From NCBI GenBank assembly GCA_030595835.1, contig JAUVLG010000001.1, forward strand, positions 4,614 through 68,613: a DNA stretch of 64,000 nucleotides, given 5' to 3'. The notes below the pieces were generated by a model that saw only the letters and a list, made by a program, of their open reading frames with translations, was not told where the DNA came from and made no database searches. Made by a program: the position numbers and the translations under genes. The DNA is from Candidatus Eiseniibacteriota bacterium. GTDB lineage: Bacteria > Joyebacterota > Joyebacteria > Joyebacterales > Joyebacteraceae. How positions within the stretch are numbered: position 1 is the first letter of the stretch; every line of letters begins with the position of its first letter. Positions 1-64,000 of the stretch are shown piece after piece.

Positions 1-496
1 GAACCCGGAGACGACCTCCGGCGGGCGCGCGCTCAAGTTCTACTCGAGCGTCAGGTTGGACATCCGTCGTATCGGCGCGCTCAAGACTGGAGACGTGATC
101 GTCGGTAACAGAACCAAGGTCAAAGTCGTGAAGAACAAGGTGGCGCCGCCGTTCCGGATCGCCGAGTTCGACATCATCTACGGGAAGGGCATCTCGCTCG
201 CTGGCGACTTGCTCGATCTGGGGATGGAGCACGGGCTGGTCACCCAGAAGGGAACCTGGTTCAGCTACGGTGACCTTCAGCTCGGGCAGGGGCGGGAACG
301 GTCCAGGACATATCTCGAAGAGGACGCCACCGTCCGGGAGCGGCTGGAGCGCGAGATACGTGAGGCCACGGGGCTGGTGGCTGGTCGCGCCGCGGCCCCT
401 GCTCCGGCGAAAGAGAAGTCGGCTGAGGTAGAGAGCAAGGCCAAGAAGGCTACGAAGAAGGAGCTGGCTCGGCAGGCGGTGGGCGCGAAGAAGTGA
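1..496 (+). CDS. recA: Recombinase RecA, C-terminal part (5' end lies outside the window)
   Basis: Frame-2 translation from nt 2 reads [25 protein letters not shown]...[26 protein letters not shown], the conserved RecA C-terminal core. It ends in a Lys/Ala/Glu-rich tail and a stop at 494-496. Confidence 0.9.
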
Positions 497-536
497 GGTC
501 TGAGGGACTCCACGCGGATGACGGGGACGGACGCCT

Positions 537-1178
537 GTGAGCGGCAGGATCACCGAGATCAGGAAGAGCCCGGGCGACGACCTGCGCCTGACGGTGTTCG
601 TCGACGGCTCTGAGGCGTTCACGGTCTCCGAGGAAGTCGCGCGCGAACTCAAGCTTTGCGTGGGATGCGAACTGGCCCCGGCGGCGACGGAGCGGCTGGG
701 GGAGAACGACGAGCGGAGCAGGGCCAGAGAGGCGGCTCTGAGGCTCCTGGCCGTCCGGGCGAGAAGCGAGGGCGAACTGGTCGACCGCCTGAGACGGAAG
801 GGCTTCACTGAGGAGCTGACCGCTGTCGTCGTGTCCGGTCTGGCCGAGGTTGGTCTGGTCGATGACGCTGCGTTTGCGAGGGCGTGGGCCGACGAGAAGA
901 TGAGGCTTCGTCCCATCGGACCGCGGCGACTGACATCTGAGCTTCTGTCGAAGCGGATACGCAAGGAACTGGTGGCCGTGGTTGTGGACGAGACCTTCCG
1001 AGAGCATTCTGAGCTCGAGCTGGCCCGCAGGGCGGTAGAGAAGAAGGTGCGAGTGTCAGGAGGCGCGGACGCCGCGAAGCGCCGCGCCCGCCTGCACTCG
1101 TTTCTGCTAAGAAGGGGCTTCTCCTACGAGGTCGCGGCCACGATCCTCAAGGAGATAGAGGGAGAGTCCGATGCCTGA
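537..1178 (+). CDS. recX: Recombination regulator RecX
   Basis: GTG start 40 nt after recA. The 213-aa product has three repeated helical modules (RLLAVRARSEGELVDRLRRKGF...) typical of RecX. The recA-recX-alaS synteny is conserved. Confidence 0.75.
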   Translation: MSGRITEIRKSPGDDLRLTVFVDGSEAFTVSEEVARELKLCVGCELAPAATERLGENDERSRAREAALRLLAVRARSEGELVDRLRRKGFTEELTAVVVSGLAEVGLVDDAAFARAWADEKMRLRPIGPRRLTSELLSKRIRKELVAVVVDETFREHSELELARRAVEKKVRVSGGADAAKRRARLHSFLLRRGFSYEVAATILKEIEGESDA

Positions 1179-3858
1179 CGGCATGTCTTCGAACGAGATC
1201 AGACGACTGTTCATCGAGTATTTCACGGAGCGGGGACACGAGCACGTGGAGAGCGCGCCCTTGATACCCCGCGACGATCCGACGCTTCTCTTCACGTCGG
1301 CGGGGATGGTGCCGTTCAAGCCCTACTACGTGGACGAGAACCCTCCGTTCAAGAGAGCGGTGTCCATCCAGAGGTGCCTCCGTCTGTCCGACCTGGACGA
1401 GGTCGGGCGCACCCCTTATCATGCGACGTTCTTCGAGATGCTCGGGAACTTCTCCTTCGGCGACTACTTCAAGGAAGAGGCGATCGAGTGGGGTTGGGAG
1501 TTCCTGACTGAGGTCATTGGTTTGCCCGCTGACCGTCTGTGGGTGACCGTCCACAAGGACGACACCGCGGCGGCCGAGATCTGGCGCACGCGAGTGAAGT
1601 TCCCGGTCGAGCGCATCGTGGCGCTCGGCGACGAGCACAACTTCTGGGGACCGGCCGGCGACTCGGGCCCCTGCGGCCCCTGTTCCGAGATACACCTCGA
1701 CATGGGAGCGGACGTCGGCTGTGGCAGGGCGGACTGCGATCCCGGATGCGACTGTGACCGTTTCCTGGAGGTCGGGAACCTGGTGTTCCCACAGTTCGTC
1801 CAGGCGGTAGACGGCACTCGCGAGCCGCTCAAGCGTCCCGGGATCGATACGGGTATGGGATTCGAGCGTCTCGCCAGCGTCGTCCAGGGGGCCGCGAGCA
1901 TCCACGAGACGGACACGGGACTGCCCGTGCTGGAGGCCGTTCGGAACGAGGCCGAGGCGGCAAGCGGCAAGCGGCCGCCCGAGGGCAAGCCGGGGATGGA
2001 ACTCATCGTCATCGCCGACCACGTCCGGGCCGCCACGTTCGCCATCGCGGAGAACATCCTGCCGTCAAACGAGGGTCAGGGTTACGTTATCAGAAGGCTG
2101 ATCAGGAGAGCCGTCCGTCGAGGGCTGTCCCTGGGCATAGATCAGCCGTTCTTGTACCGTCTCAGCGGTGTGGTGACCGAGACGATGGGAGAGGCGCATC
2201 CGCACCTCCTGCAGAAGCGTGAGCACATCGCTCTGGTTGTTCAGTCGGAGGAAGAGCGTTTCCACGAGACGTTGGCTGCGGGCAGTGCGGTGTTCGGGGA
2301 CATGATCGAATCGCTTGAGAGAAACGGCTCCAGGGTCGTTCCCGGAGATGTCGCCTTCAGCCTCTACGACACGTACGGATTCCCGCTGGACCTTACCCGG
2401 GAGATGGCAACCGAGCGCGGCTTCACCGTCGACGAGAAGGGCTTCCAGACCGCGATGGAAGAGCAGAAGGAACGCGGGAGGCGCGCTTCCACGTTCGCTG
2501 AGAGCAGCGACGCCGGGGTCTGGGAGGGACAGCGCGCTGAGACCGATTTTGTGGGGCACGAGCTGCCGTGCGCGTGTGGGGACGGCTCTGCATGCGAGAC
2601 GGCCGAGACGCTTCTGTCCGGTCCTGTTGCTACGGTCGTCACGGAAGCGAGGCGCATGAGCAACGATGGAGTGGAGTTCACACTGACCGAGAGCCCGTTC
2701 TACGCGGAATCGGGAGGGCAGGTCGCCGACACCGGAACTCTCACCGTCGGCGACGCGACCATCGACGTGGCGAATGTGTTGAGGAGAGACGAGCGCTACG
2801 CGCACGTTGCGAGCGACCCCGACCGGGTCGTACGACCGGGCGCACGAGCTGAGGCCCGTGTCGACGTTGCGAGGCGGCGCCTGATAGAGAAGAATCACAC
2901 CGTGACCCACCTGCTTCAGGCAGCGCTGCGTGCCGAGCTGGGTGACCACGTGCACCAGTCCGGTTCCTGGGTGGGTGCTGACAGGTTGAGATTCGACTTC
3001 ACGCATTTCTCGGAACTCTCAGGACGCGAGATCGGGGCCATCGAGGACCGGGTGAATGCCTGGGTCCGCGCTGATATTCCCGTCACGCCGGAGAGTATGA
3101 CGGTTGAGGCGGCGCTCGAGAGGGGAGCAATGGCACTCTTCGGCGAGAAGTACGGATCCCTGGTTCGCGTCGTCTGCATCGGGTGCGATGAATCCGGAGT
3201 GAGCCTCGAGCTGTGCGGCGGCACTCACGTCGAGCGCACGGGCGAGATAGGCGCCTTCTCGGTAGTGAGCGAGTCGAGCGTGGCCGCCGGCGTCAGAAGG
3301 ATAGAGGCAGTGACGGGCAGAACGGCATCCGCGCGGGCCCGCCACGATGCGGAGCTGCTCCGGGAGTTCATGAGCGTGCTCAAGGTGGCGCCGGATGAGA
3401 TGTTGGCCAAGGCCAGGGAACTGACGGCCGAGACATCTGAACTCAGGAAAAGCATCGAGAAGGAGAGACAGAAGGCGGCCGGAGGGTCGATTGACTCACT
3501 GATTGCCGGCGCCCGCGAGGTGGCCGGTGTGCGGATGTTGTCGGCACGCACCGATGCACCGGACATAAAGACACTTCGCGGACAGGCGGACCGGCTGCGC
3601 GACGGATTGGGCAGCGGCGCCGGCCTCCTGGCTGCTGTCACCGAAGGTGGGGTCATCCTGATAGCGGTGGTCACGGACGACCTGGTCAGTAAGGGCACGC
3701 TCAAGGCCGGAGACATCGTGCGGGAGGCCGCGGCGGTCATGGGAGGCCGCGGTGGAGGGAAACCGCACCTGGCGCAGGCGGGTGGCGGGGATCCGGCGCA
3801 ACTCGAGCAGGCTCTGGAGGCATTCTACGAGATCGCGGAGCGGCTGACCGGCAGTTGA
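1171..3858 (+). CDS. alaS: Alanine--tRNA ligase
   Basis: 895 aa. N-terminal SNEIRRLFIEYFTERGHEHVESAPLIP and FTSAGMVPFKPYY class-II motifs are present. It also has the zinc/editing region and a C-terminal DHHA1-like end. It overlaps the recX stop; the alternative start at 1183 reads MSSNEIRR. Confidence 0.95.
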   Translation: MPDGMSSNEIRRLFIEYFTERGHEHVESAPLIPRDDPTLLFTSAGMVPFKPYYVDENPPFKRAVSIQRCLRLSDLDEVGRTPYHATFFEMLGNFSFGDYFKEEAIEWGWEFLTEVIGLPADRLWVTVHKDDTAAAEIWRTRVKFPVERIVALGDEHNFWGPAGDSGPCGPCSEIHLDMGADVGCGRADCDPGCDCDRFLEVGNLVFPQFVQAVDGTREPLKRPGIDTGMGFERLASVVQGAASIHETDTGLPVLEAVRNEAEAASGKRPPEGKPGMELIVIADHVRAATFAIAENILPSNEGQGYVIRRLIRRAVRRGLSLGIDQPFLYRLSGVVTETMGEAHPHLLQKREHIALVVQSEEERFHETLAAGSAVFGDMIESLERNGSRVVPGDVAFSLYDTYGFPLDLTREMATERGFTVDEKGFQTAMEEQKERGRRASTFAESSDAGVWEGQRAETDFVGHELPCACGDGSACETAETLLSGPVATVVTEARRMSNDGVEFTLTESPFYAESGGQVADTGTLTVGDATIDVANVLRRDERYAHVASDPDRVVRPGARAEARVDVARRRLIEKNHTVTHLLQAALRAELGDHVHQSGSWVGADRLRFDFTHFSELSGREIGAIEDRVNAWVRADIPVTPESMTVEAALERGAMALFGEKYGSLVRVVCIGCDESGVSLELCGGTHVERTGEIGAFSVVSESSVAAGVRRIEAVTGRTASARARHDAELLREFMSVLKVAPDEMLAKARELTAETSELRKSIEKERQKAAGGSIDSLIAGAREVAGVRMLSARTDAPDIKTLRGQADRLRDGLGSGAGLLAAVTEGGVILIAVVTDDLVSKGTLKAGDIVREAAAVMGGRGGGKPHLAQAGGGDPAQLEQALEAFYEIAERLTGS

Positions 3859-3896
3859 CGGGCCAGCCGTGCGGGAGCCGAACGGAAGGGCGCACA

Positions 3897-4652
3897 ATGC
3901 GGGACATCGGCAGGACACTTGCGTGGCTGGAGAGCGGCATCGGGACTCTCGGTGCGCTCTATCTCGTGCTTCTGGACCCGGACAGGTTCGAGCCCGCGGA
4001 GAACGTGAGGCTGGCCGAGCTGGCCGTGGGGGCGGGAGCCGACGCGTTGCTTCTGGGGGGCAGCCTGTCCCTGAGGGAACGCTGTGACGAGACGGTGCGA
4101 GCCATCAAGGCCGCCGTGGACGTTCCCGTCATTATCTTCCCGGGCGATGTGGGCTTCGTGAGTGAGGCTGCTGACGCGATCCTGTTCCTGTCTCTCGTGA
4201 GCGGGCGCAACCCGCAGTTCCTCATCGGGGAGCACGTACGCGCGGCTCCCGTTCTGAAGAAGATGGGACTCGAGGCGATACCGACGGCGTACATGCTGGT
4301 CGACGGCGGCGTGACGACGTCCGTCGAGTTCATGAGTTCGACCAGACCCATCCCTCGCGATAAGCCGGACATAGCCATGGCGCACGCGCTCGCGGCCCAG
4401 TACCTGGGTCTACAACTCGCCTTCTTCGACGCGGGCAGCGGTGCCGCGGAGCACGTTCCCGAGGAATTGGTACGCGCCGTATCGGGGTACGTCGATCTGC
4501 CGATCATGGTCGGCGGGGGAATTCGTGAGCCCGAGGTGGCCGGGCGGCTGGTGGAAGCGGGCGCAGGCGTGATCATCACGGGCGACGTGGTCGAGAAGAC
4601 CGGTGACGCTGGACTTGTGAAGGCGATTGCTGCGGCGGTGCACGGGCATTAG
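3897..4652 (+). CDS. PcrB/GGGPS-family (hepta/geranylgeranyl)glyceryl phosphate synthase
   Basis: TIM-barrel prenyl-glycerol-phosphate synthase motifs are present: LVLLDPDR, LLLGGSLSL, IMVGGGIRE and VIITGD (compare B. subtilis PcrB LDPNK / IIGGS / GGGI / VVGNA). ATG at 3897 has a GGAAGG ribosome-binding site. The ORF track's 3855 start would overlap the alaS stop. Confidence 0.75.
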   Translation: MRDIGRTLAWLESGIGTLGALYLVLLDPDRFEPAENVRLAELAVGAGADALLLGGSLSLRERCDETVRAIKAAVDVPVIIFPGDVGFVSEAADAILFLSLVSGRNPQFLIGEHVRAAPVLKKMGLEAIPTAYMLVDGGVTTSVEFMSSTRPIPRDKPDIAMAHALAAQYLGLQLAFFDAGSGAAEHVPEELVRAVSGYVDLPIMVGGGIREPEVAGRLVEAGAGVIITGDVVEKTGDAGLVKAIAAAVHGH

Positions 4653-4716
4653 GGGCTTGTGAGGGCGAGGCACCAAGGGCGCCCGGGATTATTTTCAGGA
4701 GACAGTCGAAAGGCAG

Positions 4717-5790
4717 GTGGTTCGCATCAAGGCTCTGGTTCTTTCCGGCGGCAAGGGTACGCGGCTGAGACCGATCACACACACGAGCGCAAAGCAGCTT
4801 GTCCCGATAGCGAACAAGCCCATTCTCTTCTACGGGCTAGAGGCGATCAGGGATGCCGGGATCGTCGATGTTGGCATCATTGTCGGGGAGACGGCGAAGG
4901 AGATAGAGGCCGCCGTCGGTGACGGGTCGTCGTTCGGACTCAAGGTCTCGTTCATCCACCAGGAGGCCCCGCTGGGGCTGGCCCACGCCGTGAAGATAGC
5001 TGCTGACTACATCGGTAAGGAGCCGTTCGTGATGTACCTCGGCGACAATCTGATCATGGGTGGCATAACCGATTTCGTCGCCGAGTTCCAGAAGAACAAA
5101 CCGAACGCGCAGATACTGCTGGCGCGCGTCGACAACCCGAGCGAGTTCGGCGTGGCTGAGCTGGCCGGGGGACGGGTGGAGCGTCTGGAGGAGAAGCCGG
5201 AGAACCCGCGCTCGAACCTCGCGCTCGTCGGGGTCTACATGTTCGACGCCGAGATCTTCGAGGCGGTCGATAGCATCAAGCCGTCGGCACGCAATGAACT
5301 TGAGATCACCGATGCGATCCAGAGGTTGATAGATACGGGGAAAGAGGTGAGGGCGCACGAGGTCATTGGTTGGTGGAAGGACACGGGGAAGCTCGACGAT
5401 ATCCTCGAAGCCAATCGGATGATCCTCGAGACCGTCAAGCGTGACATCGCGGGCAGCGTGGACAGTGACTCGCGCGTCGACGGGAAGGTGGTGATAGCGG
5501 AGGGAGCTCACGTGCAGGGCAGCGTACTGCGTGGACCTCTCGTCATAGGACGCGACTGCAAGATCGTGAAGTCGTACATAGGGCCCTTCACCTCCATCTA
5601 TCACGACGTGACGATCCAGAACTCGGAGATCGAGCACAGCATCGTGCTCGAGAACTCCAGGATCTCGAATCTCGGGAGCAGGATGGAGAAGAGCCTTATC
5701 GGGAAGGACGTCGAGATCAGCAAGAGCGCCACGATGCCCAAGGCCTTCCGCTTCATGGTCGGTGACGCCAGTCGGATCGAGGTGCCGTAG
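4717..5790 (+). CDS. rmlA: Glucose-1-phosphate thymidylyltransferase, long form with C-terminal left-handed beta-helix
   Basis: N-terminal LVLSGGKGTRLRPITHTSAKQLVPIANKP nucleotidyltransferase signature is present. The length (357 aa) and C-terminal hexapeptide-repeat region match long-form RmlA-like enzymes. GTG start. Confidence 0.7.
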   Translation: MVRIKALVLSGGKGTRLRPITHTSAKQLVPIANKPILFYGLEAIRDAGIVDVGIIVGETAKEIEAAVGDGSSFGLKVSFIHQEAPLGLAHAVKIAADYIGKEPFVMYLGDNLIMGGITDFVAEFQKNKPNAQILLARVDNPSEFGVAELAGGRVERLEEKPENPRSNLALVGVYMFDAEIFEAVDSIKPSARNELEITDAIQRLIDTGKEVRAHEVIGWWKDTGKLDDILEANRMILETVKRDIAGSVDSDSRVDGKVVIAEGAHVQGSVLRGPLVIGRDCKIVKSYIGPFTSIYHDVTIQNSEIEHSIVLENSRISNLGSRMEKSLIGKDVEISKSATMPKAFRFMVGDASRIEVP

Positions 5791-6665
5791 TGGGAAGCGA
5801 GGCGCCGGAGAGAGGACGCGGCAGGACGAGAGTTCTGGTCACGGGTTCGGCCGGGATGCTGGGAACGGAGTTGGTGCGTCTCTTTCAGCGCGAGTTCGAC
5901 GTGACCGAGGCCGACCTGGGCGAGTTCGACATACGGGACAGCGTTGTGACCGACGCGTTCGTCGCGGGGGCCACTCCCGACATCGTGATCAACTGCGCCG
6001 CCTACACGGACGTCGACGGCGCTGAGAGCGATTCGGAGGAGGCGTTCGCGGTCAACGCGAGGGGAGCGGGGAACATCGCGGCCGCGGCGGAGAGGGTCGG
6101 CGCTCGGGTGGTGCACGTCAGTACGGACTACGTGTTCGACGGCACGGGCGACAGGCCCTATGAGGAGACGGACGAGCCCGGGCCAGTCTGCGTGTACGGG
6201 CGTTCGAAGCTCGCCGGTGAGCTAGCCGTCTCAGAGGCTGCTCAGGACGCACTGATAGTCCGTACGGCGTGGCTCTACGGGCAGGCGGGGCCGAACTTCA
6301 TTGAGACGATATTGACTCTGGCGTCCTCTGGACGGGATTTGAAGGTCGTGGAAGACCAGGTGGGTGCTCCGACCAACGTTCGAGACCTTGCGCGGACGAT
6401 TCTGGAACTAATTGCAGTCGGGGCCACCGGTGTGGTAAACGCTACGAACCGGGGGTGGTGTACCTGGTTCGAGTTTGCCCGTGAGATACTCGACCAGGCG
6501 GGATATCGGGACATGCCCATAGAACCCGTGACCAGTGAGCAATTTCCTCGGCCCGCGCCGCGGCCAGGCTATTCGGTTCTGTCTCTCGCGAGGCTCGTAT
6601 CGCTCACGGGGAAGGAACCGCGGAGCTGGCAGGATGCGCTGACCGAGTACCTTGCCGAAAGGTAG
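5790..6665 (+). CDS. rmlD: dTDP-4-dehydrorhamnose reductase
   Basis: VLVTGSAGMLGTELV Rossmann start and an RmlD-like layout (YTDVD..., VHVSTDYVFDG, YGRSKLAGE with YxxxK). Its GTG start overlaps the rmlA TAG stop. Confidence 0.75.
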   Translation: MGSEAPERGRGRTRVLVTGSAGMLGTELVRLFQREFDVTEADLGEFDIRDSVVTDAFVAGATPDIVINCAAYTDVDGAESDSEEAFAVNARGAGNIAAAAERVGARVVHVSTDYVFDGTGDRPYEETDEPGPVCVYGRSKLAGELAVSEAAQDALIVRTAWLYGQAGPNFIETILTLASSGRDLKVVEDQVGAPTNVRDLARTILELIAVGATGVVNATNRGWCTWFEFAREILDQAGYRDMPIEPVTSEQFPRPAPRPGYSVLSLARLVSLTGKEPRSWQDALTEYLAER

Positions 6666-6670
6666 GTCGA

Positions 6671-7261
6671 ATGGGACGAGAGACTGAGACGGGCGCCGAC
6701 CGAGTGAGAGCAATCTTCGCGGAGTCAGCGAGGGTGCACGAGATGGCGGCTGAGTCGCTTTCTGATGTGATCGCTGCTGCGGCAACTGCTTTGACGAACG
6801 CGCTCCGGGCTGGGCGGAAAGTGCTGCTGTGCGGCAACGGAGGGAGCGCGGCCGACGCGCAGCACATGGCGGCCGAGCTGGCGGGCAGGCTGCGTCTGGA
6901 GCGTGGGGGCCTGCCGGCCATCGCGCTAACGGTGAACTCGTCGGTGATGACCGCGCTGGCGAACGACTACGGGTACGACATGGTCTTCGCGCGGCAGGTG
7001 GAGGCCCTCGGGCGAGAGGGAGACGTACTGATCGGTATCTCTACGAGCGGTAGGTCGGCCAACGTTGTTAGGGCCCTGGAGGCGGCCAGAGCTGCCGGAC
7101 TCGTGACCGTGGGGCTGGTCGGTCGGGACGCAGGGCCCATGGAGGGCCTGTGCGATCACCTGATCGCGGCTCCGATCCAGGACACACAGCGCATTCAGGA
7201 GATACACATCGCCGCCGGACATGCGATGTGCGAGATAATCGAATCGGCGTTGTTCGGCTAG
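6671..7261 (+). CDS. gmhA: Phosphoheptose (sedoheptulose-7-phosphate) isomerase
   Basis: SIS-domain motif [22 protein letters not shown] is near-identical to the GmhA consensus. Size is 196 aa. Confidence 0.8.
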
Positions 7262-7286
7262 ACGCTGCCTGGCAGAGGGAGAACGA

Positions 7287-7907
7287 GTGGATCCAATAAT
7301 CATCGGCATCGGGGGAGGAACCGGCTCGGGGAAGACGACCGTCGCGAAGCAGGTGCGCAAGCACTTCCCGGAGACGAGCGTCGTCATTGTTCACCACGAT
7401 TCATACTACGTGGACCGTGGTGATCTCCCACCTGCGAGTCGCGAGAAGATCAACTACGACCACCCGGATTCGTTCGACAACGAGCTTCTGATAGCGCAGT
7501 TGACCGATCTAAGGGGCGGGCGCGAGATCGAAAAGCCCATCTACGACTTCGAGACCCACACCAGGCAGAAGGAGACCATCACCGTTCGTTCCGCGCGGAT
7601 CATCCTTCTCGAGGGCATTATGGTGCTGGCGGAGGACGCGCTCAGGGAGACGATGGACATCAAGCTCTACGTCGACACGGACGCCGACGAGCGCTTCATC
7701 CGACGCTTGAAGCGTGACATTGCGAATCGAGGCAGAACGGTCGATCAGGTGATCGAGCAGTATCTTCGGACCGTCCGGCCGATGCACCTGCAGTTCGTTG
7801 AGACCAGCAAGCGGTACGCCGACGTCATAATCCCCGAGGGCGGACTGAACCTCGTGGCGGTGGACCTGATCGTGACGAAGATAAAGGACATCCTCGCGGA
7901 CAGCTAG
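7287..7907 (+). CDS. udk: Uridine kinase
   Basis: P-loop [19 protein letters not shown] is followed by HHDSYY and the typical Udk layout. GTG start with a GAGGGAG ribosome-binding site. Confidence 0.85.
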
Positions 7908-7952
7908 CGGTGGGCAGGGCGCCAGAAGAAGCGCGGAAGGGACCCTCGGTTG

Positions 7953-8840
7953 ATGCTGCGACACATCATCAGGATGCTCAGACCGGAGCAGTGGACGAAG
8001 AACCTCGTGCTCTTCGCCGGACTGCTCTTCGCCGGCGGGCTCGGGACACGGACGCTCGTTCTCCACGCGGCCGGGGGGTTCTTCGCGTTCTGCGCGCTCT
8101 CGAGCGCGACGTACGTGTTCAACGACCTCATGGACGTGAAACGTGATCGTGAGCACCCGATCAAGAAGCACAGGCCACTCGCTGCCGGCGACTTGCCGGT
8201 CGGGCTCGCTGCTGCCATCGCGGTTGTGCTGGCGGCGCTGGGGCTAGTCTGGGCCTACAAGCTTCACCTGAACTTCGGGTTGGTAGCGGTCGGCTACCTG
8301 ACCCTCCAGGTGCTCTACAGCCTGGCGCTCAGGAACATGGTCGCGCTCGATGTGATGGCAATCGCCGTGGGGTTTGTGCTGCGCGCCGTCGGGAGCGTGG
8401 AGGTTCTCAAGGGGCCCGCTCCGCATACGGAACTCTCTCCGTGGCTTCTCGTCTGCACGTTCTTCCTGGCTCTGTTTCTGGGGTTGGGGAAGCGCCGTCA
8501 CGAGGTCCTGGCCCTGGGCGAGGATGCGGGGAGGCATCGCCCGGTACTCAAGCATTACCCACCGCCGCTCATCGACTCATTGTTCGGTGTGGTGACCGCG
8601 TCGACCGTGATCTCATACACGATCTACACCATCTGGCCCGGTACCGTTGCGAAGGTGGGCGGCACCGGACTTGTCTACACGGTGCCGTTCGTGGTGTACG
8701 GTGTCTTCCGCTACTTCTATCTGATGTTCGCGGCAGGCGCGGGAGGAGAACCCTCGCGGGCGCTCCTGTCGGACGTCCCGCTCGCGGTCAATATAGTCCT
8801 GTGGGTGGTTGTTGTGGCCTTCGTGATCTACGCAGGGTAA
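7953..8840 (+). CDS. UbiA-family prenyltransferase, decaprenyl-phosphate 5-phosphoribosyltransferase (DPPR synthase)-like
   Basis: Polytopic membrane protein. It has RPEQWTKNLVLFAG and NDLMDVKRDREHPIKKHRPLAAG, matching the RPRQWVKN / NDVRDVEADREHPTKRFRPIAAG signature of mycobacterial Rv3806c-type enzymes rather than UbiA/MenA or archaeal DGGGP synthase. Confidence 0.65.
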   Translation: MLRHIIRMLRPEQWTKNLVLFAGLLFAGGLGTRTLVLHAAGGFFAFCALSSATYVFNDLMDVKRDREHPIKKHRPLAAGDLPVGLAAAIAVVLAALGLVWAYKLHLNFGLVAVGYLTLQVLYSLALRNMVALDVMAIAVGFVLRAVGSVEVLKGPAPHTELSPWLLVCTFFLALFLGLGKRRHEVLALGEDAGRHRPVLKHYPPPLIDSLFGVVTASTVISYTIYTIWPGTVAKVGGTGLVYTVPFVVYGVFRYFYLMFAAGAGGEPSRALLSDVPLAVNIVLWVVVVAFVIYAG

Positions 8841-8943
8841 CTGTTCAGCGAGCGTCCCACGGGGCTCAGCTGATCGCATCGCGCCGAGGGCGTGTGCGCG
8901 GGCGCTGCCGTCCTCTGGCGGCAGCGCTTCTTCAGGGAGGGCG

Positions 8944-9849
8944 TTGAGACTGCAAGCGGTCAGGGTAGAAGCCTTCGCGAAGATCAACCTCGGACTGGCC
9001 GTGACGGCGTCACGGCCTGACGGCTATCACGACATAGAGACGCTGTTCCAGAGTGTGTCGTTGTCGGACACACTCATCCTGGCGCCCCTGGAGGGCGCTC
9101 CGCGAGCGGCTTTGAGCGTAAGCGGGATCCCCGTTCCTGACGGCGCCGAGAATCTCGCGTGGAGGGCGGTCGACGTCGCGCTGGCGGAGTTCGGGTGCCC
9201 CGGTGTGTCCATTGACCTTACGAAGCGGATACCGGTGGCAGCCGGGTTGGGTGGCGGCAGTGCCGACGCGGCGGCGGTCCTGCGTGGCATCGATGCCCTG
9301 TTCGAGCTAGGGGCCGCTCGCGCGACGCTGCTCAGGCTGGCGGCGCTCCTGGGCTCGGACGTGCCGTTCATGTTGTTCGGAGGGACGGCTCTGGGGACCG
9401 GGAGGGGGGAGAGCCTCGAAGCTCTGCCCGCGCTCAGAGGCGTCTGGTTCGTGCTGGCGACGCCGCGCTTCGGGGTCTCGGCGGGGGAGGCCTACGAAAT
9501 GGCGAGAATCGGGTTGACAGACCCCGTCAACTTCATTAGAGTAAACTGTTTAGCTGTCCGGGAAGGCGATATCCCGATGCTTGCCAAGGGGCTTCGGAAC
9601 GACCTGGAAGCTGGTGTCGTATCTGCATGTCCGGAGGTCGCGCGCGTGAAGGAGGCTCTGCTTTCGCACGGTGCCTTTGCGGCGGTGATGTCCGGGAGCG
9701 GGCCGACGGTGGTCGGTCTCGTCAAAGACGAGCCGGCCGGACAGAGTGTAGCGTCACGCCTTTCAGGGCGTGGTTGGGACATACATGTCGTAGCGCCGAT
9801 CGATGTCGGCCAGAGCGTGACTGCGGTCGAGGACAAACCACACGGGTGA
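8944..9849 (+). CDS. ispE: 4-diphosphocytidyl-2-C-methyl-D-erythritol kinase
   Basis: GHMP-kinase motifs AFAKINLGL and PVAAGLGGGSADAAAVL. TTG start with a GGGAGGG ribosome-binding site. Confidence 0.85.
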   Translation: MRLQAVRVEAFAKINLGLAVTASRPDGYHDIETLFQSVSLSDTLILAPLEGAPRAALSVSGIPVPDGAENLAWRAVDVALAEFGCPGVSIDLTKRIPVAAGLGGGSADAAAVLRGIDALFELGAARATLLRLAALLGSDVPFMLFGGTALGTGRGESLEALPALRGVWFVLATPRFGVSAGEAYEMARIGLTDPVNFIRVNCLAVREGDIPMLAKGLRNDLEAGVVSACPEVARVKEALLSHGAFAAVMSGSGPTVVGLVKDEPAGQSVASRLSGRGWDIHVVAPIDVGQSVTAVEDKPHG

Positions 9850-9918
9850 GTTTTCTCCGAGTGCACTCGGGCGCCGACTCGATCCAGTCCCTTCATCCAG
9901 GCGGAGGGCGGTGAAGCG

Positions 9919-10236
9919 ATGGAAATCACCGAGGTAAGGCTGACGCTGCGCCACGAGGAACGGCTGAAGGCGTTCGTCAGCATCACGTTCGACAACGCGT
10001 TCGTCGTCAGAGGGCTCAAGGTCATCGACGGCAACACGGGGATATTCGTTGCGATGCCCAGCCGGCGACGCAAGGACGGGGAGTTCAGGGACATCGCTCA
10101 CCCGATCAACAACGCGACGCGGCAAATGATCGAGGACGCCGTTCTCGCCGAGTATGAGCATCAGATTGCACTCGGTGGCGGTGAGCCTCAAACGGTGGAG
10201 CGCCAGCTGGTGCACGCCGATGAGTTGTGCGACTAG
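9919..10236 (+). CDS. spoVG: Septation/regulatory protein SpoVG
   Basis: The 105-aa product [64 protein letters not shown] is a near-textbook SpoVG. Confidence 0.9.
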
Positions 10237-10248
10237 AGAGTCAGTCGC

Positions 10249-10322
10249 TGGGGCGTCGTCAAGTGGCAAGACACGGGACTTTGGCTCCCGCATCGGAGGT
10301 TCGAATCCTCCCGCCCCAGCCA
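10249..10322 (+). tRNA. tRNA-Gln (anticodon TTG)
   Basis: 74-nt cloverleaf folded by hand. Acceptor TGGGGCG/CGCCCCA, D stem GTC/GAC, anticodon stem CGGGA/TCCCG with loop CTTTGGC, T arm GGAGG-TTCGAAT-CCTCC, discriminator G and encoded CCA. Overall similar to bacterial tRNA-Gln. Confidence 0.8.
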
Positions 10323-10392
10323 GATTCACTGCTGGGGCGGTGTGGCTATATCGGCGCTGGCAACGTGGTGGACGTGTTCCGGAGGAGACGAG

Positions 10393-11325
10393 ATGCTTAA
10401 CGATCTGGGCCTTTTCACCGGCAATGCCAACCGGGCGCTCGCTTCCGAGATCGCTGGATACCTGGGGCTCAGGCTGGGTGAGGCCGCGGTGGGAAGGTTC
10501 CGGGATGGGGAGATCAACGTCAGCATCTCCGAGAACGTGCGCGGCATGGACGCGTTCGTGATACAACCGACGGCCCCTCCAAGCGAGACGTTGTTCGAGC
10601 TGCTCATAATGATAGACGCTCTGAAGAGGGCGTCCGCACGACGAATCACGGCGGTTGTGCCTTACTTCGGCTACGCCAGGCAGGACCGCAAGGATCGCCC
10701 GCGGGTGGCGATCACGGCGAAGCTTGTTGCGAACCTGCTGACCGTTGCAGGGGCGGACAGGATTCTGACCATGGACCTTCACGCCCCGCAGATACAGGGG
10801 TTTTTCGACATACCGATGGATCACATCTACGCGGCGCCAGTGCTCCTTCGCTATTTCGATGAGCACGCCGGGAACGATCTCGTCATCATGGCGCCGGACA
10901 TCGGTAGCATTAAGATGGGAAGGGCGTTCGCCAAGCGACTCGGTGCGTCGCTCGGTTTCGTCGACAAGCGACGCCCGAGGCCCGACGCGACCGAGGTGAT
11001 GAACGTCGTTGGTGAGGTGGAGGGCAAGCACGTCATCATGATCGACGACATCATAAGTACTGGAAGCTCGATGATCCAGGCGGCGGCGGCCGTGATGAAG
11101 ATGGGGGCAGCGAAGGTGACGGCGGGCGCGACTCACGCGCTCTTCGCGGAAGGCGCCGTGGAGGCGCTCAGCGATTCGCTGATTGAGGAGATCGTCGTTA
11201 CGAACACGCTCAGCAACGAACATTGCGGATCGGATAAGATCCGGACTCTGTCAGTCGCGGAGTTGCTTGGGGAAGCGATCGACAGGATACATGGGGAGAA
11301 GTCGGTGAGCTCGCTCTTCGTCTGA
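10393..11325 (+). CDS. prs: Ribose-phosphate pyrophosphokinase
   Basis: MLNDLGLFTGNANRALASEIAGYLG start. PRPP-binding loop HVIMIDDIISTGSSM. ATG at 10393 is preceded by GGAGGAG; the longer 10342 start lacks a ribosome-binding site. Confidence 0.9.
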   Translation: MLNDLGLFTGNANRALASEIAGYLGLRLGEAAVGRFRDGEINVSISENVRGMDAFVIQPTAPPSETLFELLIMIDALKRASARRITAVVPYFGYARQDRKDRPRVAITAKLVANLLTVAGADRILTMDLHAPQIQGFFDIPMDHIYAAPVLLRYFDEHAGNDLVIMAPDIGSIKMGRAFAKRLGASLGFVDKRRPRPDATEVMNVVGEVEGKHVIMIDDIISTGSSMIQAAAAVMKMGAAKVTAGATHALFAEGAVEALSDSLIEEIVVTNTLSNEHCGSDKIRTLSVAELLGEAIDRIHGEKSVSSLFV

Positions 11326-11420
11326 CGCGGGCTCTCGTAGGACGGCGTCTCGGGCGCCGCGGTAACGGCGGCCCGATGGCTCCAGATGTCAACTGACAGG
11401 GGAACTAGGGAGAGGAATAC

Positions 11421-12110
11421 ATGGCGACGATCAAACTCGCGGTGCGGCGCAGAACCGACACCGGCAAGCAGGGAACCAAGCGAACCCGCGCGCTCGGCGA
11501 TGTACCGGCGGTGCTCTATGGGGAGGAGCAGGAGAACGTGCCGATCGCCATTAGCTTCAATGACCTTCGGATGACGCTATCGACACCGGCGGGCCGTAAC
11601 GTGATCATTGAGCTGGGGGTGGATGGTGAGGAGATGACGGCGAGTGCCGTCATCAGAGACCTGACGCGCGACCCGCTGACGCGAGAGATACTGCATGTTG
11701 ATCTGCAGCGGATCTCTGAGAACAAGGCCATCGTGATGCACGTGCCGGTTAGTCTGGTGGGTGAGTCGCTCGCGGTAAAGGAGGGACGTGGCATTCTTGA
11801 CCACACGATGCGGCAGTTGGAGGTCAGGTGTCTCCCTCGTGACATCCCGGAGTCGATTGAGGTCGACATCTCGAGCCTCGAGGTCAGGCACGCCATTCAC
11901 GTGAATGAGATTGTGGTAGACAAGCTCGAGATACTCGACCACCCAGAGCGTCCAGTCGTTGAGGTACTCCAGCCGACTCTGTTCGTCGAGCCGACCGCTG
12001 AGGGCGAAGAGGGCGTAGAGGGCGAAGAGGTCGAAGAGGGCGCGGAGGCGACTGCTGCCGGCGAGGAAGCCGCGGAAGGCGCTGCCGAGACCTCCGAGGA
12101 GAAGAGCTAG
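11421..12110 (+). CDS. rplY: 50S ribosomal protein L25 / general stress protein Ctc
   Basis: L25/Ctc fold signature (KQGTKRTRALGDVPAVLYG...) with an acidic Glu/Gly/Ala-rich C-terminal tail. The spoVG-prs-ctc-pth order is conserved. Confidence 0.85.
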   Translation: MATIKLAVRRRTDTGKQGTKRTRALGDVPAVLYGEEQENVPIAISFNDLRMTLSTPAGRNVIIELGVDGEEMTASAVIRDLTRDPLTREILHVDLQRISENKAIVMHVPVSLVGESLAVKEGRGILDHTMRQLEVRCLPRDIPESIEVDISSLEVRHAIHVNEIVVDKLEILDHPERPVVEVLQPTLFVEPTAEGEEGVEGEEVEEGAEATAAGEEAAEGAAETSEEKS

Positions 12111-12115
12111 AGGTA

Positions 12116-12691
12116 GTGAAGGTCATTGCCGGGCTTGGGAATCCCGGGCACGAATACGTGGGTTCCCGTCACAATGTTGGGTTCCTTGTTGTCGCCGGGC
12201 TGGCCGACGGGTGCGGTATCCGACTCTCGGCTGGGCGCGGCGACTTCATGAGTGGGGTAGGACGGATCGCGGGCGTGGCTGCGCGACTCGTGATGCCGCT
12301 GACGTACATGAACAGAAGCGGGCTTGCAATTGCGCAGGTTCTCGAAGAGACGAACACTGCGCCGGACGAGCTGCTCGTGGTCTGCGATGATGTGAATCTG
12401 CCGCTCGGTCAGCTGCGTCTCAGGGCCGCGGGCAGTGCCGGAGGGCACAACGGTCTGTCGTCAGTCATCGAACGGCTGCACACGGAGAGCTTCGCTCGCC
12501 TCCGTGTCGGAGTGGGACGTCCCCCTGATGGCGATGACATGGTCGACTTCGTCCTCGATGTCTTCAGGGATGAAGAGCGCACTGACGTGGACGAGATGAT
12601 CGGCCGCGCCGTTGGCGCGGTGGAGTTGCTGCTCAGTGACGGGATCGAAGCGACAATGACGATGTTCAACAGGAAGACGGACATCGCCTAA
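12116..12691 (+). CDS. pth: Peptidyl-tRNA hydrolase
   Basis: MKVIAGLGNPGHEYVGSRHNVGF and the catalytic His/Asp layout. GTG start. Confidence 0.9.
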   Translation: MKVIAGLGNPGHEYVGSRHNVGFLVVAGLADGCGIRLSAGRGDFMSGVGRIAGVAARLVMPLTYMNRSGLAIAQVLEETNTAPDELLVVCDDVNLPLGQLRLRAAGSAGGHNGLSSVIERLHTESFARLRVGVGRPPDGDDMVDFVLDVFRDEERTDVDEMIGRAVGAVELLLSDGIEATMTMFNRKTDIA

Positions 12692-12715
12692 GAACGAGTG
12701 ATGGCAGGAGGACTA

Positions 12716-14752
12716 ATGGCAGAGGTCTTTGTTCCGCTGGCGTCGAGCATCATCGGGCTCGTCTTCGTGGTCATCCTCGCACGGGACGTGCTGTCGAAGA
12801 ACCCCGGCAACGAGGTCATGCAGAAGATATCCCTGGCCATTCAGGAGGGCGCACGCACGTTCCTGAAGCGGGAGTATTCATACGTCTCTGTGCTGGTCGT
12901 CGTGGTCGCCGGTCTGATAGCACTGGCTCCTACGCTGTCGGGCAAGCCCGACCTGCCGCTGGGCTGGAAGACGGCGGTCGCGTTCGTTGTGGGAGCCGTC
13001 ATCTCGGCGCTCGCGGGCTACATCGGGATGAGCATCGCCACGCGCGCCAACGCCAGGACGACCCAGGCGGCGGTCGATGGAGGGGTCAGGGGAGCCCTGG
13101 GAGTGGCGGTTTCGGCGGGCTCGGTGATGGGTTTGAGCGTCGCCAGCATGGCGCTTCTTGGTCTTGCTATCGTCTACTGGGTGTTCCGCGTGCCTGCCGT
13201 GGTCAACGGATACGCGATGGGAGCATCGCTGGTGGCTCTGTTCGCTCGTTCCGGAGGAGGGCTCTTCACGAAGGGCGCCGACATGGGCGCCGACCTGGTA
13301 GGTAAGGTGGAGGCCGGTATCCCGGAGGACGACCCCAGGAACCCGGCCGTTATTGCGGACAACGTCGGCGACAATGTCGGCGATGTCGCGGGGCTGGGGG
13401 CGGACCTTCTCGAGTCGTACGTCGAATCCATGATCGCCAGCATGGCCCTGGCAGCGGCTCTCGTTACGGGCGCCGCGGTTTCCGAGCGGCTGATGCTGCT
13501 ACCCCTCAACATCGCCGCGGCAGGGATAGCGGCATCGATTATCGGGATTCTCTTTGTCAAGGTCGTGGGGCGCAGGAACCCACAGGCGGCCCTCATGGGG
13601 GGCACGTATGTTGCGGCGGGCCTGACGGCCGTTGCCAGCTTCTTCATCATACGAACCATGGGAACCGAATTCACGATCGGAGACACGACATACGGTGTGA
13701 TGGGACCGTTCTACGCGACGATAGCCGGTATTCTCAGCGGCGTGATCATCGGGATGGTCAGCGAGTACTTCACGTCCACGAAGTACCGCCCGGTCAGAAA
13801 CCTTGCTGAGGCCTCGCAGAGCGGGCCGGCGATCACCGTTACGGCGGGAACGGCAGTCGGCATGGGCAGCACGGCCGTGCCGGTGCTCGTGATCGGCGTT
13901 GCCATCGTTATCGCACACCACTTCGCGGGCATGTACGGTATCGCCATGGCGGCGTTCGGAATGCTCGCAACGGTCGGAATGGTCGTCGCCGTCGACTCCT
14001 ACGGCCCCGTCGCTGACAACGCGGGGGGCATAGCCGAGATGGCAGGGCTTCCGACGGAGATCAGGGACATCACCGACAATCTGGACGCGGTCGGCAACAC
14101 GACGGCCGCGATTGGCAAGGGCTTCGCCATAGGCTCGGCCGCGTTCGCGGCGATCGGACTTCTGTCGGCATACATGGTCTCGGCAGGGATAACCGTCGCC
14201 GACATGACCGAGCCCACGGTGATGGCGGGTCTCCTTGTCGGAGGCATGCTCCCGTTCTTCTTTTCTTCGATGCTCTTCGGAGCGGTGTCGAAAGTCGCCT
14301 TCAAGATGATCGACGAGGTGAGAAGGCAGTTCAGAGAGATACCGGGTCTTCTGGAGGGCAAGGTCATGCCCGATTCGGCGACCTGCGTGGACATCAGCAC
14401 CAGGGGCGCCATCGCCGGCATGATAAAGCCCGGCCTGTTGGCGCTGCTTGTGCCGGTGGCGGTCGGTCTGTACGACGAGAGGGCGCTTGCGGGGTTGCTC
14501 GTCGGCGCGGTTGTGACGGGCGTGGTTCTGGGCATTCAGACCGCCAATTCAGGCGGTGCGATGGACAACGCCAAGAAGTACATAGAGGAGGGGCATTTCG
14601 GAGGTAAGGGCTCCGATGCCCACAAGGCCGCGGTGGTGGGTGACACGGTAGGCGATCCGCTCAAGGACACCGTCGGGCCGTCCATAAACATCCTGATCAA
14701 GCTGATGTCCGTCATCTCTCTCGTGCTCGCCCCACTGTTCATCAAGGGGTAG
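12716..14752 (+). CDS. hppA: Membrane-bound proton/sodium-translocating pyrophosphatase (H+-PPase)
   Basis: [20 protein letters not shown] and DNVGDNVGD signature motifs with 15 or more TM helices. ATG at 12716 has an AGGAGGA ribosome-binding site; the track start 12698 is GTG. Confidence 0.9.
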
Positions 14753-14785
14753 CGTTCAGAGCGGGAGCAGGGCGCGGAGGCGTGA

Positions 14786-15880
14786 GTGGCTCTCGAACTC
14801 GGGATCATAGGCCTTCCGAACGTGGGCAAGTCCACGCTCTTCAACACCCTGGCTGGGACAAGCGTCGCTTGCAGCAACTACCCGTTCTGCACGGTCGATG
14901 CGAACGTCGGGGTGGTTGCTGTGCCCGACCGCAGGCTCGCGAAGCTAGGGAGTATCCTGGCTCCCGAGAAGCTGACGCCCGCGGCGATTCGCTTCGTGGA
15001 CATAGCAGGGCTCGTCAGAGGAGCAAGCAGGGGCGAGGGGCTCGGGAACAAGTTCCTCGCGAACATCAGGGAGGTCGACGCGGTCGCTCACGTCGTGCGG
15101 TGCTTCCAGGACTCGTCGGTTGCTCACGTCGATGGAACGGTCGATCCGGAACGTGACCTGTCCACTATCAGAACGGAACTGCTGCTGGCCGATCTGGAGA
15201 CCAGCGAGCGGAATCTGAAGAAGCGACGAAAAGAACAGCAGAGAGGCGACAAGGAAGCCGGCCCGATAGGCGACGCGCTCGAGAAGGCCAGGGACGCTTT
15301 GGACGCGGGAACGCCGCTACGGCTCGCAACGCTTTCCCGGAGCGAGCGAGGCCTCCTCGAGGAATACCGCTTCCTCACGACGAAAGACCACCTGATCGTC
15401 GCCAACATATCCGAGGCCGATGCAGGAACGGGCGAAGACGTGTGGATCAAGCGTCTGTCGGCAGCGACGGGCGAGCCTGAGTGGAAGATCGTGCCCATAG
15501 CGGCGTCGCTCGAGGCCGAGCTTGTGACTCTGGACGAGGAAGAGCAGGGGGAGTTCCTGGAGGGCTGGGGCATTAGGGAGAGAGGCCTCGAGAGGCTCAT
15601 CCGCGCCGGCTACCGGCTGCTTGGGCTCGTGACCTTCTTCACGGTCAAGGGACCTGAAACGCGCGCATGGACGGTTCCCGAGGGGACCACGGTGGCCGAG
15701 GCAGCGGGCAGGATACACTCCGATATGGAGAAGGGGTTCATCAGGGCCGACGTTGTGTCGTTCGACGACCTCGTTGCTGAGGGATCGATGCACGCGGTCC
15801 GCGACAGCGGACACCTGAGAACCGAAGGACGTGACTACGAGGTGCACGAGGGGGACGTCGTTCTCGTTCACTTCAGCTAG
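14786..15880 (+). CDS. ychF: Ribosome-binding ATPase YchF (Obg-family GTPase)
   Basis: [20 protein letters not shown]-loop, a coiled-coil insert and a C-terminal TGS domain. GTG start with GGAGG. Confidence 0.9.
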
Positions 15881-15931
15881 AGTGTGGTTGTTGTGTTGGT
15901 GTTGTGTGTGACAGAAGAGGGGCAAGTCTCT

Positions 15932-15980
15932 GGTCTCTAAGGAGACCTGAGATCTCCTCACCCCGTCCCGAAGGATGGGG
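15932..15980 (+). promoter_or_regulatory. Structured rpsF 5' leader / ychF terminator region
   Basis: Two hairpins lie between ychF and rpsF. GGTCTC-TAAG-GAGACC is a perfect 6-bp stem (15932-15947). CCCCGTCC-CGAA-GGATGGGG is an 8-bp stem (15961-15980). A GT-rich run and a GGGGGAGG ribosome-binding site follow. Confidence 0.3.
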
Positions 15981-16012
15981 TCGCAGTCAGACCAGGGGGA
16001 GGTAAGTAAGGA

Positions 16013-16300
16013 ATGAGGACCTACGAGGGTACGTTCATTTTCCGCCCGAGCCTCGACGAGACCGGCCTCGCGGAAGAGATGGGCAAGGTCGATGAGCTCA
16101 TCGTCGCTGAAGGTGGCGAGATCAAGGAGTGGGACAAGTGGGGCAAGCGTCGGCTCGCCTACGAGATCAAGGGTGAGCACGACGGGATCTACGCGTTCCT
16201 CACGTTCGAAGCGGACCCCGCGTCCATCGAGAAGCTCGTGGAGGCTTATCGCCTGCGGGAGAACATTCTCCGCAATATGAACATCGTGATGGGCGAGTAG
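16013..16300 (+). CDS. rpsF: 30S ribosomal protein S6
   Basis: MRTYEGTFIFRPSLDE...WGKRRLAYEI: canonical S6. Confidence 0.9.
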   Translation: MRTYEGTFIFRPSLDETGLAEEMGKVDELIVAEGGEIKEWDKWGKRRLAYEIKGEHDGIYAFLTFEADPASIEKLVEAYRLRENILRNMNIVMGE

Positions 16301-16342
16301 CCCGACCGTCTCGCATTACAATCATTGATTTCGGAGGCACAC

Positions 16343-16579
16343 ATGGCCAGACGTGAGAGGCACGGCAAGTTCTGCCGGTTCTGCCAGGACAAGGTCGATA
16401 AGATCGACTACAAGGACGAGAAGCGTCTGCTTCGGTTCGTCACGGAGCAGGGCAAGATCATTCCGCGCAGGGTGACCGGAGCCTGCGCAAGACATCAGAG
16501 ACAGCTGGCGGTGGCGGTGAAGCGCGCCCGCCAGATCGCCCTTCTGCCGTTCGTCGGCCGACATCACAAGCATGGCTAG
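16343..16579 (+). CDS. rpsR: 30S ribosomal protein S18
   Basis: [46 protein letters not shown]: canonical S18. ATG at 16343 follows GGAGG. Confidence 0.9.
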
Positions 16580-16618
16580 GCCGACAGTGGAAGGCCGTCA
16601 CAGAGAGGTGGATCCGCA

Positions 16619-17062
16619 ATGAAGGTTATACTCGCCGAGGACGTGGACCAGCTGGGGTCCAGAGGGGATGTCGTCACGGTCAAGGACGGATACGGCAGGA
16701 ACTTCCTCCTTCCGTCCGGAAAAGCGCTTCCCGCCACGCCGGGTGCACTGGCGCAGCTTGAGGTCAAGGTCCAGACAGACGAAGCGCGGGTTAAGAAGGA
16801 CAAGCGAGCCGCTGAGGAGATGGCAGAACGTCTGAGCGGCGTGTCCTGCACAGTACGTGTTCAGGCCGATGAGGGCGACAAACTCTATGGGTCGGTGGGC
16901 GAGAGGGAGATCGCGCAGGCGCTGGACGAGCAGGGACATGAGACAGACCCCAACAACGTGATCATGGAAGAGCACATCAAGATGCTTGGTGTCTACCCGG
17001 TCAAGATTCGCCTGTTCAAGGACGTCGAGGCGGAGATCAAGGTTTGGGTCATCAGAGAGTAG
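16619..17062 (+). CDS. rplI: 50S ribosomal protein L9
   Basis: MKVILAEDVDQLGSRGDVVTVKDGYGRNFLLP: canonical L9. Confidence 0.9.
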   Translation: MKVILAEDVDQLGSRGDVVTVKDGYGRNFLLPSGKALPATPGALAQLEVKVQTDEARVKKDKRAAEEMAERLSGVSCTVRVQADEGDKLYGSVGEREIAQALDEQGHETDPNNVIMEEHIKMLGVYPVKIRLFKDVEAEIKVWVIRE

Positions 17063-17136
17063 GAGCGGGACCAGCGCTCAGCCTGGGAGTGGCTTCGCGC
17101 GACAGCATTCGCTCAGAATCAAGCGGGGAGGAGCAC

Positions 17137-18306
17137 ATGTCGAGGAGTTTCACAATCGCCGCGCTCATGCTCGTCGTTCTCGCTGCGGGCATTTGGTGCG
17201 TGGGGTGCGGGTCCGGGGGCGACGACCAGATCGTAGCCAGAGTCGGACGAACGGACATTACGAAGAGCTATCTCATGCAGAAGCTGGCCGAGCTGCCACC
17301 CTTTGCTCAGCAGCAGTTCGCGGGGCCGGAGGGAACGATAGCGTTCCTCCATAGGTTGGTGGATGAGGAGGTGCTCTATCAGGCGGCCCTCAAGGCGGGG
17401 CACGACCAGGATCCCGAGGTGGTGAGAGCGCTGGACGCGGTCAAGCGGCGCGCGGTGATCCAGGCCTTCTACGCCCAGGGTGTCGAGGCGACGACGGTGG
17501 TTTCGGACGAGGACGTCCAGATCTACTACGATGAGCACAGCGAGCAGTTCCAGCGTCGCGGGCGCGTCAAGTTCCGTCACATCCTGGTGGCGACTCGCGC
17601 CGCGGCCGAGGGCGTCAGGTCGAGAGTGCTCGGTGGAGAGGATTTCGCGACAGTAGCACGCGAGGTCTCGACCGACACGGCGACCAAGAGCGCCGGTGGA
17701 CTCATGGGCTCCATCTCTGAGGGTGACGGCGCACCGGACGCCGGTATGGATGCGGCATTCATCGAGCGCGTCAGGGAATGGAAGCCCGGTGAGATCACGG
17801 ACCCGCTGCGATCTGACAGAGGGTGGCACGTTGTCTACCTCGAGGAGAAGGTAGATGGGGGCACCAAGCCTCTGGAGGAGGTCCACGAACAGATCGTGAA
17901 GAGCCTGCTGCCGGAGCGGACGAGAGAGCACTACGAGGAGGTGCTCGCGAGTCTGAAGGAGAGCTATGGTGTCAGGGTCAATGAGGAGGTCTTCAGAGCA
18001 AAGCCCAGGAGCGAAGAGGAGCTCTTCACGCTCGCTCAGGAGACGGACGATCCACTGACCCGCCTGAACTACTACTCCGAACTCGTCTTCAACTACCCCG
18101 ATGGAGAACACGCTGCTGAGGCGCAGTTCATGATCGGGTTCATCCACGCCGAGGAGCTGTCGAACTACGAGCCGGCGCGCAACGCATTCGAGAGAATGAA
18201 GACGCGCTACCCCGAGTCGGCCCTCGTGGCGTCCGCTGACTGGATGCTCGAGCACATGGGCGAGGAGAACCCGCCCTTTGATGAGGCTGATGTCATCTCC
18301 CAGTAG
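17137..18306 (+). CDS. Peptidyl-prolyl cis-trans isomerase, SurA/PrsA-like parvulin lipoprotein with C-terminal TPR-like region
   Basis: Lipoprotein signal MSRSFTIAALMLVVLAAGIWCVGC. SurA-like chaperone region, then parvulin core (KFRHILV...GGLMGSISEG). ATG at 17137 follows GGGGAGGAG. Confidence 0.7.
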   Translation: MSRSFTIAALMLVVLAAGIWCVGCGSGGDDQIVARVGRTDITKSYLMQKLAELPPFAQQQFAGPEGTIAFLHRLVDEEVLYQAALKAGHDQDPEVVRALDAVKRRAVIQAFYAQGVEATTVVSDEDVQIYYDEHSEQFQRRGRVKFRHILVATRAAAEGVRSRVLGGEDFATVAREVSTDTATKSAGGLMGSISEGDGAPDAGMDAAFIERVREWKPGEITDPLRSDRGWHVVYLEEKVDGGTKPLEEVHEQIVKSLLPERTREHYEEVLASLKESYGVRVNEEVFRAKPRSEEELFTLAQETDDPLTRLNYYSELVFNYPDGEHAAEAQFMIGFIHAEELSNYEPARNAFERMKTRYPESALVASADWMLEHMGEENPPFDEADVISQ

Positions 18307-18409
18307 GTGCGGGAGGGAGCCTGAGAGAGCTTCCTGGGAATGTTCCAACTCGCCGCCGTAACCGCGGTCTTCCCTGCGACCTGTGCTCTCAGATATGCCC
18401 GTACTCCAA

Positions 18410-18442
18410 GACGAGGGGTGGCGCCGAGCGCCACCCCTCGTC
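18410..18442. terminator. Bidirectional intrinsic-terminator hairpin between convergent genes
   Basis: Perfect 15-bp inverted repeat GACGAGGGGTGGCGC-cga-GCGCCACCCCTCGTC. It sits between the + strand PPIase stop (18306) and the - strand gene stop (18470). No clear U-tract. Confidence 0.55.
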
Positions 18443-18469
18443 TCACTGAGAAACACTGCTTCCGAACGT

Positions 18470-19684
18470 CTACCTATACATCGCCTTGATGCTGCCCCAG
18501 CTCTTCTCTTCAACGGCTGAACCGGTCCAGTCCTCAAGCCATGTGTCGTCCAGCATGATCCCGGCACCGCCAGCGGAACCCGGACCGCACCCGTTATCGG
18601 TCGAGTAGAACGTCAGCTTGAACTGGAACGCCGTTCCAGGCAGGAGCGAACTGATATCTACGCCAGCAATACCGCTGGTGCCCCAACCGTCGCACTGACC
18701 GAAGTCTCCCCACCACGCGCCGGTCATCACCCAGTTGGCGCCACCGTCGACAGTGACCTCCTCGGTCCAGTAGTCGTTGTCCACCGTGGGAACTTCGGCG
18801 TGGAGCAGGAAGCGGAGCGTGCAGGTCACGCTGCCGACAACACTGACGGCCGGAGAGATCAGGGAGTTGTTGAGGTTCGGAGGCGTCAGGGACGTGTCCG
18901 CGTCGTCGCCGCACCACCAGCTGTGCGGGTCGCTGTAGGCCGGGCAGCACCTGTCGATGATGTGCCACCAGTCGCCCGAAGTCGCCGGGATACCGGGCAC
19001 GCAGAGGCCGCCGCTCTCGCCGTCATCGTAGAAATACACGTAGCCGCCGAAGTAGTCGAAGACCTTCACGTTGTCGCACGCGAAGCCGCCACCGACGGAC
19101 GCATAGAGACCGTCCTGATCCGACCAGGCGCCGTCCGACAGGAAGCGGAAACGGGCGTTGAGCGGATTGTCATACGTCTGGAGAATGAAACCGTAGATGC
19201 CGATATCGGTCCACGGCTGCGTGCCGTCGTAGCCACGGTTCAGGTCCACGTAGACACCGAGGCTCTCGGCCTGCACGTACGTGTAGTCGTAGCCCGCCTC
19301 CGAGTCATGACGGAACGCGTATGTCAGGATCGGATACGTGGCGCCCGTCAGGTCCACTGTCGGGATGACCAGTCTGTCGTCCCAGCTGTTGCCGTAACCA
19401 CCGTCGGCATCGTAGTCGAAGCTACCGCACCACCAGGACTGACCGGCGAAGGCCATGTACGCGTCCAGGTGGAAGTGAGGCACCGATGTGGCGGTGTTGT
19501 CGACGGACGTCCAGCCGGCGGTGCCGGCCTCCATGTCGTCGAAGAACAGTATGACGGGATTGCGTGAGTGCGGTGCGTCGACATCGGTCGTGTAGTTCGC
19601 GGCCGTCTTCCTGGCTACTGCGGTCGTTGCAAGGGCGAACACAGCGGCAACAACTATCAGCACACAAAGCGTTCTCTTAAGCAT
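18470..19684 (-). CDS. Secreted hypothetical protein (Sec signal peptide; Trp/Asp/Gly/Tyr-rich, Cys-containing)
   Basis: Only convincing minus-strand gene; it fills an otherwise gene-free gap. The start at 19684 gives MLKRTLCVLIVVAAVFALATTAVA-RK (classic signal peptide) with a GGAG ribosome-binding site. The track's longer start is 19756. No catalytic motif was recognised. The C-terminus ends ...EEKSWGSIKAMYR. Confidence 0.6.
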   Translation of the reverse strand: MLKRTLCVLIVVAAVFALATTAVARKTAANYTTDVDAPHSRNPVILFFDDMEAGTAGWTSVDNTATSVPHFHLDAYMAFAGQSWWCGSFDYDADGGYGNSWDDRLVIPTVDLTGATYPILTYAFRHDSEAGYDYTYVQAESLGVYVDLNRGYDGTQPWTDIGIYGFILQTYDNPLNARFRFLSDGAWSDQDGLYASVGGGFACDNVKVFDYFGGYVYFYDDGESGGLCVPGIPATSGDWWHIIDRCCPAYSDPHSWWCGDDADTSLTPPNLNNSLISPAVSVVGSVTCTLRFLLHAEVPTVDNDYWTEEVTVDGGANWVMTGAWWGDFGQCDGWGTSGIAGVDISSLLPGTAFQFKLTFYSTDNGCGPGSAGGAGIMLDDTWLEDWTGSAVEEKSWGSIKAMYR

Positions 19685-20268
19685 CGCTTCAAACTCCATG
19701 TTGAAGCCCTGGGTCGTGAGGGGAGGTGTCACATGCCCCTCTCTGGTCCATCCCAATCGCCGGGCGGAAGATCCGCCCCGGATGTAAGAACGGTTGTCTT
19801 GATATCCTCCTTTGCTGCAGCCGAGCCCGTTGGCTCAAATGTCCCCTGAACGGTTCTCGCGGGGCCTACAGCTTCGTTCTTCGTGCAATTGACGTGCCAA
19901 GAGCGGCTTGTGACCTCTGTAACGAGCACAAGTGTGGGGGATTAGGAACTCAAGAGAGCAGTCGAGTAGCTCGAAGGAGAACTCGCGCCTCGCATGGCCC
20001 CGGGATCATGGAACGGGCCGCAGAGCATCATGCAAGCACCCGGTTGCACCGTGCCCTGCACGCGGCGGGGGGTGCCTCGCGGTACCCGTGGATTCTCCGC
20101 AACTTGCGACGGTGAAAGCCCTTGACCGCCTGTTCGATGACGGATATTCTGACGGTATTGCTGACTATTCGAGAGCGCGTTCGGAAGCGGCCGTTCTTCG
20201 GTGCGGGTACCCGCGCCCCGGAACTGCCGCGGAGGGCGCGCAGGCCCACAAGGCGTGAGCCCTGAGAC

Positions 20269-21681
20269 ATGACTGAGAAGAGCAACCTGAGCGCAATCCC
20301 TTCCGTGGATGCCGTCATGGCCCATCTCGCTGAGAGGGGCCTCGACGCGATCCAGCCGAGAGCGATCGCCCTGCGACTCGTGAGGGAGATCCTCGAACGC
20401 GAGCGCGCGGCTATGCTCGAGGGAGACGAGTGCGACGGTGAGTCAGCAGCGCGCGCGCGGCGCCGCATCCTGGCCGACGTGGAGGCAGAGATCATCCATT
20501 CTCCCGCGCGGGGGCTCGTCCCGGTAATCAATGCGACCGGGATCGTCGTTCACACGAACCTGGGCAGGGCTCCGCTGTCCGAGGAGGCCGTGGCCGCCGT
20601 CGCGGAGGTTGCGCGGGGCTACTCGAACCTGGAGTACGATCTTCTGCGGGGCGCTCGCGGCAAGCGTGACTACCTCGTGACGGACGCACTGTGCGAACTG
20701 ACGGGGGCCGAGGATGCGCTTGTCGTTAACAACAACGCTGCGGCCGTCCTCTTGGTGCTGAACACGCTCGCCCAGGGCCGTGAGGTTATCGTTTCGCGCG
20801 GTGAGCTGATCGAGATCGGCGGATCGTTCAGATTGCCGGACGTGTTCGAGCGCAGCGGCTCTCGGATGGTGGAAGTGGGAACGACGAACCGTACTCACCT
20901 TTCGGACTTCCGGGATGCGATCAGAAGCAGTACCGGCGCCCTGTTGTCGGCTCACTGGAGCAACTACTCGATATCGGGTTTCGTCGAGCGCGTGTCTCTC
21001 CGGGAACTGGCGGCGCTCGGGACGCACTTCGGTATTCCCGTGATTCACGATCTCGGGAGTGGCATCCTTGCCGAGCCCGCGAAGCTGGGACTCGCGGGCG
21101 AGATGACGGTCAGGGAAAGCGTCTCCGCGGGAGCGACGGTGTCGACGTTCAGCGGTGACAAGATACTCGGGGGCCCGCAGGCGGGGATCGCAGTGGGCAC
21201 GGCGAGCGCCATCGCCCGCATGAGGGCCAATCCACTGATGCGGGCGCTTCGCCCCGGGAAGCTGACCCTGGCCGCGCTGGCGGCGACCCTTCAGAGCTAT
21301 CTCAGGGGAGAAGCGGAGACGGCGGTCCCTGTGCTGGCGTCCATCCTGATCCCGCTCGACGCGCTCGCCCGAAGGGCAGAGGGTATGGCCGACTCGCTGG
21401 CGTCCTCGCTGGGCGATGTGGCGCGGGTGTCGGTGGTGGATCTGGAGGGACTGGTCGGCGGCGGAGCCGCGCCGGAGAGGGTGATACCCAGCATCGGTCT
21501 CGAGATAGAGCCGCGAGGTGATGTTTCGACGGGGTTCGTCAAATCGGCGATGCTGAGGCAATCGCCCGCCGTCGTGGCCCGGACTCATGAAGACCGGATC
21601 ATCCTGGATCTGAGGACGGTCGCTGAGAGTCAGGATCCCGCGGTTATTGCCGCGTTGCTTAGCGCATTCGAGGAGAAATAG
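20269..21681 (+). CDS. selA: L-seryl-tRNA(Sec) selenium transferase
   Basis: 470 aa. SelA-specific N-terminal domain, PLP fold and FSGDKILGGPQAGI lysine motif. Confidence 0.9.
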   Translation: MTEKSNLSAIPSVDAVMAHLAERGLDAIQPRAIALRLVREILERERAAMLEGDECDGESAARARRRILADVEAEIIHSPARGLVPVINATGIVVHTNLGRAPLSEEAVAAVAEVARGYSNLEYDLLRGARGKRDYLVTDALCELTGAEDALVVNNNAAAVLLVLNTLAQGREVIVSRGELIEIGGSFRLPDVFERSGSRMVEVGTTNRTHLSDFRDAIRSSTGALLSAHWSNYSISGFVERVSLRELAALGTHFGIPVIHDLGSGILAEPAKLGLAGEMTVRESVSAGATVSTFSGDKILGGPQAGIAVGTASAIARMRANPLMRALRPGKLTLAALAATLQSYLRGEAETAVPVLASILIPLDALARRAEGMADSLASSLGDVARVSVVDLEGLVGGGAAPERVIPSIGLEIEPRGDVSTGFVKSAMLRQSPAVVARTHEDRIILDLRTVAESQDPAVIAALLSAFEEK

Positions 21682-21683
21682 CT

Positions 21684-23237
21684 GTGGAACTGAGGTCCTC
21701 GTCGGGAGTGCATCGTGAAGAGCTCGAGCGTCTGCGCGAGTCCGGTGTGCTCGTTGGCTTCGTCACCCTGGAGCGTTTCGGGGAACCGCGTGCGCGTGTA
21801 CTGGTGCGTCCGGTGATTGGGGATGGGGTCGCAGGGTGGATGCCGGACCTCGAGAGCTCCCTGGATGTCGTGAAGGGCGTTGTCGGGATCTCCGGAACGG
21901 ACATGGCAGAGGCCGCGGGTCTCGCGGCCGACGCCGCAGCGTGGTTCGGTGACAGAGGAAGAGCGGTGGTCCTTGTAGACGCGGCCGTCGAACACCCCGT
22001 TCTTGGGAAGGCGCTCTACGAAGACCGCGATGAGGGATTGGTGGACGCGGTCCTGTTCGGAGTGTCGGGTGCCGCCGTTCTCCGGCGCACTCTCGCGGCG
22101 GGCGTAAGCGTGATCACGGCGGGTTCGCATCCCCTGTCGGTTGACAGCGTCTTCGAGACGGTGGAGTTCGCAAGGACGCTCAGGGGACTCGCTGAGGATG
22201 CGTTGGTTCTCGTGATCGTGCCTCCGAGCCATGTGCCGCAGACCCTGCGGCTTTTGGACGCCGCGGTCTGCGTTGCCGGGAGCAGCGCGGAGCTTGCGGC
22301 TCTGGCCTCGCTCACTGGTGACGTGAGGACGATAGGAGTGCTCGTTAGCGAGGGACGGGAGCTGGACGTGGACGTCGCGGATTCCGTGGACGCCGGGGAG
22401 TCCGTGGGCCTCGAGGGGTCCGGTGAGCGGGTCGAGGATCCAGTACTCGTGCTGCCGACGCGCGATCAACCCGGCATCGAGGAAGGAACTGAAGCGCCGG
22501 GGATGGATCCCACGCTCGAGGGTTTGGAACTCCGTGATGACGAGAGCGAAACAGCGCCTGAGGGTAACGAGAGCGCCCAGGACAGCTCCACTCTGATAGG
22601 CTCCCCCTCCGGACGCAGTCGGAGAAGGTCCCAGCATGTGGCTATTACGGTGGCAGTGCTTGTGATCGTCGGGATCGCGACGATCTTGTGGTGGTTCGTT
22701 GACGGAGAGCGCAGGTTTGCCTCGCGACTCGACGGACCTGTCCGGACGGCACAGGAGCGCGTGTTGCCGGATCGAGGCACGGAGATCTCAGAGGACGGGG
22801 CTCTGTCCCCCGGTGAACCGAGCGGAGACGTGCCGGCCGACGAAGGCGCGGCTGGCGCGGATCAAGGTCCGGGTGGCGCGGAAGAAGGCGTCGCTGGAGC
22901 GGAAGAAGGCGCGGCTGGGGCGGACGACTCCGCTGTGCGCCCGGCGCGCGAGCCGCTCGACGGGGACGCGGTGATCCGCGGACCCGGCGGTCGGTACCGT
23001 ATCATGATCAGCTCGCATCGCCACGAGGGCGCAGCCGTCTTCGAAGCAGGACAGCTGATCGAGCAGGGTGTGGCCGTGGAGGTGGTGGGGGCGGAGGTGG
23101 AAGACAGAGGAACCTGGTTCCGGGTCGTGGTGTCCGGGGGGTATCCAACTGTCACGAGCGCGCGCGAAGTTCTTGACACCATCAAGGTTCTTGGGTATGA
23201 AGGTGCCTGGATAGAGCGTGTGGCCGACAACAAGTAA
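21684..23237 (+). CDS. SPOR-domain membrane protein with an N-terminal degenerate ParA/MinD-like domain
   Basis: The N-terminal ~230 aa resemble a deviant-Walker ATPase fold, but the P-loop reads GISGTDMAEAAG (no GKT/S). An acidic Gly/Glu/Ala linker, one TM helix (VAITVAVLVIVGIATILWWFV) and a second low-complexity stretch follow. The C-terminus is a SPOR repeat (YRIMISSHRHEGAAVFEAGQLIEQGVAVEVV...WFRVVVSGGYPT). GTG start with AGGAG. Confidence 0.6.
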   Translation: MELRSSSGVHREELERLRESGVLVGFVTLERFGEPRARVLVRPVIGDGVAGWMPDLESSLDVVKGVVGISGTDMAEAAGLAADAAAWFGDRGRAVVLVDAAVEHPVLGKALYEDRDEGLVDAVLFGVSGAAVLRRTLAAGVSVITAGSHPLSVDSVFETVEFARTLRGLAEDALVLVIVPPSHVPQTLRLLDAAVCVAGSSAELAALASLTGDVRTIGVLVSEGRELDVDVADSVDAGESVGLEGSGERVEDPVLVLPTRDQPGIEEGTEAPGMDPTLEGLELRDDESETAPEGNESAQDSSTLIGSPSGRSRRRSQHVAITVAVLVIVGIATILWWFVDGERRFASRLDGPVRTAQERVLPDRGTEISEDGALSPGEPSGDVPADEGAAGADQGPGGAEEGVAGAEEGAAGADDSAVRPAREPLDGDAVIRGPGGRYRIMISSHRHEGAAVFEAGQLIEQGVAVEVVGAEVEDRGTWFRVVVSGGYPTVTSAREVLDTIKVLGYEGAWIERVADNK

Positions 23238-23253
23238 CGAGTAAGGAGGGGCG

Positions 23254-26200
23254 GTGTACCTCAAGACGCTGGATCTCTTCGGGTTCAAATCCTTCGCGCA
23301 CAAGCTGAGTCTTGAGTTCGGTCGCGGCATGACGTGCGTCGTCGGGCCCAACGGGTGTGGGAAAACGAACATCGCTGACGCCATTCGGTGGGTCCTGGGG
23401 GAACAGAGCCCCTCGGAGCTGCGCGGCGCCAGCATGGCCGACGTCATATTCAACGGCACGAAGCAGCGCCGTCGACTCGGTATGGCCGAAGTATCGCTGA
23501 CTATCGACAATTCCGGCGGCTACCTTCCGACCGACTACACGGAGGTCGTCATCGGGCGACGCGTCTTCCGGTCGGGAGAGAGCGAGTATCTTCTCAACAA
23601 GACCCCCTGTCGACTCAGGGACATCCAGGACCTGTTCCTCGATACGGGCCTCGGCACGCGGACCTACTCGCTGATCGAGCGTAAGATGGTCGACTCGATC
23701 CTCTCGGACTCCAGCGGCCACCGCCGCTTCATGTTCGAGGAAGCGGCCGGTATCATGAAGTACAAGGTCCGGAAGCGCTCGACACTCAACAAGATCGCCG
23801 CCACCGAAAGCGACATGCAGCGCGTGTCTGATATCATCAGCGAGGTCGAGAAGCAGGTGAGGTCGCTCAAGCGTCAGCTGGCGCAGGCGCGGCGGCACCG
23901 GCGCTACACCGACGGCCTCAAGGAACTGGATATCTCGCTGGGTCGCAGGGAATACGCCGAGTGGCAGGCCAGGAAGGACGAGTCGAGCGGCCGGCTCGAC
24001 CAGCTGCGCGGGACGATACGCGATTGTGACGCAGTGCTCGGGAGGTCCGAGCGTGACGGCATGGGTGTCCGCACGGAGCGCCACGACAAGGAAGAGGCAC
24101 TGGAGAGTCTCGAGATAGAGATCGGCGAACTGGATGCGCGGGCGCGTTCACTCGCGGACGGACTCCTGGTCGCCACCGAGAGGCGCAGTGCGTCGGAGCG
24201 CCGCGTCGCGGAACTGGACACAGAACTCACCGACATAAGGGCCGATCTGTCTCTCGCGCTTACGAAGGTGGCGCGACTCGATGACGAGATCAATGGAGCC
24301 GCGGAGAGGGCCGAGGAACGCGACGGCGAGCTGTCGTCCGTGACGGAAGGCCTGTCCGACGTTGAAGGGGAGTATCGCAGACTCAGGGATCTGCTCGACG
24401 GGCAGAAACAGACTCGACTCGCCGGTCTCGAGAGTTCGGCGGGACTCAAGGGAGAACTCGAGAGCTACAGGACGCGTCTGGACGATCTGTCGGAGGAGCA
24501 CGTCGCCCTCGAGGCGGGACTCGGTGAGAACAGGGGGGCACTCGCCGAGAAGGAAGAACTCATCCTGACGGCGCTGGAGTCTGAGAAGAGCCTCCGCGAA
24601 GTGGCTCACGAGGCCGCGGTCGCGCACAAGCAGGGGACCGCCTCGCTTGACGGCGCCAGAGAGAATCTCCTCGGAGCGCGCGAGCGCAAGACGAAGCTCG
24701 AGGGAGAACTGGACGCGGCAGAGCACAAGAGGCAGCTTCTGTCCGAGATGCGCGACGGCTACGGCGGCTTCCAGGAGGGTGTGCGATCGCTGCTGACTGA
24801 CGACGCGGGCACGGTCACGGGGCTTGTGGGAACGGTGGCCGACGTGATCAGCGTCGATCAGGGCATGGAGGGCGCCATCGAGACGGCGCTGGCGGGTGCG
24901 GTGCAGTACATCGTAACTCGTGACGTACAATCGGCGCGAGATGCCATGGGGCATCTTTCCAGAGGTGCGCTCGGCAAGGCGACATTCATCCCGGTCTCCG
25001 AGCTCGCCGGAATCCACGTGGAACGTCCGCCTGAAGGCGTTCTGTCGGCGGACGGTGTGGTGGGCCGGGGGTCGGACGTGGTCAGCTGTGACGCTTCCCT
25101 GGGAACGCTGCCCGAGTTCCTGCTCGAGGGCGTTGTGATCGTGCGCGACCTCGACACCGCGCTGGCTCTCAGGGGGCGAGAGGACGCGCGTACCCTGGCA
25201 TTCGTCACTCCAGAGGGCGACATGGCGACCGCGGCGGGGGTCCTGTCCGGGGGGCGCCCCGGGAATGAGGAGGCCGGCCTCCTGCGGCGCTCTGAGCGGC
25301 TCAAGGCGGCGGAGCGAGACGCGGAGGAACTCACGAAGCGTCTGGCGGAGGCGAGGCAGAACGAGGAGAAGGTAGAGCGTGAGCTGGCCGATGCGTCGGA
25401 GGCCGCGGAGCGGGCGGAGGCCGCGGCGGAACGTGCGGAGGCCGAGCTCTGGGAAGCCAAGCGACAGCTCACTGAGCTGGAACTAGGTAAGACGCACCTC
25501 GCCGACAGCGGCGCCCGGCTCGCGGCCAATCGGGACGCGCTTGGCGTCAGGATGGAATCCACGAGAAAGGACGTCGCGCTGCTGGCCGATCGACTGTCTC
25601 AGCTCTCGAGGGGCGAGGACGAGCTGGGAGAGCAGGTGGGCGAACTCGAGCGGAGATTCAAGCTCGCCGAGAGGGAGCGCGCCAAGGCGGCGGAGAAGGA
25701 GAAGCAGACTGAGATAGGCGCCGCCGCCGCGAGGTCTGAACTCACGCAGCTGAAGGCGGAGCACGCACAGCTCAACGAGAACGTGAGGACGGCGCGGAGC
25801 GCCATCGAGAGGAAGATGGAGGAACGCGAGCAGCACACACGCGTCGTGACCCAGTTGGACACTCGCAATGCGGCCGACGGCGAGGTCCTTTCCGGTCTGA
25901 ACGAACAGAAGAACGCGATCGAGCGGGACAGGGACTCGATGCGCGATCTGGTGAGGGAGCTCCGCGTTCGGATAGAGAGGCTGGACGAGGGTACCAAGTC
26001 GTCCAGGGAGGCCAGGGACGGAGCGCAGGTCGAGCTGCACGAGATCGAGCTTAGGAACACCGAACTCCGGAGCCGGTTCGAGTCCTTGCGGGAGCGGCTC
26101 ATGGAGGAGTACTCCGCTGATGTTCAGGAACTCGGCGACCTCCCGTCCGGGGAGGACGCGCCGCTCTTCGACGCTCCGAAGGCGAGGGAGGAGATCGAAC

Positions 26201-26865
26201 GCCTCAAGGCGCGTCTGCGCGCGATGGGACCGGTCAACCTCCTTGCGCTTGACGAGTATGACGAGGAGAGCAAGCGCCTTGAGTTCCTCACGGGGCAGTA
26301 TGAGGACCTCGAGAAATCCAAGGAGTCCCTGAAGGCCGCGATCAACAAGATCAACGAGACCGCGCGCGAGATGTTCCTCGAGACGTTTGCGCTGGTGCAG
26401 CGGAACTTCATCGATGTGTTCCAGCGGCTCTTCGAGGGGGGAGACGCGGACCTCAGGCTCGCCGAACCGGACAATCCACTCGAGTCGGCCATCGAGATAG
26501 TGGCATCACCACGGCAGAAGAGACTCGGCCGTCTCTCGCTGCTCTCGGGCGGCGAGAGGGCGCTGACGGCGATCGCGCTCCTGTTCGCGATCTACCTGGT
26601 CAAGCCGTCTCCGTTCTGTATTCTTGACGAGGTGGACGCGCCGCTTGACGACGCGAACGTGCAACGATTCGTCCGCATGCTGAGGGAGTTCTCCGCACGG
26701 ACCCAGTTCATCATCATCACGCACAACAAGGCGACCATGAAGGAGACCGATCGTCTCTACGGCATCACGATGGAGGAGTCGGGCGTTTCCAAGGTCGTTT
26801 CTGTCAGTCTCGATCACGCACGGGAAGAGGTGGCGAGTGAGGAAACCGTTCTCGAGACTGCGTGA
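23254..26865 (+). CDS. smc: Chromosome partition protein Smc
   Basis: 1203 aa. N-terminal Walker A VVGPNGCGKTNIADAIRWVLGEQS, long coiled coils, a hinge, and C-terminal LSGGERALTAIALLFAI...ILDEVDAPLD signature. Confidence 0.95.
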   Translation: MYLKTLDLFGFKSFAHKLSLEFGRGMTCVVGPNGCGKTNIADAIRWVLGEQSPSELRGASMADVIFNGTKQRRRLGMAEVSLTIDNSGGYLPTDYTEVVIGRRVFRSGESEYLLNKTPCRLRDIQDLFLDTGLGTRTYSLIERKMVDSILSDSSGHRRFMFEEAAGIMKYKVRKRSTLNKIAATESDMQRVSDIISEVEKQVRSLKRQLAQARRHRRYTDGLKELDISLGRREYAEWQARKDESSGRLDQLRGTIRDCDAVLGRSERDGMGVRTERHDKEEALESLEIEIGELDARARSLADGLLVATERRSASERRVAELDTELTDIRADLSLALTKVARLDDEINGAAERAEERDGELSSVTEGLSDVEGEYRRLRDLLDGQKQTRLAGLESSAGLKGELESYRTRLDDLSEEHVALEAGLGENRGALAEKEELILTALESEKSLREVAHEAAVAHKQGTASLDGARENLLGARERKTKLEGELDAAEHKRQLLSEMRDGYGGFQEGVRSLLTDDAGTVTGLVGTVADVISVDQGMEGAIETALAGAVQYIVTRDVQSARDAMGHLSRGALGKATFIPVSELAGIHVERPPEGVLSADGVVGRGSDVVSCDASLGTLPEFLLEGVVIVRDLDTALALRGREDARTLAFVTPEGDMATAAGVLSGGRPGNEEAGLLRRSERLKAAERDAEELTKRLAEARQNEEKVERELADASEAAERAEAAAERAEAELWEAKRQLTELELGKTHLADSGARLAANRDALGVRMESTRKDVALLADRLSQLSRGEDELGEQVGELERRFKLAERERAKAAEKEKQTEIGAAAARSELTQLKAEHAQLNENVRTARSAIERKMEEREQHTRVVTQLDTRNAADGEVLSGLNEQKNAIERDRDSMRDLVRELRVRIERLDEGTKSSREARDGAQVELHEIELRNTELRSRFESLRERLMEEYSADVQELGDLPSGEDAPLFDAPKAREEIERLKARLRAMGPVNLLALDEYDEESKRLEFLTGQYEDLEKSKESLKAAINKINETAREMFLETFALVQRNFIDVFQRLFEGGDADLRLAEPDNPLESAIEIVASPRQKRLGRLSLLSGGERALTAIALLFAIYLVKPSPFCILDEVDAPLDDANVQRFVRMLREFSARTQFIIITHNKATMKETDRLYGITMEESGVSKVVSVSLDHAREEVASEETVLETA

Positions 26866-27781
26866 TGGTCTGGCGAAGACAAGGCGGGCGATCACAGAGG
26901 GGATCCGGGGAGCGCTCGGTCGAGGCGGAGGCCTTGACGGCGCCGCGCTGGATTCGATAGAAGAGATCCTGATTGCAGCCGACCTCGGGGTCGAGACCGC
27001 CCTCCACCTGGTGGATGCACTCCGGAACCGCTTCGGAGGGAACGGCGCGGGCTCGGAGGAAGAGGTCAGGGAATTCCTCGCCGTGGAGATAGAACAGACG
27101 CTGCGAGCTGCTGAGCGAGAGGGCGCCCAGGGAGAACCCGGGGCGCCTCTTGTCGTCATGGTGGCGGGCGTCAACGGAGTGGGCAAGACAACCACGATCG
27201 GCAAGCTCTCGCGCATTCACGCAGACGAGGGACGCAGTGTCATCCTGGCGGCGGCGGACACGTTCCGGGCCGCCGCGAGCGAGCAGCTGTCCATCTGGGC
27301 GGACAGGAGCGCCGCGCAGTTCGTCGGGGGCCAGCTGGGTGGTGACGCGGCCGCCGTCGCGTACGATGCTCTGGACGCGGCGATCGCCCGTTCGGCGCAG
27401 GTGCTTCTGGTGGACACGGCCGGCCGGCTCCACACGCAGAAGAACCTGATGCAGGAACTCGTGAAGGTCAAACGAGTCCTCGGCAAACGACTTGCCAGCG
27501 CGCCCCACGAGGTGCTGCTCGTGATCGATGCGAACACGGGGCAGAACGCGCTCTTGCAGGCCAGGGTGTTCGATGACGCACTGGGTCTGACGGGGCTCGT
27601 GCTGACCAAGCTCGACGGGACCGCGCGCGGGGGCATCGTCGTCGCCATCGCCAGGGAGCTATCCATTCCCGTGCGGTTCGTGGGGGTGGGTGAGGCCATC
27701 GATGACATCGAGCCTTTCGACGCCTCCGCCTTCGCCAGGGGCCTCCTGGGAGTGCCCGCAGTGAGTTCCGAGACGACTTGA
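26837..27781 (+). CDS. ftsY: Signal recognition particle receptor FtsY
   Basis: MRKPFSRLRDGLAKTR start, NG domain with VVMVAGVNGVGKTTTIGKL and DTAGR. GTG start overlaps the smc 3' end by 29 nt. Confidence 0.9.
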   Translation: MRKPFSRLRDGLAKTRRAITEGIRGALGRGGGLDGAALDSIEEILIAADLGVETALHLVDALRNRFGGNGAGSEEEVREFLAVEIEQTLRAAEREGAQGEPGAPLVVMVAGVNGVGKTTTIGKLSRIHADEGRSVILAAADTFRAAASEQLSIWADRSAAQFVGGQLGGDAAAVAYDALDAAIARSAQVLLVDTAGRLHTQKNLMQELVKVKRVLGKRLASAPHEVLLVIDANTGQNALLQARVFDDALGLTGLVLTKLDGTARGGIVVAIARELSIPVRFVGVGEAIDDIEPFDASAFARGLLGVPAVSSETT

Positions 27782-27801
27782 CACCGCCCCACCGGGGTGG
27801 T
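27782..27801 (+). terminator. Possible ftsY terminator hairpin
   Basis: CACCGCCCC-acc-GGGGTGGT stem-loop (8 bp including one G-U) directly after the ftsY stop. No U-tract. Confidence 0.25.
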
Positions 27802-27825
27802 AGATTCTCTAGTGACATCTGAATA

Positions 27826-27945
27826 CAAGTTCCTTCGGGGCGGGGTGCAAGTCCCCACCGGCGGTCAGAGCCCGCGAGCGGAGCAATCCGCAGAGCCTGT
27901 GTAATCCAGGCGCCGACAGTGAAAGTCTGGATGGTAGGAGGAGCC
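27826..27945 (+). promoter_or_regulatory. FMN riboswitch (RFN element) upstream of ribD
   Basis: Highly conserved RFN segments are present: UUCGGGGCGGGGUGCAAGUCCCCACCGGCGGU, then AGAGCCCGCGAGCG, then CCGACAGUGAAAGUCUGGAUGGUAGGAG. They match the B. subtilis ribD-leader consensus (GGUGAAAUUCC...CCGACAGUGAAAGUCUGGAUGGGAGA). A U-rich expression platform (GCGUUUUCUUUGCCCGGCGGUGUUUCUC) follows. Confidence 0.85.
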
Positions 27946-28080
27946 GGCACGGTAGCAGTTTGTACTCGTGTCTCGTAGCGCCTCGAAGGATGTACGGGGC
28001 GCGTTTTCTTTGCCCGGCGGTGTTTCTCAGCGTCGCAGGGGATCCTTCTCACTGCTACATGAGGCGGTGGCGGTTTGAGT

Positions 28081-29262
28081 ATGACGACGAAGAACCGAGA
28101 CAGAACTCGCAGCGACGTCGACTCGTTCTTCATGAGCAGAGCATTCGAGCTGGCGAAGCGCGGGCGGGGCGCCACCAGTCCCAACCCGGTCGTCGGTGCG
28201 GTGATCGTCAGAGACGGCGAGATAGTTGGCAGCGGCTATCACGAGCGTTACGGGAGCGCGCACGCCGAGGTGAACGCTCTCGCTGAGGCCGGCGCGAGGG
28301 CATCCGGAGCCACGCTATACGTCACGCTGGAGCCGTGCTCTATCTCAGGTAAGACCCCGCCGTGCACGGACGCGATAGTTGCGGCGGGCATCGCCAGAAC
28401 CGTGGTTCCGGTCGAGGACCCGAACCCGAGAGTGTCAGGGGAGGGCATCTCGATCCTTCGAAATGCGGGGGTAGAGGTTGACCTTGGTCTGATGCACGAA
28501 GAAGCGCGGAGTCTGAACGCTGCGTACTTCAAGTATCGGAGTACGGGACTACCGTTCACCACGCTCAAGCTCGCGCTCTCACTGGACGGGCGCATCGCGC
28601 CGCCACCGGGCGGCACACGCTGGACCTCGTCCGAAGCGTCCCGCGAACTCGTACACGCAATGAGAGCAAAGGTCGACTGTGTGATGGTCGGCATAGGCAC
28701 GGTCCTGGCCGACGATCCGTTGTTAACTGACAGGCGGACCCGGACCGGTGGTCACGCGCCGGATGGCATGTCTCCCGACGGCGGCCCGCGGCAGCCGGCG
28801 CGGCTGGTACTGGACACGCACCTGCGCACTCCGCTCGAGTCGGCCATTGTCAGCGGCGCCCGTGATGTCCGGACCATCGTGGTGTGTCGTGAGAGCGCTG
28901 ATCCGTCGCGCCGCGCGCAGCTTGAGGGAGCCGGTGTCGCCGTGTGGAGTGCAGGCACTCTCGACGGAAGACTCGATCTGGACGTCGTCTTGAGGCGGGC
29001 GGCCGCCGAGGGACTCATCTCGGTGCTGTCCGAGGGTGGCGCTGGCGTTGCGAGCTCGCTCTTGAACGGAGGGTTCGTCGACCGCGTGGCGTTCTTCGTG
29101 ACGCCGAAACTGTACGGCGGCGGGGGGGTACCGGCACTTGGAACGCTGGACGACAGCTGGTGGAGCGAGCGCAGCAGACTGGTCAACGGAACGTGGACGG
29201 AGATTGGCGGTGACTGTCTGTTTGAGTCGGATGTGTTTGCCTCGGACGGGGAGCCCGTCTAA
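28081..29262 (+). CDS. ribD: Bifunctional riboflavin biosynthesis protein RibD (deaminase/reductase)
   Basis: FFMSRAFELAKRGRGATSPNPVVGAVIVRDGEIVGSGYHERYGSAHAEVNAL...YVTLEPC deaminase motifs, then the C-terminal reductase domain. ATG at 28081; the track's TTG start is at 28075. Confidence 0.85.
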   Translation: MTTKNRDRTRSDVDSFFMSRAFELAKRGRGATSPNPVVGAVIVRDGEIVGSGYHERYGSAHAEVNALAEAGARASGATLYVTLEPCSISGKTPPCTDAIVAAGIARTVVPVEDPNPRVSGEGISILRNAGVEVDLGLMHEEARSLNAAYFKYRSTGLPFTTLKLALSLDGRIAPPPGGTRWTSSEASRELVHAMRAKVDCVMVGIGTVLADDPLLTDRRTRTGGHAPDGMSPDGGPRQPARLVLDTHLRTPLESAIVSGARDVRTIVVCRESADPSRRAQLEGAGVAVWSAGTLDGRLDLDVVLRRAAAEGLISVLSEGGAGVASSLLNGGFVDRVAFFVTPKLYGGGGVPALGTLDDSWWSERSRLVNGTWTEIGGDCLFESDVFASDGEPV

Positions 29263-29274
29263 GGAGAGCCCTTG

Positions 29275-29946
29275 ATGTTCACAGGTCTCGTGGAGTGCAA
29301 GGGAAGAGTCGTGTGGATGCGTCGGGTGGCCGGCGCGGCGATCATTCGGATCACGGCACCCTTCGCTTCCGAACTCGAGCAAGGCGAGAGCGTGTCGGTG
29401 AAGGGCGTCTGCCAGACGGTCGTCCGGTCCGACGCCGCCGGGTTCGAGGTCGAGGCCGTGGCCCAGACGCTTGCGGTCACGACGCTCGGGGAGTTGGGGA
29501 GTGGCGACGAAGTGAACCTCGAACGCGCGCTCAGACTGGGCGACAGGCTCGGTGGCCACATGGTCGCCGGGCACGTGGACGGCGTCGCCCGCGTTCTGGA
29601 ACTCCGCAGCGACAGGGACGGGACTCGGCTGACGCTGGAACTGCCCGCTCCGCTTGTTCGGTACGTCGTGGCGCGTGGTTCCATCGCGGTGGACGGTGTC
29701 AGTCTGACGGTGGCGGAGGTATCGGGCGAGCGAGTGACCGTGGCTCTGATCCCGGAGACGCTGCGAGCCACAGGGGCCGCTTCGTACGAACCCGGCATGA
29801 AGGTCAACATAGAGACGGACATTCTGGCGAAACACCAGGAGAAACTGCTCGAACGACAGGGTGAAGCATCGGGCCCGCCGGACGGGAAGAAGAGCGCAGG
29901 CGGGTTGACAGAGAAACGACTCAGGGAACTGGGATTCATGGAGTGA
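29275..29946 (+). CDS. ribE: Riboflavin synthase (alpha chain)
   Basis: MFTGLVE start and two lumazine-binding repeats. AAGGAGAG ribosome-binding site 6 nt upstream of ATG 29275. Confidence 0.85.
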
Positions 29947-29951
29947 GGATC

Positions 29952-31208
29952 ATGAAGGAAAGACTCCGTACGGTTACGGCCGCGATCGAGGACATCCGTC
30001 AGGGCAAGATGATCATCGTGGTCGACGATGAGACAAGGGAGAACGAGGGCGACCTGATCATGGCCGCCGAGAAGGTGACGCCCGAAGCGATCAACTTCAT
30101 CTCCCGGGAGGGCCGGGGACTCATCTGCGTGTCGATGACCGGCGCGCGCCTCGACGACCTCGATCTTCATCCAATGGTGGGGAAGAACACGTCGATAATG
30201 GGCACGGCCTTCGCCGTGTCGGTCGACGCGGTCAAGGGGACGACGACCGGCATCTCGGCGCACGACCGCGCGACCACCATCGAGGCTTTGGTCGCTCCCG
30301 CCACAAGGCCGTCCGACCTCGGGAGACCGGGCCACATTTTCCCGCTGCGCGCGAGTGAGGGAGGAGTCCTCAAGCGGGCCGGCCACACGGAGGCGGCGGT
30401 GGACCTGGCGAGACTGGCGGGTCTGGCGCCCGCCGGAGTGCTGTGCGAGATCATGGGTGAGGACGGGAGCATGGCGAGGATGCCGGAGCTCACGCGCATG
30501 GCCAAGCGCTTTGAGCTGGGCATCGTGAGCGTCCGCTCCATCATCGAGTACAGGCGGTCGACCGAGAGACTCGTGCACGCGGCCGCGCGGACGGTCCTGC
30601 CGACGAGGTACGGCGAGTTCGAGCTGGTGGTATACGAGAGCGACCTCGATCGTGACCCGCATCTCGCGCTGATCAAGGGGGAACCGGCGCCCGAGAAGGA
30701 CGTGCTGGTCCGGGTGCACTCCGAGTGTCTGACCGGCGACGTCTTCGGGTCGGCGCGGTGCGACTGCGGCGACCAGTTGGGACAGGCACTGGAAGCGATA
30801 GAGCGGGAGGGCGAGGGCGTCTTCCTCTACATGCGTCAGGAGGGGCGCGGGATCGGCCTTCTCAATAAGCTCAAGGCCTACGAACTCCAGGACAATGGTA
30901 GAGATACAGTGGAAGCCAACGAGGAGTTGGGCTTCGAAGCCGACCTGAGGGACTACGGGATCGGGGCGCAGATCCTTGCTGATATCGGAGTCCGTCGCAT
31001 AAGGCTCCTGACGAACAACCCGCGGAAGGTGGTAGGGCTGGAGGGCTACGGGCTGACGATCGTGGAGAGAGTGCCGATCGAGATAGAACCCACTGACAGG
31101 AACAGGCGCTATCTGACGACGAAGAAGGAGAAGCTGGGACATCTGCTGGAGCTGGAGAAGTGCGCCGTCTGCACGAGCGGCGGCTCTGGTCCGGAACGAG
31201 ACGAGTAA
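29952..31208 (+). CDS. ribBA: Bifunctional 3,4-dihydroxy-2-butanone-4-phosphate synthase / GTP cyclohydrolase II
   Basis: [29 protein letters not shown] (RibB) and [15 protein letters not shown]...[10 protein letters not shown] (RibA) motifs. The start could alternatively be GTG 29943. Confidence 0.9.
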
Positions 31209-31225
31209 CGGAGGGAACTGAAGAC

Positions 31226-31693
31226 ATGAGCAAGGTCTACGAGGGGAACATCACCGGTAAGGGACGGAAGTTCGCGATCGTCATCTCGCGGTTCAACGAA
31301 TTCGTCTCGCTCAGGCTTCTGGAAGGGGCGATGGACTGTCTGAGGAGGCACGGGACGGCCGACGATGACATCTCCGTTGCGTGGGTGCCGGGCGCCTTTG
31401 ACATCCCCGCGGTCGCCAAAAGAATGGGTGGCTCCGGGAGTTACGATGCGGTAATATGCTTGGGCGTGGTCATCCGTGGGGCGACCCCGCATTTTGACTA
31501 CGTGGCCTCGGAAGTTTCGAAGGGTGTTGCGCATGTGGCGGCGGAAACGGGTGTTCCTGCCGTCTTCGGAGTCGTGACGGCCGACAGCCTGGAACAGGCC
31601 ATCGAGCGCGCCGGGTCGAAGAGCGGAAACAGGGGATGGGACGCGGCGCAGTCGGCCATGGAACTGGCCGACCTCTACGCGTGTATGGAATAG
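31226..31693 (+). CDS. ribH: 6,7-dimethyl-8-ribityllumazine synthase
   Basis: [13 protein letters not shown]...WVPGAFDIP...[18 protein letters not shown] canonical motifs. ATG at 31226 follows GGAGGG. Confidence 0.9.
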
Positions 31694-31719
31694 TGGACGG
31701 CGAGAGGGGCGTTCCATTC

Positions 31720-32133
31720 ATGGACGTCAGAAGGGAAGGCCGCGAGCTCGCCGTGATGCTCCTGTATCGCGAGAAGCTGACGGGGCTTGCGGACCTGACG
31801 ATACCGGACATAGAGGATGTCAGCGCGGATGCAGTGCGATTCGCGGGCAAGCTCCTGTCCGGCGTGCGTTCCGATCTTCCGGCCATTGACGCCGCAATAT
31901 CCGAGGCGAGCGAGCACTGGGATATCTCCCGGATGGGCCTCGTGGATCTCGCGATGCTCCGTGTTGGTGTGTACGAGCTGCTCGAGCGGCCGGACACGCC
32001 GGTTGGCGTCATCATCAACGAGGCGGTGGAGATAGCCCGCAAGTTCAGTTCGGATGAATGCAGCAGGTTCGTCAACGGAGTCCTCGACCGGATAGCCGGG
32101 GACGTCAGAGGCGAGGTGAACACGGAGGACTGA
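31720..32133 (+). CDS. nusB: Transcription antitermination factor NusB
   Basis: 137-aa all-helical protein directly after ribH (conserved ribH-nusB pairing). ATG at 31720. Confidence 0.8.
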   Translation: MDVRREGRELAVMLLYREKLTGLADLTIPDIEDVSADAVRFAGKLLSGVRSDLPAIDAAISEASEHWDISRMGLVDLAMLRVGVYELLERPDTPVGVIINEAVEIARKFSSDECSRFVNGVLDRIAGDVRGEVNTED

Positions 32134-32142
32134 CAGACTCCC

Positions 32143-32868
32143 GTGCGATACGCCATTCTGAGCGACATACACGGCAACTACGAGGCCTTCACGGCGGTGC
32201 TCAAGGCAGTCGACGGGATGGACATCGATGATGTCGTTTGCCTCGGGGATGTTGTGGGCTACGGCGCCAATCCCAACGAGGTCGTTGAACTCGCGAGAAC
32301 GAGAGTCAGGGTGACCATCCTAGGCAACCATGACCAGGCGGCCGTGGACCCGGCCGAGGAAGCGCACTTCAACTCGTGGGCCGTGCAGGCCATCCGCTGG
32401 ACGCGCGACAGGCTGACCGCGGACAGCTTGGACTACCTCAGAAGCTTGGCTTACGAGAGCCTTCTTCCGGATGTCCGCTTCGTTCACGCGTCTCCGAGTG
32501 AGCCCGAGAAGTGGCGTTACATCCTGAGTCCCCAGGCGGCGGCGCGGGAATTCTCGACGTTCGAGGAGTCGTTCTGTTTCATCGGTCACTCGCACGTGCC
32601 TATGATAGTCCTGAGAACGGAAGTCGGGACCAGTGAACTGCTGGACGGCGAAGTAGCCCTGCCGGCGGGCGCGCGCGTGCTGATAAATGTTGGGAGCGTG
32701 GGGCAGCCGAGGAACGGCGATCCGCGCGCGAGCTTCGCGGTCCTGGATCTTGAGGACAGGAGCGCGCATCTGGTCCAGGTTCCGTACGACGTTGACGCGG
32801 CACGTGCCAAGATAGTCGAGGCTGGGTTGCCTCGATTTCTGGGGGACAGGCTCCTGCTCGGACAGTAG
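32143..32868 (+). CDS. Metallophosphoesterase (calcineurin-like, YfcE/MJ0936-type)
   Basis: Motifs ILSDIHGN, CLGDVVGYG, ILGNHD and GHSH. GTG start. Confidence 0.7.
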   Translation: MRYAILSDIHGNYEAFTAVLKAVDGMDIDDVVCLGDVVGYGANPNEVVELARTRVRVTILGNHDQAAVDPAEEAHFNSWAVQAIRWTRDRLTADSLDYLRSLAYESLLPDVRFVHASPSEPEKWRYILSPQAAAREFSTFEESFCFIGHSHVPMIVLRTEVGTSELLDGEVALPAGARVLINVGSVGQPRNGDPRASFAVLDLEDRSAHLVQVPYDVDAARAKIVEAGLPRFLGDRLLLGQ

Positions 32869-32889
32869 ACGGTCGACCGGAGGATGAAC

Positions 32890-33822
32890 ATGCTGACAGC
32901 AAGCGTCGGCGTGATGGCATACAACGAAGAGCAGAACATCGGCAAGCTCCTGACGGCACTCAAGGGACAGTCCCTCGAGAACGTGGAGATTCGCCAGATC
33001 ATCGTGGTGTCCAGCGGCTCGAGCGACCACACCGACGAGATAGTCGCCGAGTGCGCGGCGAAGGACGACCGGATATCGCTCATCAGGCAGGAACAGCGCA
33101 TGGGCAAGGCATCGGCCATCAATCTGTTCCTGGATGCGGCCGAAGCGGATATCTTCGTGCTTGAGAGCGGCGACACCATCCCTGCGCCCGATTGCGTGGA
33201 GCGCATGCTCGCGCCCTTCACCAACTCCGGCGTGGGCATGAGCGGGGGCAGACCCGTTCCCGTCGATGACCCGAACACATTCATGGGTTTCGTGGTCCAC
33301 ATGCTGTGGCGGCTCCACCACATGCTGGCGCTCAAGTCGCCGAAGCTGGGAGAGATGGTCGCTTTCCGGTCGTTTGTGAGATCTATCCCAGCGGATACCG
33401 CGGTGGACGAAGCCAGCATCGAGGCCCTCGTCATCGAGGAAGGACTGTCGCTGGCGTACGCGCACGATGCCATCGTCTACAACAAGGGGGCCGCGACGGT
33501 CGGCGATTTCCTCAAGCAAAGACGGCGCATCTACGCGGGGCACATCTGGCTGTCGAAGGTCCAGTCCTACGAGGTGTCGACCAAGAAGGTCGGCGGCATT
33601 CTCTCGGTTCTGCTGGAGGATCTCAAACCGACCCCGCGGACGCTTCTGTGGACAGCCGGCGGCGTGTTCCTGGAGTTCGTGGGACGCCTGCTGGGCGCCA
33701 TCGACTATCACGTCCTGAAGAGGAACCCCTACACGTGGGAAGTGTCCCACAGTACGAAGAACCTCGACGCGCCCGTGAGTCATGACAGCGGAGCGAGGGG
33801 GGCGGGGGCGCTCGATGGTTGA
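32890..33822 (+). CDS. Family 2 glycosyltransferase
   Basis: VGVMAYNEEQNI start with DxD-type GT-A fold features (ESGDTIP). ATG 32890 has better ribosome-binding-site spacing than 32884. Confidence 0.65.
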   Translation: MLTASVGVMAYNEEQNIGKLLTALKGQSLENVEIRQIIVVSSGSSDHTDEIVAECAAKDDRISLIRQEQRMGKASAINLFLDAAEADIFVLESGDTIPAPDCVERMLAPFTNSGVGMSGGRPVPVDDPNTFMGFVVHMLWRLHHMLALKSPKLGEMVAFRSFVRSIPADTAVDEASIEALVIEEGLSLAYAHDAIVYNKGAATVGDFLKQRRRIYAGHIWLSKVQSYEVSTKKVGGILSVLLEDLKPTPRTLLWTAGGVFLEFVGRLLGAIDYHVLKRNPYTWEVSHSTKNLDAPVSHDSGARGAGALDG

Positions 33823-34918
33823 GATCCTCGCGAAGATCCCATTCTACAAGCTGGCCCGCGCGACGGGGTGGCCCCGCGTGCTCCCGCTGAACCTGACGGT
33901 CAGCGTTACGTATCGCTGCAACTCCCGATGCCTCACGTGCAACGTCTACACAAAGGAAGCGGCTGAGTTTACGGTGGACGAGTTCGATCGGACCTTCCGG
34001 TCGCTCGGCCGCGCGCCGTACTGGTACACGATGAGCGGCGGCGAGCCCTTCCTTCGATCCGACCTGCCGGATATCTGCGCGAGTGCGTACCTGCACGGCA
34101 AGCCTAGGATAATCAACATACCGACCAACGGTCTCCTCTCGTCGCGAATACCCTCAATGGTCGAGGAGATCGCGCGGCGCTGCCCGAGAACACAGATCAT
34201 CATCAACCTCTCACTCGACGGCATAGAGGACGAGCACGACAGGATCAGGGGCGTTCCCGGCAGCTTCGAGAAGGCCGTCGAGACGTACCGCGGCCTGCGG
34301 GCTCTGAACGTCCCGAATCTTGCCTTGGGTGTTCACACCGTGATCTCAGTACACAACGTCGAGCGGATACCCGCAATCTATGAGCACATCACCCGGGAGC
34401 TCGCTCCCGACTCGTTCATCACGGAGATCGCGGAGGAACGAGTGGAACTCGAGACGATCGGCGCCTCGATAACACCGCCGGCGGATGCGTACGGCCGCGC
34501 CGTCGACTTCCTGATCGCGCGCATCAGGGAGCAGAGTTACTCGGGCATCTCGCGCATCACGCAATCGTTCCGGATCCGCTATTACGAACTGGTGAAGCGC
34601 TTCCTCGCTGCCGGCGGCCAGCCGATCCCGTGCTACGCGGGAGTGGCGTCGGCCCAGATCGCTCCGGATGGCCACGTGTGGTTCTGCTGCATCAAGGCCG
34701 AGTCGATGGGGAACCTGCGCGACGTGGATTACGACTTCCGCCGCATCTGGTACGGCGAGCCGGCGGTGGAGGAACGGAAGAGGGTCCGTGCAGGCGACTG
34801 TTCGTGTCCACTCGCGAACGCCGCCTACACGAACATGCTGATGCACGTGCCGACGGTCGCGGGCGTGGCCTTCGAGGTTGCAGCAGGACGGAGCGGTGGG
34901 AAGACAAGGAGAGCGTGA
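33815..34918 (+). CDS. Radical SAM enzyme with C-terminal SPASM/twitch-like cysteine cluster
   Basis: CX3CX2C motif YRCNSRCLTCNV plus GGEPFL. C-terminal extra cysteines: CYAGV...WFCC...GDCSCP. ATG overlaps the upstream GT2 stop (ATGGTTGA). Confidence 0.7.
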   Translation: MVEILAKIPFYKLARATGWPRVLPLNLTVSVTYRCNSRCLTCNVYTKEAAEFTVDEFDRTFRSLGRAPYWYTMSGGEPFLRSDLPDICASAYLHGKPRIINIPTNGLLSSRIPSMVEEIARRCPRTQIIINLSLDGIEDEHDRIRGVPGSFEKAVETYRGLRALNVPNLALGVHTVISVHNVERIPAIYEHITRELAPDSFITEIAEERVELETIGASITPPADAYGRAVDFLIARIREQSYSGISRITQSFRIRYYELVKRFLAAGGQPIPCYAGVASAQIAPDGHVWFCCIKAESMGNLRDVDYDFRRIWYGEPAVEERKRVRAGDCSCPLANAAYTNMLMHVPTVAGVAFEVAAGRSGGKTRRA

Positions 34919-34921
34919 GAA

Positions 34922-36061
34922 GTGGCCGTTTTTCTGGAGGAGATAGGACGCTACCGGCTGGAGGATGTGCGGAACGCGATAGGTCGGGCCCTGGACGAAC
35001 TGGGCGTGGACCTCTCGGGCAAGCGCACGGCGTTCATCAAGCCCAACCTCGTCATCGCCGCGAAGCCCGGGACGGCCGTCGTGACACACCCCGTGGTGGT
35101 CGAGGCGCTCGTCGGCGTACTGCGGGAGCGAGGACTCACGTCGATCTCGATGGGTGATGGACCGGGGGTCGGACTCGACGTCGAGAAGGTCTTCCGCGTG
35201 ACCGGGTACAGGAAGCTCTCCGAGCGCCTGGGTGTTGAACTCGTCAATCTCAACACCACGGAGCGACGGAAGAGGGAATGGAAGTACGGGGAGATGGGAG
35301 TTCCCGCGATAGTCGAGGACACCGACCTCTATGTCAACGTACCGAAGCTCAAGACGCACGGTTACACGAAGGTCACGCTTGCGGTCAAGAACCACAAGGG
35401 CCTGCTGTCCGAGGCCGACAAGAAGCGCGATCATCAGTTGGGGTTGCACGATCCTCTGGCCCAGCAGGCCACGATACGTCCCCCTGACCTCATCGTGCTG
35501 GACGGCATAACAGGAGTGGAGGGGGACGGCCCCCTCAACGGCAAGGTTGTGAAGTCGCGCGTCTTCGCGGTCGGCACCAACATGGTCGAGGTCGATGCGG
35601 TGGCCGCGCGTCTGATGGGGTTCGATCCTGCCGAGATAGAGCACCTGAGACTGGCGCACGAACTCGGCGTGGGCAACATGGACCCCGAGGTCAGGGGAGC
35701 AGCGCCCTCGAGGCAGTTTGAACCTGCCAACGAGGAGTTCGGCCGCGTCGCGAACATCTACTCGTGGCGCGATCCTACCGCGTGCTCCATGTGCATCGAC
35801 TCATTCAGCGGAGCGGCACACCTGGCGGTGCGCAAGCCGAAGTACTGGTTTACGCTGGTACCGAAGCTGGCGTACTGGGGCGTGTTCAAGAAGCTCCACA
35901 TCATCCAGGGGAAGGCGGCACGGCTTCCGGGTGAGCGCGGACGAGTCATCTGCCTCGGACAATGCACCCGCGACCTTGCGGAGAGCGAGGGCCTCACGCA
36001 CATAGCCGGGTGCCCACCGACGCCCGAGGAAGTGGCCGAGACTCTGAGGAAGGAACTCTAA
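34922..36061 (+). CDS. DUF362 domain protein (putative Fe-S protein)
   Basis: Hallmark AFIKPNLV motif near the N-terminus. C-terminal cysteines: CSMCID, CLGQC, GCPP. GTG start 3 nt after the radical-SAM stop. Confidence 0.6.
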   Translation: MAVFLEEIGRYRLEDVRNAIGRALDELGVDLSGKRTAFIKPNLVIAAKPGTAVVTHPVVVEALVGVLRERGLTSISMGDGPGVGLDVEKVFRVTGYRKLSERLGVELVNLNTTERRKREWKYGEMGVPAIVEDTDLYVNVPKLKTHGYTKVTLAVKNHKGLLSEADKKRDHQLGLHDPLAQQATIRPPDLIVLDGITGVEGDGPLNGKVVKSRVFAVGTNMVEVDAVAARLMGFDPAEIEHLRLAHELGVGNMDPEVRGAAPSRQFEPANEEFGRVANIYSWRDPTACSMCIDSFSGAAHLAVRKPKYWFTLVPKLAYWGVFKKLHIIQGKAARLPGERGRVICLGQCTRDLAESEGLTHIAGCPPTPEEVAETLRKEL

Positions 36062-36064
36062 CGC

Positions 36065-36919
36065 ATGGCGGCGACGGACAAGGACACCGGACTGGGAACC
36101 AGCTACGAGCGCATCGCCGTGGCGCGGCTCCTCGCGGGACTCGCTGAGAGGTACACCATCAGCAAGGTGCTCGAGGGCCCCACGGACGGCATAACAGGAA
36201 TCAGCGGGCTCAACAGCATTCCTCTCGCGCAGCGTGGTGCGTCCGTCGAACTCGTGCTCGGGGATCCCGACGAGGTCGTGCTTGCCGAGCGCGCCTGGGA
36301 GACGCTTGGTCTGAAGGACAGGGTCACGATTCGGGCGGCCGGCGGGGATTCTCTCGGGGTCGAGCCACGCTCCTACGATCTGGTGTGGAACTTCAACTCG
36401 CTTCCCATTGTCGCGTCGGCTGACGCACTTCTGGACGAGATGTGCGAGGCCAGCCGTGAATTCGTCATGGTCTTCGTTTCCAACACGTGGAACTACGGGT
36501 TCCCGATCCATCGCCTTCACCACAAGGTCGCGGGTGAACCATGGAGCCACGGGAACATCTCCGTGATGAACACACGAATGGTATCCGAGAGGCTCGAGCA
36601 GCGGGGATTCAAGATCATCGAGCGCCTGCTGGTCGACACCCCGTGGTGGCCGGACATCGATTCACCGATAGAGGAGGTCGCCGCGACCTTCCTTCCATTC
36701 CTCAAGAGGTTCGTCAGCGGTTCGAAGAGGCTGGAGAGGTACACCTGGACGATAGACACGCTCCCGTACTTCGACGAGGAGCGACTCGCCCGTCTCCTGT
36801 CCGACATCGAGAAGCACTTCGCGATAGAGAACACCGGATTCAAACCCCTCAAGATCTTCTTTGCGCACCACAGAGGCGTGCTCGCGCGGAGGACCGGGGG
36901 CGGGGAGGCGTCGGTTTGA
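36065..36919 (+). CDS. Hypothetical protein, possibly a degenerate class I methyltransferase-like fold
   Basis: VLEGPTDGITGISGL and DLVWNFNSL resemble methyltransferase motifs I and II only loosely. No firm family call. Confidence 0.35.
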   Translation: MAATDKDTGLGTSYERIAVARLLAGLAERYTISKVLEGPTDGITGISGLNSIPLAQRGASVELVLGDPDEVVLAERAWETLGLKDRVTIRAAGGDSLGVEPRSYDLVWNFNSLPIVASADALLDEMCEASREFVMVFVSNTWNYGFPIHRLHHKVAGEPWSHGNISVMNTRMVSERLEQRGFKIIERLLVDTPWWPDIDSPIEEVAATFLPFLKRFVSGSKRLERYTWTIDTLPYFDEERLARLLSDIEKHFAIENTGFKPLKIFFAHHRGVLARRTGGGEASV

Positions 36920-37959
36920 GTCGGCGACTCCGCATAACGCTCGGGATCATAGCGGGCGTTGTTCTCCTGGCACTCGCCCTGTGGGGCGTGGATGCGACCG
37001 AGCTTCGGAACAACATCGCCCGAGCGAAGGTCGGCTGGCTCGCCGCCGCCGCCGTTCTCTACCTCGCCGCGTACTTCGTGCGCAGTCTCAGATGGCGCGC
37101 CATTCTCCACCCAATCGTTCCTGTCCGCGTCTCCGAGAGCTTCCACATGCTCATGGCCGGGTATTTCCTCAACTACATCATCCCGATCAGAGCGGGGGAA
37201 GTGGCGAAGTCGTTCTTTCTGAAGAGGCTCAAGGGTGTGCCGATCGCGACGACCCTCCCGACGGTGTTTGTGGACAAACTGTTCGAACTCGTCTCGATCC
37301 TCTTCGTCGTCACCATGCTGCCGATACTCTCGATCAGCATGAGCGCGACGCTCGCCGCGCTGATCTACACCGTCCTGGCCATCTTCCTGCTGGCGATCGG
37401 GTTGCTCTTCTTCGCGTTTCGAAACCCGGACGGCGCCTCACGTCTTCTGTGCGCCCTGTTCTCGTGGATGCCCCACCGTGTCTACAGTAAGCTGTCCGAA
37501 TTCATCAGCCTCTTCGTGCAGGGCATGGGGGTCGCCAGACGTGAGGCCCGCACGCTCTGGATGTTTCTGGGGCTGACGGGCCTCGCCGTGCTCATCGACG
37601 GGCTCTACTTCTACTTCATGTTCAGGGCCTTTTCGGTCGATGTCGCCTTTACGAGAGTCCTCTTCGGGTATACTCTGCTGACGTTGTCGTACATCCTGCC
37701 GACGCCACCGGCACAGATCGGCTACAACGAGTTCGTGATAGGGCTGATCTTCGCGGGAGGAATCGCGGTGGGCGGTGTGGCCCGAGATGAGGTGATGGCA
37801 GTGGTCATAGTCGCACACGCGATGACGGGGCTTCTCATCGCAGGTGTCGGCATGTGGTCGTTTGGTGCGATGGGTATCAAGGTGAAAGAGAGCTTCAGGA
37901 GGGTGGCCGGCGTCGCAGGGGACGACGGCACGAAGAGCGGGAGGTCGGAGCGTGAGTGA
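36916..37959 (+). CDS. UPF0104/flippase-like domain membrane protein (MprF-N-terminal/AglD-like family)
   Basis: Polytopic. Motifs ALWGVDATELRNNIARAKVGWLAAA, LRWRAIL and YFLNYIIPIRAGEVAKSFFLKR are typical of the TIGR00374 flippase-like family. TTG start at 36916 overlaps the upstream stop (TTGA) and follows GGGGAGG. The track's 36541 start lies inside the previous gene. Confidence 0.6.
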   Translation: MSRRLRITLGIIAGVVLLALALWGVDATELRNNIARAKVGWLAAAAVLYLAAYFVRSLRWRAILHPIVPVRVSESFHMLMAGYFLNYIIPIRAGEVAKSFFLKRLKGVPIATTLPTVFVDKLFELVSILFVVTMLPILSISMSATLAALIYTVLAIFLLAIGLLFFAFRNPDGASRLLCALFSWMPHRVYSKLSEFISLFVQGMGVARREARTLWMFLGLTGLAVLIDGLYFYFMFRAFSVDVAFTRVLFGYTLLTLSYILPTPPAQIGYNEFVIGLIFAGGIAVGGVARDEVMAVVIVAHAMTGLLIAGVGMWSFGAMGIKVKESFRRVAGVAGDDGTKSGRSERE

Positions 37960-38932
37960 GATCGTCCTAGTGACTGGCGCGGCGGGTTTCGTGGGTTCGC
38001 ACGTCGTCGAGCGTTTGCTGGCGGACGGGAAGACCGTGCGCGGTGTGGACGCCTTCATCGACTACTACCCGCGGGCGGTCAAGGAAGAGAATCTCAGGGC
38101 GGCGATGGAGAGCGATTCCTTCGAGCTCGTCGAGGCCGACCTGGCGGTGGCGGATCTCACGCCTATCCTCGAAGGGGTGACGTCGGTTTGTCATCTGGCC
38201 GCGCAGGCCGGGGTCCGTGCCAGTTGGGGAACGACCTTCTCCACCTACATCGACTGCAATATCCTGTCGAGCCAGCGCCTTCTCGAAGCGGTCAAGGACC
38301 GAGCGCTCTCGAGGTTCGTGTACGCGTCCAGCTCATCAGTCTACGGCGAGACGACGGACCTTCCGATGCGGGAGAATGGGCTGACGTGTCCCGTGTCTCC
38401 TTACGGTGTGACGAAGCTGGCGGCCGAGCACCTCGCGGTTCTTTACAATCGGAACTACGGCGTGCCGACGGTGTCGCTCAGGTACTTCACCGTCTACGGT
38501 CCGCGGCAGCGGCCCGACATGGCGTTCCACCGTTTCATCCGCTCGGGGCTTCTGGGCGAGCCGATTACGATCTTCGGTAACGGCCATCAGACGCGCGACT
38601 TCACGTATGTGGGCGACATCGTCGCCGCGACCGTGGCGGCCCTGGAATCGGGGCCCGAGGGAGGTGTGCTGAACGTCGGAGGCGGAAGTCGTGTCACACT
38701 CAATGAGGCACTGGACGCCATAGAGAGCACTCTCGGTATCAAATTGGAGAGGCGGTACATCGAGCGCGCCAGAGGAGATGTTACGGACACACTGGCGGAC
38801 AATTCGAGGGCGAGGGACATGCTCGGCTTCCGTCCGACCGTGGGGCTCGAGGAAGGTCTGGCGCTCGAACGCGGATGGATGGAATCGGCCGTGCTGACGC
38901 CTGGTGCAGCCGCGAACGAGGAGGCTAGCTGA
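37952..38932 (+). CDS. NAD-dependent nucleotide-sugar 4-epimerase (GalE/WbpP-like SDR)
   Basis: VLVTGAAGFVGSHVVERLL, SSSSVYGE and PYGVTKLAAE (YxxxK). GTG start. Confidence 0.75.
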   Translation: MSEIVLVTGAAGFVGSHVVERLLADGKTVRGVDAFIDYYPRAVKEENLRAAMESDSFELVEADLAVADLTPILEGVTSVCHLAAQAGVRASWGTTFSTYIDCNILSSQRLLEAVKDRALSRFVYASSSSVYGETTDLPMRENGLTCPVSPYGVTKLAAEHLAVLYNRNYGVPTVSLRYFTVYGPRQRPDMAFHRFIRSGLLGEPITIFGNGHQTRDFTYVGDIVAATVAALESGPEGGVLNVGGGSRVTLNEALDAIESTLGIKLERRYIERARGDVTDTLADNSRARDMLGFRPTVGLEEGLALERGWMESAVLTPGAAANEEAS

Positions 38933-38935
38933 TAC

Positions 38936-39889
38936 ATGGACATCTCTGTCGTAATACCGTTGCTGAACGAGGCCGACAGCCTGAGGGAGCTCTACGAACG
39001 CATCGACGACGCGCTCGGCCCTCTCGGCCGCGAATGGGAAGTGATCTTCATCAACGATGGAAGCACCGACTCCTCGATGGACGTTCTGCGCAGCCTTCAC
39101 GAGGAGAAGGAGAACGTCAGGGTGCTCGTGTTCGGGAGAAACCTCGGCAAGTCGGCCGCGCTCAGTGTGGGTTTCAAGGAAGCCGTGGGAGACGTCGTTT
39201 TCACCATGGACGCCGATCTACAAGATGACCCCGCGGAGCTGCCTGTGATGCTCAAGATGATAGAGAGCGGGTACGACCTCGTGTCGGGATGGAAGAAGGA
39301 GCGCAGGGACCCACTCTCGAAGCGGCTCCCGTCGAAGCTCTACAACGCGGTGACCGGGAGGCTGTCCGGCGTCGGGATCCACGACATGAACTGCGGACTC
39401 AAGGCGTACCGCAAGCAGGTCGTGAAGACCATCCGGGTGTACGGCGAACTCCACCGCTACACGCCCGTCCTGGCACAGTGGGCGGGCTTCACGGTGACCG
39501 AGGTTGTGGTCAAACACCACGCTCGCAAGCACGGACGCTCGAAGTTCGGCGCGGAGCGCTTCCTCAGAGGCTTCTTCGACCTCCTGACGGTGCTATTCCT
39601 GCGACGCTACATCACAAGACCACTCCACCTCTTCGGGATGTTGGGTGGGGTGCTCTTCTCAGGCGGGTTCCTGGCGGGGCTCTACCTCACGATCCTGAAG
39701 ATCATGGGGCAGGCGATAGGCCGCAGGCCCCTCCTGACGCTCGCGATTCTTCTTATGGTCGTCGGTGTGCAGTTCGTCTCGTTGGGACTCCTGGGAGAGA
39801 TGCTGGCAAATCTCAGAGGGGACGACATCTCGTACCCACTGAGGGAGCGTCTCGGGCGGAAGGACGGTGGGCTTGGCGATAAGTCCTGA
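38936..39889 (+). CDS. Polyprenyl-phosphate glycosyltransferase (GT2, GtrB/ArnC/Dpm1-like with two C-terminal TM helices)
   Basis: ISVVIPLLNEADSL...FINDGSTD...TMDADLQDDP GT-A motifs. C-terminal TM pair: LFGMLGGVLFSGGFLAGLYL and LLTLAILLMVVGVQFVSLGLLG. Confidence 0.75.
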   Translation: MDISVVIPLLNEADSLRELYERIDDALGPLGREWEVIFINDGSTDSSMDVLRSLHEEKENVRVLVFGRNLGKSAALSVGFKEAVGDVVFTMDADLQDDPAELPVMLKMIESGYDLVSGWKKERRDPLSKRLPSKLYNAVTGRLSGVGIHDMNCGLKAYRKQVVKTIRVYGELHRYTPVLAQWAGFTVTEVVVKHHARKHGRSKFGAERFLRGFFDLLTVLFLRRYITRPLHLFGMLGGVLFSGGFLAGLYLTILKIMGQAIGRRPLLTLAILLMVVGVQFVSLGLLGEMLANLRGDDISYPLRERLGRKDGGLGDKS

Positions 39890-41075
39890 GAAGAGCTCGT
39901 CAGCGGACGCGCCTCTCGGATCCGATGCGAGCGCGCGGATCGCCATTGTCGGTCCGGCATATCCTCTGAGGGGTGGCAACGCGCTCTTCGTGGCGCACCT
40001 CTACGACAGCCTGCGGCTTGACCACGACGCCTATGTCGTCTCATTCAGACGGCTGTACCCCTCGCTGCTCTTCCCGGGCAAGACACAGATGAACCTGAGC
40101 CACGACCCCGTCAAGAGCACGCCGTCGCGGCAGATGATCGACTCGGTGAATCCGTTCTCCTGGATTGAGGCGGTCCGGTGGATAACTCAGCCGAAGAGAC
40201 AACCGGACCTGGTAGTCTTCGTTTGGTGGAACCCGTTCTTCGGGGTCTGCTATGGCGCCATGGCACGGATGCTGAGGCGGAAGCTCGGCCACCGCGTCAT
40301 GTTCGTGTGTGAGAACGTCGTATCGCACGAGAATAGATTCGTCGATCGATTCCTGACGAGATTCGCGCTGAGCGCGGCAGACTACTTCATGGTTCTCTCT
40401 GGAGTGGTCGCCAGCCGTGTCCACTCGCTCTTCCCGAGGACGCCGGTGCGACAAGCGGCCCTGCCGATCTACACCTGCTACAATCCGTCCGGTGTCGACC
40501 GCGATGCGGTACGGGAATCGCTTGGGCTCACGCGGCCGACCGTGCTCTTCTTCGGTTACGTCCGTGAGTACAAGGGTCTTGCTTACTTGCTGCGCGCGAT
40601 GCCCATGATACTCGAGGAGATCGACGTTGACCTCCTCGTGGTCGGCGAGTTCTACGACGACCGCTCCAAGTACGACCACATCATAGAGAAACTGGACATA
40701 GGGAAGCGCGTCCGCGTCGTAGCGGAGCACGTCCCGGATGAAGCCGTCGGCAACTATTTCGGAGCAGCGGATGTGGCGGTCCTGCCGTACGTCTCAGCCA
40801 CGCAGAGCGGTATTACACAGATAGCCTTTGCCTTCGGGCTTCCCGTGATAAGCACGAACGTCGGTGGGCTGCCCGAGGTGGTGCGGGAAGGGGAAACGGG
40901 CTATATTGTAGAGCCTGGGGACGAGCGGAAGCTCGCCCGCGCGATCGTGCGCTACTTCACCGCCGGAGACGCTCCGCGGATGAGAGCGAACGTGGCCGTG
41001 GAGGCGCAGCGTGATCACGCTGGTGACCTGATGCGGAGGGCCGTGCAGGACTTTCTCGAGATGGCGAGGTCTTAG
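39867..41075 (+). CDS. Family 4 (GT-B) glycosyltransferase
   Basis: C-terminal GT4 motif ...ADVAVLPYVSATQSGITQIAFAFGLPVISTNVGGLPEVV...GYIVEP. GTG start overlaps the previous gene by 23 nt. Confidence 0.75.
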   Translation: MGLAISPEKSSSADAPLGSDASARIAIVGPAYPLRGGNALFVAHLYDSLRLDHDAYVVSFRRLYPSLLFPGKTQMNLSHDPVKSTPSRQMIDSVNPFSWIEAVRWITQPKRQPDLVVFVWWNPFFGVCYGAMARMLRRKLGHRVMFVCENVVSHENRFVDRFLTRFALSAADYFMVLSGVVASRVHSLFPRTPVRQAALPIYTCYNPSGVDRDAVRESLGLTRPTVLFFGYVREYKGLAYLLRAMPMILEEIDVDLLVVGEFYDDRSKYDHIIEKLDIGKRVRVVAEHVPDEAVGNYFGAADVAVLPYVSATQSGITQIAFAFGLPVISTNVGGLPEVVREGETGYIVEPGDERKLARAIVRYFTAGDAPRMRANVAVEAQRDHAGDLMRRAVQDFLEMARS

Positions 41076-41076
41076 A

Positions 41077-41973
41077 GTGCGGGATCCCCTGGTCCGGGCG
41101 GTGGTGATCAACTGGAACGGCAGGGAGGTTCTCGAGCCGTGTCTGCGGACACTGCTGGCCTCATCATACCCGAACCTCTCGGTGCTGGTTGTGGACAACG
41201 CATCCACCGACGGCTCCGCGCAGTTCGTGCGTGACGAGTTCCCATCCGTCAGTGTGTCCGAGCAGAGCTCAAATCTCGGCTTCGCGGCGGGAGTGAACGT
41301 AGGGCTGAAGGCAGCGCTCGAAGAAGGGGCTGACTACGTACTGCTCCTGAACAACGACATCGAACTGGACGGCGATGCTGTGAGTGCGCTCGTCGAGGCT
41401 GCGCTCGCGCATCCGGAGAGTGCATTCGTAGGTCCCTTGATCTACTACGCCGACCGGCCTTCGGTCATATGGTCGGCGGGCGGTGCGGTGTCCTTCTGGA
41501 CGGGAAACATACGTCACCTCGGCCTTCGTGAAGAGGACGCGGGACAGTACGCCGAAGTGCGGGAGGTCGACTACGTCACGGCTTGTGCCGTGCTCGCGTC
41601 AGCGAAAGCGGTCAGTGCGATCGGCCTGATGGACGAAGCCTACTACATGTACAACGAGGACACGGACTGGTGTATCCGTGCCGGAGATGCAGGCTTCGGC
41701 GTGCTTTTCGCTCCGAGCGCGAGGATCTGGCACAAGGTCTCGATGAGCTCGGGCGGCGGACTGACGCCTTTCAAAATATACCACCGGCTGCGCAGCACCC
41801 TCAGGTTCTTCTCCCTGCACGCGCGGCTCTATCACTGGCTCGGGATCGTCCCCTTCACTGTAGCTCGCACCCTGTGTTTCGCGGTCCGTGAGCTGGCTGG
41901 AGGAAAGGGCGCCAACGTAACCGCGGTCCTGCGCGGTACGTGGGACTCGATGACGCGACAAAGGAGAACCTAG
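41077..41973 (+). CDS. Family 2 glycosyltransferase (rhamnosyltransferase-like)
   Basis: AVVINWNGREVLEPCL...VVDNASTDGS...LNNDIEL...YMYNEDTDWC motifs. GTG start 2 nt after the upstream stop. Confidence 0.75.
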   Translation: MRDPLVRAVVINWNGREVLEPCLRTLLASSYPNLSVLVVDNASTDGSAQFVRDEFPSVSVSEQSSNLGFAAGVNVGLKAALEEGADYVLLLNNDIELDGDAVSALVEAALAHPESAFVGPLIYYADRPSVIWSAGGAVSFWTGNIRHLGLREEDAGQYAEVREVDYVTACAVLASAKAVSAIGLMDEAYYMYNEDTDWCIRAGDAGFGVLFAPSARIWHKVSMSSGGGLTPFKIYHRLRSTLRFFSLHARLYHWLGIVPFTVARTLCFAVRELAGGKGANVTAVLRGTWDSMTRQRRT

Positions 41974-41977
41974 CCAC

Positions 41978-43396
41978 ATGCCCCTTCATTTCACGGGGCC
42001 GCGGCGTGCGGTCCAGAGCAACTCCCCATGTGGGTCAACTGCCGCGTTCGTCCTGACGGCGGTCCTTCTGCTGACACTGCTGCTCGCGGTCGCCGGGTGC
42101 TCGAACGACGAGGCGCCCGTTGCGACACCGTGCCTCCTGTTCTTTGGAGTGGACGCTGGCAACTGGAACATCCTCACACCAATGATGCAGGCAGGTGAGC
42201 TGCCGACACTCACGTCACTGGTCAACAGGGGCTCGTATGGGATCCTGAAATCCGGTGTTCCGATCCAGTCGCCACAGATGTGGACCTCGATAGCTACAGG
42301 CGTCACCCCCGAGAAGCACGGCATCATGCGGTTCACTGCCGAGATCCCGGGAACGGGCCGCGAGGTTCCAGTGACGAGCAACATGAGGAAGGTGAAGGCT
42401 TTCTGGAACATCCTCTCGGAGGCGGACATCACAGTCGGGATAGTGGGGTGGTGGCCCAGCTGGCCCGCGGAGCCGGTCAACGGCTTCATGATCGCCCAGC
42501 GTGCCTGGCCGGTCAACTGGAGTCGGCACGGGATCCCCTTCGGCGCGGCCCGCGATGCGTCGGGCCGTTTGATAGTGGAGCATTTCGAGGGTCGGACCTA
42601 CCCTGAAGAACTGTACGCGGAGTTCGAGCCGTTCATCCTCACCGAGGAGGACGTTACCAGAGACGACCTCGCGCTCCTCTTCTCGGACCCGGCGTTCACG
42701 CCTCCCGTCAAGCAGTTCCACGCCCGCTGGGTGTTCGCGAAGGACAAGACTTTCGCCGATGCGGGTCTGGCAATGCTCAAGCGGTACACGCCGGACGTGT
42801 TCGCGGTCTACCTCCAGGGTACCGACGTCGTCTCCCACTACTACTGGGGCTATCAGCGCGAGGAAGGCTTCACGGTGGCTCCGGCCGACGAGCGGCTCTA
42901 CGGAGGCGTGGTGCGCAACTACTACCGCTACGTCGACGGCGTGATCGCGCGCTATCTGGCGGAGGCCGGAGAGAACACGACGGTCATGGTAGTGTCCGAT
43001 CACGGCTTCGAGACCAAGCGCGACCTCAAGGAGCTCTGGGAGAGGGGCGAGAAGATCCGGACCGAGGAGGGCGGGAAGGACGTGCCGTGGGACCACGGCG
43101 TGGACGGCATCTTCATAATGGCCGGTCCGGGTATCAAGAAGGACAACAGGCTCCCTGACATGTCAGTCGTGGACGTGACACCCACGCTGCTGGCGTACCT
43201 CGGCCTTCCCGTGGCCGAGGACATGGACGGCGCCGCGGAACTCGCGATGTTCGAGGCTTCCTTCCTGGAGGCGAACCCGGTGGCCACCATCTCGACCTAC
43301 GAAACCGGCGGCCCCGGAGGCGATGAGGCTCCGATGGAATCGCCGATGGACGATGGTATCAAAGAGAAGCTGCGGGCACTCGGCTACATAGAGTAG
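41978..43396 (+). CDS. NPP-family (type I phosphodiesterase / nucleotide pyrophosphatase, AlkP superfamily) lipoprotein
   Basis: Lipobox LLAVAGC. MWTSIATGVTPEKHGIM matches the ENPP nucleophile region (HYSIVTGLYPESHGII). VMVVSDHGF metal site. C-terminal ...KLRALGYIE. Confidence 0.65.
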   Translation: MPLHFTGPRRAVQSNSPCGSTAAFVLTAVLLLTLLLAVAGCSNDEAPVATPCLLFFGVDAGNWNILTPMMQAGELPTLTSLVNRGSYGILKSGVPIQSPQMWTSIATGVTPEKHGIMRFTAEIPGTGREVPVTSNMRKVKAFWNILSEADITVGIVGWWPSWPAEPVNGFMIAQRAWPVNWSRHGIPFGAARDASGRLIVEHFEGRTYPEELYAEFEPFILTEEDVTRDDLALLFSDPAFTPPVKQFHARWVFAKDKTFADAGLAMLKRYTPDVFAVYLQGTDVVSHYYWGYQREEGFTVAPADERLYGGVVRNYYRYVDGVIARYLAEAGENTTVMVVSDHGFETKRDLKELWERGEKIRTEEGGKDVPWDHGVDGIFIMAGPGIKKDNRLPDMSVVDVTPTLLAYLGLPVAEDMDGAAELAMFEASFLEANPVATISTYETGGPGGDEAPMESPMDDGIKEKLRALGYIE

Positions 43397-43426
43397 TAGG
43401 CCCTTGAGGGAGGCGGAGCCCTACAA

Positions 43427-44533
43427 ATGCCGATTCATGTGAAGACCGATTGCAGGCTGTTCCTTGGAGACAGACCCTGCGTATGGGGCGGGCGGTGTGA
43501 GGAGTGCGAGCACTACGCCAAGCGGGGCGAGCACATAGTCGTCATCAAACTGGCGGCGGCCGGTGACGTGCTACGGACCACGTCAATCCTGCCTCCACTC
43601 AAGAGAGCGCATCCGGATTCCTTCGTCACGTGGGTCACCGATCCCGTCGCGCTTCCCCTGATAGAGCTTAACCCTTTCGTTGACCGCGCAATCCCGTTTG
43701 GGTTCGACGCGTGGCTGACGCTCTCGGTGCAGTCCATCGACCTCTTGATCTGTCTGGACAAGGATGAGCGCGCGTGCGCCCTCGCCTCAACGCTCAACGC
43801 CGCCGAGAAGTCAGGCTTCGCCCTGTCGCCGGCCGGTGCGGTGGAGCCTCTCAACGAAGGAGCGCGTTACGACTACGATCTGGGGTTGTCCAACGAGATG
43901 AAGTTCCACGAGAACGCGATGACGTACCCCGCGATCTTCTGCCGCACGGCGGGGCTCGAGTATCAGGACGAGCCCTATCTGCTTGCGCTTCCCGAGACTG
44001 CGATCGAGCACGCAAAGGACTTTCTGGGTGGGCTGTCTCTGTCCGAACCCGTGATCGGCCTCAATGTCGGCGCCGGGAACGTTTTCGCGAACAAGGCCTG
44101 GACGACGGAGGGGTACGCGGGCCTGGCGGGCGCGATTCGCGAGAAGCTGGGCGGCACGTCGCTGGTTCTCGGTGGCCCAGCCGACAGGGAGCGTGCGGAG
44201 TCAGTACTGGTCGCAGCACCGGACACCGCCGTCGACGGCGGGCTGCACGAGGTGCTGGATTTCGCTGCGGTGGTCGGGATGCTGGACGCGCTCGTGACCG
44301 GCGACACACTGGCGATGCACATAGCCATCGCGCTCGGCGTGCCCACGGTGGTGCTGTTCGGACCGAGTGCGCCGCAGGAAATAGAGCTGTTCGGGGCAGG
44401 CTCGAAGGTGCTGACCCCGCTCGACTGTGCGCCATGCTACAGACGGGACTGTGACGTGAGGCCGTCCTGCATGGAGGCCATCGATATGGAGACGGTATTC
44501 GAGGCACTCGTGGAGGCGTTGGAGAAGGCATGA
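43427..44533 (+). CDS. Family 9 glycosyltransferase (ADP-heptose:acceptor heptosyltransferase-like)
   Basis: GT9 C-terminal motif VTGDTLAMHIAIALGVPTVVLFGPS. The N-terminus carries an unusual cysteine cluster: CRLFLGDRPCVWGGRCEECEH. Confidence 0.75.
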   Translation: MPIHVKTDCRLFLGDRPCVWGGRCEECEHYAKRGEHIVVIKLAAAGDVLRTTSILPPLKRAHPDSFVTWVTDPVALPLIELNPFVDRAIPFGFDAWLTLSVQSIDLLICLDKDERACALASTLNAAEKSGFALSPAGAVEPLNEGARYDYDLGLSNEMKFHENAMTYPAIFCRTAGLEYQDEPYLLALPETAIEHAKDFLGGLSLSEPVIGLNVGAGNVFANKAWTTEGYAGLAGAIREKLGGTSLVLGGPADRERAESVLVAAPDTAVDGGLHEVLDFAAVVGMLDALVTGDTLAMHIAIALGVPTVVLFGPSAPQEIELFGAGSKVLTPLDCAPCYRRDCDVRPSCMEAIDMETVFEALVEALEKA

Positions 44534-46311
44534 CAGGGGACGCGCTGAAGAACCCCGGCGGGGGAGCCGTCGTGTGGAAAACACTCGTCTTCTCGGGACT
44601 CGGGTTCGCGCTGGCCGTCGGCGCTCTGCTCGGTGTGGTCGGATTCCGGACCAGCGGGTTCGTGCTGACCCTCGTGCCCTCGCAAGTATTGCCAATGCTG
44701 GCCATCTTCGCACTTCTGTACACCGCGCTCGCCGGACTGTGTCTGCTCCTCACCGCCGGCGCGAGAAGGCGCGGCGGGAGCGCCCGCGCCTCCGAACGCG
44801 CGGTCATGACGGCTCTCTTCACCGCAACTCTCTGGGCCGCGCTCGTGCTGATGTTCCTCCCGCTCAAGGGCGCGGAGGCCTTCGTGCAGGCGGACACGCT
44901 GACCACGCTGCAACTCAACGTGATCGGGCTCGCGGTCGTACTGGTGGTCGGCCTTGTTGCGGGCTGGGTTCTCGGCCGGGTGTTGTCTGCCGTCCTCTCG
45001 GCTCTCAGAAGACGAATGGGCAGACGCGGAATCCTCCTGCTTGGAGCGGCGTCCGCGGTCGCGGCTGTCCTGGTCCTCATCGTGGGTGTCCAGCTCAGAT
45101 CCGGTGGGACGGGAGCCTCGGGCGTAGCTGTCGCGGCCGGCGAGACCCCCAGAGTCGCGATAATCGGAGTCGACGGTTGTGACTGGGAAAAGCTCGGACC
45201 TCTAGTTGAGTCGGGCAGACTCCCGAACTTCCGACGCATCATGGAGCGCGGGGCCTACGGACCGCTCCTGTCGGAGCCGCCTCTGGTCTCGCCTCGTATC
45301 TGGACGACCATCGCGACCGGCAAGACGGCCGACAAGCACGGCATCCGCGACTTCATCAACGACGTCGGGGTGCCTGTGAACGCCACAATGAGGACGGCCG
45401 CGCCCGTCTGGGACATCGTCTCCAGCTTTGGTCTCCCTGTCGGTGTTGTCGGGTGGTACGTCACATGGCCGGTGGACGAGGTCAACGGCTTCGTATTGTC
45501 CGACCGGCTCCATTCGTTGCTGCGTGGCCCGGTGCAGATGCTTCAGTCGCTCGGCCGCCACACGACGAACGAGCGTCTGGAGTCCTTCGGAGCGTTCACG
45601 TTTGACGCGGGGTACAAACGCCATGGGGAGGACGAGCTCCGCTTCCAGCTCAACAGGATTGTAGACGAGCCTCTTCGCTGGGGGTATCTGCGCGACGCCA
45701 TCTACACCCGCATGTCAACCACTCTGACGCCGGGCTACAGACCGGTCTTCTCAGCCGTATACCTACGCGGCGTCGACTTCGTTCAGCATTTCTTCTGGCA
45801 GTACGCGGACCCCGAGCCCTTCGGCGGCGTTTCTGAGGAGAGCATCTCGGCGTACGGGGAAGTGATCAACAACTACTACGAATACACCGACGTTCTGCTC
45901 GGTCGGTTGCTCGAGGCTCTGGACGACGACGTCAACATCATCGTGGTGTCCGACCACGGTTTCAAAGCGCGCCTGGACCTGGACCCGGGCAGACCGCAAC
46001 TGACCGGCAGGCATGACGTGGCCGGGGTCATCATTGCGTCCGGCCCCGCGTTTCGCGCGGCGGGACACTTCGAGGGCGCGACGATCTTCGACATTGCGCC
46101 CACGGCGCTCGCGATCATGGGGCTGCCCGTGGGGGAGGACATGGACGGCAGGGTGCTGTTGGAGATCATCAAGCGGGAGCACTTGGCCGTTCGGCCGCTG
46201 TCGTTTATCCCCTCGTACGAGCCCGCCCTCGGTAAGGAGAGGGGAGAGGTCGGGTCGACGATGGACGACGCGATAAGGGAACAGCTCAAGTCACTGGGCT
46301 ACATTGAGTAG
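44530..46311 (+). CDS. Membrane-anchored NPP-family phosphodiesterase, paralog of 41978-43396
   Basis: About 200-aa N-terminal polytopic segment, then PRIWTTIATGKTADKHGIRDF and IIVVSDHGF. C-terminal ...QLKSLGYIE parallels the upstream paralog. ATGA overlap with the GT9 stop. Confidence 0.65.
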   Translation: MTGDALKNPGGGAVVWKTLVFSGLGFALAVGALLGVVGFRTSGFVLTLVPSQVLPMLAIFALLYTALAGLCLLLTAGARRRGGSARASERAVMTALFTATLWAALVLMFLPLKGAEAFVQADTLTTLQLNVIGLAVVLVVGLVAGWVLGRVLSAVLSALRRRMGRRGILLLGAASAVAAVLVLIVGVQLRSGGTGASGVAVAAGETPRVAIIGVDGCDWEKLGPLVESGRLPNFRRIMERGAYGPLLSEPPLVSPRIWTTIATGKTADKHGIRDFINDVGVPVNATMRTAAPVWDIVSSFGLPVGVVGWYVTWPVDEVNGFVLSDRLHSLLRGPVQMLQSLGRHTTNERLESFGAFTFDAGYKRHGEDELRFQLNRIVDEPLRWGYLRDAIYTRMSTTLTPGYRPVFSAVYLRGVDFVQHFFWQYADPEPFGGVSEESISAYGEVINNYYEYTDVLLGRLLEALDDDVNIIVVSDHGFKARLDLDPGRPQLTGRHDVAGVIIASGPAFRAAGHFEGATIFDIAPTALAIMGLPVGEDMDGRVLLEIIKREHLAVRPLSFIPSYEPALGKERGEVGSTMDDAIREQLKSLGYIE

Positions 46312-46355
46312 CGAGTGAGACTTAAGCGACACGCTCGATCCTGCACGGAGGGCCG

Positions 46356-47624
46356 GTGAGGGCCATCAAGAAACTCCAGACCCTGCTTGCCACACATGCA
46401 TCTTCAACACCCACGCGGGTCGGTCGCGTTCTCGGCGTCGTGCTTCTCGGCGCTGGCCTGCAGATCGTCACGCAGACGTTGCTCGCCCGCACACTCCCCA
46501 AGACACAGGTTGGAGTGATATCGCTTCTTCTCGGCGCCCTTCCAATCCTGACAACGCTGTCAATGGCCGGGCAGGGCGCGTCCGTCGTGCGCTTCCTCTC
46601 GAGGAGCGCGCGCGGCACGTACGATACGGCCGCGCACGTACGACGTATCCTCGCTCTCGTACTGCCTCTCGGGGCCGTGGCGGCGCTGGCCGGCGCCGGA
46701 TTCTACGCGCTGGGCTGGGGGCTCGCTCTGGTGCTCGTCGCTCTCGTCGTCTCGCAGAACACAGCGGTGACCGTGAGCTCGGTCCTGCGCGCGGAGCACC
46801 GCTATGAACTTGCAATGGCGGCAACGCACCTGCCTGCCATGGCTGCCGCGCTCGCGCTCATCGTGCTGCGACTCTCAGGACTACTCACGTTCAGAACCGC
46901 CGTCGTGACCTTCGGCGTCGCGTTCCTGTTCTCCGGTTGCCTGATCGCCGTGCGCTGGGCCAAGACGGCTCGAACGGGCGGAAAACCGGTGCCCCGCTCG
47001 GTGGTGCGTGAGGGCCTCTTCCTCCTCGGCCTGAACATCTCCTTCGCGCTCATGGTGTCCGTAGACAAGCTCGTCATAGGGAAGATGCTGCCGTACGCTG
47101 AGTTGGCGGTCTACGCCTCGATCTTCAGCGTCATGAGAGGCTTCGACTTCCTCTTCTACTCGGTTACCTACGTGCTCATGCCGAGGGTCAACGTCCTCCG
47201 GAAGGTTCCGCTTCGGCAGTACAACATTGTGATTGCGGGTCTAGCCGGCGTTGTCACCGTGGGATACCTTCTCCTGGGGGACGACGTCGTGAGCTTCCTT
47301 TATGAGGGGCGCTACGACGAAGGGGCCTATCTCATACTGCCTTTCGCCTTGTCTGGCGTCGCCAAGCTGTTCTACTCTGTTCCCTCCAGCGTGATAGGCG
47401 GACGATTGCCACGACCGGCCCTGAGGCAGTTCCTGTGGTTCAACCTCGCTGCCGTGGTCGTGAACGTGGTTCTGGACATTATCATGATCCGGGCCATGGG
47501 ACTGATGGGGGCGGCGATCGCCACCGCGATCGCGTGGAGCTTGAGGCTTGCGGGAGGCTACATCATCCTCGCGCGGAACCGCTCCCTGCTCGACGTGCGA
47601 GCTGAGGGAACGCCTGAGCCGTAA
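46356..47624 (+). CDS. MOP-superfamily oligosaccharide flippase (Wzx-like)
   Basis: 422 aa with about 12 TM helices and a polysaccharide-biosynthesis-protein layout. GTG start. Confidence 0.65.
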   Translation: MRAIKKLQTLLATHASSTPTRVGRVLGVVLLGAGLQIVTQTLLARTLPKTQVGVISLLLGALPILTTLSMAGQGASVVRFLSRSARGTYDTAAHVRRILALVLPLGAVAALAGAGFYALGWGLALVLVALVVSQNTAVTVSSVLRAEHRYELAMAATHLPAMAAALALIVLRLSGLLTFRTAVVTFGVAFLFSGCLIAVRWAKTARTGGKPVPRSVVREGLFLLGLNISFALMVSVDKLVIGKMLPYAELAVYASIFSVMRGFDFLFYSVTYVLMPRVNVLRKVPLRQYNIVIAGLAGVVTVGYLLLGDDVVSFLYEGRYDEGAYLILPFALSGVAKLFYSVPSSVIGGRLPRPALRQFLWFNLAAVVVNVVLDIIMIRAMGLMGAAIATAIAWSLRLAGGYIILARNRSLLDVRAEGTPEP

Positions 47625-47730
47625 CTCGCCTCGGTCAGATTCGAGTTGCCGGGTGCGGATGCACCGGCAGTGGCATCGTGGGGAACTGGCTCAGAGGAAC
47701 GCTTGAGAGCATCGAGAGAGGGGAAGCACT

Positions 47731-50106
47731 ATGAAGACCAGCAAACGACACAGCGAAGAGCGGAGAGTGCGCGCGCCAAGGGACGGCGAAGCGCCGCCAC
47801 TCTTCGGAAGCCACGCGACACTCATCTCGATCCTGCTCCTGGTAGCCGCGGGGCTCATCTTCTTCTGGCGAGTGCTCTTCCTTGGTGAGATCCTGACGGG
47901 CGGCGACGTCCTGGCTGCGGCAGCCATCTTCGAGGACTACGCGACGGACCAGATGGCGAGCGGGCGGCTCCCCCTCTGGAACCCGTACATCTTCTCGGGA
48001 ATGCCGTTCTTCGACAGCATGAGCTGGAGTGCCTTCGTCTACCCGAGCTACTGGCTCACGTTTGCCCTGGAGAAGATCCCGGGCGTCGAGCTGCCCCGGC
48101 TCTTCTTCCTGTTCCTGCACTACGAGCTGGCCGCGCTCGGCACGTACTTCTACCTGCGGTCACGTAAGGTCGGCCACGGCGGCGCCGTCATCGCGGGGCT
48201 GGCCTTCATGCTGTCACCTCATATGATAGGCTTAGCTACGATCGGGCACGGAGGGAAGATACTCGCGACGGCTTATCTTCCGCTCATCCTGATGGCCGCG
48301 CACAAGCTGATGGAGTCGGCTGACAGGCGGTGGATCGCGATTCTGGGCCTCGTCGGCGGGCTGCAGTTCCTCGCCCGACACGTGCAGATAAGTTACTACA
48401 CATGGCTGGCCGTCCTCGTGCTTATGGTCTACTACCTTGTGGTGCGCCGCCGGGCAGGCGAGCCGTGGAACGCACTGGGCGCGAGCGTCGGGTCAGTGGC
48501 AATCGGCGGCGTTCTGTCCGCAATGCTCGCGGCCGTTCTGCTTCTGCCACTCATGAGTTACTCAGAGTTCTCTACGCGCGCCGCGCACGCCGGCGGGATG
48601 GGTTTCGAGAACGCGGTGATGTGGTCGATGCACCCCAAGGAACTCCTGACCTTCCTTGTCCCGTCCTTCTTCGGCCTGGCGAACGAAACCTACTGGGGGA
48701 CCATGCCGTTCCAGCAGGTCTCTCACTACGTCGGTTACGTGGTGCTCTGCCTCGGTGCTGTTGCGTTGATACGAAGGAAGGACCGCAGCGTCGGCTTCCT
48801 TCTTGCCCTGGTGGCCGTTGGGATCTTCATGTCGTTCGGACGGCACCTGGGACCTGTCTACAGGGTGATCTACCAGGTGCTGCCGGGCTTCCGGCGCTTC
48901 AGGGTCCCTGCCATGTCGCTGATACTGGCGCAGTTCTCGCTGGCGGTACTCGCCGGCTACGGTGCCTCGCTGCTGCTGGGGGAAACCGGGCGTCGCCGGG
49001 GAAGCATGGTACGGTGGGCCATCGGTTGCGCCGCGCTCGGAGGCGTGGTGAGTCTGATCGTAATGGCATCTCGGGGATCGATCGGATCCGCGGCCACAAC
49101 GGCGCTCATGCTGAAGCACGTCGGTGCCCAGGCATCCGCGCTCCGGGAGGTCGGCGCACGTGCGGCCACCATGGCGTTCCGGGACGCAGGAATCCTATTG
49201 GCATTCGCTGCCGCCTCGGGCGTGGCGGTCTTCGTCGCCGGCACGCGCAGGCTGCCTCGCCTGCTCGTGTTCACCCTGCTTCTCGGAGTGGTGATCTGGG
49301 ACGTGGGTGTGGTGAACGCGCGCTTCATGCACCCAGAGAAGATGAGTTCGCTCGATCAGTACTACCGGGAGTCACCGGCCGTATCGTTCCTGAAGCAGCA
49401 GGAGGGCGTGTTCCGGATCGCGCCCGTCGACAGGGAGTTCTCCTCGAACGTGTGGATGTACCATCGGATCCAGACCATCGGCGGCTACCACCCGGCCAAG
49501 CTGGCGGTCGCCGACGACCTTCTGGGCAAGCTGGGTATCGGCAATCTGAAGCTCCTGGCTCTCCTCAACGTCAAATACGTAGTCGGGCCGGAGGAACTCG
49601 ATCACCCGGCGTTTGTGCGCGTTGCACCCGGGGTACACGAGAACCTCGCTGCATTCCCAAGGGTGTTTCTGATCGGCTCGGTCAAGCAGGTCTCGCGCGA
49701 GAGGATGGCACTGACCGAGCTCGGTATCGACAACTTCAATCCGGCAGAGACCGCGATCTTGCTGGAGGAGCTGCCCGGCCCGGTATTTGGCACCGAGGGG
49801 AGCACAGCCGAGCTGGTTTCGTACGAAGCGCACGAGATGACCGTGCACGCCAGCATCCGGCAACCTTGTCTTCTCGTCTTTTCCGAGGTATACTATCCGC
49901 CGGGTTGGAAGGCGTTTGTTGATGGCGCCGAGACGACAATCTATCGAACCGACTACGCTCTGAGATCGGTGTATCTTACGCTCGGTGAACACACCGTGGT
50001 GATGAGGTACGTCCCATCTCAGTTGCGTCGTGGCCTCTTCATCAGTCTCCTCGCGGCCGCTGCCCTAGTGGGACTTTTGGTGTGGCCGGTGAAGCGACAC
50101 GAATAG
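47731..50106 (+). CDS. YfhO-family GT-C membrane glycosyltransferase
   Basis: 791 aa. Large N-terminal TM domain, then a C-terminal domain with EVYYPPGWKAFVDGAETTIYRTDYALRSVYLTLGEHTVVMRY, the characteristic YfhO tail. Confidence 0.75.
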   Translation: MKTSKRHSEERRVRAPRDGEAPPLFGSHATLISILLLVAAGLIFFWRVLFLGEILTGGDVLAAAAIFEDYATDQMASGRLPLWNPYIFSGMPFFDSMSWSAFVYPSYWLTFALEKIPGVELPRLFFLFLHYELAALGTYFYLRSRKVGHGGAVIAGLAFMLSPHMIGLATIGHGGKILATAYLPLILMAAHKLMESADRRWIAILGLVGGLQFLARHVQISYYTWLAVLVLMVYYLVVRRRAGEPWNALGASVGSVAIGGVLSAMLAAVLLLPLMSYSEFSTRAAHAGGMGFENAVMWSMHPKELLTFLVPSFFGLANETYWGTMPFQQVSHYVGYVVLCLGAVALIRRKDRSVGFLLALVAVGIFMSFGRHLGPVYRVIYQVLPGFRRFRVPAMSLILAQFSLAVLAGYGASLLLGETGRRRGSMVRWAIGCAALGGVVSLIVMASRGSIGSAATTALMLKHVGAQASALREVGARAATMAFRDAGILLAFAAASGVAVFVAGTRRLPRLLVFTLLLGVVIWDVGVVNARFMHPEKMSSLDQYYRESPAVSFLKQQEGVFRIAPVDREFSSNVWMYHRIQTIGGYHPAKLAVADDLLGKLGIGNLKLLALLNVKYVVGPEELDHPAFVRVAPGVHENLAAFPRVFLIGSVKQVSRERMALTELGIDNFNPAETAILLEELPGPVFGTEGSTAELVSYEAHEMTVHASIRQPCLLVFSEVYYPPGWKAFVDGAETTIYRTDYALRSVYLTLGEHTVVMRYVPSQLRRGLFISLLAAAALVGLLVWPVKRHE

Positions 50107-50118
50107 GGGAACCCCTGC

Positions 50119-50832
50119 ATGAAGACTACGGTGGTAGTGCCCACCTACAACGAGAGAGCGAACCTGGAAGAGCTGATACCGCGCATCCTGGGGCAGCTCC
50201 CCGACATTGAGCTTCTGGTTGTCGACGACGGTTCCCCGGACGGGACCGGCGAGTACGCGGACTCGGTGGCGGCTGAGAACCCGCGCGTCCAGGTGCTGCA
50301 CCGGCCCGGGAAGATGGGCCTGGGTTCCGCCTATGTCTACGGCTTCACGCATTGCCTCGCCACGGACACCGAGCTCGTGATCCAGATGGACGCGGACTTC
50401 TCGCACAACCCGGACGAGATTCCCAAGCTCGTCGAGCGGGCGCGCACACACGACGTCGTTCTGGGCTCGCGGTACATCAGCGGGGCCAATGTGGTCAACT
50501 GGCCGCTCAGGCGACTGTTTCTGAGCTACTTCGCGAACGTGTATACGCACATCATCACTGGACTGCCACTTCGGGACTCCACGGGCGGTTTCAAGTGCTT
50601 CCGCCGGAAGGTTCTGGCTGAGATAAAACTCGATACCATCAAGTCCGACGGGTACTCGTTCCAGATAGAAGTGAACTTCAGGAGCTGGAGAAAGGGCTTC
50701 TCGATGGTCGAGATCCCCATAGTGTTCGTGGATCGTCACTCCGGCACTTCGAAGATGTCCAGGTGGATAGTATGGGAGGCGATGTGGTTGGTCTGGCGCC
50801 TGAGACTCGAGAGAATACTGAGGAGGCTGTGA
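50119..50832 (+). CDS. Polyprenol-monophosphate hexose synthase (Dpm1/Ppm1-like GT2)
   Basis: VVVPTYNERANLEELI...LVVDDGSPDGT...IQMDADFSHNP: canonical dolichyl/polyprenyl-phosphate mannose synthase core. 237 aa, soluble. Confidence 0.8.
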   Translation: MKTTVVVPTYNERANLEELIPRILGQLPDIELLVVDDGSPDGTGEYADSVAAENPRVQVLHRPGKMGLGSAYVYGFTHCLATDTELVIQMDADFSHNPDEIPKLVERARTHDVVLGSRYISGANVVNWPLRRLFLSYFANVYTHIITGLPLRDSTGGFKCFRRKVLAEIKLDTIKSDGYSFQIEVNFRSWRKGFSMVEIPIVFVDRHSGTSKMSRWIVWEAMWLVWRLRLERILRRL

Positions 50833-53036
50833 GCTACCCTTCAGAGCCCGACCTCTCGATTGTCATCGTCGGCTACAACAGCCTGCCGGAGCTGGGCAGG
50901 TGCCTGGCGTCGGTTCGAGATACCGCGGCCGCCATACATCCTGAGATCGTGGTTGTTGACAACGCCTCCGCAGACGGTACGGTGGAGTTCCTGGAGCGGG
51001 AACTCCCCGATGTGCGTCTGGTGGCCAACGGCAGGAACGTCGGTTACTCCAGGGCGGTCAACCAGGGCATAGCCGAGGCCAGGGCACGCTATATCCTGGT
51101 GCTCAATCCTGACATCGTCGTGCTCCCGGGCGCGCTGGACCGACTCGTCTCGTTCATGGACGACCAGCCGGATGCCGGAATCGCAGGGGCGAAGCTACTG
51201 AACGAGGACGGATCTCTACAGCACTCGTGCAGGCGCTTCTACACATTCTGGACGCTGGTGCTTCGACGAACGCCACTCGGGAAGCTGTTCCAAAACGGCA
51301 AGACGATCTCACGCTATCTGATGCTCGAGTTCGACCACGAGGAGTCGAGGGAAGTAGACTGGGTTCTCGGCGCCTGCATGATCGTGCGGAGAACGGCGCT
51401 CGCTGATTTCGGGGGTATGGACGAGCGCTTCTTCCTGTACTTCGAGGACGTCGATTGGTGCTACCGCGTCTGGCAGAGCGGGTGGAAGGTCTGGTACGTC
51501 GCCGATTCCGTCATGCGGCACCGGCACGCGCGGGAGAGCGCGCGAGGCGGCCTCTCCAAGCAGCTCATCGCGCATGGGCTCTCCATGATCCACTTCTACG
51601 AGAAGTGGGGGAAGGCGATCTACGGGTTGAAGAAGTACCGGACGGTTCTCACCAACTCGGTCCTCCTGTTCACCGACCTCGTCGCCATCAACGTCGGCTT
51701 CGGACTCGCCTACATCCTGAGGTCCAGCCTGCACGGACTTCTCGAGAAGCCGATGTTCGGTGTCTCGATCTACGCGACATTGCTGGCGTTCGCCAACCTC
51801 GTTTTCGTGGTCTCGTACGGGTTCTTCGGGCTGTACGGGGCCTCCATCGAGAGGGAGCGGTCATCGGACGTGGCCCTGAGGATCTTCAGGGCGGCCCCTG
51901 TAGCCGCTATCATCCTGATGGCGAGCACGTTTCTCACATCGAGGACCGTCTACTCGCGCGTACTCATAGCCGCCTTCTGCGTCCTGGCGGTCGTCCTGAC
52001 GTTCCTTCTGCGGATGGGACTCAAGAGGCTCCACTGGCTGGTGCGCGCCGGGCGATTCGACCTGACGAGGGTGGCGGTGGTTGGTACGGACGAGACCTCC
52101 CGCAGAGTGGCGGAGCGGCTGCTCTCGCACTCCGCGCTGGGCTATGATCTGGCCGGGCTCGTGGCGGCCGACGGCGACGAACGACCACCGGGCTTCCAGG
52201 TTATCGGGCGGCTGGAGGATCTGCCCGAGCTCATCGAGAAGCACCGGGTCGGAGAAGTCATATTCGCGGACTCGGAGATCTCTCAGGAGAGGGTCGCCGA
52301 CTTCCTCCTCAAGGCAAGAAGAAGCGCCGTCGACGTCAAGATGGTGTCCGGACTGACCGGCATCCTGACGCAGCGGGCTAAGGTCGAGGAATTCCTGGAC
52401 CTCCCCGTTGTCGCATTCGAACGCGAAGCGCTCCTTAGAGCCGATGCCGGGATCAAGCGTACGTTCGACGTCGTCGCAGCCGCCCTGCTCATTGCCATCT
52501 GGGCGCCGCTTCTTCTCGTAACGTCCGTCGCTACCCTGATAACCAGGAAGACCGGGCCTCTCTCGACGGTCGAGTGCGCGGGTCTGGGCGGAAGAACGTT
52601 CAGCATGCACGTCCTCAACAGGATCGACGAGCCGTCGGCGCTCAGGAGGTTCACGCTTCGTCACGGGCTCTCTGTCTTCCCGGCGGTCATCAATGTGCTG
52701 AGAGGTGACATGAGTTTCATCGGTCCTCGCGTGGTCGCCCCGGTGGACCCCGGCTCCCTCAACCTGAGGGAGCGACTGCGATTCGATGCGAGGCCGGGGA
52801 TCACCGGCCTTGCGCGGGTGTCCGCGGGGGAAGATCTGTGTTCTCGAGACGAACTCGAGGCACTCGACGCCTACTACGTGCAGGGTTGGTCCCTCGGCGG
52901 GGACGCCAAGATCCTGATGAGATGGTCCATGCAGTGCCTTCTGGGATGGGTTCATGTGTCGGGTGAACCAGGTTCGCTCGGAGCGCCGACGGCGTCCGAG
53001 GAGCTCGCCGGATCCGGCGCGTCCGGCGACCATTGA
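50829..53036 (+). CDS. Fusion protein: N-terminal GT2 glycosyltransferase + C-terminal WbaP-type polyprenyl-phosphate glycosylphosphotransferase (large PGT) domain
   Basis: N-terminus has SIVIVGYNSLPEL...VVDNASADGT...YFEDVDWC GT2 motifs. Four TM helices and a CoA-binding-like domain follow. The PGT core carries KRTFDVVAAALLIAIWAPLLL...NVLRGDMSFIGPRVVAP...PGITGLARVSAGEDL...LDAYYVQGWSLGGDAKIL. GTG start at 50829 overlaps the upstream stop (GTGA) and follows AGGAGG. Confidence 0.7.
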   Translation: MSYPSEPDLSIVIVGYNSLPELGRCLASVRDTAAAIHPEIVVVDNASADGTVEFLERELPDVRLVANGRNVGYSRAVNQGIAEARARYILVLNPDIVVLPGALDRLVSFMDDQPDAGIAGAKLLNEDGSLQHSCRRFYTFWTLVLRRTPLGKLFQNGKTISRYLMLEFDHEESREVDWVLGACMIVRRTALADFGGMDERFFLYFEDVDWCYRVWQSGWKVWYVADSVMRHRHARESARGGLSKQLIAHGLSMIHFYEKWGKAIYGLKKYRTVLTNSVLLFTDLVAINVGFGLAYILRSSLHGLLEKPMFGVSIYATLLAFANLVFVVSYGFFGLYGASIERERSSDVALRIFRAAPVAAIILMASTFLTSRTVYSRVLIAAFCVLAVVLTFLLRMGLKRLHWLVRAGRFDLTRVAVVGTDETSRRVAERLLSHSALGYDLAGLVAADGDERPPGFQVIGRLEDLPELIEKHRVGEVIFADSEISQERVADFLLKARRSAVDVKMVSGLTGILTQRAKVEEFLDLPVVAFEREALLRADAGIKRTFDVVAAALLIAIWAPLLLVTSVATLITRKTGPLSTVECAGLGGRTFSMHVLNRIDEPSALRRFTLRHGLSVFPAVINVLRGDMSFIGPRVVAPVDPGSLNLRERLRFDARPGITGLARVSAGEDLCSRDELEALDAYYVQGWSLGGDAKILMRWSMQCLLGWVHVSGEPGSLGAPTASEELAGSGASGDH

Positions 53037-53082
53037 GAAGGCTCTAGCTAGGCTATGATCTTGCATGAAGGAGCAGACAACC

Positions 53083-54456
53083 ATGAGACTACTACTGCTT
53101 ATCTCACTCGTCGTCGCGCTCGTGCCTGCGCTCCCTGCGGGAGCTCAGGAGTGGCTGGAGGTGCCACTCCCGGACGGGCCGAGCGACGGGAACCCGAAGA
53201 TCCTCGACATTGCCGTGGAGGGTAGCACGGTGTGGTTCTCCACGCTGCGCGACGGCATCATCGGATACAACGGCGCGGAGTGGGTCCTTCATACGCTCGA
53301 GGACGGTGGGCTCCGCAGCAACAATTACCGGTACGTGATTTTCGTCGACTCGGACGGAGACAAGTGGACCTCAAAGGACAACAGCGATTTCGCCGTGGAC
53401 AGACTCGATGACGGCGGGAGTTTCCTTTTGAAGAGCGACGACATCTGGACCTACTACAACAGCCCCACACCGTTGCAGAGCAACCGTGTGTTCGCAATGT
53501 CCGAGGATTCGGCCGGAAACAAGTGGTTCGGGATCAGGGACGAGAGCAGCAGCAACGCGGAGCCTACTACACTCGAACTCCTTGTAGAGAACGACCCTGA
53601 TACGACCGCGGATGACGAGTGGTTGGCGTTCGACTACTTCGACGACGAGAGCCTCTTCTTCGATGATGATGTGAGGGGTCTGGCGGTCGACCACGAGAAC
53701 CGTCTTTGGATCGTCTACGCGCCCGAAGGCGTGGGGATGGGGCTCGACGTGTGGGAGTTCGGCGACTACTACTCCTTTGACGACGATACGGTGACGCACT
53801 ACGGCCCGCTCGAGGGCCTCCCCAGCAGGTCGGTGTACGACGTCCACGTCGGACCGAACGGCCGCGTCTGGGTCGGGACCCAAGCGGGCCCGGCGTATCT
53901 GGACGCGTCGACCGATCAGTGGGTCGCTATCGACGACGTCACGGCCAGGACCCGGTCGGTCGCATCGGACGCCCAGGGACACATATGGGCCGGCACCGAC
54001 GAGGGTGTCGTCATGCTCTACAGAAGCGGTGAGGTTGTGAAGACCTACACCGCGCTCGCCGACGGCTTGCACGACGATGCGATCGCCCTGGTTGGCGTTG
54101 ATCAGACGAACGGAACGGTGTGGGCCGTCTCCGTGAACGGCGTGGACGAGACCTTCCTCAACGTGCTCGAGTCCGGGTTCGGTCCGGAGCCGCGCCTCTT
54201 CGCCTATCCCAACCCATGGAAGGCAGGGGAGACGTCCGAGAGGAACGTGAGTATCCTGGGCGCACCGGAGGGCTCCACCGTCGAGATCCTTGATATCATG
54301 GGGCAGAGCGTCCGGAAGCTCGACGCGGAGCGTGAACCCTACGTCTGGAATTCACTGGACGACGACCTGAACGAGGTGCCGAGCGGAGTGTATGTGGTCA
54401 GGGTAGAGACCCCCGCGGGCGAAATGATGTTCACGAAGGTCGCCATCATAAGGTAG
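53083..54456 (+). CDS. Secreted beta-propeller-like protein with T9SS type-A / FlgD-Ig-like C-terminal sorting domain
   Basis: Signal peptide MRLLLLISLVVALVPALPAGAQE. Repeated ...W.GT..G... propeller-like units. C-terminal domain FAYPNPWKAGETSERNVSILGAPEGSTVEILDIMGQSVRKL...SGVYVVRVETPAGEMMFTKVAIIR, with G.Y...V and terminal K..I.R. Confidence 0.6.
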   Translation: MRLLLLISLVVALVPALPAGAQEWLEVPLPDGPSDGNPKILDIAVEGSTVWFSTLRDGIIGYNGAEWVLHTLEDGGLRSNNYRYVIFVDSDGDKWTSKDNSDFAVDRLDDGGSFLLKSDDIWTYYNSPTPLQSNRVFAMSEDSAGNKWFGIRDESSSNAEPTTLELLVENDPDTTADDEWLAFDYFDDESLFFDDDVRGLAVDHENRLWIVYAPEGVGMGLDVWEFGDYYSFDDDTVTHYGPLEGLPSRSVYDVHVGPNGRVWVGTQAGPAYLDASTDQWVAIDDVTARTRSVASDAQGHIWAGTDEGVVMLYRSGEVVKTYTALADGLHDDAIALVGVDQTNGTVWAVSVNGVDETFLNVLESGFGPEPRLFAYPNPWKAGETSERNVSILGAPEGSTVEILDIMGQSVRKLDAEREPYVWNSLDDDLNEVPSGVYVVRVETPAGEMMFTKVAIIR

Positions 54457-54459
54457 CCA

Positions 54460-55923
54460 ATGAACAAGCAGAAGAAGGAAGTTCGCACGCTGGTGGTTGG
54501 TGCGGGATCCGCCGGGACGATGGCCGCAACCGAGATGGCCAAACGCTCCGAGCATGGCTACGTCGTCACGGGGTTTCTTGATGACGATCCGGCGAAGCTT
54601 GGGCGGACGATCGCCGGGGCTCCGGTGCTCGGTGCCATAGCGGACCTTGCAGTCGTCGCAGCCGAACACGACATCCAGGAAGTAGTCATAGCCATACCCT
54701 CTGCATCAGGCCACACCATCCGCGAGGTGGTGCGACTCTGTGAGGGGGCCGGGCGCTCGTTCAAGATCGTCCCAGGCGTCTGGGAGATAATCCTCGGCGA
54801 CGTCCAGATCAGTCAGATCAGGGAACTCGAGCTCGCGGATCTGCTGGGACGCGAGACCGTCGCGCTCGACACCGAGAAGATGACCGCCTATCTCAGCGGT
54901 CGCGTCGTCCTCATCACCGGCGCGGGCGGTTCCATCGGGTCCGAGCTGGCCAGGCTCGTCGCCGGGTTCAAGCCTTCGTGCATCCTTCTGATGGGACGGG
55001 GGGAGAACAGCGTCTACGAGATCGACAGGGAGCTGGCGATCGACCACCCGGACGTCAGTCGGGTTCCTGTTATCGGCAGCGTTACAGACGAGGTGGCGCT
55101 GGAGAAGGTCTTCGCCGAGCACCATCCAGAGATAGTGTTCCATGCGGCCGCGCACAAGCACGTTCATCTGATGGAGTTCTTTCCGGACGAGGCCATCAAG
55201 AACAACGTTACCGGCACGCGCAGGCTGATCGAGGCGGCCACGAGGCACGACGTCGACCGGCTTGTGATGCTCTCGACGGATAAGGCGGTGCGCCCGAGGG
55301 GTGTCATGGGCGCGTCGAAGCGCCTGGCAGAGCTGACGATACTCAGGAAGACGGCGGCGGGGTGCCGCACCAAGCTGATCGCCGTGCGTTTCGGCAACGT
55401 ACTGGGCAGCCGAGGCAGCGTAGTACCCATGTTCCAGCAGCAGGTTCGGCTTGGTGGGCCCGTCACGGTGACGCACCCGGACGTGACGCGATACTTCATG
55501 ACCATCCGCGAGGCCGCGATGCTCGTGCTGGAGGCCGGTTTCGCCGGCCGCGGTGGTGAGATATTCGTGCTGGATATGGGGGACCCCATACGAATAGCGG
55601 AACTGGCCGAGCACGTGATCAGGCTGTCCGGCCTCGAACCCGGCACGGATATCGCTATAGAGTACTGTGGACTCCGTCCTGGCGAGAAACTGCACGAGGA
55701 GCTGTGGTCCTCAGCGGAGACCTTGTCGCGGACCGAGTACGAGAAGATCATGGTCCTGAAGTCCAGTGACACACCGCCGCTCGCGCAGACGACCGCTGCC
55801 TCCGACGCGCTGGAGGAACTGGCCGCACGCGGCGACCGCGAGGGAATTGTCCGGATGCTCCGTGAACTGTTCGAGGACATGCCGGCGGAGGAGCTAGATG
55901 AAGACGGCACTACCTGCGGTTGA
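54460..55923 (+). CDS. UDP-N-acetylglucosamine 4,6-dehydratase (PglF/CapD/WbpM family, soluble form)
   Basis: N-terminal CoA-binding-like domain, then SDR core VLITGAGGSIGSEL...MGASKRLAE... Confidence 0.8.
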   Translation: MNKQKKEVRTLVVGAGSAGTMAATEMAKRSEHGYVVTGFLDDDPAKLGRTIAGAPVLGAIADLAVVAAEHDIQEVVIAIPSASGHTIREVVRLCEGAGRSFKIVPGVWEIILGDVQISQIRELELADLLGRETVALDTEKMTAYLSGRVVLITGAGGSIGSELARLVAGFKPSCILLMGRGENSVYEIDRELAIDHPDVSRVPVIGSVTDEVALEKVFAEHHPEIVFHAAAHKHVHLMEFFPDEAIKNNVTGTRRLIEAATRHDVDRLVMLSTDKAVRPRGVMGASKRLAELTILRKTAAGCRTKLIAVRFGNVLGSRGSVVPMFQQQVRLGGPVTVTHPDVTRYFMTIREAAMLVLEAGFAGRGGEIFVLDMGDPIRIAELAEHVIRLSGLEPGTDIAIEYCGLRPGEKLHEELWSSAETLSRTEYEKIMVLKSSDTPPLAQTTAASDALEELAARGDREGIVRMLRELFEDMPAEELDEDGTTCG

Positions 55924-57097
55924 GGGCGGCGAACCCGTCAGGGAGGAATTCCTTCCGTTCGCGACGCCCTCCGTTGGCGAGGACGAGATAGCCGAGGTCG
56001 TCGAGACCCTGAGATCTGGATGGCTGACCGTCGGTCCGAGAACGAAGAGGTTCGAGGAGATGATCGCGGGCTACGTTGGGGTCGCACGTGCGGCGGCTCT
56101 CAGCTCGTGCACGGCGGGCCTGCATCTCGGCATGATAGCCCTCGGCGTGGAGGAAGGCGACGAGGTCATCCTCCCGGCACTCAACTTCGTTGCCGGGCCG
56201 AACTGCGCGATTCATCTTGGCGCGACACCAGTGCTCGTGGATGTGGACCCAGAGACGCTCAACGTAACACCCGAGATCCTGGCTGCCGCGATCACGGAGC
56301 GCACGAAGCTCATCGTGCCGGTGCATTATGGGGGACGGCCGATTGACATCGACGGCATCATGGAGGTTGCGCGCTCCCGGGGTATTCCGGTTCTGGGTGA
56401 CGCCGCGCATGCTCTGGGGTCGGACTACGGCGGACGCAAGGTGGGGTCCGTTGCTGACGCCACGTCGTTCAGCTTCTACGTGACCAAGGGGATCACAACC
56501 GGAGAGGGGGGCAGCCTGACCTCCCCGAACCCCGACCTGGTTGAGCGCGTCGGAGTCTTGAGCCTCCACGGAATGAGCAGCGGGGCGTGGAACCGCTACT
56601 CGGCGCGCGGCTCGTGGTTCTACGAGATCCACGAGGCAGGTTACAAGTACAACATGAACGATATCCAGGCCGCCATCGGCGTCCACCAGATGAAGAAGAT
56701 CGACGAGTTCAGAGACAGGCGAGAGAAGATCGCACGAATCTTCGATCGCGGGCTTCGGAGCGAAGAGGCGATCAGTGTGCCCTCCTCGTCCGAGTCGAGC
56801 GGACACGCGTGGCACCTGTACCCGATCCGCTTGAGAACGCAGGCGCTTAAGGTCGACCGCGACTCGTTCATAGGGTGTCTCAGGGACGAGGGAATAGGAA
56901 CGAGTGTCCACTTCATTCCGGTCCACTACCACGACTACTACAGCAAGCGGCTCGGCTACAAGCGCGGTAGTTTCCCTGTGACCGAGACGTTCTTCGAGCA
57001 CGCGGTCTCGCTTCCCATCTACCCGTCGATGAGCGATGCTGATGCGAACGATGTGGTCGAGGCAGTGACCAAACTGCTGGCCTACTACAGGAGATAG
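55898..57097 (+). CDS. DegT/DnrJ/EryC1/StrS-family PLP-dependent sugar aminotransferase (PglE/PorR-like)
   Basis: SFSFYVTKGITTGEGG lysine motif and overall DegT fold. Confidence 0.85.
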   Translation: MKTALPAVEGGEPVREEFLPFATPSVGEDEIAEVVETLRSGWLTVGPRTKRFEEMIAGYVGVARAAALSSCTAGLHLGMIALGVEEGDEVILPALNFVAGPNCAIHLGATPVLVDVDPETLNVTPEILAAAITERTKLIVPVHYGGRPIDIDGIMEVARSRGIPVLGDAAHALGSDYGGRKVGSVADATSFSFYVTKGITTGEGGSLTSPNPDLVERVGVLSLHGMSSGAWNRYSARGSWFYEIHEAGYKYNMNDIQAAIGVHQMKKIDEFRDRREKIARIFDRGLRSEEAISVPSSSESSGHAWHLYPIRLRTQALKVDRDSFIGCLRDEGIGTSVHFIPVHYHDYYSKRLGYKRGSFPVTETFFEHAVSLPIYPSMSDADANDVVEAVTKLLAYYRR

Positions 57098-57160
57098 CCC
57101 TTCTGGGAGCGTCCGGGGTGATCCCCAACGAGGCTATCGCCGAGGACAGGCAGAGAAGAG

Positions 57161-58147
57161 GTGGCTCAAGCGTTGGACATAGAGGTATCAGTCGGCATCG
57201 ATTCGCAGGAGTGGGGCTGCCTCGTCGCTGAAGACGAGGCAGCTACGTTCTTCCATACGTCGGAGTGGTCCGAGGTTCTGACCTCGACGCTGCCCGGCTT
57301 CGAGTCGGCGCACGTCACCGCGCGTGAGCACGGTCGTTTGGTGTCCATCATGCCGGTACTCAGTCGACCGAGGCTCAGGACCGCGACGCTGGAGTCAATG
57401 GCTTTCGGCACCTTCGGAGGACCGGTGCTGGGCGCCCACGCTCCCGCGGCCGCAGCGGGGGCGGTACTCGCTGCATTCGCCGGCGCTGCGGCGTCGCTGC
57501 GGGTCGGGCTGGCGCAGGTGGTCGACCGGTCGGGCCGAATACAGGACTCGCATCTGCCCGGCTTCCGCCGCACCGACGATACTCTGCAGGTCGTTTCTCT
57601 CGAGGCGAGCTACGACGAGCTCGAGAGACACTTCAAGCCGTCCGCCCGCAACAAGGTGCGGAAGGCCATCAAGGCCGGAGTGACAGTCAGACGCGCGGAG
57701 TCCGAGGCGGACTTCCTGGCCTACCACGCGGTCCTCGAGGAGTGCAGCCGCGAGTGGGCGATCAGGCCACGCCCGGGACGCGAGTTCTTCAGCGCGCTGT
57801 TTGAGCTCGACCGGGACGTGGTGCAGATGTGGCTGGCGTTTCACGATGGTGACGTGCTGGCGGGCGACCTCAACTTCGCCCTTCACGGGACCGTGATGAA
57901 CTGGGGCAACGTGTCGACCGACGCCGCCAAGTCGCTCGCGCCGAACAACCTCCTGCACGCCAACGCGATAGAGCAGGGCGTGCGTGACGGGTACCAGACC
58001 TATGACCTTGGCTCGAGCGGCGGCATCGAGGGAGTCAGAGCTTTCAAATCGTCCTTCGGGACGGCGGACGTCCCGCTGCGAAGATTCGTGATGGAGAAGA
58101 CCTGGTATCGTGGCCTGAAGAAGGCTACTGGTCGCCGGTCGGGCTGA
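57161..58147 (+). CDS. FemAB / Acetyltransf_6-family (GNAT-fold) acyl- or aminoacyl-transferase
   Basis: Motifs SARNKVRKAIKAGVTVRRAESEADF, FFSALFE, WLAFHDGDVLAGDLNF, YQTYDLGSS and AFKSSFG match the BioF2-like/FemAB-like acetyltransferase family common in polysaccharide loci. GTG start. Confidence 0.6.
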   Translation: MAQALDIEVSVGIDSQEWGCLVAEDEAATFFHTSEWSEVLTSTLPGFESAHVTAREHGRLVSIMPVLSRPRLRTATLESMAFGTFGGPVLGAHAPAAAAGAVLAAFAGAAASLRVGLAQVVDRSGRIQDSHLPGFRRTDDTLQVVSLEASYDELERHFKPSARNKVRKAIKAGVTVRRAESEADFLAYHAVLEECSREWAIRPRPGREFFSALFELDRDVVQMWLAFHDGDVLAGDLNFALHGTVMNWGNVSTDAAKSLAPNNLLHANAIEQGVRDGYQTYDLGSSGGIEGVRAFKSSFGTADVPLRRFVMEKTWYRGLKKATGRRSG

Positions 58148-58249
58148 GAACACCTGGAAGGCACGCGGCTTCCGCCCGGGGGCGTACATGAAGTTCACCC
58201 ATGAAAAGGACGCTCAGCAGGCGCTGACGGAAGACGGGGGAGAGCTCAC

Positions 58250-59536
58250 ATGAAATCCAGTGCCAGGATAGTCCTCCTCGTGGCCATCGCGGTCCACATT
58301 GTGTTCCTGGCGTCACTCATCGCCCCCGGGCACTTCCTGAATCCGCTTTTCCCCGAGGGGATGCACAATCTGGGTGAGGGGCAGGGCAGTGACTTCTATG
58401 CTTTCTATCAGGCCGGGCGCTACGTGCTCGACAATGAGAATATCTACACGAGACCCATGGACGACCCGGACCGCGTCGTTCCGTACGCGTACTTCTACCG
58501 CTACCTTCCATTCGTGGCGTACACGATAGGAGTTGCGGCGAATGCGGTCCCGCCCGTGGTCGCCTACTGGATCTGGGTCGCGATCATCGAGCTGGTCCTG
58601 GGACTCTGCATCTGGGGCACGCGCGGCATCACTCGAGACGGAAGCCTCTTCGCCTACCTGGCCGCGATGTGGCTCATGTACACGCCCTTCTATCTGGAAC
58701 AGTACATGGGGCAGCTCACGTTCGCGATGGCGGCGATGTCGTTCGCTTTCGCCGTGATGCACCTTCGGGGGAGAGCGCTTGCATCCGACGGTTGGTGGTG
58801 GGCCAGTGTGGTCATCAAGCACCTGACGGTGCTCTATGTGCCGATTCTGATCAGGTTGCGGAAGTACCGGACCATCGCCATCGCCGTACTGCTGCTGCTC
58901 GTGACGAGCGTTCCCTACTATCTGCTCCGGAACCACGGGACCGGCCATTTCACGCATGACAACTTCAGCCTCAATCTTGACCCCTACGCCGGGAACATGG
59001 GCGCTGTTGCCTTCTTCATGGTCATAAAGGAGCGTTTCTTCCCGTTCGCCTCACAGGTGCTGGTTCACCTGGGTCCGCTCAAACTATCGATCACACGCGT
59101 GGGCGTGGGGCTGATCATGGGCGTGCCCGTGCTCGTGAGTCTCTGGGCCACCTTTCGAAGGAGACCCTTCGATTTCCTCGAGTCCTTCGCGCTGTGGACG
59201 ATGGTGTACTTCTTCGTATTCAGAGAAGTGTGGGAATACCACTACGTTCTCCTGATGCCCGTGTTCGTGCTTCTCTACGCGCGGACGCGGGCGCGGGTGC
59301 TGTGGTTCATCTACGCGCTGGCCGCCCTCCCAACGCTCTTCGTTCTATATGACGTCCCCGGCTCGGACCCGGGAGAGGCGTGGGAAGCGTGGAGCGCGTT
59401 CGAGCACGTCCTTAACCACGGCTTGAAACTGATACCCGTCGTGTGGCTCTTCGTCTGGGTGGCCGCGGGCTACCTCCGCCGACACACGAAGCTCATGGAA
59501 TCCCGAATGGACACGGGACTCGACCTGCTCACCTGA
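58250..59536 (+). CDS. Polytopic membrane protein, candidate GT-C-fold glycosyltransferase (DUF2029/GT87-like)
   Basis: 428 aa, about 10 TM helices, aromatic-rich loops. The assignment rests only on context and topology. Confidence 0.4.
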   Translation: MKSSARIVLLVAIAVHIVFLASLIAPGHFLNPLFPEGMHNLGEGQGSDFYAFYQAGRYVLDNENIYTRPMDDPDRVVPYAYFYRYLPFVAYTIGVAANAVPPVVAYWIWVAIIELVLGLCIWGTRGITRDGSLFAYLAAMWLMYTPFYLEQYMGQLTFAMAAMSFAFAVMHLRGRALASDGWWWASVVIKHLTVLYVPILIRLRKYRTIAIAVLLLLVTSVPYYLLRNHGTGHFTHDNFSLNLDPYAGNMGAVAFFMVIKERFFPFASQVLVHLGPLKLSITRVGVGLIMGVPVLVSLWATFRRRPFDFLESFALWTMVYFFVFREVWEYHYVLLMPVFVLLYARTRARVLWFIYALAALPTLFVLYDVPGSDPGEAWEAWSAFEHVLNHGLKLIPVVWLFVWVAAGYLRRHTKLMESRMDTGLDLLT

Positions 59537-59626
59537 GCAGCCAGGGAGCACGTTCCGCCTTCACGCGGCCTCCCGCGACGGTGGGCGCAGCGGAGGCTGG
59601 CAGACGGTTGATATGGAGCTGACAGC

Positions 59627-60736
59627 ATGCGAATTGCGTATCTCTCAATAGGCGGACACATACACACCGAGCGGTGGCTCCGCTTCTTCGTGGATCGTGG
59701 GCACGACGTCCACCTGATGACGGTCCAGCCTGCGCCGATCGAAGGCGTGAAGCTGTACGACATCCGAACGGGCATTCCCTTCAAGGCTCTGCACTACGCC
59801 GTGGCGCTGCGGGAAGTGAAGAGGATCCTGGCGGAGATCCAGCCGGATCTCCTGCACACTCACTTCCTCACCGGGTACGGCTACTGGGGCGTCTTCTCGG
59901 GATTTCATCCCAACATCCTGACGGTCTGGGGCGATGACGTCTACCTGACACCCCACACGTCCTTTCTGAAGGGCTGGCTCGCACGCATGGCGCTGAGAGG
60001 CGCCGATCTCGTAACGGGAGACTCGGACGACATACTGGAGCATGCCATCGCCATGGGGGCGGAGAGGGAGGCGTGCCACGTGATTCAGTGGGGCGTTGAT
60101 CTGGCGGCTTTCAGGCCCGACGCGCCGTCCGACGTGCGGGAGCAGCTTGGCATCCCCGCCGACTCACCGGTCGTCATCAGCATCAGGAGCTTCACGCAGC
60201 CGTACTACAACATCGACGTCATCGTGCGTGCCATTCCCGGGATTCTCGAGAAGCGGCCGGACACACATTTCATCATCGCCGGAAACGAGGGCGACGACAC
60301 GGAGTTCAGAGCCCTGGCCGGAGAGCTGTCCATCGACGACAGAGCACACTTCGTGGGCAAGATCCCACACGAGGAGCTGCCGGGGTACCTGGTGGCTTCA
60401 GACGCGTTCCTGAGCGTGCCGTCGGTCGATGCGACGGCCGTGTCGTTGCTGGAGGCCATGGCGTGCGGGACTCCGGTCGTGGTGTCAAGCCTGGATTCGG
60501 CGCTTGAGTGGGTCACCGATGGGAAGAACGGACTCGTCGTCACTCCGCGCGACCAGGGTGCGCTCGAGTCCGCCGTCCTGCAGCTCCTGGACTCGCCAGA
60601 GCGCAGGCGCGAGTTCGGGACCATCACTGCCGGGATGGTTCGGGAGCGCGCCGACCACGACGCGCACATGTCCAGAATGGAGGAGCTCTGCGTGGAGCTC
60701 GTCGAGCGCTGGAGGAAGACCAGTGGAACCAGCTAG
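59627..60736 (+). CDS. Family 4 (GT-B) glycosyltransferase
   Basis: MRIAYLSIGGHIHTERW start, then GT4 C-terminal E-x7-E region ...LEAMACGTPVVVSSLDSALEWVTDGKNGLVV. Confidence 0.75.
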   Translation: MRIAYLSIGGHIHTERWLRFFVDRGHDVHLMTVQPAPIEGVKLYDIRTGIPFKALHYAVALREVKRILAEIQPDLLHTHFLTGYGYWGVFSGFHPNILTVWGDDVYLTPHTSFLKGWLARMALRGADLVTGDSDDILEHAIAMGAEREACHVIQWGVDLAAFRPDAPSDVREQLGIPADSPVVISIRSFTQPYYNIDVIVRAIPGILEKRPDTHFIIAGNEGDDTEFRALAGELSIDDRAHFVGKIPHEELPGYLVASDAFLSVPSVDATAVSLLEAMACGTPVVVSSLDSALEWVTDGKNGLVVTPRDQGALESAVLQLLDSPERRREFGTITAGMVRERADHDAHMSRMEELCVELVERWRKTSGTS

Positions 60737-61679
60737 ATCAGTTAGCGTCATCATCCCCACATTCGGGAAGCGGGAGCTCCTCGAGGCTACGCTCGACTCG
60801 CTCGGACGGCAGACCTACCCCGCGGAGCAGATCGAGATCGTCGTCGTTGATGACGGGTCCGATGATGACACGTTCGAGTATCTCCGGTCGCTCGATACTC
60901 CCTACGCTCTCGTTCCCATCAAGCACGAGATCAACAAGGGGAGGGCCGCCGCCCGGAACACGGCCATCGAAGCCTCAACGGGCGACCTCACCGTGTTCGT
61001 GGACGACGACATGCGCTGCGAGCCTGATCTCATAGAGCGCCACGTCTCCTTCCACGCCGCGCACCCCGGTGTTGTCGTCATAGGCAGCGCCGTCACGGCG
61101 CCGGAGCTCGGCCGCGCGACCGTGTTCACATACCTTGACGAGATGGGGGTGCACCGTCTGCCGGCAGGCTCGGTATCTCCGGCCCGGTACTTCGCCACCA
61201 ACAACGCGTCCGTCGAGCGGCGACACCTCCTGGACGTTGGGTTGTTCGACGAGTCATTCAGAAACTACGGATGCGAGGACACGGAGCTGGCCTTTCGTCT
61301 GGAGGACGATGCGGGACTGAGGTTCATGTACTGCGCCGAGGCCGTCGCATACCACATACACACGCAAACGCTCGACGATGTCCTCGCGAAGCGCATCGGC
61401 AGCGTCCCCCCGTTGCTGCTGCTGATCACCAAGCATCCTGACCGCGCCTCCGAACTCTCCATCGACGTGCTGATGCCGCCCGCGCCGGGAGACTCCGTTG
61501 GAGTCAGGCTACATAAACTCCTCCTTGCGTTCTCCACGAACCGGCTCTTCTATGCGCTGGTCAAGTCGCTCGCGCGAGTCGTCTGGCTCCGCGGCCTCTC
61601 CAGGGACGTGATGGTGTATCTCATCGCCTGCCAGTACCGTCGCGGACTGCGCCTGATCTCGGAAGAGAACAGCAGCTGA
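60723..61679 (+). CDS. Family 2 glycosyltransferase
   Basis: VSVIIPTFGKRELLEATLDSLGRQTYPAEQIEIVVVDDGSDD...VFVDDDM. GTG at 60723 follows GGAGGA; the track's 60429 start lies inside the previous gene. Confidence 0.7.
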   Translation: MEPARSVSVIIPTFGKRELLEATLDSLGRQTYPAEQIEIVVVDDGSDDDTFEYLRSLDTPYALVPIKHEINKGRAAARNTAIEASTGDLTVFVDDDMRCEPDLIERHVSFHAAHPGVVVIGSAVTAPELGRATVFTYLDEMGVHRLPAGSVSPARYFATNNASVERRHLLDVGLFDESFRNYGCEDTELAFRLEDDAGLRFMYCAEAVAYHIHTQTLDDVLAKRIGSVPPLLLLITKHPDRASELSIDVLMPPAPGDSVGVRLHKLLLAFSTNRLFYALVKSLARVVWLRGLSRDVMVYLIACQYRRGLRLISEENSS

Positions 61680-61822
61680 CGAGGTCGGGCCCGGGGGCCA
61701 ATGCGAACCGCCACACCCTTGCAGAATGAAAGGACCTGTGTGCCGTTCGCGTCCTTTCCAGGTCCCACTCCCCAAGCCAGTGACGCCGCCCGCTAGCTGC
61801 AGCGTCCGTCCCCCAGACCCCG

Positions 61823-61849
61823 CAGATCCCACAGATCCCACAGATCTCC
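61823..61849. repeat. 3 x 9-nt direct tandem repeat (CAGATCCCA CAGATCCCA CAGATCTCC)
   Basis: Read directly in the 660-nt non-coding region upstream of the microcompartment genes. Confidence 0.5.
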
Positions 61850-62218
61850 CTCAAGCCCCTTGCAATGCCCTTCCGGTGTCCGGTGGGCACACTTCCTGCT
61901 CCTCTGTACACCAGACAACTGAATAGGGACTTGCGTCCCCTGCCATGTTCGTGAGCAGTCACCAGGTCGTGGGCTGATCCCATTACCCAGAGAATGAGTC
62001 GTACGCTACCTGATTGCACGGCATGTATGCGGGGGACGCGTTATTGTACCCCAGTTCTACACTGGGCGGGGTATGCGTGCTCCGACCACACCGGGACAGC
62101 TGCACGCCGCGTCGAACCCGCGTGGGTAGTGGCGGCGCGGCATCCTGTCGGGGCACAGACTGCCTGAGAGATCCCCCTCCGCGACGATCACACCTTCCAA
62201 CAACCCTTTGCGTTTCCG

Positions 62219-62247
62219 TTGACAGGTATTGGGCCCGGTGCTAGACT
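62219..62247 (+). promoter_or_regulatory. Candidate sigma-70-type promoter for the microcompartment operon
   Basis: TTGACA, 17-nt spacer, TAGACT, about 95 nt upstream of the pduL-like ATG. Confidence 0.35.
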
Positions 62248-62342
62248 CACGCTCATCTCGGGACGGAAGCCACGTTCTCGTGCGGAGTTGCGGCGCCCGG
62301 TCCTTGATTTTCAGCTGCCTTTGAGCCCAGCGAGGAAGCCAG

Positions 62343-63095
62343 ATGGATGACGTCGAAAGGCTGGCCTCTGAGGTCATCCGAAGGCTAAGGGGAAACGAGA
62401 CCAACGCCAGCGGGCCCGGTGAGGGCCAGACCGCCGCAGGTGGCACGAGGGAACCCGCGTCCGGCGGAGGTGTATCCTCCGGCCAGGGACAGGGACAAGA
62501 GAAGCTCGGGGAAGCGGGCGCGCTGACGGGAATCCCGGTGACCGTGTCCGGACGCCACATGCACATCTCGAGGGGTGTGCTGGACCGGCTGTTTGGCGAG
62601 GGGTTCCAGCTGAGCAGGCTTCGCGACCTCGGTCAGCCGGGCGAATTCGCCTCCGAGCAGACGGTGACCGTAGTGGGTCGCTCGATGCGCACGCTTGAGG
62701 GTCTGCGTGTGCTGGGTCCCGTGCGGCCTTACGCGCAGATCGAGCTTTCTGGCACAGACGCTGTCCGGTTGGGTATCGACCCGCCCGTCCGGACGTCCGG
62801 CGATCTGGTCGGGAGCGAGAGCGTCACGGTCGTGGGTCCGTGTGGATCGGTGCATCTCAAGGAGGGCGTCATAATGGCGACCCGCCATATCCACATGACG
62901 GAGCGCGACGCTCGCGAGTATGGAGTTGCCGACGGCGCCCGCGTTCGCATACGCTTCTCGGGCGACCGTGCGCTGGTTCTGGAGAACGTGCTGGTGCGCG
63001 TCGGAAGAAGCTCGGCGCTCGAGCTGCACCTGGACACTGACGATTCCAACGCCGCGGGTGTGCGGCTGCCGATGACCGTGAAGATTCTTCGCTGA
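62343..63095 (+). CDS. pduL: PduL-type phosphate acyltransferase with N-terminal encapsulation peptide
   Basis: Two PduL repeats: GRHMHISRGVLDRLFGEGFQL..LGQPGEFASEQTVTVVG...LRVLGPVRPYAQIELSGTDAVRLGI and GPCGSVHLKEGVIMATRHIHMTERDAREYGVADGARV...LELHLDTDDSNAAGV. N-terminal amphipathic helix MDDVERLASEVIRRLRG, then a Gly/Ser/Gln-rich linker. Confidence 0.85.
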   Translation: MDDVERLASEVIRRLRGNETNASGPGEGQTAAGGTREPASGGGVSSGQGQGQEKLGEAGALTGIPVTVSGRHMHISRGVLDRLFGEGFQLSRLRDLGQPGEFASEQTVTVVGRSMRTLEGLRVLGPVRPYAQIELSGTDAVRLGIDPPVRTSGDLVGSESVTVVGPCGSVHLKEGVIMATRHIHMTERDAREYGVADGARVRIRFSGDRALVLENVLVRVGRSSALELHLDTDDSNAAGVRLPMTVKILR

Positions 63096-63131
63096 TCTTG
63101 AGGGTCGAAGCATTTGAGGGAGGTGTGGCAC

Positions 63132-63407
63132 TTGTCAGGCCTTGCGCTGGGGATGGTCGAGACGAAGGGCGTGATCGGGCTGATCGAAGCCACGGACGCC
63201 ATGGTGAAGACGGCGAATGTCACGCTGACGAAGTACGAACGGATCGGCGGCGGCTACGTGACGACGCTGGTCAGAGGTGATGTTGGTGCGGTCAAGGCGG
63301 CGGTGGCGGCGGGTGCGGAGGCCGCGCAGAAGATCGGCGAACTCGTGGCGTACCACGTGATACCGGCGCCTCACGAGATGCTGGAGGACGTACTGCTCAA
63401 GCCGTAA
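63132..63407 (+). CDS. BMC-H shell protein (PduA/EutM-like)
   Basis: [55 protein letters not shown]: canonical BMC domain. TTG start at 63132; the track's TTG is at 63114 and an in-frame ATG at 63153. Confidence 0.85.
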
Positions 63408-63478
63408 GGCTACCCTCGGCGGGCAGCCGGACGGACGATGCTGTGACGAACAACTGAATTCGTTCACAGGAGGTTACG

Positions 63479-63775
63479 ATGGGCGAGGCCCTAGGAATGA
63501 TCGAGACTCGCGGCTTCATCGGCATGGTTGAGGCAACCGACGCAATGGTCAAGGCCGCGAACGTCACGCTGGTGCACTACGAGAAGGTGGGCGGAGGCTA
63601 CGTCACCTCGCTCGTTCGCGGTGACGTAGCTGCGGTCAGAGCCGCGGTTGACGCGGGAACCGCAGCGGCCAGCAAGGTCGGCGAGCTGATCTCGACGCAC
63701 GTCATCCCGAAGCCGCACCTCAGTCTTGAGGACGTGCTGCCGATCGGGAAGACGACCGGAGCAAAATCCAAGTAG
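63479..63775 (+). CDS. BMC-H shell protein (PduA/EutM-like), second copy
   Basis: [60 protein letters not shown] follows AGGAGG. Confidence 0.9.
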
Positions 63776-63899
63776 CTGGGCGATCGTCCGGATGTTGTTC
63801 GGACGACCGGGCTCCGGCGGACCGGGTGCGCAGGCGCCCTCGCTTGTGCCGGGCACACCCAGCGCTATCCGCGCGCCCCAACCGGGGCAAGGGCGGAAC

Positions 63900-64000
63900 A
63901 TGAATCTAGGTAGAGTCGTCGGGACGGTGGTCTCGACCAGGAAAGACGAGAAGCTGGTAGGGACGAAGCTCCAGATCGTCCGGCAGATCGACCCGGAGGG
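63900..64000 (+). CDS. BMC-P vertex protein (EutN/PduN/CcmL family), 5' part cut by the window edge
   Basis: MNLGRVVGTVVSTRKDEKLVGTKLQIVRQIDPE matches the EutN/CcmL N-terminus (..GxViGtvvaT.K...L.G.KLL.v). Confidence 0.7.
   Translation, partial: MNLGRVVGTVVSTRKDEKLVGTKLQIVRQIDPE

Follow-up and report, generated by a model that had tools for sequence, protein, structure and literature searches.

Gene content of the locus

The stretch of DNA analysed in this study, hereafter the window, is 64 kb long and carries a gene of the GGGP synthase (GGGPS) family, of group II type, at positions 3897 to 4652 of the forward strand, which encodes 251 amino acids from an ATG to a TAG. The original prediction of a PcrB/GGGPS-family gene at this position, directly after alaS, was borne out, since the ORF is exact, its product matches the Pfam PcrB profile at 152 bits, and the ORF of alaS (1171 to 3858, forward strand), the conserved upstream neighbour, ends with the GGGPS ATG lying 38 nt downstream. 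From sequence reading and orthologue conservation, a Shine-Dalgarno-like GGAAGGG was recognized at 3884 to 3890 on the forward strand, 6 nt upstream of the ATG. This motif and the ATG at 3897 are invariant or nearly so across five orthologous loci, while the remaining spacer is variable. A TTG at 3855 was rejected as the start, as it is unconserved and the spacer indels among the orthologous loci are not multiples of three. The GC3 of the ORF is 0.80, like that of the adjoining genes. When positions 1 to 16.5 kb were scanned for promoters and terminators, the matches were no commoner than in shuffled sequence, and none fell in the alaS-GGGPS spacer.

Downstream of the GGGPS gene, a block of rmlA (long form), rmlD and gmhA was found at 4717 to 7261 on the forward strand (TIGR01208, 478 bits; TIGR01214, 322 bits; TIGR00441, 209.6 bits). 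The sole UbiA-superfamily gene in the window lies at 7950 to 8840, also on the forward strand, and is decaprenyl-phosphate phosphoribosyltransferase-like (NF008977, 264.7 bits against a cut-off of 234), and ispE of the MEP pathway is located at 8944 to 9849. The presence in the window of gmhA, a GT9 heptosyltransferase and a SurA-like protein makes the host look diderm, in line with the Gram-negative type of genome first proposed. The suggested link to the FCB superphylum was likewise upheld, as the best genome matches are MAGs of Candidatus Eisenbacteria, a group treated as sister to the FCB phylum Joyebacterota (PMC13271369).

Family, group and fold

With reference to the profile searches, residues 22-245 of the protein cover positions 8-223 of the 226 in PF01884 (PcrB; 152.4 bits, cut-off 23.9), and the scores on NCBIfam NF003198 (283.7 bits, cut-off 247) and TIGR01769 (GGGP; 213.2 bits, cut-off 161.6) both exceed their thresholds. 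The group I models remained far below their cut-offs of 169-320 (TIGR04146, 40 bits; TIGR04147, 34 bits; NF003199, 51.4 bits), including the PcrB subfamily model NF003199 with its cut-off of 169. The same division was noticed among the PDB matches, where group II structures scored 157-206 bits (1e-45 to 1e-60) and group I structures 24-32 bits (about 1e-6). Of the placements considered beforehand, group II therefore stands and a PcrB-like assignment does not, group I models and structures reaching just 24-51 bits. A different TIM-barrel function, which had been considered as well, received no support, as the HisA/HisF and TrpA families gave merely 20-29 bits.

The AlphaFold model (pLDDT 96.4) displays eight strands, an N-terminal helix at residues 6-18, a helix at 142-147, and just a three-residue helix (85-87) between strands 3 and 4. 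The predicted fold is the modified (beta-alpha)8 barrel of the family, with its extra alpha0, degenerate alpha3 and split alpha5'. Foldseek aligned the model with group II GGGPS structures (Mt, Ta, Tv, Fj) at TM 0.85-0.91 and rmsd 1.3-2.0 A, and all of its top matches were GGGPS, PcrB or MoeO5 structures. The database search returned 4094 homologues, and in a neighbour-joining tree the window GGGPS falls inside an Eisenbacteria clade, itself within a bacterial clade, with the archaeal sequences outside. Judged by its sequence, the protein is classified as a group II GGGP synthase and not as a Bacillus-type PcrB; group II is specific for C20 chains and comprises archaeal (IIa) and bacterial (IIb) enzymes.

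Active-site residues and the acceptor pocket

The roles of individual residues were taken from a review (PMC9385802) and transferred by alignment. D27 (codon 3975 to 3977, forward strand) occupies the position of the Mg2+/diphosphate-binding Asp in the alignment to 4MM1 (Mt D25, Af D13), where 140 of 150 diverse representatives harbor Asp; both this role and the limiter assignment were described previously (PMC9385802). V88, encoded with F87 at 4155 to 4160 of the forward strand, stands at the group II chain-length limiter position (Mt V86, Fj I90). V, I or L is found there in 141 of the 150 representatives, and V88 supplies the expected small aliphatic residue on alpha3', while F87 beside it is specific to the clade. 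F145 (codon 4329 to 4331, forward strand) aligns with the aromatic anchor Mt W141 and lies in helix alpha5', the predicted helix 142-147. As the aromatic anchor is a hallmark of hexamers (PMC7888582), this one position by itself predicts that the window enzyme would be hexameric. Kept, in all, are D27, S56, V88, Y132, F145, GSG 180-182 and GGG 206-208.

The original prediction credited the gene with all catalytic motifs, which does not hold at three positions. On strand beta6, F176-F177-D178 (codons 4422 to 4430, forward strand) takes the place of the canonical Tyr-x-Glu of the glycerol-phosphate site, whose aligned counterparts are Fj Y178/E180, Mt Y172/E174 and Af Y165/E167. The Tyr/Tyr/Glu triad (Af Y124/Y165/E167; Fj Y134/Y178/E180) is consequently incomplete, with Y132 present and followed by F176 and D178. 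The phosphate motif of beta-alpha-6, -7 and -8 comprises GSG 180-182, GGG 206-208 and the invariant G229, and the next residue is D230 (codon 4584 to 4586, forward strand), which the alignment and predicted structure place in the beta-alpha-8 phosphate-binding loop, where helix alpha8' begins. Elsewhere in the family, group II enzymes have Thr at this position, and group I enzymes and many bacterial ones have Asn. The phosphate role of this loop, and that of the Tyr and Glu as stereospecificity determinants, were described earlier, and the triad residues were called strictly conserved for catalysis and for the recognition of glycerol-1-phosphate (G1P) (PMC9385802). It was also observed that the review gives Y134/Y178/E180 as Mt numbering, and in our alignment these are F. 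johnsoniae numbers.

At position 176, 132 of the 150 representatives carry Y and 9 carry F; at position 178, 102 carry E and 43 carry D; and at position 230, Thr, Asn or Ser is found in 134. Conservation of the triad, reported as strict in the literature, is therefore not strict. The combination of F176, D178 and D230, fixed in the Eisenbacteria-type clade, occurs in none of the 150 diverse representatives and in 99 of 120 close homologues. Of the five clade-specific positions, four are in the active site or next to it, though positions 176 and 230 served to define the clade. The acceptor pocket of the Eisenbacteria-type clade is remodelled through F176, D178 and D230, plus F87 beside the limiter. 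Since the Tyr and Glu regarded as essential for G1P stereorecognition and catalysis are substituted, and a carboxylate is brought into the phosphate-binding loop, activity on G1P could be weakened or altered. In the literature searched, we found no assayed enzyme with this F176/D178/D230 pocket.

An unlikely reading, for which the distribution of the F/D/D combination and the clustering of clade-specific positions nevertheless speak, is that the clade pocket (F176, D178, D/E230, F87 and M204) alters the substrate, whether by relaxed or inverted discrimination towards sn-glycerol-3-phosphate (G3P), by the use of another phosphorylated polyol or acid, or in prenyl length. The assignment of Tyr and Glu as stereospecificity determinants and the different acceptor taken by MoeO5 of the same family (PMC9385802) point the same way, and discrimination relaxed or inverted towards G3P would fit the absence of a G1P dehydrogenase (G1PDH). 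Against this, Asp for Glu is common, many Bacteroidota being among the 43 representatives that display it, and Phe for Tyr has arisen independently in some Bacteroidia, so the pocket may simply tolerate changes; moreover, the phosphate loops are intact and some G3P promiscuity is already found in canonical enzymes (PMC7852524). The narrower proposal that the pocket of the Eisenbacteria/Joyebacterota-type clade (F176, D178, Asp/Glu230 and F87) would prenylate a non-canonical acceptor, notably G3P, is less probable still. G3P, a compound made by these bacteria, is the most interesting acceptor candidate. Were it used, isoprenoid ether lipids formed in nature would have bacterial stereochemistry, and the long retention of GGGPS in a lineage lacking G1PDH would be explained.

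The replacement of two canonical catalytic-site residues could also be taken as the mark of a decaying or non-catalytic relic, or of another TIM-barrel function that resembles GGGPS. Our data make this highly improbable, because dN/dS values against eight orthologues range from 0.10 to 0.25, all orthologous loci have an intact ORF, the HMM scores exceed the equivalog cut-offs while HisA/HisF and TrpA stay at the low values given above, and conservation extends to the Mg-binding Asp, the limiter and the phosphate loops. The gene is under purifying selection.

Gene neighbourhood and inheritance

The GGGPS gene is embedded in a housekeeping string, recA-recX-alaS-GGGPS-rmlA-rmlD-gmhA, and not in an archaeal-lipid operon. 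Of 78 related loci, 38, drawn from several candidate phyla, have alaS next to GGGPS, the lineages being Eisenbacteria, Latescibacterota, Edwardsbacteria, WOR-3, Stahlbacteria, Hatepunaea and unclassified MAGs. The order recA-recX-alaS-GGGPS recurs in at least six candidate phyla, a distribution that speaks for old vertical descent rather than recent transfer. The gene is best explained as having long been passed down vertically within the FCB-related radiation. The synteny comparison further revealed that the rmlA-rmlD-gmhA block accompanies GGGPS in Eisenbacteria-type, Edwardsbacteria-like and WOR-3 loci. During the search for partners, unfiltered ORFs within 7 kb of GGGPS were clustered over the 78 loci and the recurrent ones annotated; just housekeeping or unrelated genes were recurrent at this distance, namely those for RsgA, a PfkB kinase, PtsI, MetK, a GT4 glycosyltransferase, BamA, PurE, MgtE and a histidine kinase.

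Pathway partners and fate of the product

No G1P dehydrogenase was detected in the 64-kb window by Pfam scans of all long ORFs, and a GldA/G1PDH-superfamily probe gave nothing in the window or in 79 related loci (78 loci of about 1.2 Mb in total, together with locus L079 of about 21 kb), in agreement with the earlier remark that no egsA/araM is visible nearby. The probe, E. coli GldA, was validated on the G1PDH structures of the PDB, which it matched at 3.5e-17 and 5e-11. The original prediction held that the lack of any G1PDH, joined with a failure to detect ether isoprenoid lipids, would speak against it; the G1PDH part is a weak test, because FCB bacteria with active GGGPS and without G1PDH are documented (PMC7852524, PMC6431249).

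The other partners were equally missing from the surroundings. A polyprenyl-synthase domain is absent from the window ORFs in Pfam scans, a tblastn search for GGPP synthase (GGPPS) with the Cloacimonadota enzyme gave no match, there is no ORF in the 64-kb window resembling DGGGP synthase (DGGGPS), and no Eisenbacteria-type locus has DGGGPS or GGPPS less than 10 kb from GGGPS. The UbiA gene at 7950 to 8840 was considered as a DGGGPS and ruled out, as it reaches 21.7 bits on the DGGGPS model NF009521 (cut-off 296), its best PDB match is 8J8J (1.9e-32) with no DGGGPS structure matched, and against a profile built from 120 FCB DGGGPS sequences it obtains 28 bits, where genuine ones reach 197-337 bits. 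When this profile was searched against a database of 5.8 billion proteins, no Eisenbacteria-labelled protein appeared among the best 120 matches, few of which carry names; the named organisms were Cloacimonadota (most), Chitinophagaceae, Pontibacter and Caldithrix.

Two possibilities for the product have to be weighed against this background. One, which we regard as possible though doubtful, is a complete archaeal-type diether pathway, with DGGGPS, GGPPS and CDP-activation encoded elsewhere in the genome, G1P drawn from another route or by uptake, and a mixed membrane as the outcome, of the kind proposed for Cloacimonetes. Coleman et al. surveyed 12 FCB phyla and recorded homologues of GGGPS and DGGGPS in every one (PMC6431249), the Cloacimonetes genes are functional in E. 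coli in the absence of araM/egsA (PMC7852524), bacterial uptake systems for G1P exist (PMC12718374), and V88 is compatible with a C20 chain. Cloacimonadota, on the other hand, have a GGPPS-DGGGPS-GGGPS operon, whereas no partner stands in the window or within 10 kb in Eisenbacteria-type loci, and the nearby UbiA gene is DPPR-synthase-like.

In Bacillales, heptaprenylglyceryl phosphate loses its phosphate and gains an acetyl group, and it does not count among the bulk membrane lipids. The other possibility, equally doubtful, is that the window enzyme would make, in a similar way, a low-abundance mono-ether lipid, perhaps modified, glycosylated, or serving as an anchor or carrier. GGGPS is solitary, without a second prenyltransferase nearby, and is kept beside the sugar-nucleotide genes rmlA-long, rmlD and gmhA in at least three phylum-level lineages; added to this are the Bacillus precedent and the fact that a role for the Bacteroidetes product has not been established (PMC7888582; PMC6431249). 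This reading is inferred, as the conserved gene order may be mere inheritance of a housekeeping string, and no modifying enzyme was identified.

Proposed function and significance

Taking the evidence together, we take the gene, with a probability of roughly 0.8, to code for a functional prenyltransferase, a soluble (beta-alpha)8 barrel from the bacterial branch of GGGPS group II, its activity being assigned by homology. In the mechanism so proposed, Mg2+ bound by D27 would ionise a C20 prenyl diphosphate, the small limiter V88 would set the chain length, and the glycerol phosphate would be held by the standard phosphate loops, GSG 180-182 and GGG 206-208; its terminal hydroxyl would then attack the carbocation, giving a geranylgeranyl-glyceryl-phosphate ether. 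Group II enzymes of Bacteroidetes are known to make C20 ethers (PMC7888582), and the GGGPS and DGGGPS of Cloacimonetes yield archaeal-type lipids in E. coli (PMC7852524).

GGGPS, which forms the first ether linkage in archaeal-type lipids, determines the stereochemistry and the ether and isoprenoid character of archaeal lipids, and bacterial copies therefore bear on the 'lipid divide' and on the natural existence of mixed membranes. Bacterial GGGPS is known across the FCB superphylum, as a rule in the absence of G1PDH, and the window gene is ordinary save for its replaced pocket residues. It places Eisenbacteria among the GGGPS-bearing bacteria, and our literature search for Eisenbacteria with GGGP found no paper. 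This study adds that several candidate phyla have the gene at a common chromosomal position behind recA-recX-alaS, a pattern more in keeping with ancient vertical inheritance than with recent transfer, and that one large clade has replaced residues thought invariant for G1P recognition. The F/D/D clade lends itself to testing which glycerol-phosphate enantiomer a bacterial GGGPS uses.

Comparison with known systems

The closest solved structure by sequence is the GGGPS of Methanothermobacter thermautotrophicus (Mt; PDB 4MM1, group IIa, hexamer; E 5.5e-60), with 46% identity over 214 residues, TM about 0.89 and rmsd 1.3-1.7 A. The two proteins have in common the Mg Asp, S54/S56, the limiter Val, Y130/Y132, the aromatic anchor W141/F145, and the GSG and GGG motifs. 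They differ in that Mt Y172, E174 and T226 correspond to F176, D178 and D230, and in that the window enzyme has a two-residue insertion before helix alpha5' and a bacterial host. The GGGPS of Flavobacterium johnsoniae (Fj; PDB 4JEJ, group IIb, dimer) is a weaker match (4.3e-45). It shares with the window enzyme the limiter position (I90 for V88) and, with other Bacteroidetes enzymes, the bacterial clade of the tree, but it harbors Arg at the anchor where the window enzyme has Phe and keeps Y178, E180 and the Thr, and Bacteroidota loci are without the alaS linkage.

The system of Candidatus Cloacimonetes (Villanueva et al. 2021, PMC7852524) resembles the window in its FCB-superphylum host, its group II GGGPS and its lack of egsA/araM. 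In Cloacimonadota, GGGPS is last in the GGPPS-DGGGPS-GGGPS operon (locus L036), whereas the window gene is solitary after alaS; the Cloacimonadota enzyme keeps Tyr, Glu and Thr, while the window enzyme, 44% identical to it, has the F/D/D pocket. Bacillus subtilis PcrB (heptaprenylglyceryl phosphate synthase, group Ib; PDB 1VIZ/3VZX) is more distant, with an E-value of about 1e-6 and about 20% identity, and differs in its limiter architecture (helix alpha4a), its C35 substrate and its dimeric state. It nevertheless belongs to the same Pfam family, displays the same barrel fold (TM 0.75-0.78) and is also a bacterial enzyme, making an ether lipid that does not belong to the bulk of the membrane.

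Gene model and family assignment

The GGGPS gene lies on the plus strand, running from an ATG at 3897 to a TAG at 4650-4652, and encodes 251 aa; the gap to the alaS stop codon (3858) is 38 nt, which puts the gene directly downstream of alaS as the original prediction had placed it. The ORF listing shows the same frame open back to a TTG at 3855. Across five orthologous loci, the ATG and a GGAAGGG motif (3884-3890, six nt 5' of the ATG) are kept, the TTG position is CTG in two of the five, and the alaS-GGGPS spacer carries indels with lengths that are not multiples of three. The TTG was therefore rejected as a start, and the predicted coordinates, 3897-4652, represent the right gene model. The promoter and terminator scan found nothing promoter-like or terminator-like standing out between alaS and GGGPS. 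Third-position GC of the ORF is 0.80, resembling the adjoining genes, 4094 homologues were recovered by database search, and comparison with eight orthologues, pair by pair, gave dN/dS of 0.10-0.25; this is a genuine gene maintained by selection.

Membership of the PcrB/GGGPS family was confirmed by PF01884 (PcrB, Pfam; 152 bits) and by the NCBIfam models NF003198 (283.7 bits, cut-off 247) and TIGR01769 'phosphoglycerol geranylgeranyltransferase' (213.2 bits, cut-off 161.6), with the HisA/HisF and TrpA TIM-barrel families reaching merely 20-29 bits. Within the family, the protein belongs to group II. The group I models (Archaeoglobus type, haloarchaeal type and PcrB subfamily) gave 34-51 bits against cut-offs of 169-320, and the PcrB and A. 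fulgidus GGGPS structures about 24-32 bits; the solved group II structures, namely 4MM1 (M. thermautotrophicus), 6JO3 and 6NKE (Thermoplasma) and 4JEJ (F. johnsoniae), gave 157-206 bits. The predicted PcrB/GGGPS placement thus stands for the family and not for the PcrB type, since group II models and structures far outscore group I. The AlphaFold model, built from 65 homologues (mean pLDDT 96.4), displays eight strands, an N-terminal helix (6-18), a three-residue helix (85-87) alone between strands 3 and 4, and a short helix (142-147) as the counterpart of alpha5'. Foldseek ranked all group II structures at the top (TM 0.85-0.91, rmsd 1.3-2.0 A), followed by PcrB, AfGGGPS and MoeO5 (TM 0.7-0.84, rmsd about 3 A). 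Neighbour joining on labelled sequences nested the protein within an Eisenbacteria clade, itself inside a single bacterial clade with Poribacteria, Neomarinimicrobiota, Latescibacterota, Cloacimonadota, WOR-3 and Bacteroidota, with the archaeal sequences outside; the method is crude, so the tree gives placement and not deep history.

Active site and its remodelled pocket

Residue roles were taken from PMC9385802 and PMC7888582 and mapped by alignment. Conserved are D27 (Mt D25, Mg/diphosphate), S56 (Mt S54), Y132, GSG 180-182 and GGG 206-208, as well as V88, the group II limiter (Mt V86/Fj I90), which indicates a C20 substrate. The aromatic anchor position is likewise conserved as F145 (Mt W141); an aromatic residue there is a hallmark of hexameric GGGPS (PMC7888582), and the protein is probably hexameric. 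The claim that all catalytic motifs are present was not borne out, as F176 (Fj Y178/Mt Y172/Af Y165), D178 (Fj E180/Mt E174/Af E167) and D230 of the beta-alpha-8 loop (Asn in group I, Thr in characterised group II enzymes) are non-canonical by alignment. The Tyr and Glu have been termed 'strictly conserved' and credited with stereospecificity and with polarising the attacking hydroxyl (PMC9385802). Alignment to the PDB chains showed that Y134/Y178/E180, given there as Mt numbering, are F. johnsoniae (4JEJ) numbers, the Mt counterparts being Y130/Y172/E174.

To judge how unusual this pocket is, an exhaustive search covering 1.84 billion proteins supplied 150 sequences for comparison, each representing a cluster at 50% identity. 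Position 176 is Y in 132 and F in nine, position 178 is E in 102 and D in 43, and position 230 is N in 65, T in 61, S in eight and D in three. At 178, Asp is therefore frequent in nature as a substitute for Glu, and to call the conservation 'strict', as published, is an overstatement. No sequence among the 150 has F+D+D at once; this combination is carried by 99 of the 120 database homologues nearest to the protein (seven others have Glu at 230) and by 16 of the 18 Eisenbacteria-type loci, the remaining two (L012 and L015) having Glu at 230. Screening for positions at least 90% conserved within the F+D+D clade and present in at most 10% outside yielded N36, F87 (adjoining the limiter), F176, M204 (strand beta7) and D230; as 176, 178 and 230 defined the clade, only N36, F87 and M204 count as independent findings.

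Judged from these comparisons, the pocket has been remodelled within one lineage and then kept fixed under purifying selection. The substitutions most likely reflect neutral tolerance; that they shift acceptor or enantiomer preference would be a minority possibility, and a role in which the product stems from a changed acceptor is rated as improbable, with the credited roles of the Tyr and Glu on one side and the frequent Asp at 178 on the other. The remodelled pocket is the single feature deserving a bench test.

Gene neighbourhood and host lineage

The gene order, on one strand and with recA to GGGPS spanning 56-4652, is recA (3' end)-recX-alaS-GGGPS-rmlA (long form)-rmlD-gmhA-udk-UbiA-type gene-ispE-spoVG-tRNA-Gln-prs-L25-pth-H+-PPase-ychF, and onwards. 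The alaS-GGGPS adjacency was found in 38 of 78 related loci, mostly with recA-recX upstream, from at least six candidate phyla (the sources being Eisenbacteria, Latescibacterota, Edwardsbacteria, WOR-3, Stahlbacteria, Hatepunaea and unclassified MAGs), and in none of the Bacteroidota loci among the 78. The order GGGPS-rmlA (long)-rmlD-gmhA also occurs in Edwardsbacteria-like (L037, L039, L040) and WOR-3 (L044) loci. This shared order across phyla favours a long vertical residence of GGGPS in the FCB-related radiation; as a sign of a functional link to the neighbours it is weak evidence. In a further related locus, L079 (ENA contig_51055, 265-kb), pgsA-pgpA-cinA-ligT lie upstream of recA, and alaS, rmlD, gmhA and H+-PPase are among many housekeeping genes called as fragments, which looks like frameshift errors of a long-read assembly.

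The closest genomic matches are Candidatus Eisenbacteria MAGs (GGGPS protein identity 83-91%, neighbours collinear). NCBI taxonomy places the phylum Eisenbacteria under 'Bacteria candidate phyla', and a recent paper regards it as the sister of Joyebacterota, which belongs to the FCB superphylum (PMC13271369). The gmhA, GT9 heptosyltransferase and SurA-like chaperone genes of the window agree with the predicted Gram-negative-type genome.

Partner genes for ether lipids

Scanning every long ORF of the window against Pfam brought up no Fe-ADH/G1PDH-type protein, no polyprenyl synthase and a single UbiA protein, at 7950-8840 (+). It passed the NCBIfam decaprenyl-phosphate phosphoribosyltransferase model (264.7 bits, cut-off 234) and matched the M. 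tuberculosis Rv3806c structure 8J8J at 1.9e-32. It reached 21.7 bits on the DGGGPS model (cut-off 296) and 28 bits on a profile from 120 FCB DGGGPS, on which the genuine DGGGPS of loci L036, L038 and L055 gave 197-337. It was rejected as a DGGGPS on these scores and matches, and is therefore not the enzyme that forms the second ether bond. Outside Actinobacteria that make arabinan, a DPPR-synthase-like protein would not be expected. Of the 18 Eisenbacteria-type loci, 12 have the gene at the equivalent place and the other six end short of the position; L079 has it too. The related loci of other phyla lack it in the vicinity of GGGPS. In the window, prs (PRPP synthase, 10342-11325) lies 1.5 kb downstream of it.

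An E. coli GldA probe, which picked up G1PDH structures of archaea (3.5e-17 and 5e-11), found no relative in the window or in 79 related loci (78 amounting to about 1.2 Mb, and L079 to about 21 kb); together with the Pfam scans, this upholds within the window the prediction that no egsA/araM lies nearby. As tblastn queries, the GGPPS and DGGGPS of the Cloacimonadota locus L036 had no match in the window or any Eisenbacteria-type locus. No Eisenbacteria-labelled protein was among the best 120 matches listed for the FCB DGGGPS profile, which proves nothing on absence. The GGGPS gene here is outside any archaeal-lipid operon.

Other features of the window

An FMN riboswitch (27827-27946 (+), Rfam RF00050, 107 bits) precedes a ribD-ribE-ribBA-ribH-nusB string (28075-32133). 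Some 29 kb on one strand throughout (32884-61679 (+)) form a cell-envelope polysaccharide cluster that contains several GT2, GT4 and GT9 glycosyltransferases, a radical SAM protein (33782-34918), a GT2 and Bac_transf fusion (50763-53036), DUF362, LPG_synthase_TM and YfhO-like proteins, two Phosphodiest/sulfatase-type proteins, a Polysacc_synt_2 dehydratase, a DegT aminotransferase and a FemAB-like acetyltransferase. A bacterial microcompartment locus begins at 62343-63775 (+) with a PduL-type phosphotransacylase (PF06130) and, behind it, two BMC-domain shell proteins, and continues past the window end. The ORFs 18470-19756 (-), 58250-59536 (+) and 36065-36919 (+) have coding-like GC3 and match no Pfam family at E <= 1e-5; of these, 18470-19756 (428 aa) is the sole convincing minus-strand gene of the window and matches a local GC skew dip. 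A selA (selenocysteine synthase) gene lies at 20269-21681 (+) (PF03841, 435 bits); no tRNA-Sec was found in the window, where tRNA-Gln (10249-10322) is the sole tRNA.

Comparison with known systems

The original prediction was largely correct, with three corrections: the group II assignment, the non-canonical motifs and the location outside an archaeal-lipid operon. We put at roughly 80% the probability that the protein would be an active C20-specific glycerol-phosphate prenyltransferase. For the fate of its product, a diether membrane lipid is a tentative possibility: GGGPS and DGGGPS homologues occur in 12 of 12 FCB phyla surveyed, with G1PDH in two alone (Coleman et al., PMC6431249), and the search of the window yielded no DGGGPS. 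A minor mono-ether lipid, with GGGPS standing solitary here, is an equally tentative possibility; the Bacteroidetes group II enzymes give C20 ethers of unknown function (PMC7888582). Regarding the G1P source, E. coli given the Cloacimonetes enzymes makes lipids of the archaeal type with no egsA/araM, and G1P can come from an unknown bacterial route (Villanueva et al., PMC7852524); G1P uptake systems have also been described in bacteria (PMC12718374). No paper linking Eisenbacteria with GGGP synthesis was found in the literature searched. Given the published FCB, Cloacimonetes and Bacteroidetes work, this GGGPS is therefore one more case of a known type. It differs in its setting from Cloacimonadota L036, where three abutting genes (1267-3751), GGPPS (prenyl diphosphate synthase)-DGGGPS-type UbiA-GGGPS, form the tight FCB 'archaeal lipid' operon published by Villanueva et al. 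(PMC7852524), whereas the GGGPS of the window is solitary.

Follow-up and report, generated by a model that had tools for sequence, protein, structure and literature searches.

Locus organization

Twenty-three consecutive plus-strand genes (g01–g23), defined from the list of open reading frames with refinement of start codons, fill positions 32884–61679 of the 64-kb stretch of DNA analysed here (the window), which comes from an uncultured Candidatus Eisenbacteria bacterium. The locus spans 28,796 nt (~29 kb), of which 492 nt in total are non-coding (98% coding), and its 22 junctions comprise 8 overlaps, 7 gaps of 1–12 nt and 7 gaps of 28–106 nt, the largest being 106 nt. The preliminary description of this DNA had rightly noted tiny or negative spacers; its figure of about 27 consecutive genes was too high. 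The count becomes 24 if a tightly coupled metallophosphoesterase gene that ends 15 nt upstream of g01 is included. This gene keeps its position in contigs L009 and L010, with an identity of only 42–51%, and its membership is uncertain; g01 is 74–75% identical in the same contigs, its position unchanged. The starts of g05 (TTG at 36916) and g23 (GTG at 60723) are each preceded by GGAGG, and that of g16 (GTG at 50829) by GAGGAGG. All of g01–g23 lie on one strand, as first reported, a trait shared by the whole window: about 54 of its 55 genes are on the plus strand and the only minus-strand candidate gene lies at 18470–19756, so the co-orientation of the locus is not special. Scans for sigma-70 promoter-like and intrinsic terminator-like sites, with models that may not fit the signals of this phylum, found no enrichment within the block. 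The genes are as follows (Pfam matches in brackets unless stated otherwise).

32143–32868, plus strand: metallophosphoesterase (Metallophos_2 3.4e-18)
32884–33822, plus strand: g01, soluble GT2 glycosyltransferase, 312 aa (Glycos_transf_2 2.1e-24)
33815–34918, plus strand: g02, radical-SAM/SPASM enzyme (Radical_SAM 1.4e-15, SPASM)
34922–36061, plus strand: g03, DUF362 protein (DUF362 1.9e-45)
36065–36919, plus strand: g04, class I SAM-dependent methyltransferase-like protein, 284 aa (from names of homologues)
36916–37959, plus strand: g05, flippase-like polytopic membrane protein (LPG_synthase_TM/TIGR00374; Pfam 3.2e-41)
37952–38932, plus strand: g06, NDP-sugar epimerase/dehydratase of the SDR type (Epimerase 4.9e-58)
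38936–39889, plus strand: g07, GT2 polyprenyl-phosphate-sugar synthase, ArnC/GtrB/PgfS-like (GT2 1e-30)
39867–41075, plus strand: g08, GT4 glycosyltransferase (Glyco_trans_1_4 2.3e-28)
41077–41973, plus strand: g09, GT2 glycosyltransferase, weakly rhamnosyltransferase-like (GT2 2.9e-19)
41978–43396, plus strand: g10, alkaline-phosphatase-superfamily enzyme, predicted periplasmic lipoprotein (Phosphodiest 6e-29, Sulfatase 7.9e-10)
43427–44533, plus strand: g11, GT9 (heptosyltransferase-family) glycosyltransferase (Glyco_transf_9 1.5e-15)
44530–46311, plus strand: g12, alkaline-phosphatase-superfamily domain behind transmembrane helices (Phosphodiest 2.3e-27)
46356–47624, plus strand: g13, MOP-family (Wzx-like) flippase candidate (Polysacc_synt 27.3 bits, just below the cut-off of 28.2)
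47731–50106, plus strand: g14, YfhO-family GT-C glycosyltransferase (YfhO 53.1 bits, cut-off 28.5)
50119–50832, plus strand: g15, DPM1/Ppm1-like GT2 polyprenyl-phosphate-hexose synthase (GT2 2.7e-35)
50829–53036, plus strand: g16, GT2 fused to a WbaP-type polyprenyl-phosphate phosphoglycosyltransferase (N-terminal GT2 4.9e-25, CoA_binding_3 6.5e-15, Bac_transf 2.7e-22)
53065–54456, plus strand: g17, secreted protein with one beta-propeller and a T9SS type A C-terminal domain (Reg_prop, Por_Secre_tail)
54460–55923, plus strand: g18, PglF/WbpM/CapD-type UDP-HexNAc 4,6-dehydratase (Polysacc_synt_2 2.3e-109, CoA_binding_3)
55898–57097, plus strand: g19, DegT-family sugar aminotransferase (DegT_DnrJ_EryC1 8.2e-123)
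57161–58147, plus strand: g20, FemAB/GNAT-fold N-acyl or aminoacyl transferase (Acetyltransf_6 3e-16, FemAB, FemAB_like)
58250–59536, plus strand: g21, GT87/DUF2029-type GT-C glycosyltransferase, PimE-like (from homologues and fold)
59627–60736, plus strand: g22, GT4 glycosyltransferase (Glycos_transf_1 2.9e-32, Glyco_trans_4_2 1.5e-24)
60723–61679, plus strand: g23, GT2 glycosyltransferase, EpsD-like, final gene of the block (GT2 5.1e-28)

Glycosyltransferases and membrane steps

Annotation with Pfam and NCBIfam upholds nearly every function named in the preliminary description, including the epimerase, dehydratase, aminotransferase and acyltransferase (g06, g18, g19 and g20), the two phosphodiesterases (the alkaline-phosphatase-superfamily proteins g10 and g12), the radical-SAM enzyme (g02), the embedded secreted propeller (g17), two GT-C enzymes (g14 and g21) and two flippase types (g05 and g13). 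The nine glycosyltransferases stand as nine Leloir domains, from three CAZy families rather than four: six GT2 domains (g01, g07, g09, g15, the g16 N terminus and g23), two GT4 domains (g08 and g22) and the GT9 domain of g11. Both synthases of lipid-linked monosaccharides (g07 and g15) are likewise confirmed and are already among the nine. One phosphoglycosyltransferase domain forms the C terminus of g16. Across the locus, almost all scores against NCBIfam equivalog models fall below cut-off and do not fix sugar specificities; examples are g09 against TIGR01556 (63 bits, cut-off 200) and g23 against EpsD (177 bits, cut-off 370).

The predicted initiating enzyme, on sequence grounds, is g16, which scores 206.6 bits against TIGR03025 (cut-off 295.55) and whose C terminus is homologous to WbaP (8t53, 1.4e-16) and PglC (8g1n, 3.3e-13). 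The GT9 enzyme g11 matches 3tov (1.4e-17) and WaaF (1psw, 2.8e-10) in the PDB and scores below the cut-offs of the NCBIfam heptosyltransferase models. It has eight conserved cysteines: C18, C24, C27, C334, C337, C342 and C348 are invariant in 6 orthologues, and C9 is present in all 5 that cover the residue.

Two C-terminal transmembrane (TM) helices (segments at 232–278) characterize g07, which scores 201.6 bits against ArnC (cut-off 529) and 152 bits against PgfS. The 237-aa g15 has no TM helix, scores below the cut-offs of the AglJ, ArnC, PpgS and dolichyl-P-hexose transferase models, and is the best-conserved gene of the block (73–90% identity). Among the GT-C enzymes, g14 (791 aa, about 12 TM) has PF09586 in its orthologues and matches NCBIfam PgfM1 and PgfM2 only in its C-terminal part. 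Pfam found nothing in the window copy of g21, and PF09594 is present in many of its homologues; the top Foldseek matches of its AF2 model (pLDDT 87.8) are PimE 9dm7 and 9dm5 (TMq 0.63, TMt 0.72), followed by ALG6 and GPI-MT-I, and the first loop contains an invariant aspartate, D48. The flippase-like g05 (about 6–8 TM segments) exceeds the TIGR00374 cut-off (89.7 bits against 43.2). For g13 (about 10 TM segments), Polysacc_synt is found in 5 of 7 orthologues (best 1.7e-8) and Polysacc_synt_3 in three; a PDB sequence search gave no match.

Sugar-nucleotide enzymes and putative tailoring and surface proteins

Scores below cut-off were also obtained for g06 (GalE, LegB and RmlB models), g18 (PseB and FnlA), g19 (PseC, 373 bits, cut-off 423.5; ArnB, 365 bits, cut-off 631) and g20 (TIGR03019 pepcterm_femAB, 72.5 bits, cut-off 260); g18 lacks the N-terminal TM region. 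Genes for rmlA, rmlD, gmhA and a polyprenyl-phosphate phosphoribosyltransferase, 24–28 kb upstream of the block, are possible suppliers of donors.

The closest PDB match of g02 is the sugar-nucleoside decarboxylase BlsE (7vob, 6.5e-10), and in the outgroup L013 a full-length homologue (30% identity) lies immediately 5′ of genes for a DPM1-like GT2 and a YfhO protein. A sequence search of the PDB gave no relative of g03. Pfam found nothing in the window copy of g04, whose homologues are named class I SAM-dependent methyltransferases, a few with PF13489, PF13649 or PF08241; the best 120 of its 156 matches are ≥54% identical, and the organism-named ones among these are all Candidatus Eisenbacteria. 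At its N terminus g10 has a signal sequence that includes a VAGC lipobox, and the motifs GVDA, WTSIATG and SDHGF are present. With five N-terminal TM segments, all before residue 185, ahead of its AlkP-type domain, g12 has an LtaS/EptA-like architecture; its PDB matches are weak (iPGM and phosphonoacetate hydrolase).

The propeller protein g17 scores 31 bits against TIGR04183 (cut-off 23). The top Foldseek match of its AF2 model (pLDDT 88) is PorZ (5m11, E 4.7e-20), with HTCS sensors at about 1e-14; g17 is PorZ-like at half the size. It is the fastest-diverging gene of the block, and all 12 true homologues recovered with flanking DNA in a metagenome scan lie between or beside g16 and g18. Three genes downstream is the transferase g20, whose family Porphyromonas gingivalis VimA matches (PMC7468200).

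Conservation across Candidatus Eisenbacteria

At least 12 independent Candidatus Eisenbacteria contigs carry the block and both flanks in collinear order; functional clustering therefore exceeds chance. The order of g01–g23 and the flanks is identical in L002–L005, L007–L010, L012, L014, L017, L023, L025 and L027, with protein identities across collinear contigs of 42–90%. The rib operon–nusB is retained upstream and a microcompartment locus downstream; a conserved gap of 650–740 nt follows g23. Comparison with syntenic loci, a check that the preliminary description had proposed, thus found a conserved rather than hypervariable block. The term 'island' used there implies acquisition, which is contradicted by GC and GC3 values matching those of the flanks, by the collinear flanks and by a divergence equal to that of the flanking housekeeping genes. 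On this comparative evidence, the block is vertically inherited and lineage-conserved together with its housekeeping flanks.

Predicted product and assembly

Profile searches of the locus and the 64-kb window matched none of the Wzy, Wzz, WaaL and Wza/Wzc families, so a simple repeat-unit O-antigen is very unlikely. The earlier proposal of a complex glycan rather than a simple O-antigen is to that extent supported; its surface location and branching are predicted, the two pairs of polyprenyl-P-sugar synthase and GT-C enzyme arguing for periplasmic branching or decoration. The mix had also been called chimeric, but it is not unusual. Wzx-dependent assembly is well known in combination with decoration by lipid-linked monosaccharides of the Gtr/Arn/CsbB–YfhO type, and GT9 adds one cytoplasmic glycosyltransferase, not a route of its own.

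Two or more distinct glycans might instead be assembled by this block, with no more than an operon in common; the DegT, FemAB-like and GT87 trio recurs as a small stand-alone cluster in the divergent lineages L016 and L097, which shows modularity. We consider it likely that the block encodes a single lineage-conserved assembly line for an envelope glycoconjugate, built of known enzyme families. Starting from the observed domain identities, the folds of g17 and g21, the gene order and its conservation, we infer the substrates, the order of steps, the acceptor and the roles of g02–g05, g10, g12 and g17. In this assembly line, g18, g19 and g20 would convert UDP-HexNAc to the starting sugar of the oligosaccharide, a bacillosamine-type N-acylated 4-amino-4,6-dideoxy-hexosamine. 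The WbaP-type domain of g16 would transfer a sugar phosphate to polyprenyl phosphate and its fused GT2 attach the next sugar, after which six more cytoplasmic glycosyltransferases (g01, g08, g09, g11, g22 and g23) would extend the chain, with sugar tailoring by the radical-SAM enzyme g02, the DUF362 protein g03 and the methyltransferase g04. The Wzx-like g13 would flip the lipid-linked oligosaccharide. At the outer face, g14 and g21 would add branch sugars from polyprenyl-P-monosaccharides made by g07 and g15, perhaps with a UDP-sugar from g06 and flipping by g05, and the exported g10 and g12 may add or trim phospho-substituents. Genes for a polymerase, a chain-length regulator, a ligase, an oligosaccharyltransferase and an exporter are all absent from the locus, and the product would therefore be a short and heavily decorated oligosaccharide without repeats. 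Its transfer to lipid A-core, protein or another lipid would fall to one of the GT-C enzymes or to an enzyme encoded outside the locus, and g17 probably binds or handles the oligosaccharide at the cell surface.

Because the block order is kept across the lineage, the product is probably a core cell-envelope glycan, not a variable O-antigen. The locus is real and its parts are ordinary members of known enzyme families; what marks the block is an order conserved across the lineage.

Gene content and packing

The window has a G+C content of about 63%. The list of open reading frames, with refined starts, gives 23 consecutive genes (g01–g23) on the plus strand at 32884–61679; the preliminary description had counted about 27, which was an over-count. 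Four starts were refined by Shine–Dalgarno context (g02, 33815; g05, 36916; g16, 50829; g23, 60723). With the refined starts, the 22 junctions consist of 8 overlaps, 7 gaps of 1–12 nt and 7 gaps of 28–106 nt, and 492 of the 28,796 nt are non-coding. Because the gaps are at most 106 nt in length, there is no space for overlooked genes. An Rfam scan at gathering thresholds found no RNA elements inside the locus. Genes were assigned with Pfam and NCBIfam.

Genes of the block, in order
g01, plus strand: GT2 glycosyltransferase
g02, plus strand: radical-SAM/SPASM protein
g03, plus strand: DUF362 protein
g04, plus strand: class I SAM methyltransferase-like protein, named from its homologues (no Pfam match of its own)
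g05, plus strand: MprF-type flippase-like membrane protein (TIGR00374 above cut-off)
g06, plus strand: SDR epimerase/dehydratase
g07, plus strand: ArnC/GtrB/PgfS-like GT2 with two C-terminal transmembrane helices
g08, plus strand: GT4 glycosyltransferase
g09, plus strand: GT2 glycosyltransferase
g10, 41978–43396, plus strand: alkaline-phosphatase-superfamily lipoprotein
g11, 43427–44533, plus strand: GT9 glycosyltransferase
g12, 44530–46311, plus strand: five transmembrane helices and an alkaline-phosphatase-superfamily domain
g13, plus strand: MOP/Wzx-like protein
g14, plus strand: YfhO-family GT-C
g15, plus strand: DPM1-like GT2
g16, plus strand: GT2 fused with a WbaP-type phosphoglycosyltransferase (PGT)
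g17, plus strand: secreted propeller with a type IX secretion (T9SS) type A C-terminal domain (CTD)
g18, plus strand: PglF/CapD-type 4,6-dehydratase
g19, plus strand: DegT aminotransferase
g20, plus strand: FemAB/GNAT-type transferase
g21, plus strand: polytopic membrane protein
g22, plus strand: GT4 glycosyltransferase
g23, plus strand: GT2 glycosyltransferase

The earlier claim of a glycan-assembly locus is borne out by domain annotation and synteny as a real feature, accurately read: apart from the gene count, the inventory was confirmed by Pfam and NCBIfam, and these searches did not place most of the genes in unrelated functions. As nearly all NCBIfam equivalog scores lie under their cut-offs, family assignments are secure and sugar specificities are not. 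PDB sequence searches with g03, g13, g14 and g20 returned no match.

Enzymes of the block

The Bac_transf match of g16 (2.7e-22, Pfam) places an initiating polyprenyl-phosphate PGT domain in the block, and the nearest PDB entries to its C-terminal domain are WbaP (8t53, 1.4e-16) and PglC (8g1n, 3.3e-13). Together with g18 (Polysacc_synt_2, 2.3e-109) and g19 (DegT, 8.2e-123), it completes, at the family level, a Pgl-type trio of dehydratase, aminotransferase and PGT. The acyltransferase candidate g20 is of the Acetyltransf_6/FemAB type (Pfam) and not a PglD-type LbH acetyltransferase; its best NCBIfam family, TIGR03019, is sub-threshold (72.5 bits, cut-off 260). The window copy of g13 scores 27.3 bits against Polysacc_synt (Pfam cut-off 28.2), and five of its seven orthologues match this family (best, 1.7e-8).

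Two GT2 proteins resemble polyprenyl-phosphate-sugar synthases. The scores of g07 against ArnC (201.6 bits) and PgfS (152 bits) are both under the equivalog cut-offs, as are those of the DPM1-like g15, and both are family-level matches. The two GT-C enzymes that had been proposed were confirmed. For g14, YfhO scores 53.1 bits (Pfam cut-off 28.5), and an NCBIfam match to PgfM1 is confined to the C-terminal 70 residues. For g21, homologues carry PF09594/GT87, the AlphaFold model (pLDDT 87.8) superposes best on mycobacterial PimE, followed by ALG6 and GPI mannosyltransferase I, and the first loop has an invariant Asp48; on these three grounds we take both GT-C enzymes to be real.

The GT9 domain of g11 scores under the WaaC/WaaF equivalogs (TIGR02195, 66 bits against 134.6; TIGR02193, 64.9 against 185.3). 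This protein contains eight cysteines in two clusters (C9, C18, C24 and C27; C334, C337, C342 and C348), which are kept in all six aligned orthologues wherever the sequence covers those positions. Such clusters are atypical among heptosyltransferase-family proteins and, judged from the sequence, suggest a bound metal or Fe–S centre. The phospho-enzymes g10 and g12 are paralogues with a common, distinctive C-terminal tail (…MDDGIKEKLRALGYIE and …MDDAIREQLKSLGYIE, respectively), and both retain the putative Thr nucleophile and DHG metal motifs. A hopanoid (Hpn) side-chain pathway was considered and rejected, with matches to HpnH, HpnA, HpnB and HpnI of just 22–73 bits against cut-offs of 225–379.

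The search for polymerisation, ligation and export functions covered all 23 block genes and nearly all remaining genes of the window. It found no Wzy polymerase (Wzy_C), Wzz/PCP, WaaL, OPX (Poly_export) or ABC exporter family in the block or the window, and no PglB/STT3 or PglL/Wzy_C oligosaccharyltransferase family in the window. No protein of the locus matches the GtrA/GtcA family; g05 belongs to a different one (LPG_synthase_TM/TIGR00374).

Genomic neighbourhood and regulation

In order, the plus strand carries recX, alaS, a geranylgeranylglyceryl-phosphate (GGGP) synthase-family gene, rmlA, rmlD, gmhA and udk, and continues with a UbiA-family decaprenyl-phosphate phosphoribosyltransferase gene, ispE, tRNA-Gln, prs, rplY, pth, a H+-PPase gene, ychF, rpsF–rpsR–rplI and a SurA-like gene. 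After a single minus-strand open reading frame follow selA, a SPOR-protein gene, smc, ftsY, an FMN riboswitch, ribD/E/BA/H, nusB, a metallophosphoesterase gene and the block. Downstream, a 664-nt gap separates the block from a PduL/bacterial microcompartment (BMC) locus.

Features flanking the block
3855–4652, plus strand: geranylgeranylglyceryl-phosphate synthase (PcrB/GGGPS) family (NF003198, 283 bits, cut-off 247; TIGR01769, 213 bits, cut-off 161.6)
4717–7261, plus strand: rmlA (long form, 478 bits), rmlD (322 bits) and gmhA together, 24–28 kb upstream of the block
6671–7261, plus strand: gmhA of this group (209.6 bits, cut-off 209.45, barely reached)
7950–8840, plus strand: UbiA-family decaprenyl-phosphate phosphoribosyltransferase (NF008977, 264.7 bits, cut-off 234), near prs
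10342–11325, plus strand: PRPP synthase gene prs
18470–19756, minus strand: sole candidate minus-strand gene in the 64 kb; local GC skew about zero
20269–21681, plus strand: selA, L-seryl-tRNA(Sec) selenium transferase
27827–27946: FMN riboswitch (Rfam RF00050, 107 bits) ahead of ribD–ribE–ribBA–ribH
61680–62342: non-coding gap of 664 nt, with a short CCCACAGATC-type tandem repeat near 61820–61850
62343–64000, plus strand: start of the BMC locus, with PduL phosphotransacylase and a BMC shell protein

About 54 of the 55 genes of the window lie on the plus strand. The single-strand arrangement that was first reported holds for every gene of the block, but co-orientation is thus a regional property and not one specific to the locus. 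The GC content (0.60–0.66) and GC3 (0.76–0.83) of the block equal those of its flanks; the sole tRNA of the window is at 10249, and neither mobility genes nor a tRNA mark the block borders. GC skew is about +0.13 throughout the window and about +0.04 over the block, with GC and GC3 unchanged; the lower value probably reflects the amino-acid composition of many membrane proteins.

Scans for sigma-70 promoters and intrinsic terminators showed neither enrichment nor internal unit boundaries in the block, a result that is uninformative for this phylum. The only strong sigma-70-like site, with an extended −10 element, lies at 62219–62247, ahead of the BMC locus. From the rib operon through nusB and the metallophosphoesterase gene into the block, the last three junctions have gaps of 9–15 nt, which makes transcriptional read-through into the block possible.

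Several neighbouring genes merit a record of their own. The 428-residue product of the minus-strand gene is secreted, rich in Trp, Asp, Gly and Tyr and carries the C-terminal motif SWGSIKAMYR; it has no match in Pfam or NCBIfam. The presence of selA indicates that the organism uses selenocysteine. GGGPS is an archaeal-type ether-lipid enzyme family, and its occurrence in this bacterial genome agrees with reports of archaeal-like lipid genes in bacteria of the FCB group; a PcrB gene is also present on an unrelated contig that bears PorZ (L015). The gap downstream of the block has no Rfam match and its length is conserved, at 650–740 nt in two related contigs (L012 and L014), in which the BMC locus goes on with EutN, an aldehyde dehydrogenase, an RnfC-like protein and a class II aldolase. 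The BMC locus adjoins the glycan block across the lineage.

Conservation and origin

A scan of species-representative genomes with g14 recovered eight loci, six from metagenome-assembled genomes (MAGs) titled Candidatus Eisenbacteria and two from further bacterial MAGs. In tblastn searches with all block proteins, g05–g22 are perfectly collinear in loci that are about 85% and about 60–70% identical. Through homologues of g04 and g21, the upstream order (smc–ftsY–ribD–ribE–ribBA–ribH–nusB–metallophosphoesterase–g01) was found to be kept in contigs L009 and L010, and the downstream order (g22–g23, the gap, PduL–BMC) in L012 and L014. Four more long contigs, with g12–g23–PduL collinear, and eight fragments came from a metagenome scan with a g17 profile. 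At least 12 contigs have an identical gene order, at 42–90% protein identity, and MAG GCA_043815815.1 (contig JBDRIO010000032.1) is among the genomes with the block. Compared with one MAG, block proteins are 44–80% identical and the flanking proteins FtsY, RibD, NusB and RibH are 64%, 53%, 63% and 77% identical, respectively.

Collinearity with the flanks, and identities comparable to those of flanking genes, lead us to conclude that the block is core and vertically inherited. The locus, called an island in the preliminary description, is not one in the sense of acquisition: its composition is that of the flanks and it stays collinear with the housekeeping genes on either side across the lineage. 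Nor does it fall apart into many units with different conservation.

Smaller clusters exist as well. At the locus examined, contig L016, which bears the label Eisenbacteria_CAIMUX01, has just a small cluster around DegT, FemAB-like and GT87 genes, and so does the related contig L097; it follows that the large block is evolutionarily modular. The radical-SAM and methyltransferase genes of L097 have no detectable similarity to g02 and g04, and L097 therefore shares the DegT/FemAB/GT87 trio only. In an unrelated outgroup contig (L013; JGI 3300005098, 54% GC), a GT-C-rich glycan cluster holds the toolkit of the block in another order: two GT87, three PMT_2 and one YfhO gene, two radical-SAM genes, several GT2 genes and an epimerase gene. 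There, a g02-type radical-SAM gene (30% identical) adjoins a DPM1-like GT2 gene and the YfhO gene.

A secreted propeller protein

The protein encoded by g17 has a Sec signal and, in the AlphaFold model (pLDDT 88), an N-terminal signal helix, one propeller and a C-terminal beta-sandwich (residues 380–463). TIGR04183, the T9SS type A CTD, scores 31 bits (NCBIfam cut-off 23), so that g17 has both marks of T9SS cargo, a Sec signal and a TIGR04183-type CTD. A Foldseek search of the PDB ranks PorZ first (5m11, E = 4.7e-20; TMq 0.56), and the propellers of Bacteroides hybrid two-component sensors follow with E values about six orders of magnitude poorer (about 1e-14); by sequence the ranking is reversed and the sensor propellers come ahead of PorZ. 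The closest relatives beyond its own family, at 22–26% identity, include bona fide PorZ proteins with PorZ_N (PF21544). As g17 is half the size of PorZ, has one propeller without PorZ_N and scores 78.5 bits against the NCBIfam PorZ cut-off of 260, we regard it as PorZ-like in fold and not as a PorZ orthologue.

It is also the fastest-evolving gene of the block, at 58–59% identity where its neighbours are at about 85%; a Logan entry (P0197) is 100% identical. All 12 true homologues with flanking DNA in the metagenome scan lie between or beside g16 and g18, and none of 68 further loci with weak Reg_prop matches in that scan has glycan neighbours. At the one canonical PorZ locus that was checked (P0279), PorZ is not in a glycan cluster.

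Proposed pathway and alternatives

The gene set is best explained by a pathway on a lipid carrier. In this scheme, g18, g19 and g20 would produce an N-acylated 4-amino-4,6-dideoxy-hexosamine, the PGT domain of g16 would use it to start a polyprenyl-PP-linked chain and the fused GT2 domain would add the second sugar. The chain may then be extended by g01, g08, g09, g11, g22 and g23, tailored by g02–g04 and flipped by g13. Polyprenyl-P-monosaccharides made by g07 and g15 would be used by g14 and g21 for periplasmic branching, and g10 and g12 may add or trim phospho-groups; the acceptor step could fall to an enzyme encoded elsewhere or to a GT-C. The upstream rmlA, rmlD and gmhA genes could supply dTDP-rhamnose and heptose for the GT2 and GT9 enzymes. 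Decaprenyl-phosphate phosphoribosyltransferase catalyses the first step of the polyprenyl-P-pentose donor route that is used by mycobacterial GT-C arabinosyltransferases, and the gene at 7950–8840 could by this route provide a third lipid-linked donor for the GT-C enzymes of the block.

Other products have to be weighed against this scheme. A core or outer-core oligosaccharide of lipooligosaccharide, non-repeating, carried on lipid A and decorated in the periplasm, would account for the heptosyltransferase-family g11 with a gmhA gene barely at its cut-off, the missing O-antigen polymerase, the lineage-wide conservation that is expected of core regions, the Arn-like logic of an aminotransferase, an ArnC-like GT2 and a GT-C, and the EptA-like architecture of g12. 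We consider it doubtful: core sugars normally go directly onto Kdo-lipid A without a PGT or Wzx, whereas this locus centres on a WbaP-type PGT and a candidate Wzx-like flippase, lpx, kdtA, waaL and msbA are absent from the window and the GT9 scores of g11 are under the equivalog cut-offs. General protein glycosylation, by transfer of a bacillosamine-type lipid-linked oligosaccharide to envelope proteins and/or directly by YfhO/PgfM-like GT-Cs, is unlikely given that no PglB/STT3 or PglL/Wzy_C oligosaccharyltransferase is encoded in the window, that a FemAB-type enzyme takes the place of a PglD-type acetyltransferase and that PgfM1 similarity is restricted to the C-terminal 70 residues of g14. 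In its favour are the PglF/PglE/PglC-type trio (g18, g19 and g16), the lack of a polymerase, the resemblance of g07 to PgfS and of g14 to PgfM1 (proteins that NCBIfam labels merely as Streptococcus glycosyltransferases, and that have a role in S. mutans protein glycosylation) and a glycan locus that is conserved rather than variable, as is typical of general glycosylation systems such as the O-glycosylation loci of Bacteroidota. Far less probable still, and largely refuted, is a Wzx/Wzy-dependent cluster for exopolysaccharide (EPS), capsule or O-antigen, or a glycan island gained by horizontal transfer. In size and in its mix of genes the block is typical of EPS loci, and there are matches to TIGR03025 (EPS_sugtrans), EpsD and a PEP-CTERM-type FemAB protein, but all of these score under their cut-offs, and Wzy, Wzz/PCP, Wza/OPX and an ABC exporter are absent. 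EPS and O-antigen loci usually differ between close relatives, whereas order and flanks are kept here down to 42–60% identity; acquisition is rejected on the flank-like GC and GC3, with no mobility genes or border tRNA, and on flanks that are conserved together with the block.

The propeller raises a further alternative, in which the glycan serves Eisenbacteria as the covalent anchor of T9SS cargo, functionally analogous to the A-LPS of Porphyromonas. Here g19 and g20, acting like PorR/WbpE and VimA, would make a ‘linking sugar’ that bears an amino acid, the GT-C enzymes and those of the alkaline-phosphatase type would build a phosphorylated branched glycan, and g17 would act as a minimal PorZ, presenting this glycan to a PorU-type sortase. 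In P. gingivalis, VimA, which matches TIGR03019, adds Ser or Gly to an amino sugar and so forms the linking sugar for cargo (PMC7468200), and PorZ is a binding protein for the phosphorylated, branched A-LPS mannan, which it passes to the PorU sortase (PMC8545088). The parallels are that PorZ 5m11 is the nearest solved fold of g17, that its CTD is above the NCBIfam cut-off, that its out-of-family relatives include true PorZ with PF21544, that its family is confined to the locus in the metagenome scan and that the best NCBIfam family of g20 is also that of VimA; a DPM1-like synthase, a PimE-like mannosyltransferase fold and two exported phospho-enzymes may be set beside the mannan bound by PorZ. 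On sequences and predicted structures, the occurrence together of DegT, a putative VimA-family transferase, mannosyltransferase-type GT-C, exported phospho-enzymes and a CTD protein with a PorZ-like fold hints at a T9SS parallel. Against it, g17 has one propeller instead of two, no PorZ_N and 78.5 bits where 260 are needed; Reg_prop propellers all look alike and TMq is just 0.56; g20 reaches 72.5 bits against 260; the Wbp uronic-acid pathway genes, a VimE-type deacetylase and WbpS are absent; and the canonical PorZ P0279 lies outside a glycan cluster. We hold this anchor role to be improbable, and there is likewise little likelihood that the block is a dedicated T9SS cargo-anchor system in which g20 forms the linking sugar on a 4-amino-4,6-dideoxy-hexosamine and g17 serves as a one-propeller minimal PorZ within the operon.

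Comparison with known systems

The block resembles the Pgl systems of Campylobacter and Neisseria in that a Polysacc_synt_2 4,6-dehydratase, a DegT aminotransferase, an N-acyl transferase step and a Bac_transf PGT are encoded together, with a candidate flippase and without a polymerase. It differs in its FemAB/GNAT-type acyltransferase, where that of Pgl is the left-handed-helix PglD, in a large WbaP-type PGT fused with a GT2, in a dehydratase (g18) without transmembrane helices, in the absence of PglB or PglL and in two additional GT-C decoration systems.

With the three-component periplasmic glycosylation systems (GtrA/B/V, ArnC/E/F/T, CsbB–GtcA–YfhO and PgfS/PgfE/PgfM1/PgfM2 of S. mutans), the block has in common the GT2 polyprenyl-P-sugar synthases g07, with C-terminal transmembrane helices, and g15, the epimerase g06 and GT-C transferases that include the YfhO-family g14. 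Unlike them, it has no small GtrA/GtcA flippase, the sole candidate being the MprF-type flippase-like g05; the components are embedded within a far larger PGT/Wzx line, and the second GT-C is PimE-like (GT87). The pairing of the DPM1-like g15 with g21 recalls mycobacterial Ppm1/PimE, and the g21 model superposes best on PimE (TMt 0.72) with the first-loop Asp conserved. However, g21 is just 15% identical to PimE, and its acceptor is unlikely to be a phosphatidylinositol mannoside; the host is a Gram-negative-type bacterium of the FCB group.

The A-LPS/Wbp–Vim system of P. gingivalis shares with the block a DegT aminotransferase, a putative VimA-family transferase, a GT4 and a WbaP-type PGT, and PorZ, the nearest solved structure to g17, shares its propeller-plus-CTD design. 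In P. gingivalis, by contrast, the genes are scattered, PorZ has two propellers and the amino sugar is a 2,3-diamino uronamide whose synthesis takes WbpA, WbpB, WbpD and WbpE together with VimE and WbpS; the block has none of these.

Significance

To our knowledge, Candidatus Eisenbacteria has no cultured member, and we found no literature on its envelope glycans or T9SS. The locus is a polyprenyl-phosphate-based glycoconjugate assembly locus, of a kind that is well known, although this locus itself is undescribed. It is notable for synteny conserved at the level of the phylum, for having no genes for polymerisation, ligation or export and for a PorZ-like propeller that is restricted to it. 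It also offers a compact, co-evolving set of poorly understood enzymes, namely a GT2–PGT fusion, YfhO-like and PimE-like GT-Cs, a five-helix membrane enzyme of the alkaline-phosphatase type, a Cys-rich GT9 and a VimA-like transferase.

If the PorZ/VimA parallel is not real, this is an ordinary, well-annotated polysaccharide biosynthesis locus. If it is real, T9SS cargo anchoring reaches beyond Bacteroidota and is testable through a single operon; this would be the first case in which linking-sugar and PorZ functions are fused genetically in one conserved locus outside Bacteroidota, with linking-sugar chemistry that differs from theirs. The order of the 23 genes, fixed across the lineage, and their position between housekeeping operons suggest an envelope glycoconjugate that is essential and lineage-defining, and the locus is therefore a good target for glycan chemistry, for cell-labelling antibodies or lectins and for heterologous reconstitution.

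Follow-up and report, generated by a model that had tools for sequence, protein, structure and literature searches.

HpnL, a UPF0104 protein, is encoded alongside hpnI-hpnJ-hpnK, and we know of no three-component extracytoplasmic glycosylation system that employs a radical-SAM enzyme. Sugars already bound to lipids are edited by the radical-SAM enzymes HpnJ and Cds (PMC13459092). In the gpgSDF operon, genes for a glycosyltransferase and a deacetylase occur with a UPF0104 gene (PMC12713373), and UPF0104 corresponds to the flippase domain of MprF (bioRxiv 10.1101/2022.03.11.483950). Polyprenyl-phosphate-linked pentoses are epimerised by an SDR or by DprE1/E2, and are then exported to a GT-C transferase (PMC11127046). 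Here we propose that a locus of a Candidatus Eiseniibacteriota bacterium may form a unit in which a membrane-anchored sugar is synthesised, tailored and flipped, a reading to which we give a probability of about 0.45 based on gene content, domain architecture, conserved cysteine patterns, synteny and co-occurrence.

The window (the whole stretch of DNA analysed, 64,000 nucleotides) contains four tightly packed plus-strand ORFs between positions 33815 and 37959, encoding a radical-SAM enzyme, a DUF362 protein, a methyltransferase-fold protein and a UPF0104 membrane protein. A first-pass annotation had reported these ORFs within a glycan locus; their positions were verified, with a revised start for UPF0104, a large glycan locus does surround them, and Pfam and NCBIfam scans agree with the domains assigned at that stage. 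Counting from the family-2 glycosyltransferase gene immediately upstream (GT2a) to the UPF0104 gene, the intergenic gaps are -8, +3, +3 and -4 nt, followed by -8 nt between the UPF0104 gene and an SDR gene. The 22 informative Eisenbacteria-type loci all preserve a 12-gene block in synteny, and some of its segments are also present in unrelated lineages, which indicates that the arrangement is more than chance. Directly 5' of GT2a, a metallophosphoesterase gene (32143..32868, + strand, 241 aa; weak YfcE-family phosphodiesterase matches only in NCBIfam) is syntenic in every Eisenbacteria-type locus, and its membership in the module is uncertain. At locus L068, the radical-SAM gene is separated from DUF362 by an unrelated Metallophos gene.

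The conserved unit is the pair formed by GT2a and the radical-SAM gene, rather than the four-gene module suggested earlier, whose coordinates left out this obligate upstream partner. The two genes are adjacent in 22/22 Eisenbacteria-type loci and in 24 of 36 loci from other phyla and one archaeon, a set that comprises Actinomycetota, Dormibacterota, Chloroflexota, Cloacimonadota, a CPR bacterium and the archaeon Methanoperedens. Across these outside lineages, GT2a shows 41-56% identity and the radical-SAM enzyme 50-60%. In the databases and literature searched, the pair is not covered by any characterised family, solved structure or paper; it is an uncharacterised system present in many bacterial phyla and one archaeon. 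Most likely, the pair builds and chemically edits a membrane-anchored sugar. Against the proposed synthase, tailoring and flippase unit, at least eight loci with the pair have no flippase, SDR or DUF362 gene nearby (e.g. the Cloacimonadota loci and L003).

GT2a (32884..33822, + strand, 312 aa) matches Pfam PF00535 (86.8 bits) and, over residues 7-217, PF13641, and is a family-2 enzyme of minimal cellulose-synthase-like type. D97, QRRR at 212-215 and GH at 219-220 are invariant in its homologues. No TM helix was predicted in GT2a, leaving room for a soluble acceptor and thereby speaking against our main reading; a conserved hydrophobic helix occupies residues 253-273. The closest solved relative is 6yv7 (profile E 1.3e-22), which we take to be a membrane-associated archaeal mannosyltransferase.

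The radical-SAM enzyme (33815..34918, + strand, 367 aa) starts at an ATG that overlaps the GT2a TGA by 8 nt and agrees with the N-termini of its homologues. Pfam assigns Radical_SAM (58.3 bits, cut-off 29.5) and SPASM (24.9 bits, cut-off 21.5) domains. C35, C39 and C42, supplied by the CNSRCLTC motif, are invariant in 42 homologues; a TEIAEER motif at residues 203-209 and the C-terminal cysteines C273, C291, C329 and C331 (pattern CX12GX4C...CXC) are invariant as well. The auxiliary domain, previously described as twitch/SPASM-like, is a truncated, twitch-like SPASM and not a full SPASM domain; its four invariant cysteines fit one auxiliary cluster. The enzyme has an N-terminal helix, and the Foldseek neighbours of its AF2 model (pLDDT 93) are BlsE (TM 0.62/0.69), SkfB, SuiB, anSME, MoaA, DesII and BtrN. 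BlsE, which acts on a sugar, has the highest TM-score among solved structures and is the best full-length structural match, but the peptide maturases SkfB and SuiB reach similar scores, which counts against the main reading.

The DUF362 protein (34922..36061, + strand, 379 aa; PF04015, 155.8 bits) carries an AFIKPNLV motif and the C-terminal cysteines C288, C291, C344, C348 and C364, with C288, C348, C364, K144-T145-H146, K156 and H171 invariant. It consists of an N-terminal LarA-like domain and a C-terminal [4Fe-4S] domain (CxxC...C...GCPP) resembling NuoB and the [NiFe]-hydrogenase small subunit (AF2 model pLDDT 93; weak GCPPxPE match to NdhK). Cysteine conservation and the [4Fe-4S] domain substantiate its earlier designation as an Fe-S protein. 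The suggestion that it is a dedicated electron donor fares less well, because the LarA-like substrate or cofactor domain makes it look like an enzyme rather than a plain electron carrier. DUF362 and the DUF2088 domain of LarA both belong to Pfam clan CL0471 (PMC11770544). The expected conservation of the radical-SAM/DUF362 pairing largely fails, with a DUF362 gene nearby in 3/30 loci outside Eisenbacteria, and DUF362 is only an occasional add-on in this module. In Methanoperedens and L068, homologues with at least 40% identity neighbour GT2a and the radical-SAM gene.

The methyltransferase-fold protein (36065..36919, + strand, 284 aa) has a sole match to Methyltransf_25 at 19.1 bits, under the Pfam cut-off of 27, which weakens its assignment as a methyltransferase. 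Its motif I is non-canonical, several conserved motifs contain histidine, and the conserved motifs are GLGTxYER, VLEGPxDGxTG, FDLVWNF, HRLHH, PWWPDI and AHH. Orthologues neighbour GT2a or the radical-SAM gene at three loci: L001 of Methanoperedens (Methyltransf_11), L005 and L043. For the UPF0104/PplT (MprF-type) flippase-like protein (36916..37959, + strand, 347 aa), the best start is the TTG at 36916, overlapping the preceding stop by 4 nt, and not 36541; PF03706 (140.9 bits), TIGR00374 (89.7 bits) and multiple TM helices describe this protein. In the window its gene adjoins a canonical pair of an extended, nucleotide-sugar-type SDR (37952..38932, + strand, 326 aa) and an ArnC/GtrB-like polyprenyl-phosphate glycosyltransferase, GT2b (38936..39889, + strand, 317 aa), so the flippase may serve these two proteins instead of GT2a and the radical-SAM enzyme, contrary to our main reading. 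GT2b scores 201.6 bits against the ArnC model (cut-off 529) and 152 bits against PgfS, and has two C-terminal TM helices at about 232-291; its donor sugar is probably made by the SDR. A 791-aa membrane protein (47731..50106, + strand) matches Pfam YfhO at its C-terminus only (residues 713-772, E 2.5e-14) and is a candidate GT-C that would use a flipped lipid-linked sugar.

Gene neighbourhoods in other phyla bear on the nature of the substrate. Directly 3' of the radical-SAM gene, 13/30 non-Eisenbacteria loci carry an SDR gene, and each of the five scanned from this set has its highest score with HpnA, OleD or SdmB (142-185 bits, compared with 49-69 bits for GalE). HpnA, OleD and SdmB act on lipid-type substrates. 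The window SDR is not an orthologue of these proteins, as its NCBIfam scores are 154 bits for LegB, 149 for GalE and 143 for RmlB but only 73 for HpnA. In 9/30 of the non-Eisenbacteria loci a UPF0104 homologue comes after the radical-SAM and SDR genes, a GtrA-family protein occupies the UPF0104 position in L028 and L031, and the pair has GT-C (PMT_2) genes no more than about 6 kb away in L005, L033, L038, L039, L042, L063 and L068. The substrate had been expected to be a UDP- or dTDP-sugar; the HpnA/OleD-type reductases, UPF0104/GtrA flippases and GT-C transferases, together with the cellulose-synthase-like GT2a, instead favour a lipid-linked sugar that is edited before export.

We infer the acceptor, the reaction of each enzyme and the order of steps as follows. 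GT2a, as a peripheral protein at the inner membrane face, would take a sugar from a nucleotide donor and attach it to a lipid-anchored acceptor; this could be a membrane lipid, polyprenyl phosphate or a glycan linked to polyprenyl. The radical-SAM enzyme, presumably translationally coupled to GT2a and bearing one twitch-type auxiliary [4Fe-4S] cluster, would then edit the added sugar by hydrogen-atom abstraction via a 5'-deoxyadenosyl radical, most likely converting a secondary alcohol to a ketone or causing an inversion or rearrangement at an unactivated carbon. In most phyla, the neighbouring HpnA/OleD-like NAD(P)H reductase could complete this step. Eisenbacteria, Methanoperedens and one further lineage lack such a reductase and have DUF362 instead, and DUF362 may there perform a complementary redox or epimerisation step with a one-electron carrier; however, L048 has both a DUF362 gene and an adjacent SDR gene, so the two are not strictly exclusive. 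The methyltransferase-fold protein might add one more decoration, after which UPF0104 would flip the completed lipid-linked sugar outward for use by a GT-C of the same locus or for retention as a surface glycolipid.

It is also conceivable, if somewhat unlikely, that two independent units lie side by side, one comprising GT2a and the radical-SAM enzyme and the other the DUF362, methyltransferase-fold and UPF0104 proteins with the downstream SDR, ArnC-like GT2b and a GT4. The second would then be a conventional three-component polyprenyl-phosphate-sugar system, and the 'four-gene module' no functional unit. This would account for glycan locus L069, where homologues of GT2b (57% identity) and GT4 (44%), an SDR and two DUF362 genes (41%) precede Wzx and PMT_2 genes while GT2a and the radical-SAM gene are both absent, and it agrees with the scarcity of DUF362 elsewhere and with the overlap of the window UPF0104 gene with the SDR start, GT2b being next. 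Yet at the Methanoperedens locus, where no GT2b or GT4 homologue was detected, DUF362 (47%) and methyltransferase-fold genes lie less than 2 kb from GT2a and the radical-SAM gene. Moreover, DUF362 (40%) is two genes 3' of the radical-SAM gene in L068, L005 and L043 pair a methyltransferase-fold gene with GT2a or the radical-SAM gene without DUF362, and most of the nine loci in which UPF0104 follows the radical-SAM and SDR genes have no ArnC-like GT2. The first-pass annotation's own model, in which a soluble UDP- or dTDP-sugar is the substrate of the radical-SAM enzyme, just as DesII, BtrN and BlsE work on soluble compounds, DUF362 is its dedicated reductant and GT2a transfers the finished sugar, seems to us improbable. 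The structural matches to BlsE, DesII and BtrN, the [4Fe-4S] domain of DUF362 and the nucleotide-sugar-type SDR in the operon are consistent with it, but the likeness to BlsE amounts to 19% identity, mainly over the common radical-SAM core, and a simple electron carrier would not need a large LarA-like domain. DUF362 is missing from 27/30 non-Eisenbacteria loci and its close homologue in L069 occurs without a radical-SAM gene. Furthermore, across the compared loci the core is not accompanied by any conserved nucleotidyltransferase or nucleotide-sugar enzyme, the radical-SAM-adjacent SDRs elsewhere are of HpnA/OleD rather than GalE/RmlB type, and flippase or GtrA genes come directly after.

A RiPP-type system, in which the radical-SAM/SPASM protein cross-links or modifies a peptide that GT2a glycosylates, as in glycocins and sactipeptides, is very improbable, even though SkfB is the best sequence/profile match among solved structures (E 6e-14), peptide maturases are among the best NCBIfam matches and GT2a has a weak match to SunS (E 4e-5). 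None of the NCBIfam scores comes near its cut-off (e.g. ScmE 69.8 bits versus 400), which places the enzyme outside the peptide-maturase and cofactor families, and gaps of -8 to +3 nt leave no room for a precursor-peptide gene. A protease, an exporter and a peptide-recognition domain are all absent, with only ~25 residues preceding the radical-SAM core. The 58-60% identity of the enzyme to its Chloroflexota and Methanoperedens homologues would be unusual between bacterial and archaeal peptide maturases, and glycan and lipid genes are its neighbours in every lineage.

Several described systems resemble parts of the locus. The window's radical-SAM enzyme shares a radical-SAM core and a short C-terminal auxiliary domain with BtrN, DesII and BlsE, which act on sugars or cyclitols, and its four-cysteine pattern for one auxiliary cluster resembles that of BtrN, which has a twitch domain. 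However, the substrates of these three are soluble antibiotic intermediates, no GT2 is paired with them, and they are 14-19% identical to the window enzyme, with sequence matches confined to the radical-SAM core and none reached in NCBIfam. The DUF362 protein likewise shows 10-14% identity and no sequence-level match to the LarA/DUF2088 nickel-pincer-nucleotide 2-hydroxyacid racemases, which lack its NuoB-like [4Fe-4S] domain. In three-component glycosylation (GtrA/B/C; ArnC/D/E/F/T; UndP-Ribf with the SDR ORF13 or DprE1/E2 and a GT-C), a polyprenyl-phosphate sugar is made and edited in the cytoplasm, flipped and used by a GT-C (PMC11127046), and GtrA-like/UPF0104 and PMT_2/YfhO-like genes also occur near GT2a and the radical-SAM gene; GtrB and ArnC have two C-terminal TM helices, whereas GT2a has none and carries a QxxR-type motif instead. 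The operon logic of gpgSDF (P. aeruginosa GlcN-phosphatidylglycerol) and hexSDF (C. difficile) is the same, in that a glycosyltransferase is accompanied by a tailoring enzyme of the cytoplasm and by a UPF0104 flippase (PMC12713373), but a GT4 synthase and a deacetylase stand where the window has a GT2 with radical-SAM, DUF362 and methyltransferase-fold tailoring. With respect to hpnI-hpnJ-hpnK-hpnL, no Hpn equivalog was reached in NCBIfam (HpnH 37 bits versus a cut-off of 225; no HpnL match), no hopanoid genes were seen within the window, and HpnJ is a B12-binding radical-SAM enzyme, while its counterpart in the window lacks a B12 domain and carries a twitch-like one. Nevertheless, in this hopanoid cyclitol-ether head group system and with the calditol synthase Cds, a GT2 loads a membrane lipid with a sugar and a radical-SAM enzyme then edits the bound sugar, as we propose here, and the likeness to hpn extends to the HpnA-like SDRs that accompany the radical-SAM gene in other phyla.

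Gene calls and domain scans place a family-2 glycosyltransferase gene (GT2a, 32884-33822) and the radical-SAM gene (33815-34918) within a run of genes that is packed without gaps and lies entirely on the forward strand from 28075 to 44533. This run begins with ribD, ribE, ribBA, ribH and nusB (28075-32133) and a metallophosphoesterase gene (32143-32868), and the ATG of the radical-SAM gene falls within the final codons of GT2a, an overlap of 8 nt. Genes for a DUF362 protein (34922-36061), a methyltransferase-fold protein (36065-36919), a UPF0104 protein (36916-37959) and an extended SDR (37952-38932) follow with successive junctions of +3, +3, -4 and -8 nt, after which come an ArnC-like GT2 (GT2b, 38936-39889), a GT4 (39867-41075), a third family-2 gene (41077-41973), an alkaline-phosphatase-family gene (41978-43396) and a GT9 (43427-44533). 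The gene calls and scans confirmed the four genes, from radical-SAM to UPF0104, that the first-pass annotation had described. Its placement of them within a glycan locus is correct, as seen from the flanking glycan genes and because more lie further downstream, encoding a Wzx-like flippase, a YfhO-like membrane protein, a GT2, a GT2 fused to a Bac_transf initiating transferase, a PglF-like dehydratase and a DegT aminotransferase. The nearest homologues carry the annotation Candidatus Eisenbacteria.

The sole strong sigma-70-like match between 27.5 and 47.4 kb (TTGACA, 17 nt, TAGATT, with an upstream TG) lies at 27778-27806 (+) in the 293-nt gap before ribD, so that the glycan genes may share a transcript with nusB and the riboflavin genes; in the promoter/terminator scan, terminator-like sites were no more frequent than in shuffles. 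Further along, the PglF-like 4,6-dehydratase and DegT-family aminotransferase genes are grouped with one for a GNAT/FemAB-like acyltransferase at 54460-58147 (+), probably an amino- or diamino-sugar branch of the same glycan locus. Encoded in the middle of the locus, at 53065-54456 (+), is a protein that combines Reg_prop repeats with Por_Secre_tail, a C-terminal sorting domain of type IX secretion.

The radical-SAM enzyme belongs to its superfamily by Pfam score (PF04055, 58.3 bits against a cut-off of 29.5), and its AF2 model (pLDDT 93), in which a single N-terminal helix stands ahead of the core, superposes with solved radical-SAM cores. The CX3CX2C motif reported in the first reading is upheld, with C35, C39 and C42 invariant in 42 sequences. 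That reading had also called the C-terminal cysteines twitch/SPASM-like, and here the cysteines are compatible with the twitch part, while the full SPASM motif is absent. The complete SPASM criterion, which denotes two auxiliary clusters, is a seven-cysteine pattern (CX9-15GX4C ... CX2CX5CX3C ... C), of which the enzyme retains the first half (C273-X12-G-X4-C291) and, in place of the second, no more than C329-X-C331. These four auxiliary cysteines are invariant in the 42 sequences, and C292 is at least 90% conserved. We therefore rejected the two-cluster SPASM subfamily, for which the Pfam SPASM score is just above threshold (24.9 bits vs 21.5). The arrangement CX12GX4C ... CXC fits a first SPASM half plus a stump, putatively providing ligands for one auxiliary cluster in a twitch-like manner. 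Cysteine count and spacing agree with the twitch type, SkfB, MoaA and BtrN are among the fold matches, but NF033640 (N_Twi_rSAM) scores only 44 bits against 170.

No radical-SAM family was assigned because all 46 NCBIfam matches are weak and far under their cut-offs; judged by its sequence, the enzyme is a family of its own. Its Foldseek neighbours (BlsE, SkfB, SuiB, anSME, MoaA, DesII, viperin and BtrN) are all 14-19% identical, with the best TM-score for BlsE (0.62/0.69), and the sequence and profile matches to solved structures (BlsE, SkfB, MoaA) span the common core alone. The characterised sugar families (BtrN, DesII, BlsE, AprD4) were rejected, since the BlsE sequence match (E 6.5e-10, 19% identity) covers residues 29-193 only and none of these families is among the best 25 of the 46 NCBIfam matches listed. 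A RiPP maturase (SkfB, SuiB, PqqE, MftC or ScmE) was rejected on sub-cut-off scores (ScmE 69.8 against 400, MftC 49 against 265, PqqE 46 against 381) on the lack of intergenic room for a precursor gene and on the single N-terminal helix ahead of the core. On domain and family-model scans, orthology to calditol synthase (Cds) or HpnJ was likewise rejected, there being no B12 domain and no equivalog score. Among the window proteins, the NCBIfam equivalogs HpnH (37 bits vs 225), HpnA (73 vs 368) and HpnB (33 vs 379) were not reached, HpnL and HpnJ gave no match, and the hopanoid hpn cluster (HpnH, I, J, L, A) is without an equivalog-level match.

In GT2a, D97, QRRR (212-215) and GH (219-220) are invariant and a hydrophobic helix at 253-273 is conserved, with no TM helix at the Kyte-Doolittle threshold (best 19-residue window, 1.37). 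Its profile match to 6yv7 extends across the entire catalytic domain (E 1.3e-22), whereas GtrB, DPMS and ArnC match over the first ~115 profile positions only; we take 6yv7 to be an archaeal mannosyltransferase that associates with the membrane and has a minimal cellulose-synthase-like fold. Because of these partial matches, the missing TM helix and the QRRR motif, which is typical of the cellulose-synthase-like branch, we rejected a GtrB/ArnC/DPMS-type polyprenyl-phosphate GT2 as the identity of GT2a; GT2b does fit that type. GT2a plausibly acts at the membrane surface.

A genome scan with one genome per species returned 61 loci, and protein look-ups supplied further contexts; as the peptide patterns were taken from the window protein, the scan is biased towards closer relatives. 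Genes in fetched loci were called with our own GC3-weighted caller, and counts derive from tblastn tables and all-against-all clustering of the called genes, where the tblastn coverage thresholds may miss divergent partners. The block from metallophosphoesterase to GT9 is syntenic in 22/22 informative Eisenbacteria-type loci (radical-SAM identity 68-88%), which tells little about function because of vertical inheritance. Outside this group, 24 of 36 loci have GT2a as the gene immediately upstream of the radical-SAM gene. These loci belong to Actinomycetota, Dormibacterota, Chloroflexota, Cloacimonadota, a Portnoybacteria genome, contig L068 and the archaeon Methanoperedens, and bacterial and archaeal versions of the radical-SAM enzyme share 58-60% identity. 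The main exception is a distinct Chloroflexota subgroup without GT2a (~6 loci, 47-50% identity), which probably has a different function; its flanks (L052, L053, L054, L056, L062) hold one to three HpnJ/BchE-like B12-binding radical-SAM genes, with a sortase gene in L052 and L056. At E <= 1e-60, one actinobacterial branch by itself comprises at least 4,705 cluster representatives, and those listed are all metagenomic. The pair of GT2a and radical-SAM enzyme is abundant and unstudied, and we found no curated family, solved structure or paper covering it.

The order ribH, nusB, (metallophosphoesterase), GT2a, radical-SAM is common to the window (31160-34918) and Cloacimonadota (L035, L041, L044, ~8200-11100), and in the Cloacimonadota loci the pair stands without further glycan genes in its vicinity, which hints at a housekeeping rather than strain-variable role for the pair. 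The metallophosphoesterase was rejected as a conserved member because the window protein has no detectable kinship to the Metallophos proteins of L035 or L068, and its membership is uncertain. The plasmid collection held only distant relatives (24-29% identity), adjoining glycosyltransferases or inside an EPS locus. Radical-SAM relatives at 27-29% occur next to sugar genes on a Parabacteroides plasmid (L071, 6926-9403) and a Pseudobutyrivibrio plasmid (L072, 3498-11522), one beside a protein annotated for lipid glycosylation and the other in an EPS locus with a GT4, an acyltransferase and a pyruvyl-transferase.

Beyond the pair, an extended SDR directly follows the radical-SAM gene in 13 of 30 loci. 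All five such SDRs scanned score best against HpnA, OleD and SdmB (142-185 bits), with GalE reaching only 49-69 bits, whereas the window's own SDR has the opposite pattern to these SDRs of other phyla. Three to five tandem HpnA/OleD-like extended SDR paralogues stand after the radical-SAM gene in loci of Actinomycetota and Dormibacterota (L033, L036, L038, L040, L042, L059, L060, L067), usually with UPF0104 and sometimes with a classical SDR. UPF0104 follows in 9/30 loci, a GtrA-family protein occurs instead in two Streptosporangiaceae loci, and PMT_2 (GT-C) genes are found at most ~6 kb away in seven loci. None of the UbiA genes near the pair (L001, from Methanoperedens, and L005, L043, L046) reaches an NCBIfam cut-off.

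The window's UPF0104 protein had been read as a flippase-like membrane protein, and it scores above the cut-offs of PF03706 (140.9 bits vs 33.4) and TIGR00374 (89.7 vs 43.2) with several hydrophobic helices. By these scores it is clearly a member of the MprF-flippase-domain family, and a flippase role is predicted for it. The methyltransferase-fold protein stays under the Methyltransf_25 cut-off (19.1 bits, cut-off 27), has a non-canonical motif I (VLEGPxDGxTG) and several conserved His-rich motifs, and matches the PDB at E 0.1 or worse; its Methanoperedens orthologue carries a precomputed Methyltransf_11 match. Loci L001, L005 and L043 carry the gene together with GT2a or the radical-SAM gene.

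Family membership of the DUF362 protein rests on PF04015 (155.8 bits vs 24, residues 38-230), and its AF2 model (pLDDT 93) has two parts. The sequence search against solved structures gave no match, leaving the fold search alone informative. C288, C348 and C364 remain unchanged in homologues as distant as 31% identity, in keeping with the initial description of an Fe-S protein, and C291 is replaced in three homologues. The C-terminal end reads GCPPTPEEV; in NuoB and hydrogenase small subunits the motif of the proximal cluster is CxxC...C...GCPP, and the GCPPxPE stretch aligns weakly with GCPPKPE of NdhK, at a non-significant E of 1.7. As modelled, it is an iron-sulfur protein with an additional large enzyme-like domain. 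Pfam places DUF362 in one clan with the N-terminal domain of LarA (PMC11770544), other DUF362 literature deals with fusions to CBM9 and dockerin domains, and our literature search found no paper joining DUF362 with radical SAM. The proposed pairing of DUF362 and radical-SAM genes largely failed the co-occurrence check, DUF362 being near the radical-SAM gene in only 3 of 30 non-Eisenbacteria loci. Identity reaches at least 40% in just two of these, Methanoperedens (47%, the methyltransferase-fold gene being present too) and L068 (40%), the third locus being that of Portnoybacteria with a distant DUF362 (27%). Contig L068 (1-14008) reads PMT_2, GT2a, radical-SAM, Metallophos (YaeI/LpxG-like), DUF362, DUF362 with a ferredoxin insert, GT2, B12 radical-SAM, GT2, B12 radical-SAM and PMT_2, a dense radical-chemistry glycan locus.

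Based on gene context and fold, on which all our functional statements rest, we propose that GT2a would attach a sugar to a lipid anchor, that the radical-SAM enzyme would edit this lipid-bound sugar on the cytoplasmic face, and that a flippase would export the edited product. We give this model as a whole a probability of roughly 0.45, and any specific reaction within it a much lower one. It is put forward because the recurring neighbours of the pair are lipid-type ketoreductases, two unrelated kinds of lipid flippase and GT-C enzymes that use lipid-linked donors. Precedents include HpnI/J/K/L and Cds (PMC13459092), the gpgSDF and hexSDF operons (PMC12713373), UPF0104 as the MprF flippase domain (bioRxiv 10.1101/2022.03.11.483950) and polyprenyl-P-pentoses that are epimerised before export to GT-C (PMC11127046). 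The first-pass annotation instead envisaged tailoring of a nucleotide sugar with the DUF362 protein as reductant, which we consider unlikely, given that no nucleotide-sugar enzyme is conserved with the core of GT2a and radical-SAM gene and that DUF362 is missing from 27/30 loci.

Alternatively, the window may hold two adjacent units, the DUF362, methyltransferase-fold and UPF0104 genes belonging with the SDR, GT2b and GT4. Locus L069, which has no radical-SAM gene, supports such a division, as its 41%-identical DUF362 adjoins homologues of GT2b (57%) and GT4 (44%) in the company of an SDR, a second DUF362 with a ferredoxin insert, Wzx and PMT_2; however, the Methanoperedens locus and L068 weaken it, and on balance it is somewhat doubtful. 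Very little favours a peptide (RiPP-type) system, which we hold to be highly improbable: a precursor gene would not fit between the genes, a peptide-recognition domain is lacking, the neighbouring genes serve glycans or lipids, and conservation across domains is high.

Within the lipid-linked model, the adjacency of a radical-SAM enzyme with a single auxiliary cluster and a ketoreductase suggests that an alcohol is oxidised and the product then reduced with stereo-inversion, or that a rearrangement ends in a ketone. This SDR is missing in Eisenbacteria, Methanoperedens and L068, where DUF362 is present and could perform the complementary step with a one-electron carrier. The replacement pattern is suggestive but not strict, as L048 has both and at least eight loci have neither. 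A bolder and distinctly unlikely extension joins the radical-SAM enzyme to a partner that varies, being an HpnA/OleD-like SDR in most phyla and a LarA-fold/[4Fe-4S] DUF362 protein in Eisenbacteria and Methanoperedens. The two would form an oxygen- and flavin-independent oxidise-then-reduce couple epimerising or deoxygenating a sugar while a polyprenyl or membrane lipid carries it, and would be the counterpart of DprE1/DprE2 in anaerobes. Such a couple would give a DUF362 protein its first function and bring a radical-SAM step into a lipid-linked glycan donor pathway for the first time.

Other lipid-related genes lie elsewhere in the window. A PcrB/geranylgeranylglyceryl-phosphate-synthase-family gene at 3855-4652 (+) overlaps the end of alaS and exceeds its NCBIfam cut-offs (TIGR01769, 212.9 vs 161.6; NF003198, 283.4 vs 247), an archaeal-type ether-lipid enzyme in an Eisenbacteria-like genome. 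This recalls that bacteria of the FCB group are reported to be potentially capable of producing archaeal ether lipids (PMC7852524). A UbiA-family protein encoded at 7950-8840 (+) scores above the decaprenyl-phosphate phosphoribosyltransferase cut-off (NF008977, 264.7 vs 234), and its gene lies 1.5 kb upstream of the PRPP synthetase gene prs (10342-11325), which suggests a pathway to a polyprenyl-P-ribose (pentofuranose) donor; within the window, homologues of DprE1/DprE2 were not detected.

If the pair edits lipid-linked sugars, radical chemistry would join the known means of diversifying envelope glycans and glycolipids, DUF362, a large family for which we found no assigned function, would gain a testable role, and it would become clear how anaerobes arrive at sugar configurations for which aerobes rely on flavin- or oxygen-dependent enzymes. 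The unit to study now is GT2a with the radical-SAM enzyme, for which testable partners are named. Radical-SAM genes in glycan loci are not unique, since uncharacterised ones have been noted before in anaerobes, for example on a Brachyspira plasmid (PMC4267127). We found no description in the literature of the pairing of GT2a with a twitch-type radical-SAM enzyme or of the LarA-like/NuoB-like DUF362 architecture. A 2026 review of lipid-modifying radical-SAM enzymes covers Tes, Mss, Gms, GrsA/B, Gmm, Cds, HpnH/J/P/R, Jaw5 and the ladderane enzymes, none of which resembles the pair (PMC13459092). Although the GT2a/radical-SAM unit is not a member of the BtrN, DesII or BlsE families, of the RiPP maturase families or of the systems it recalls, it resembles synthase-tailoring-flippase operons and the lipid-level editing of three-component glycosylation.
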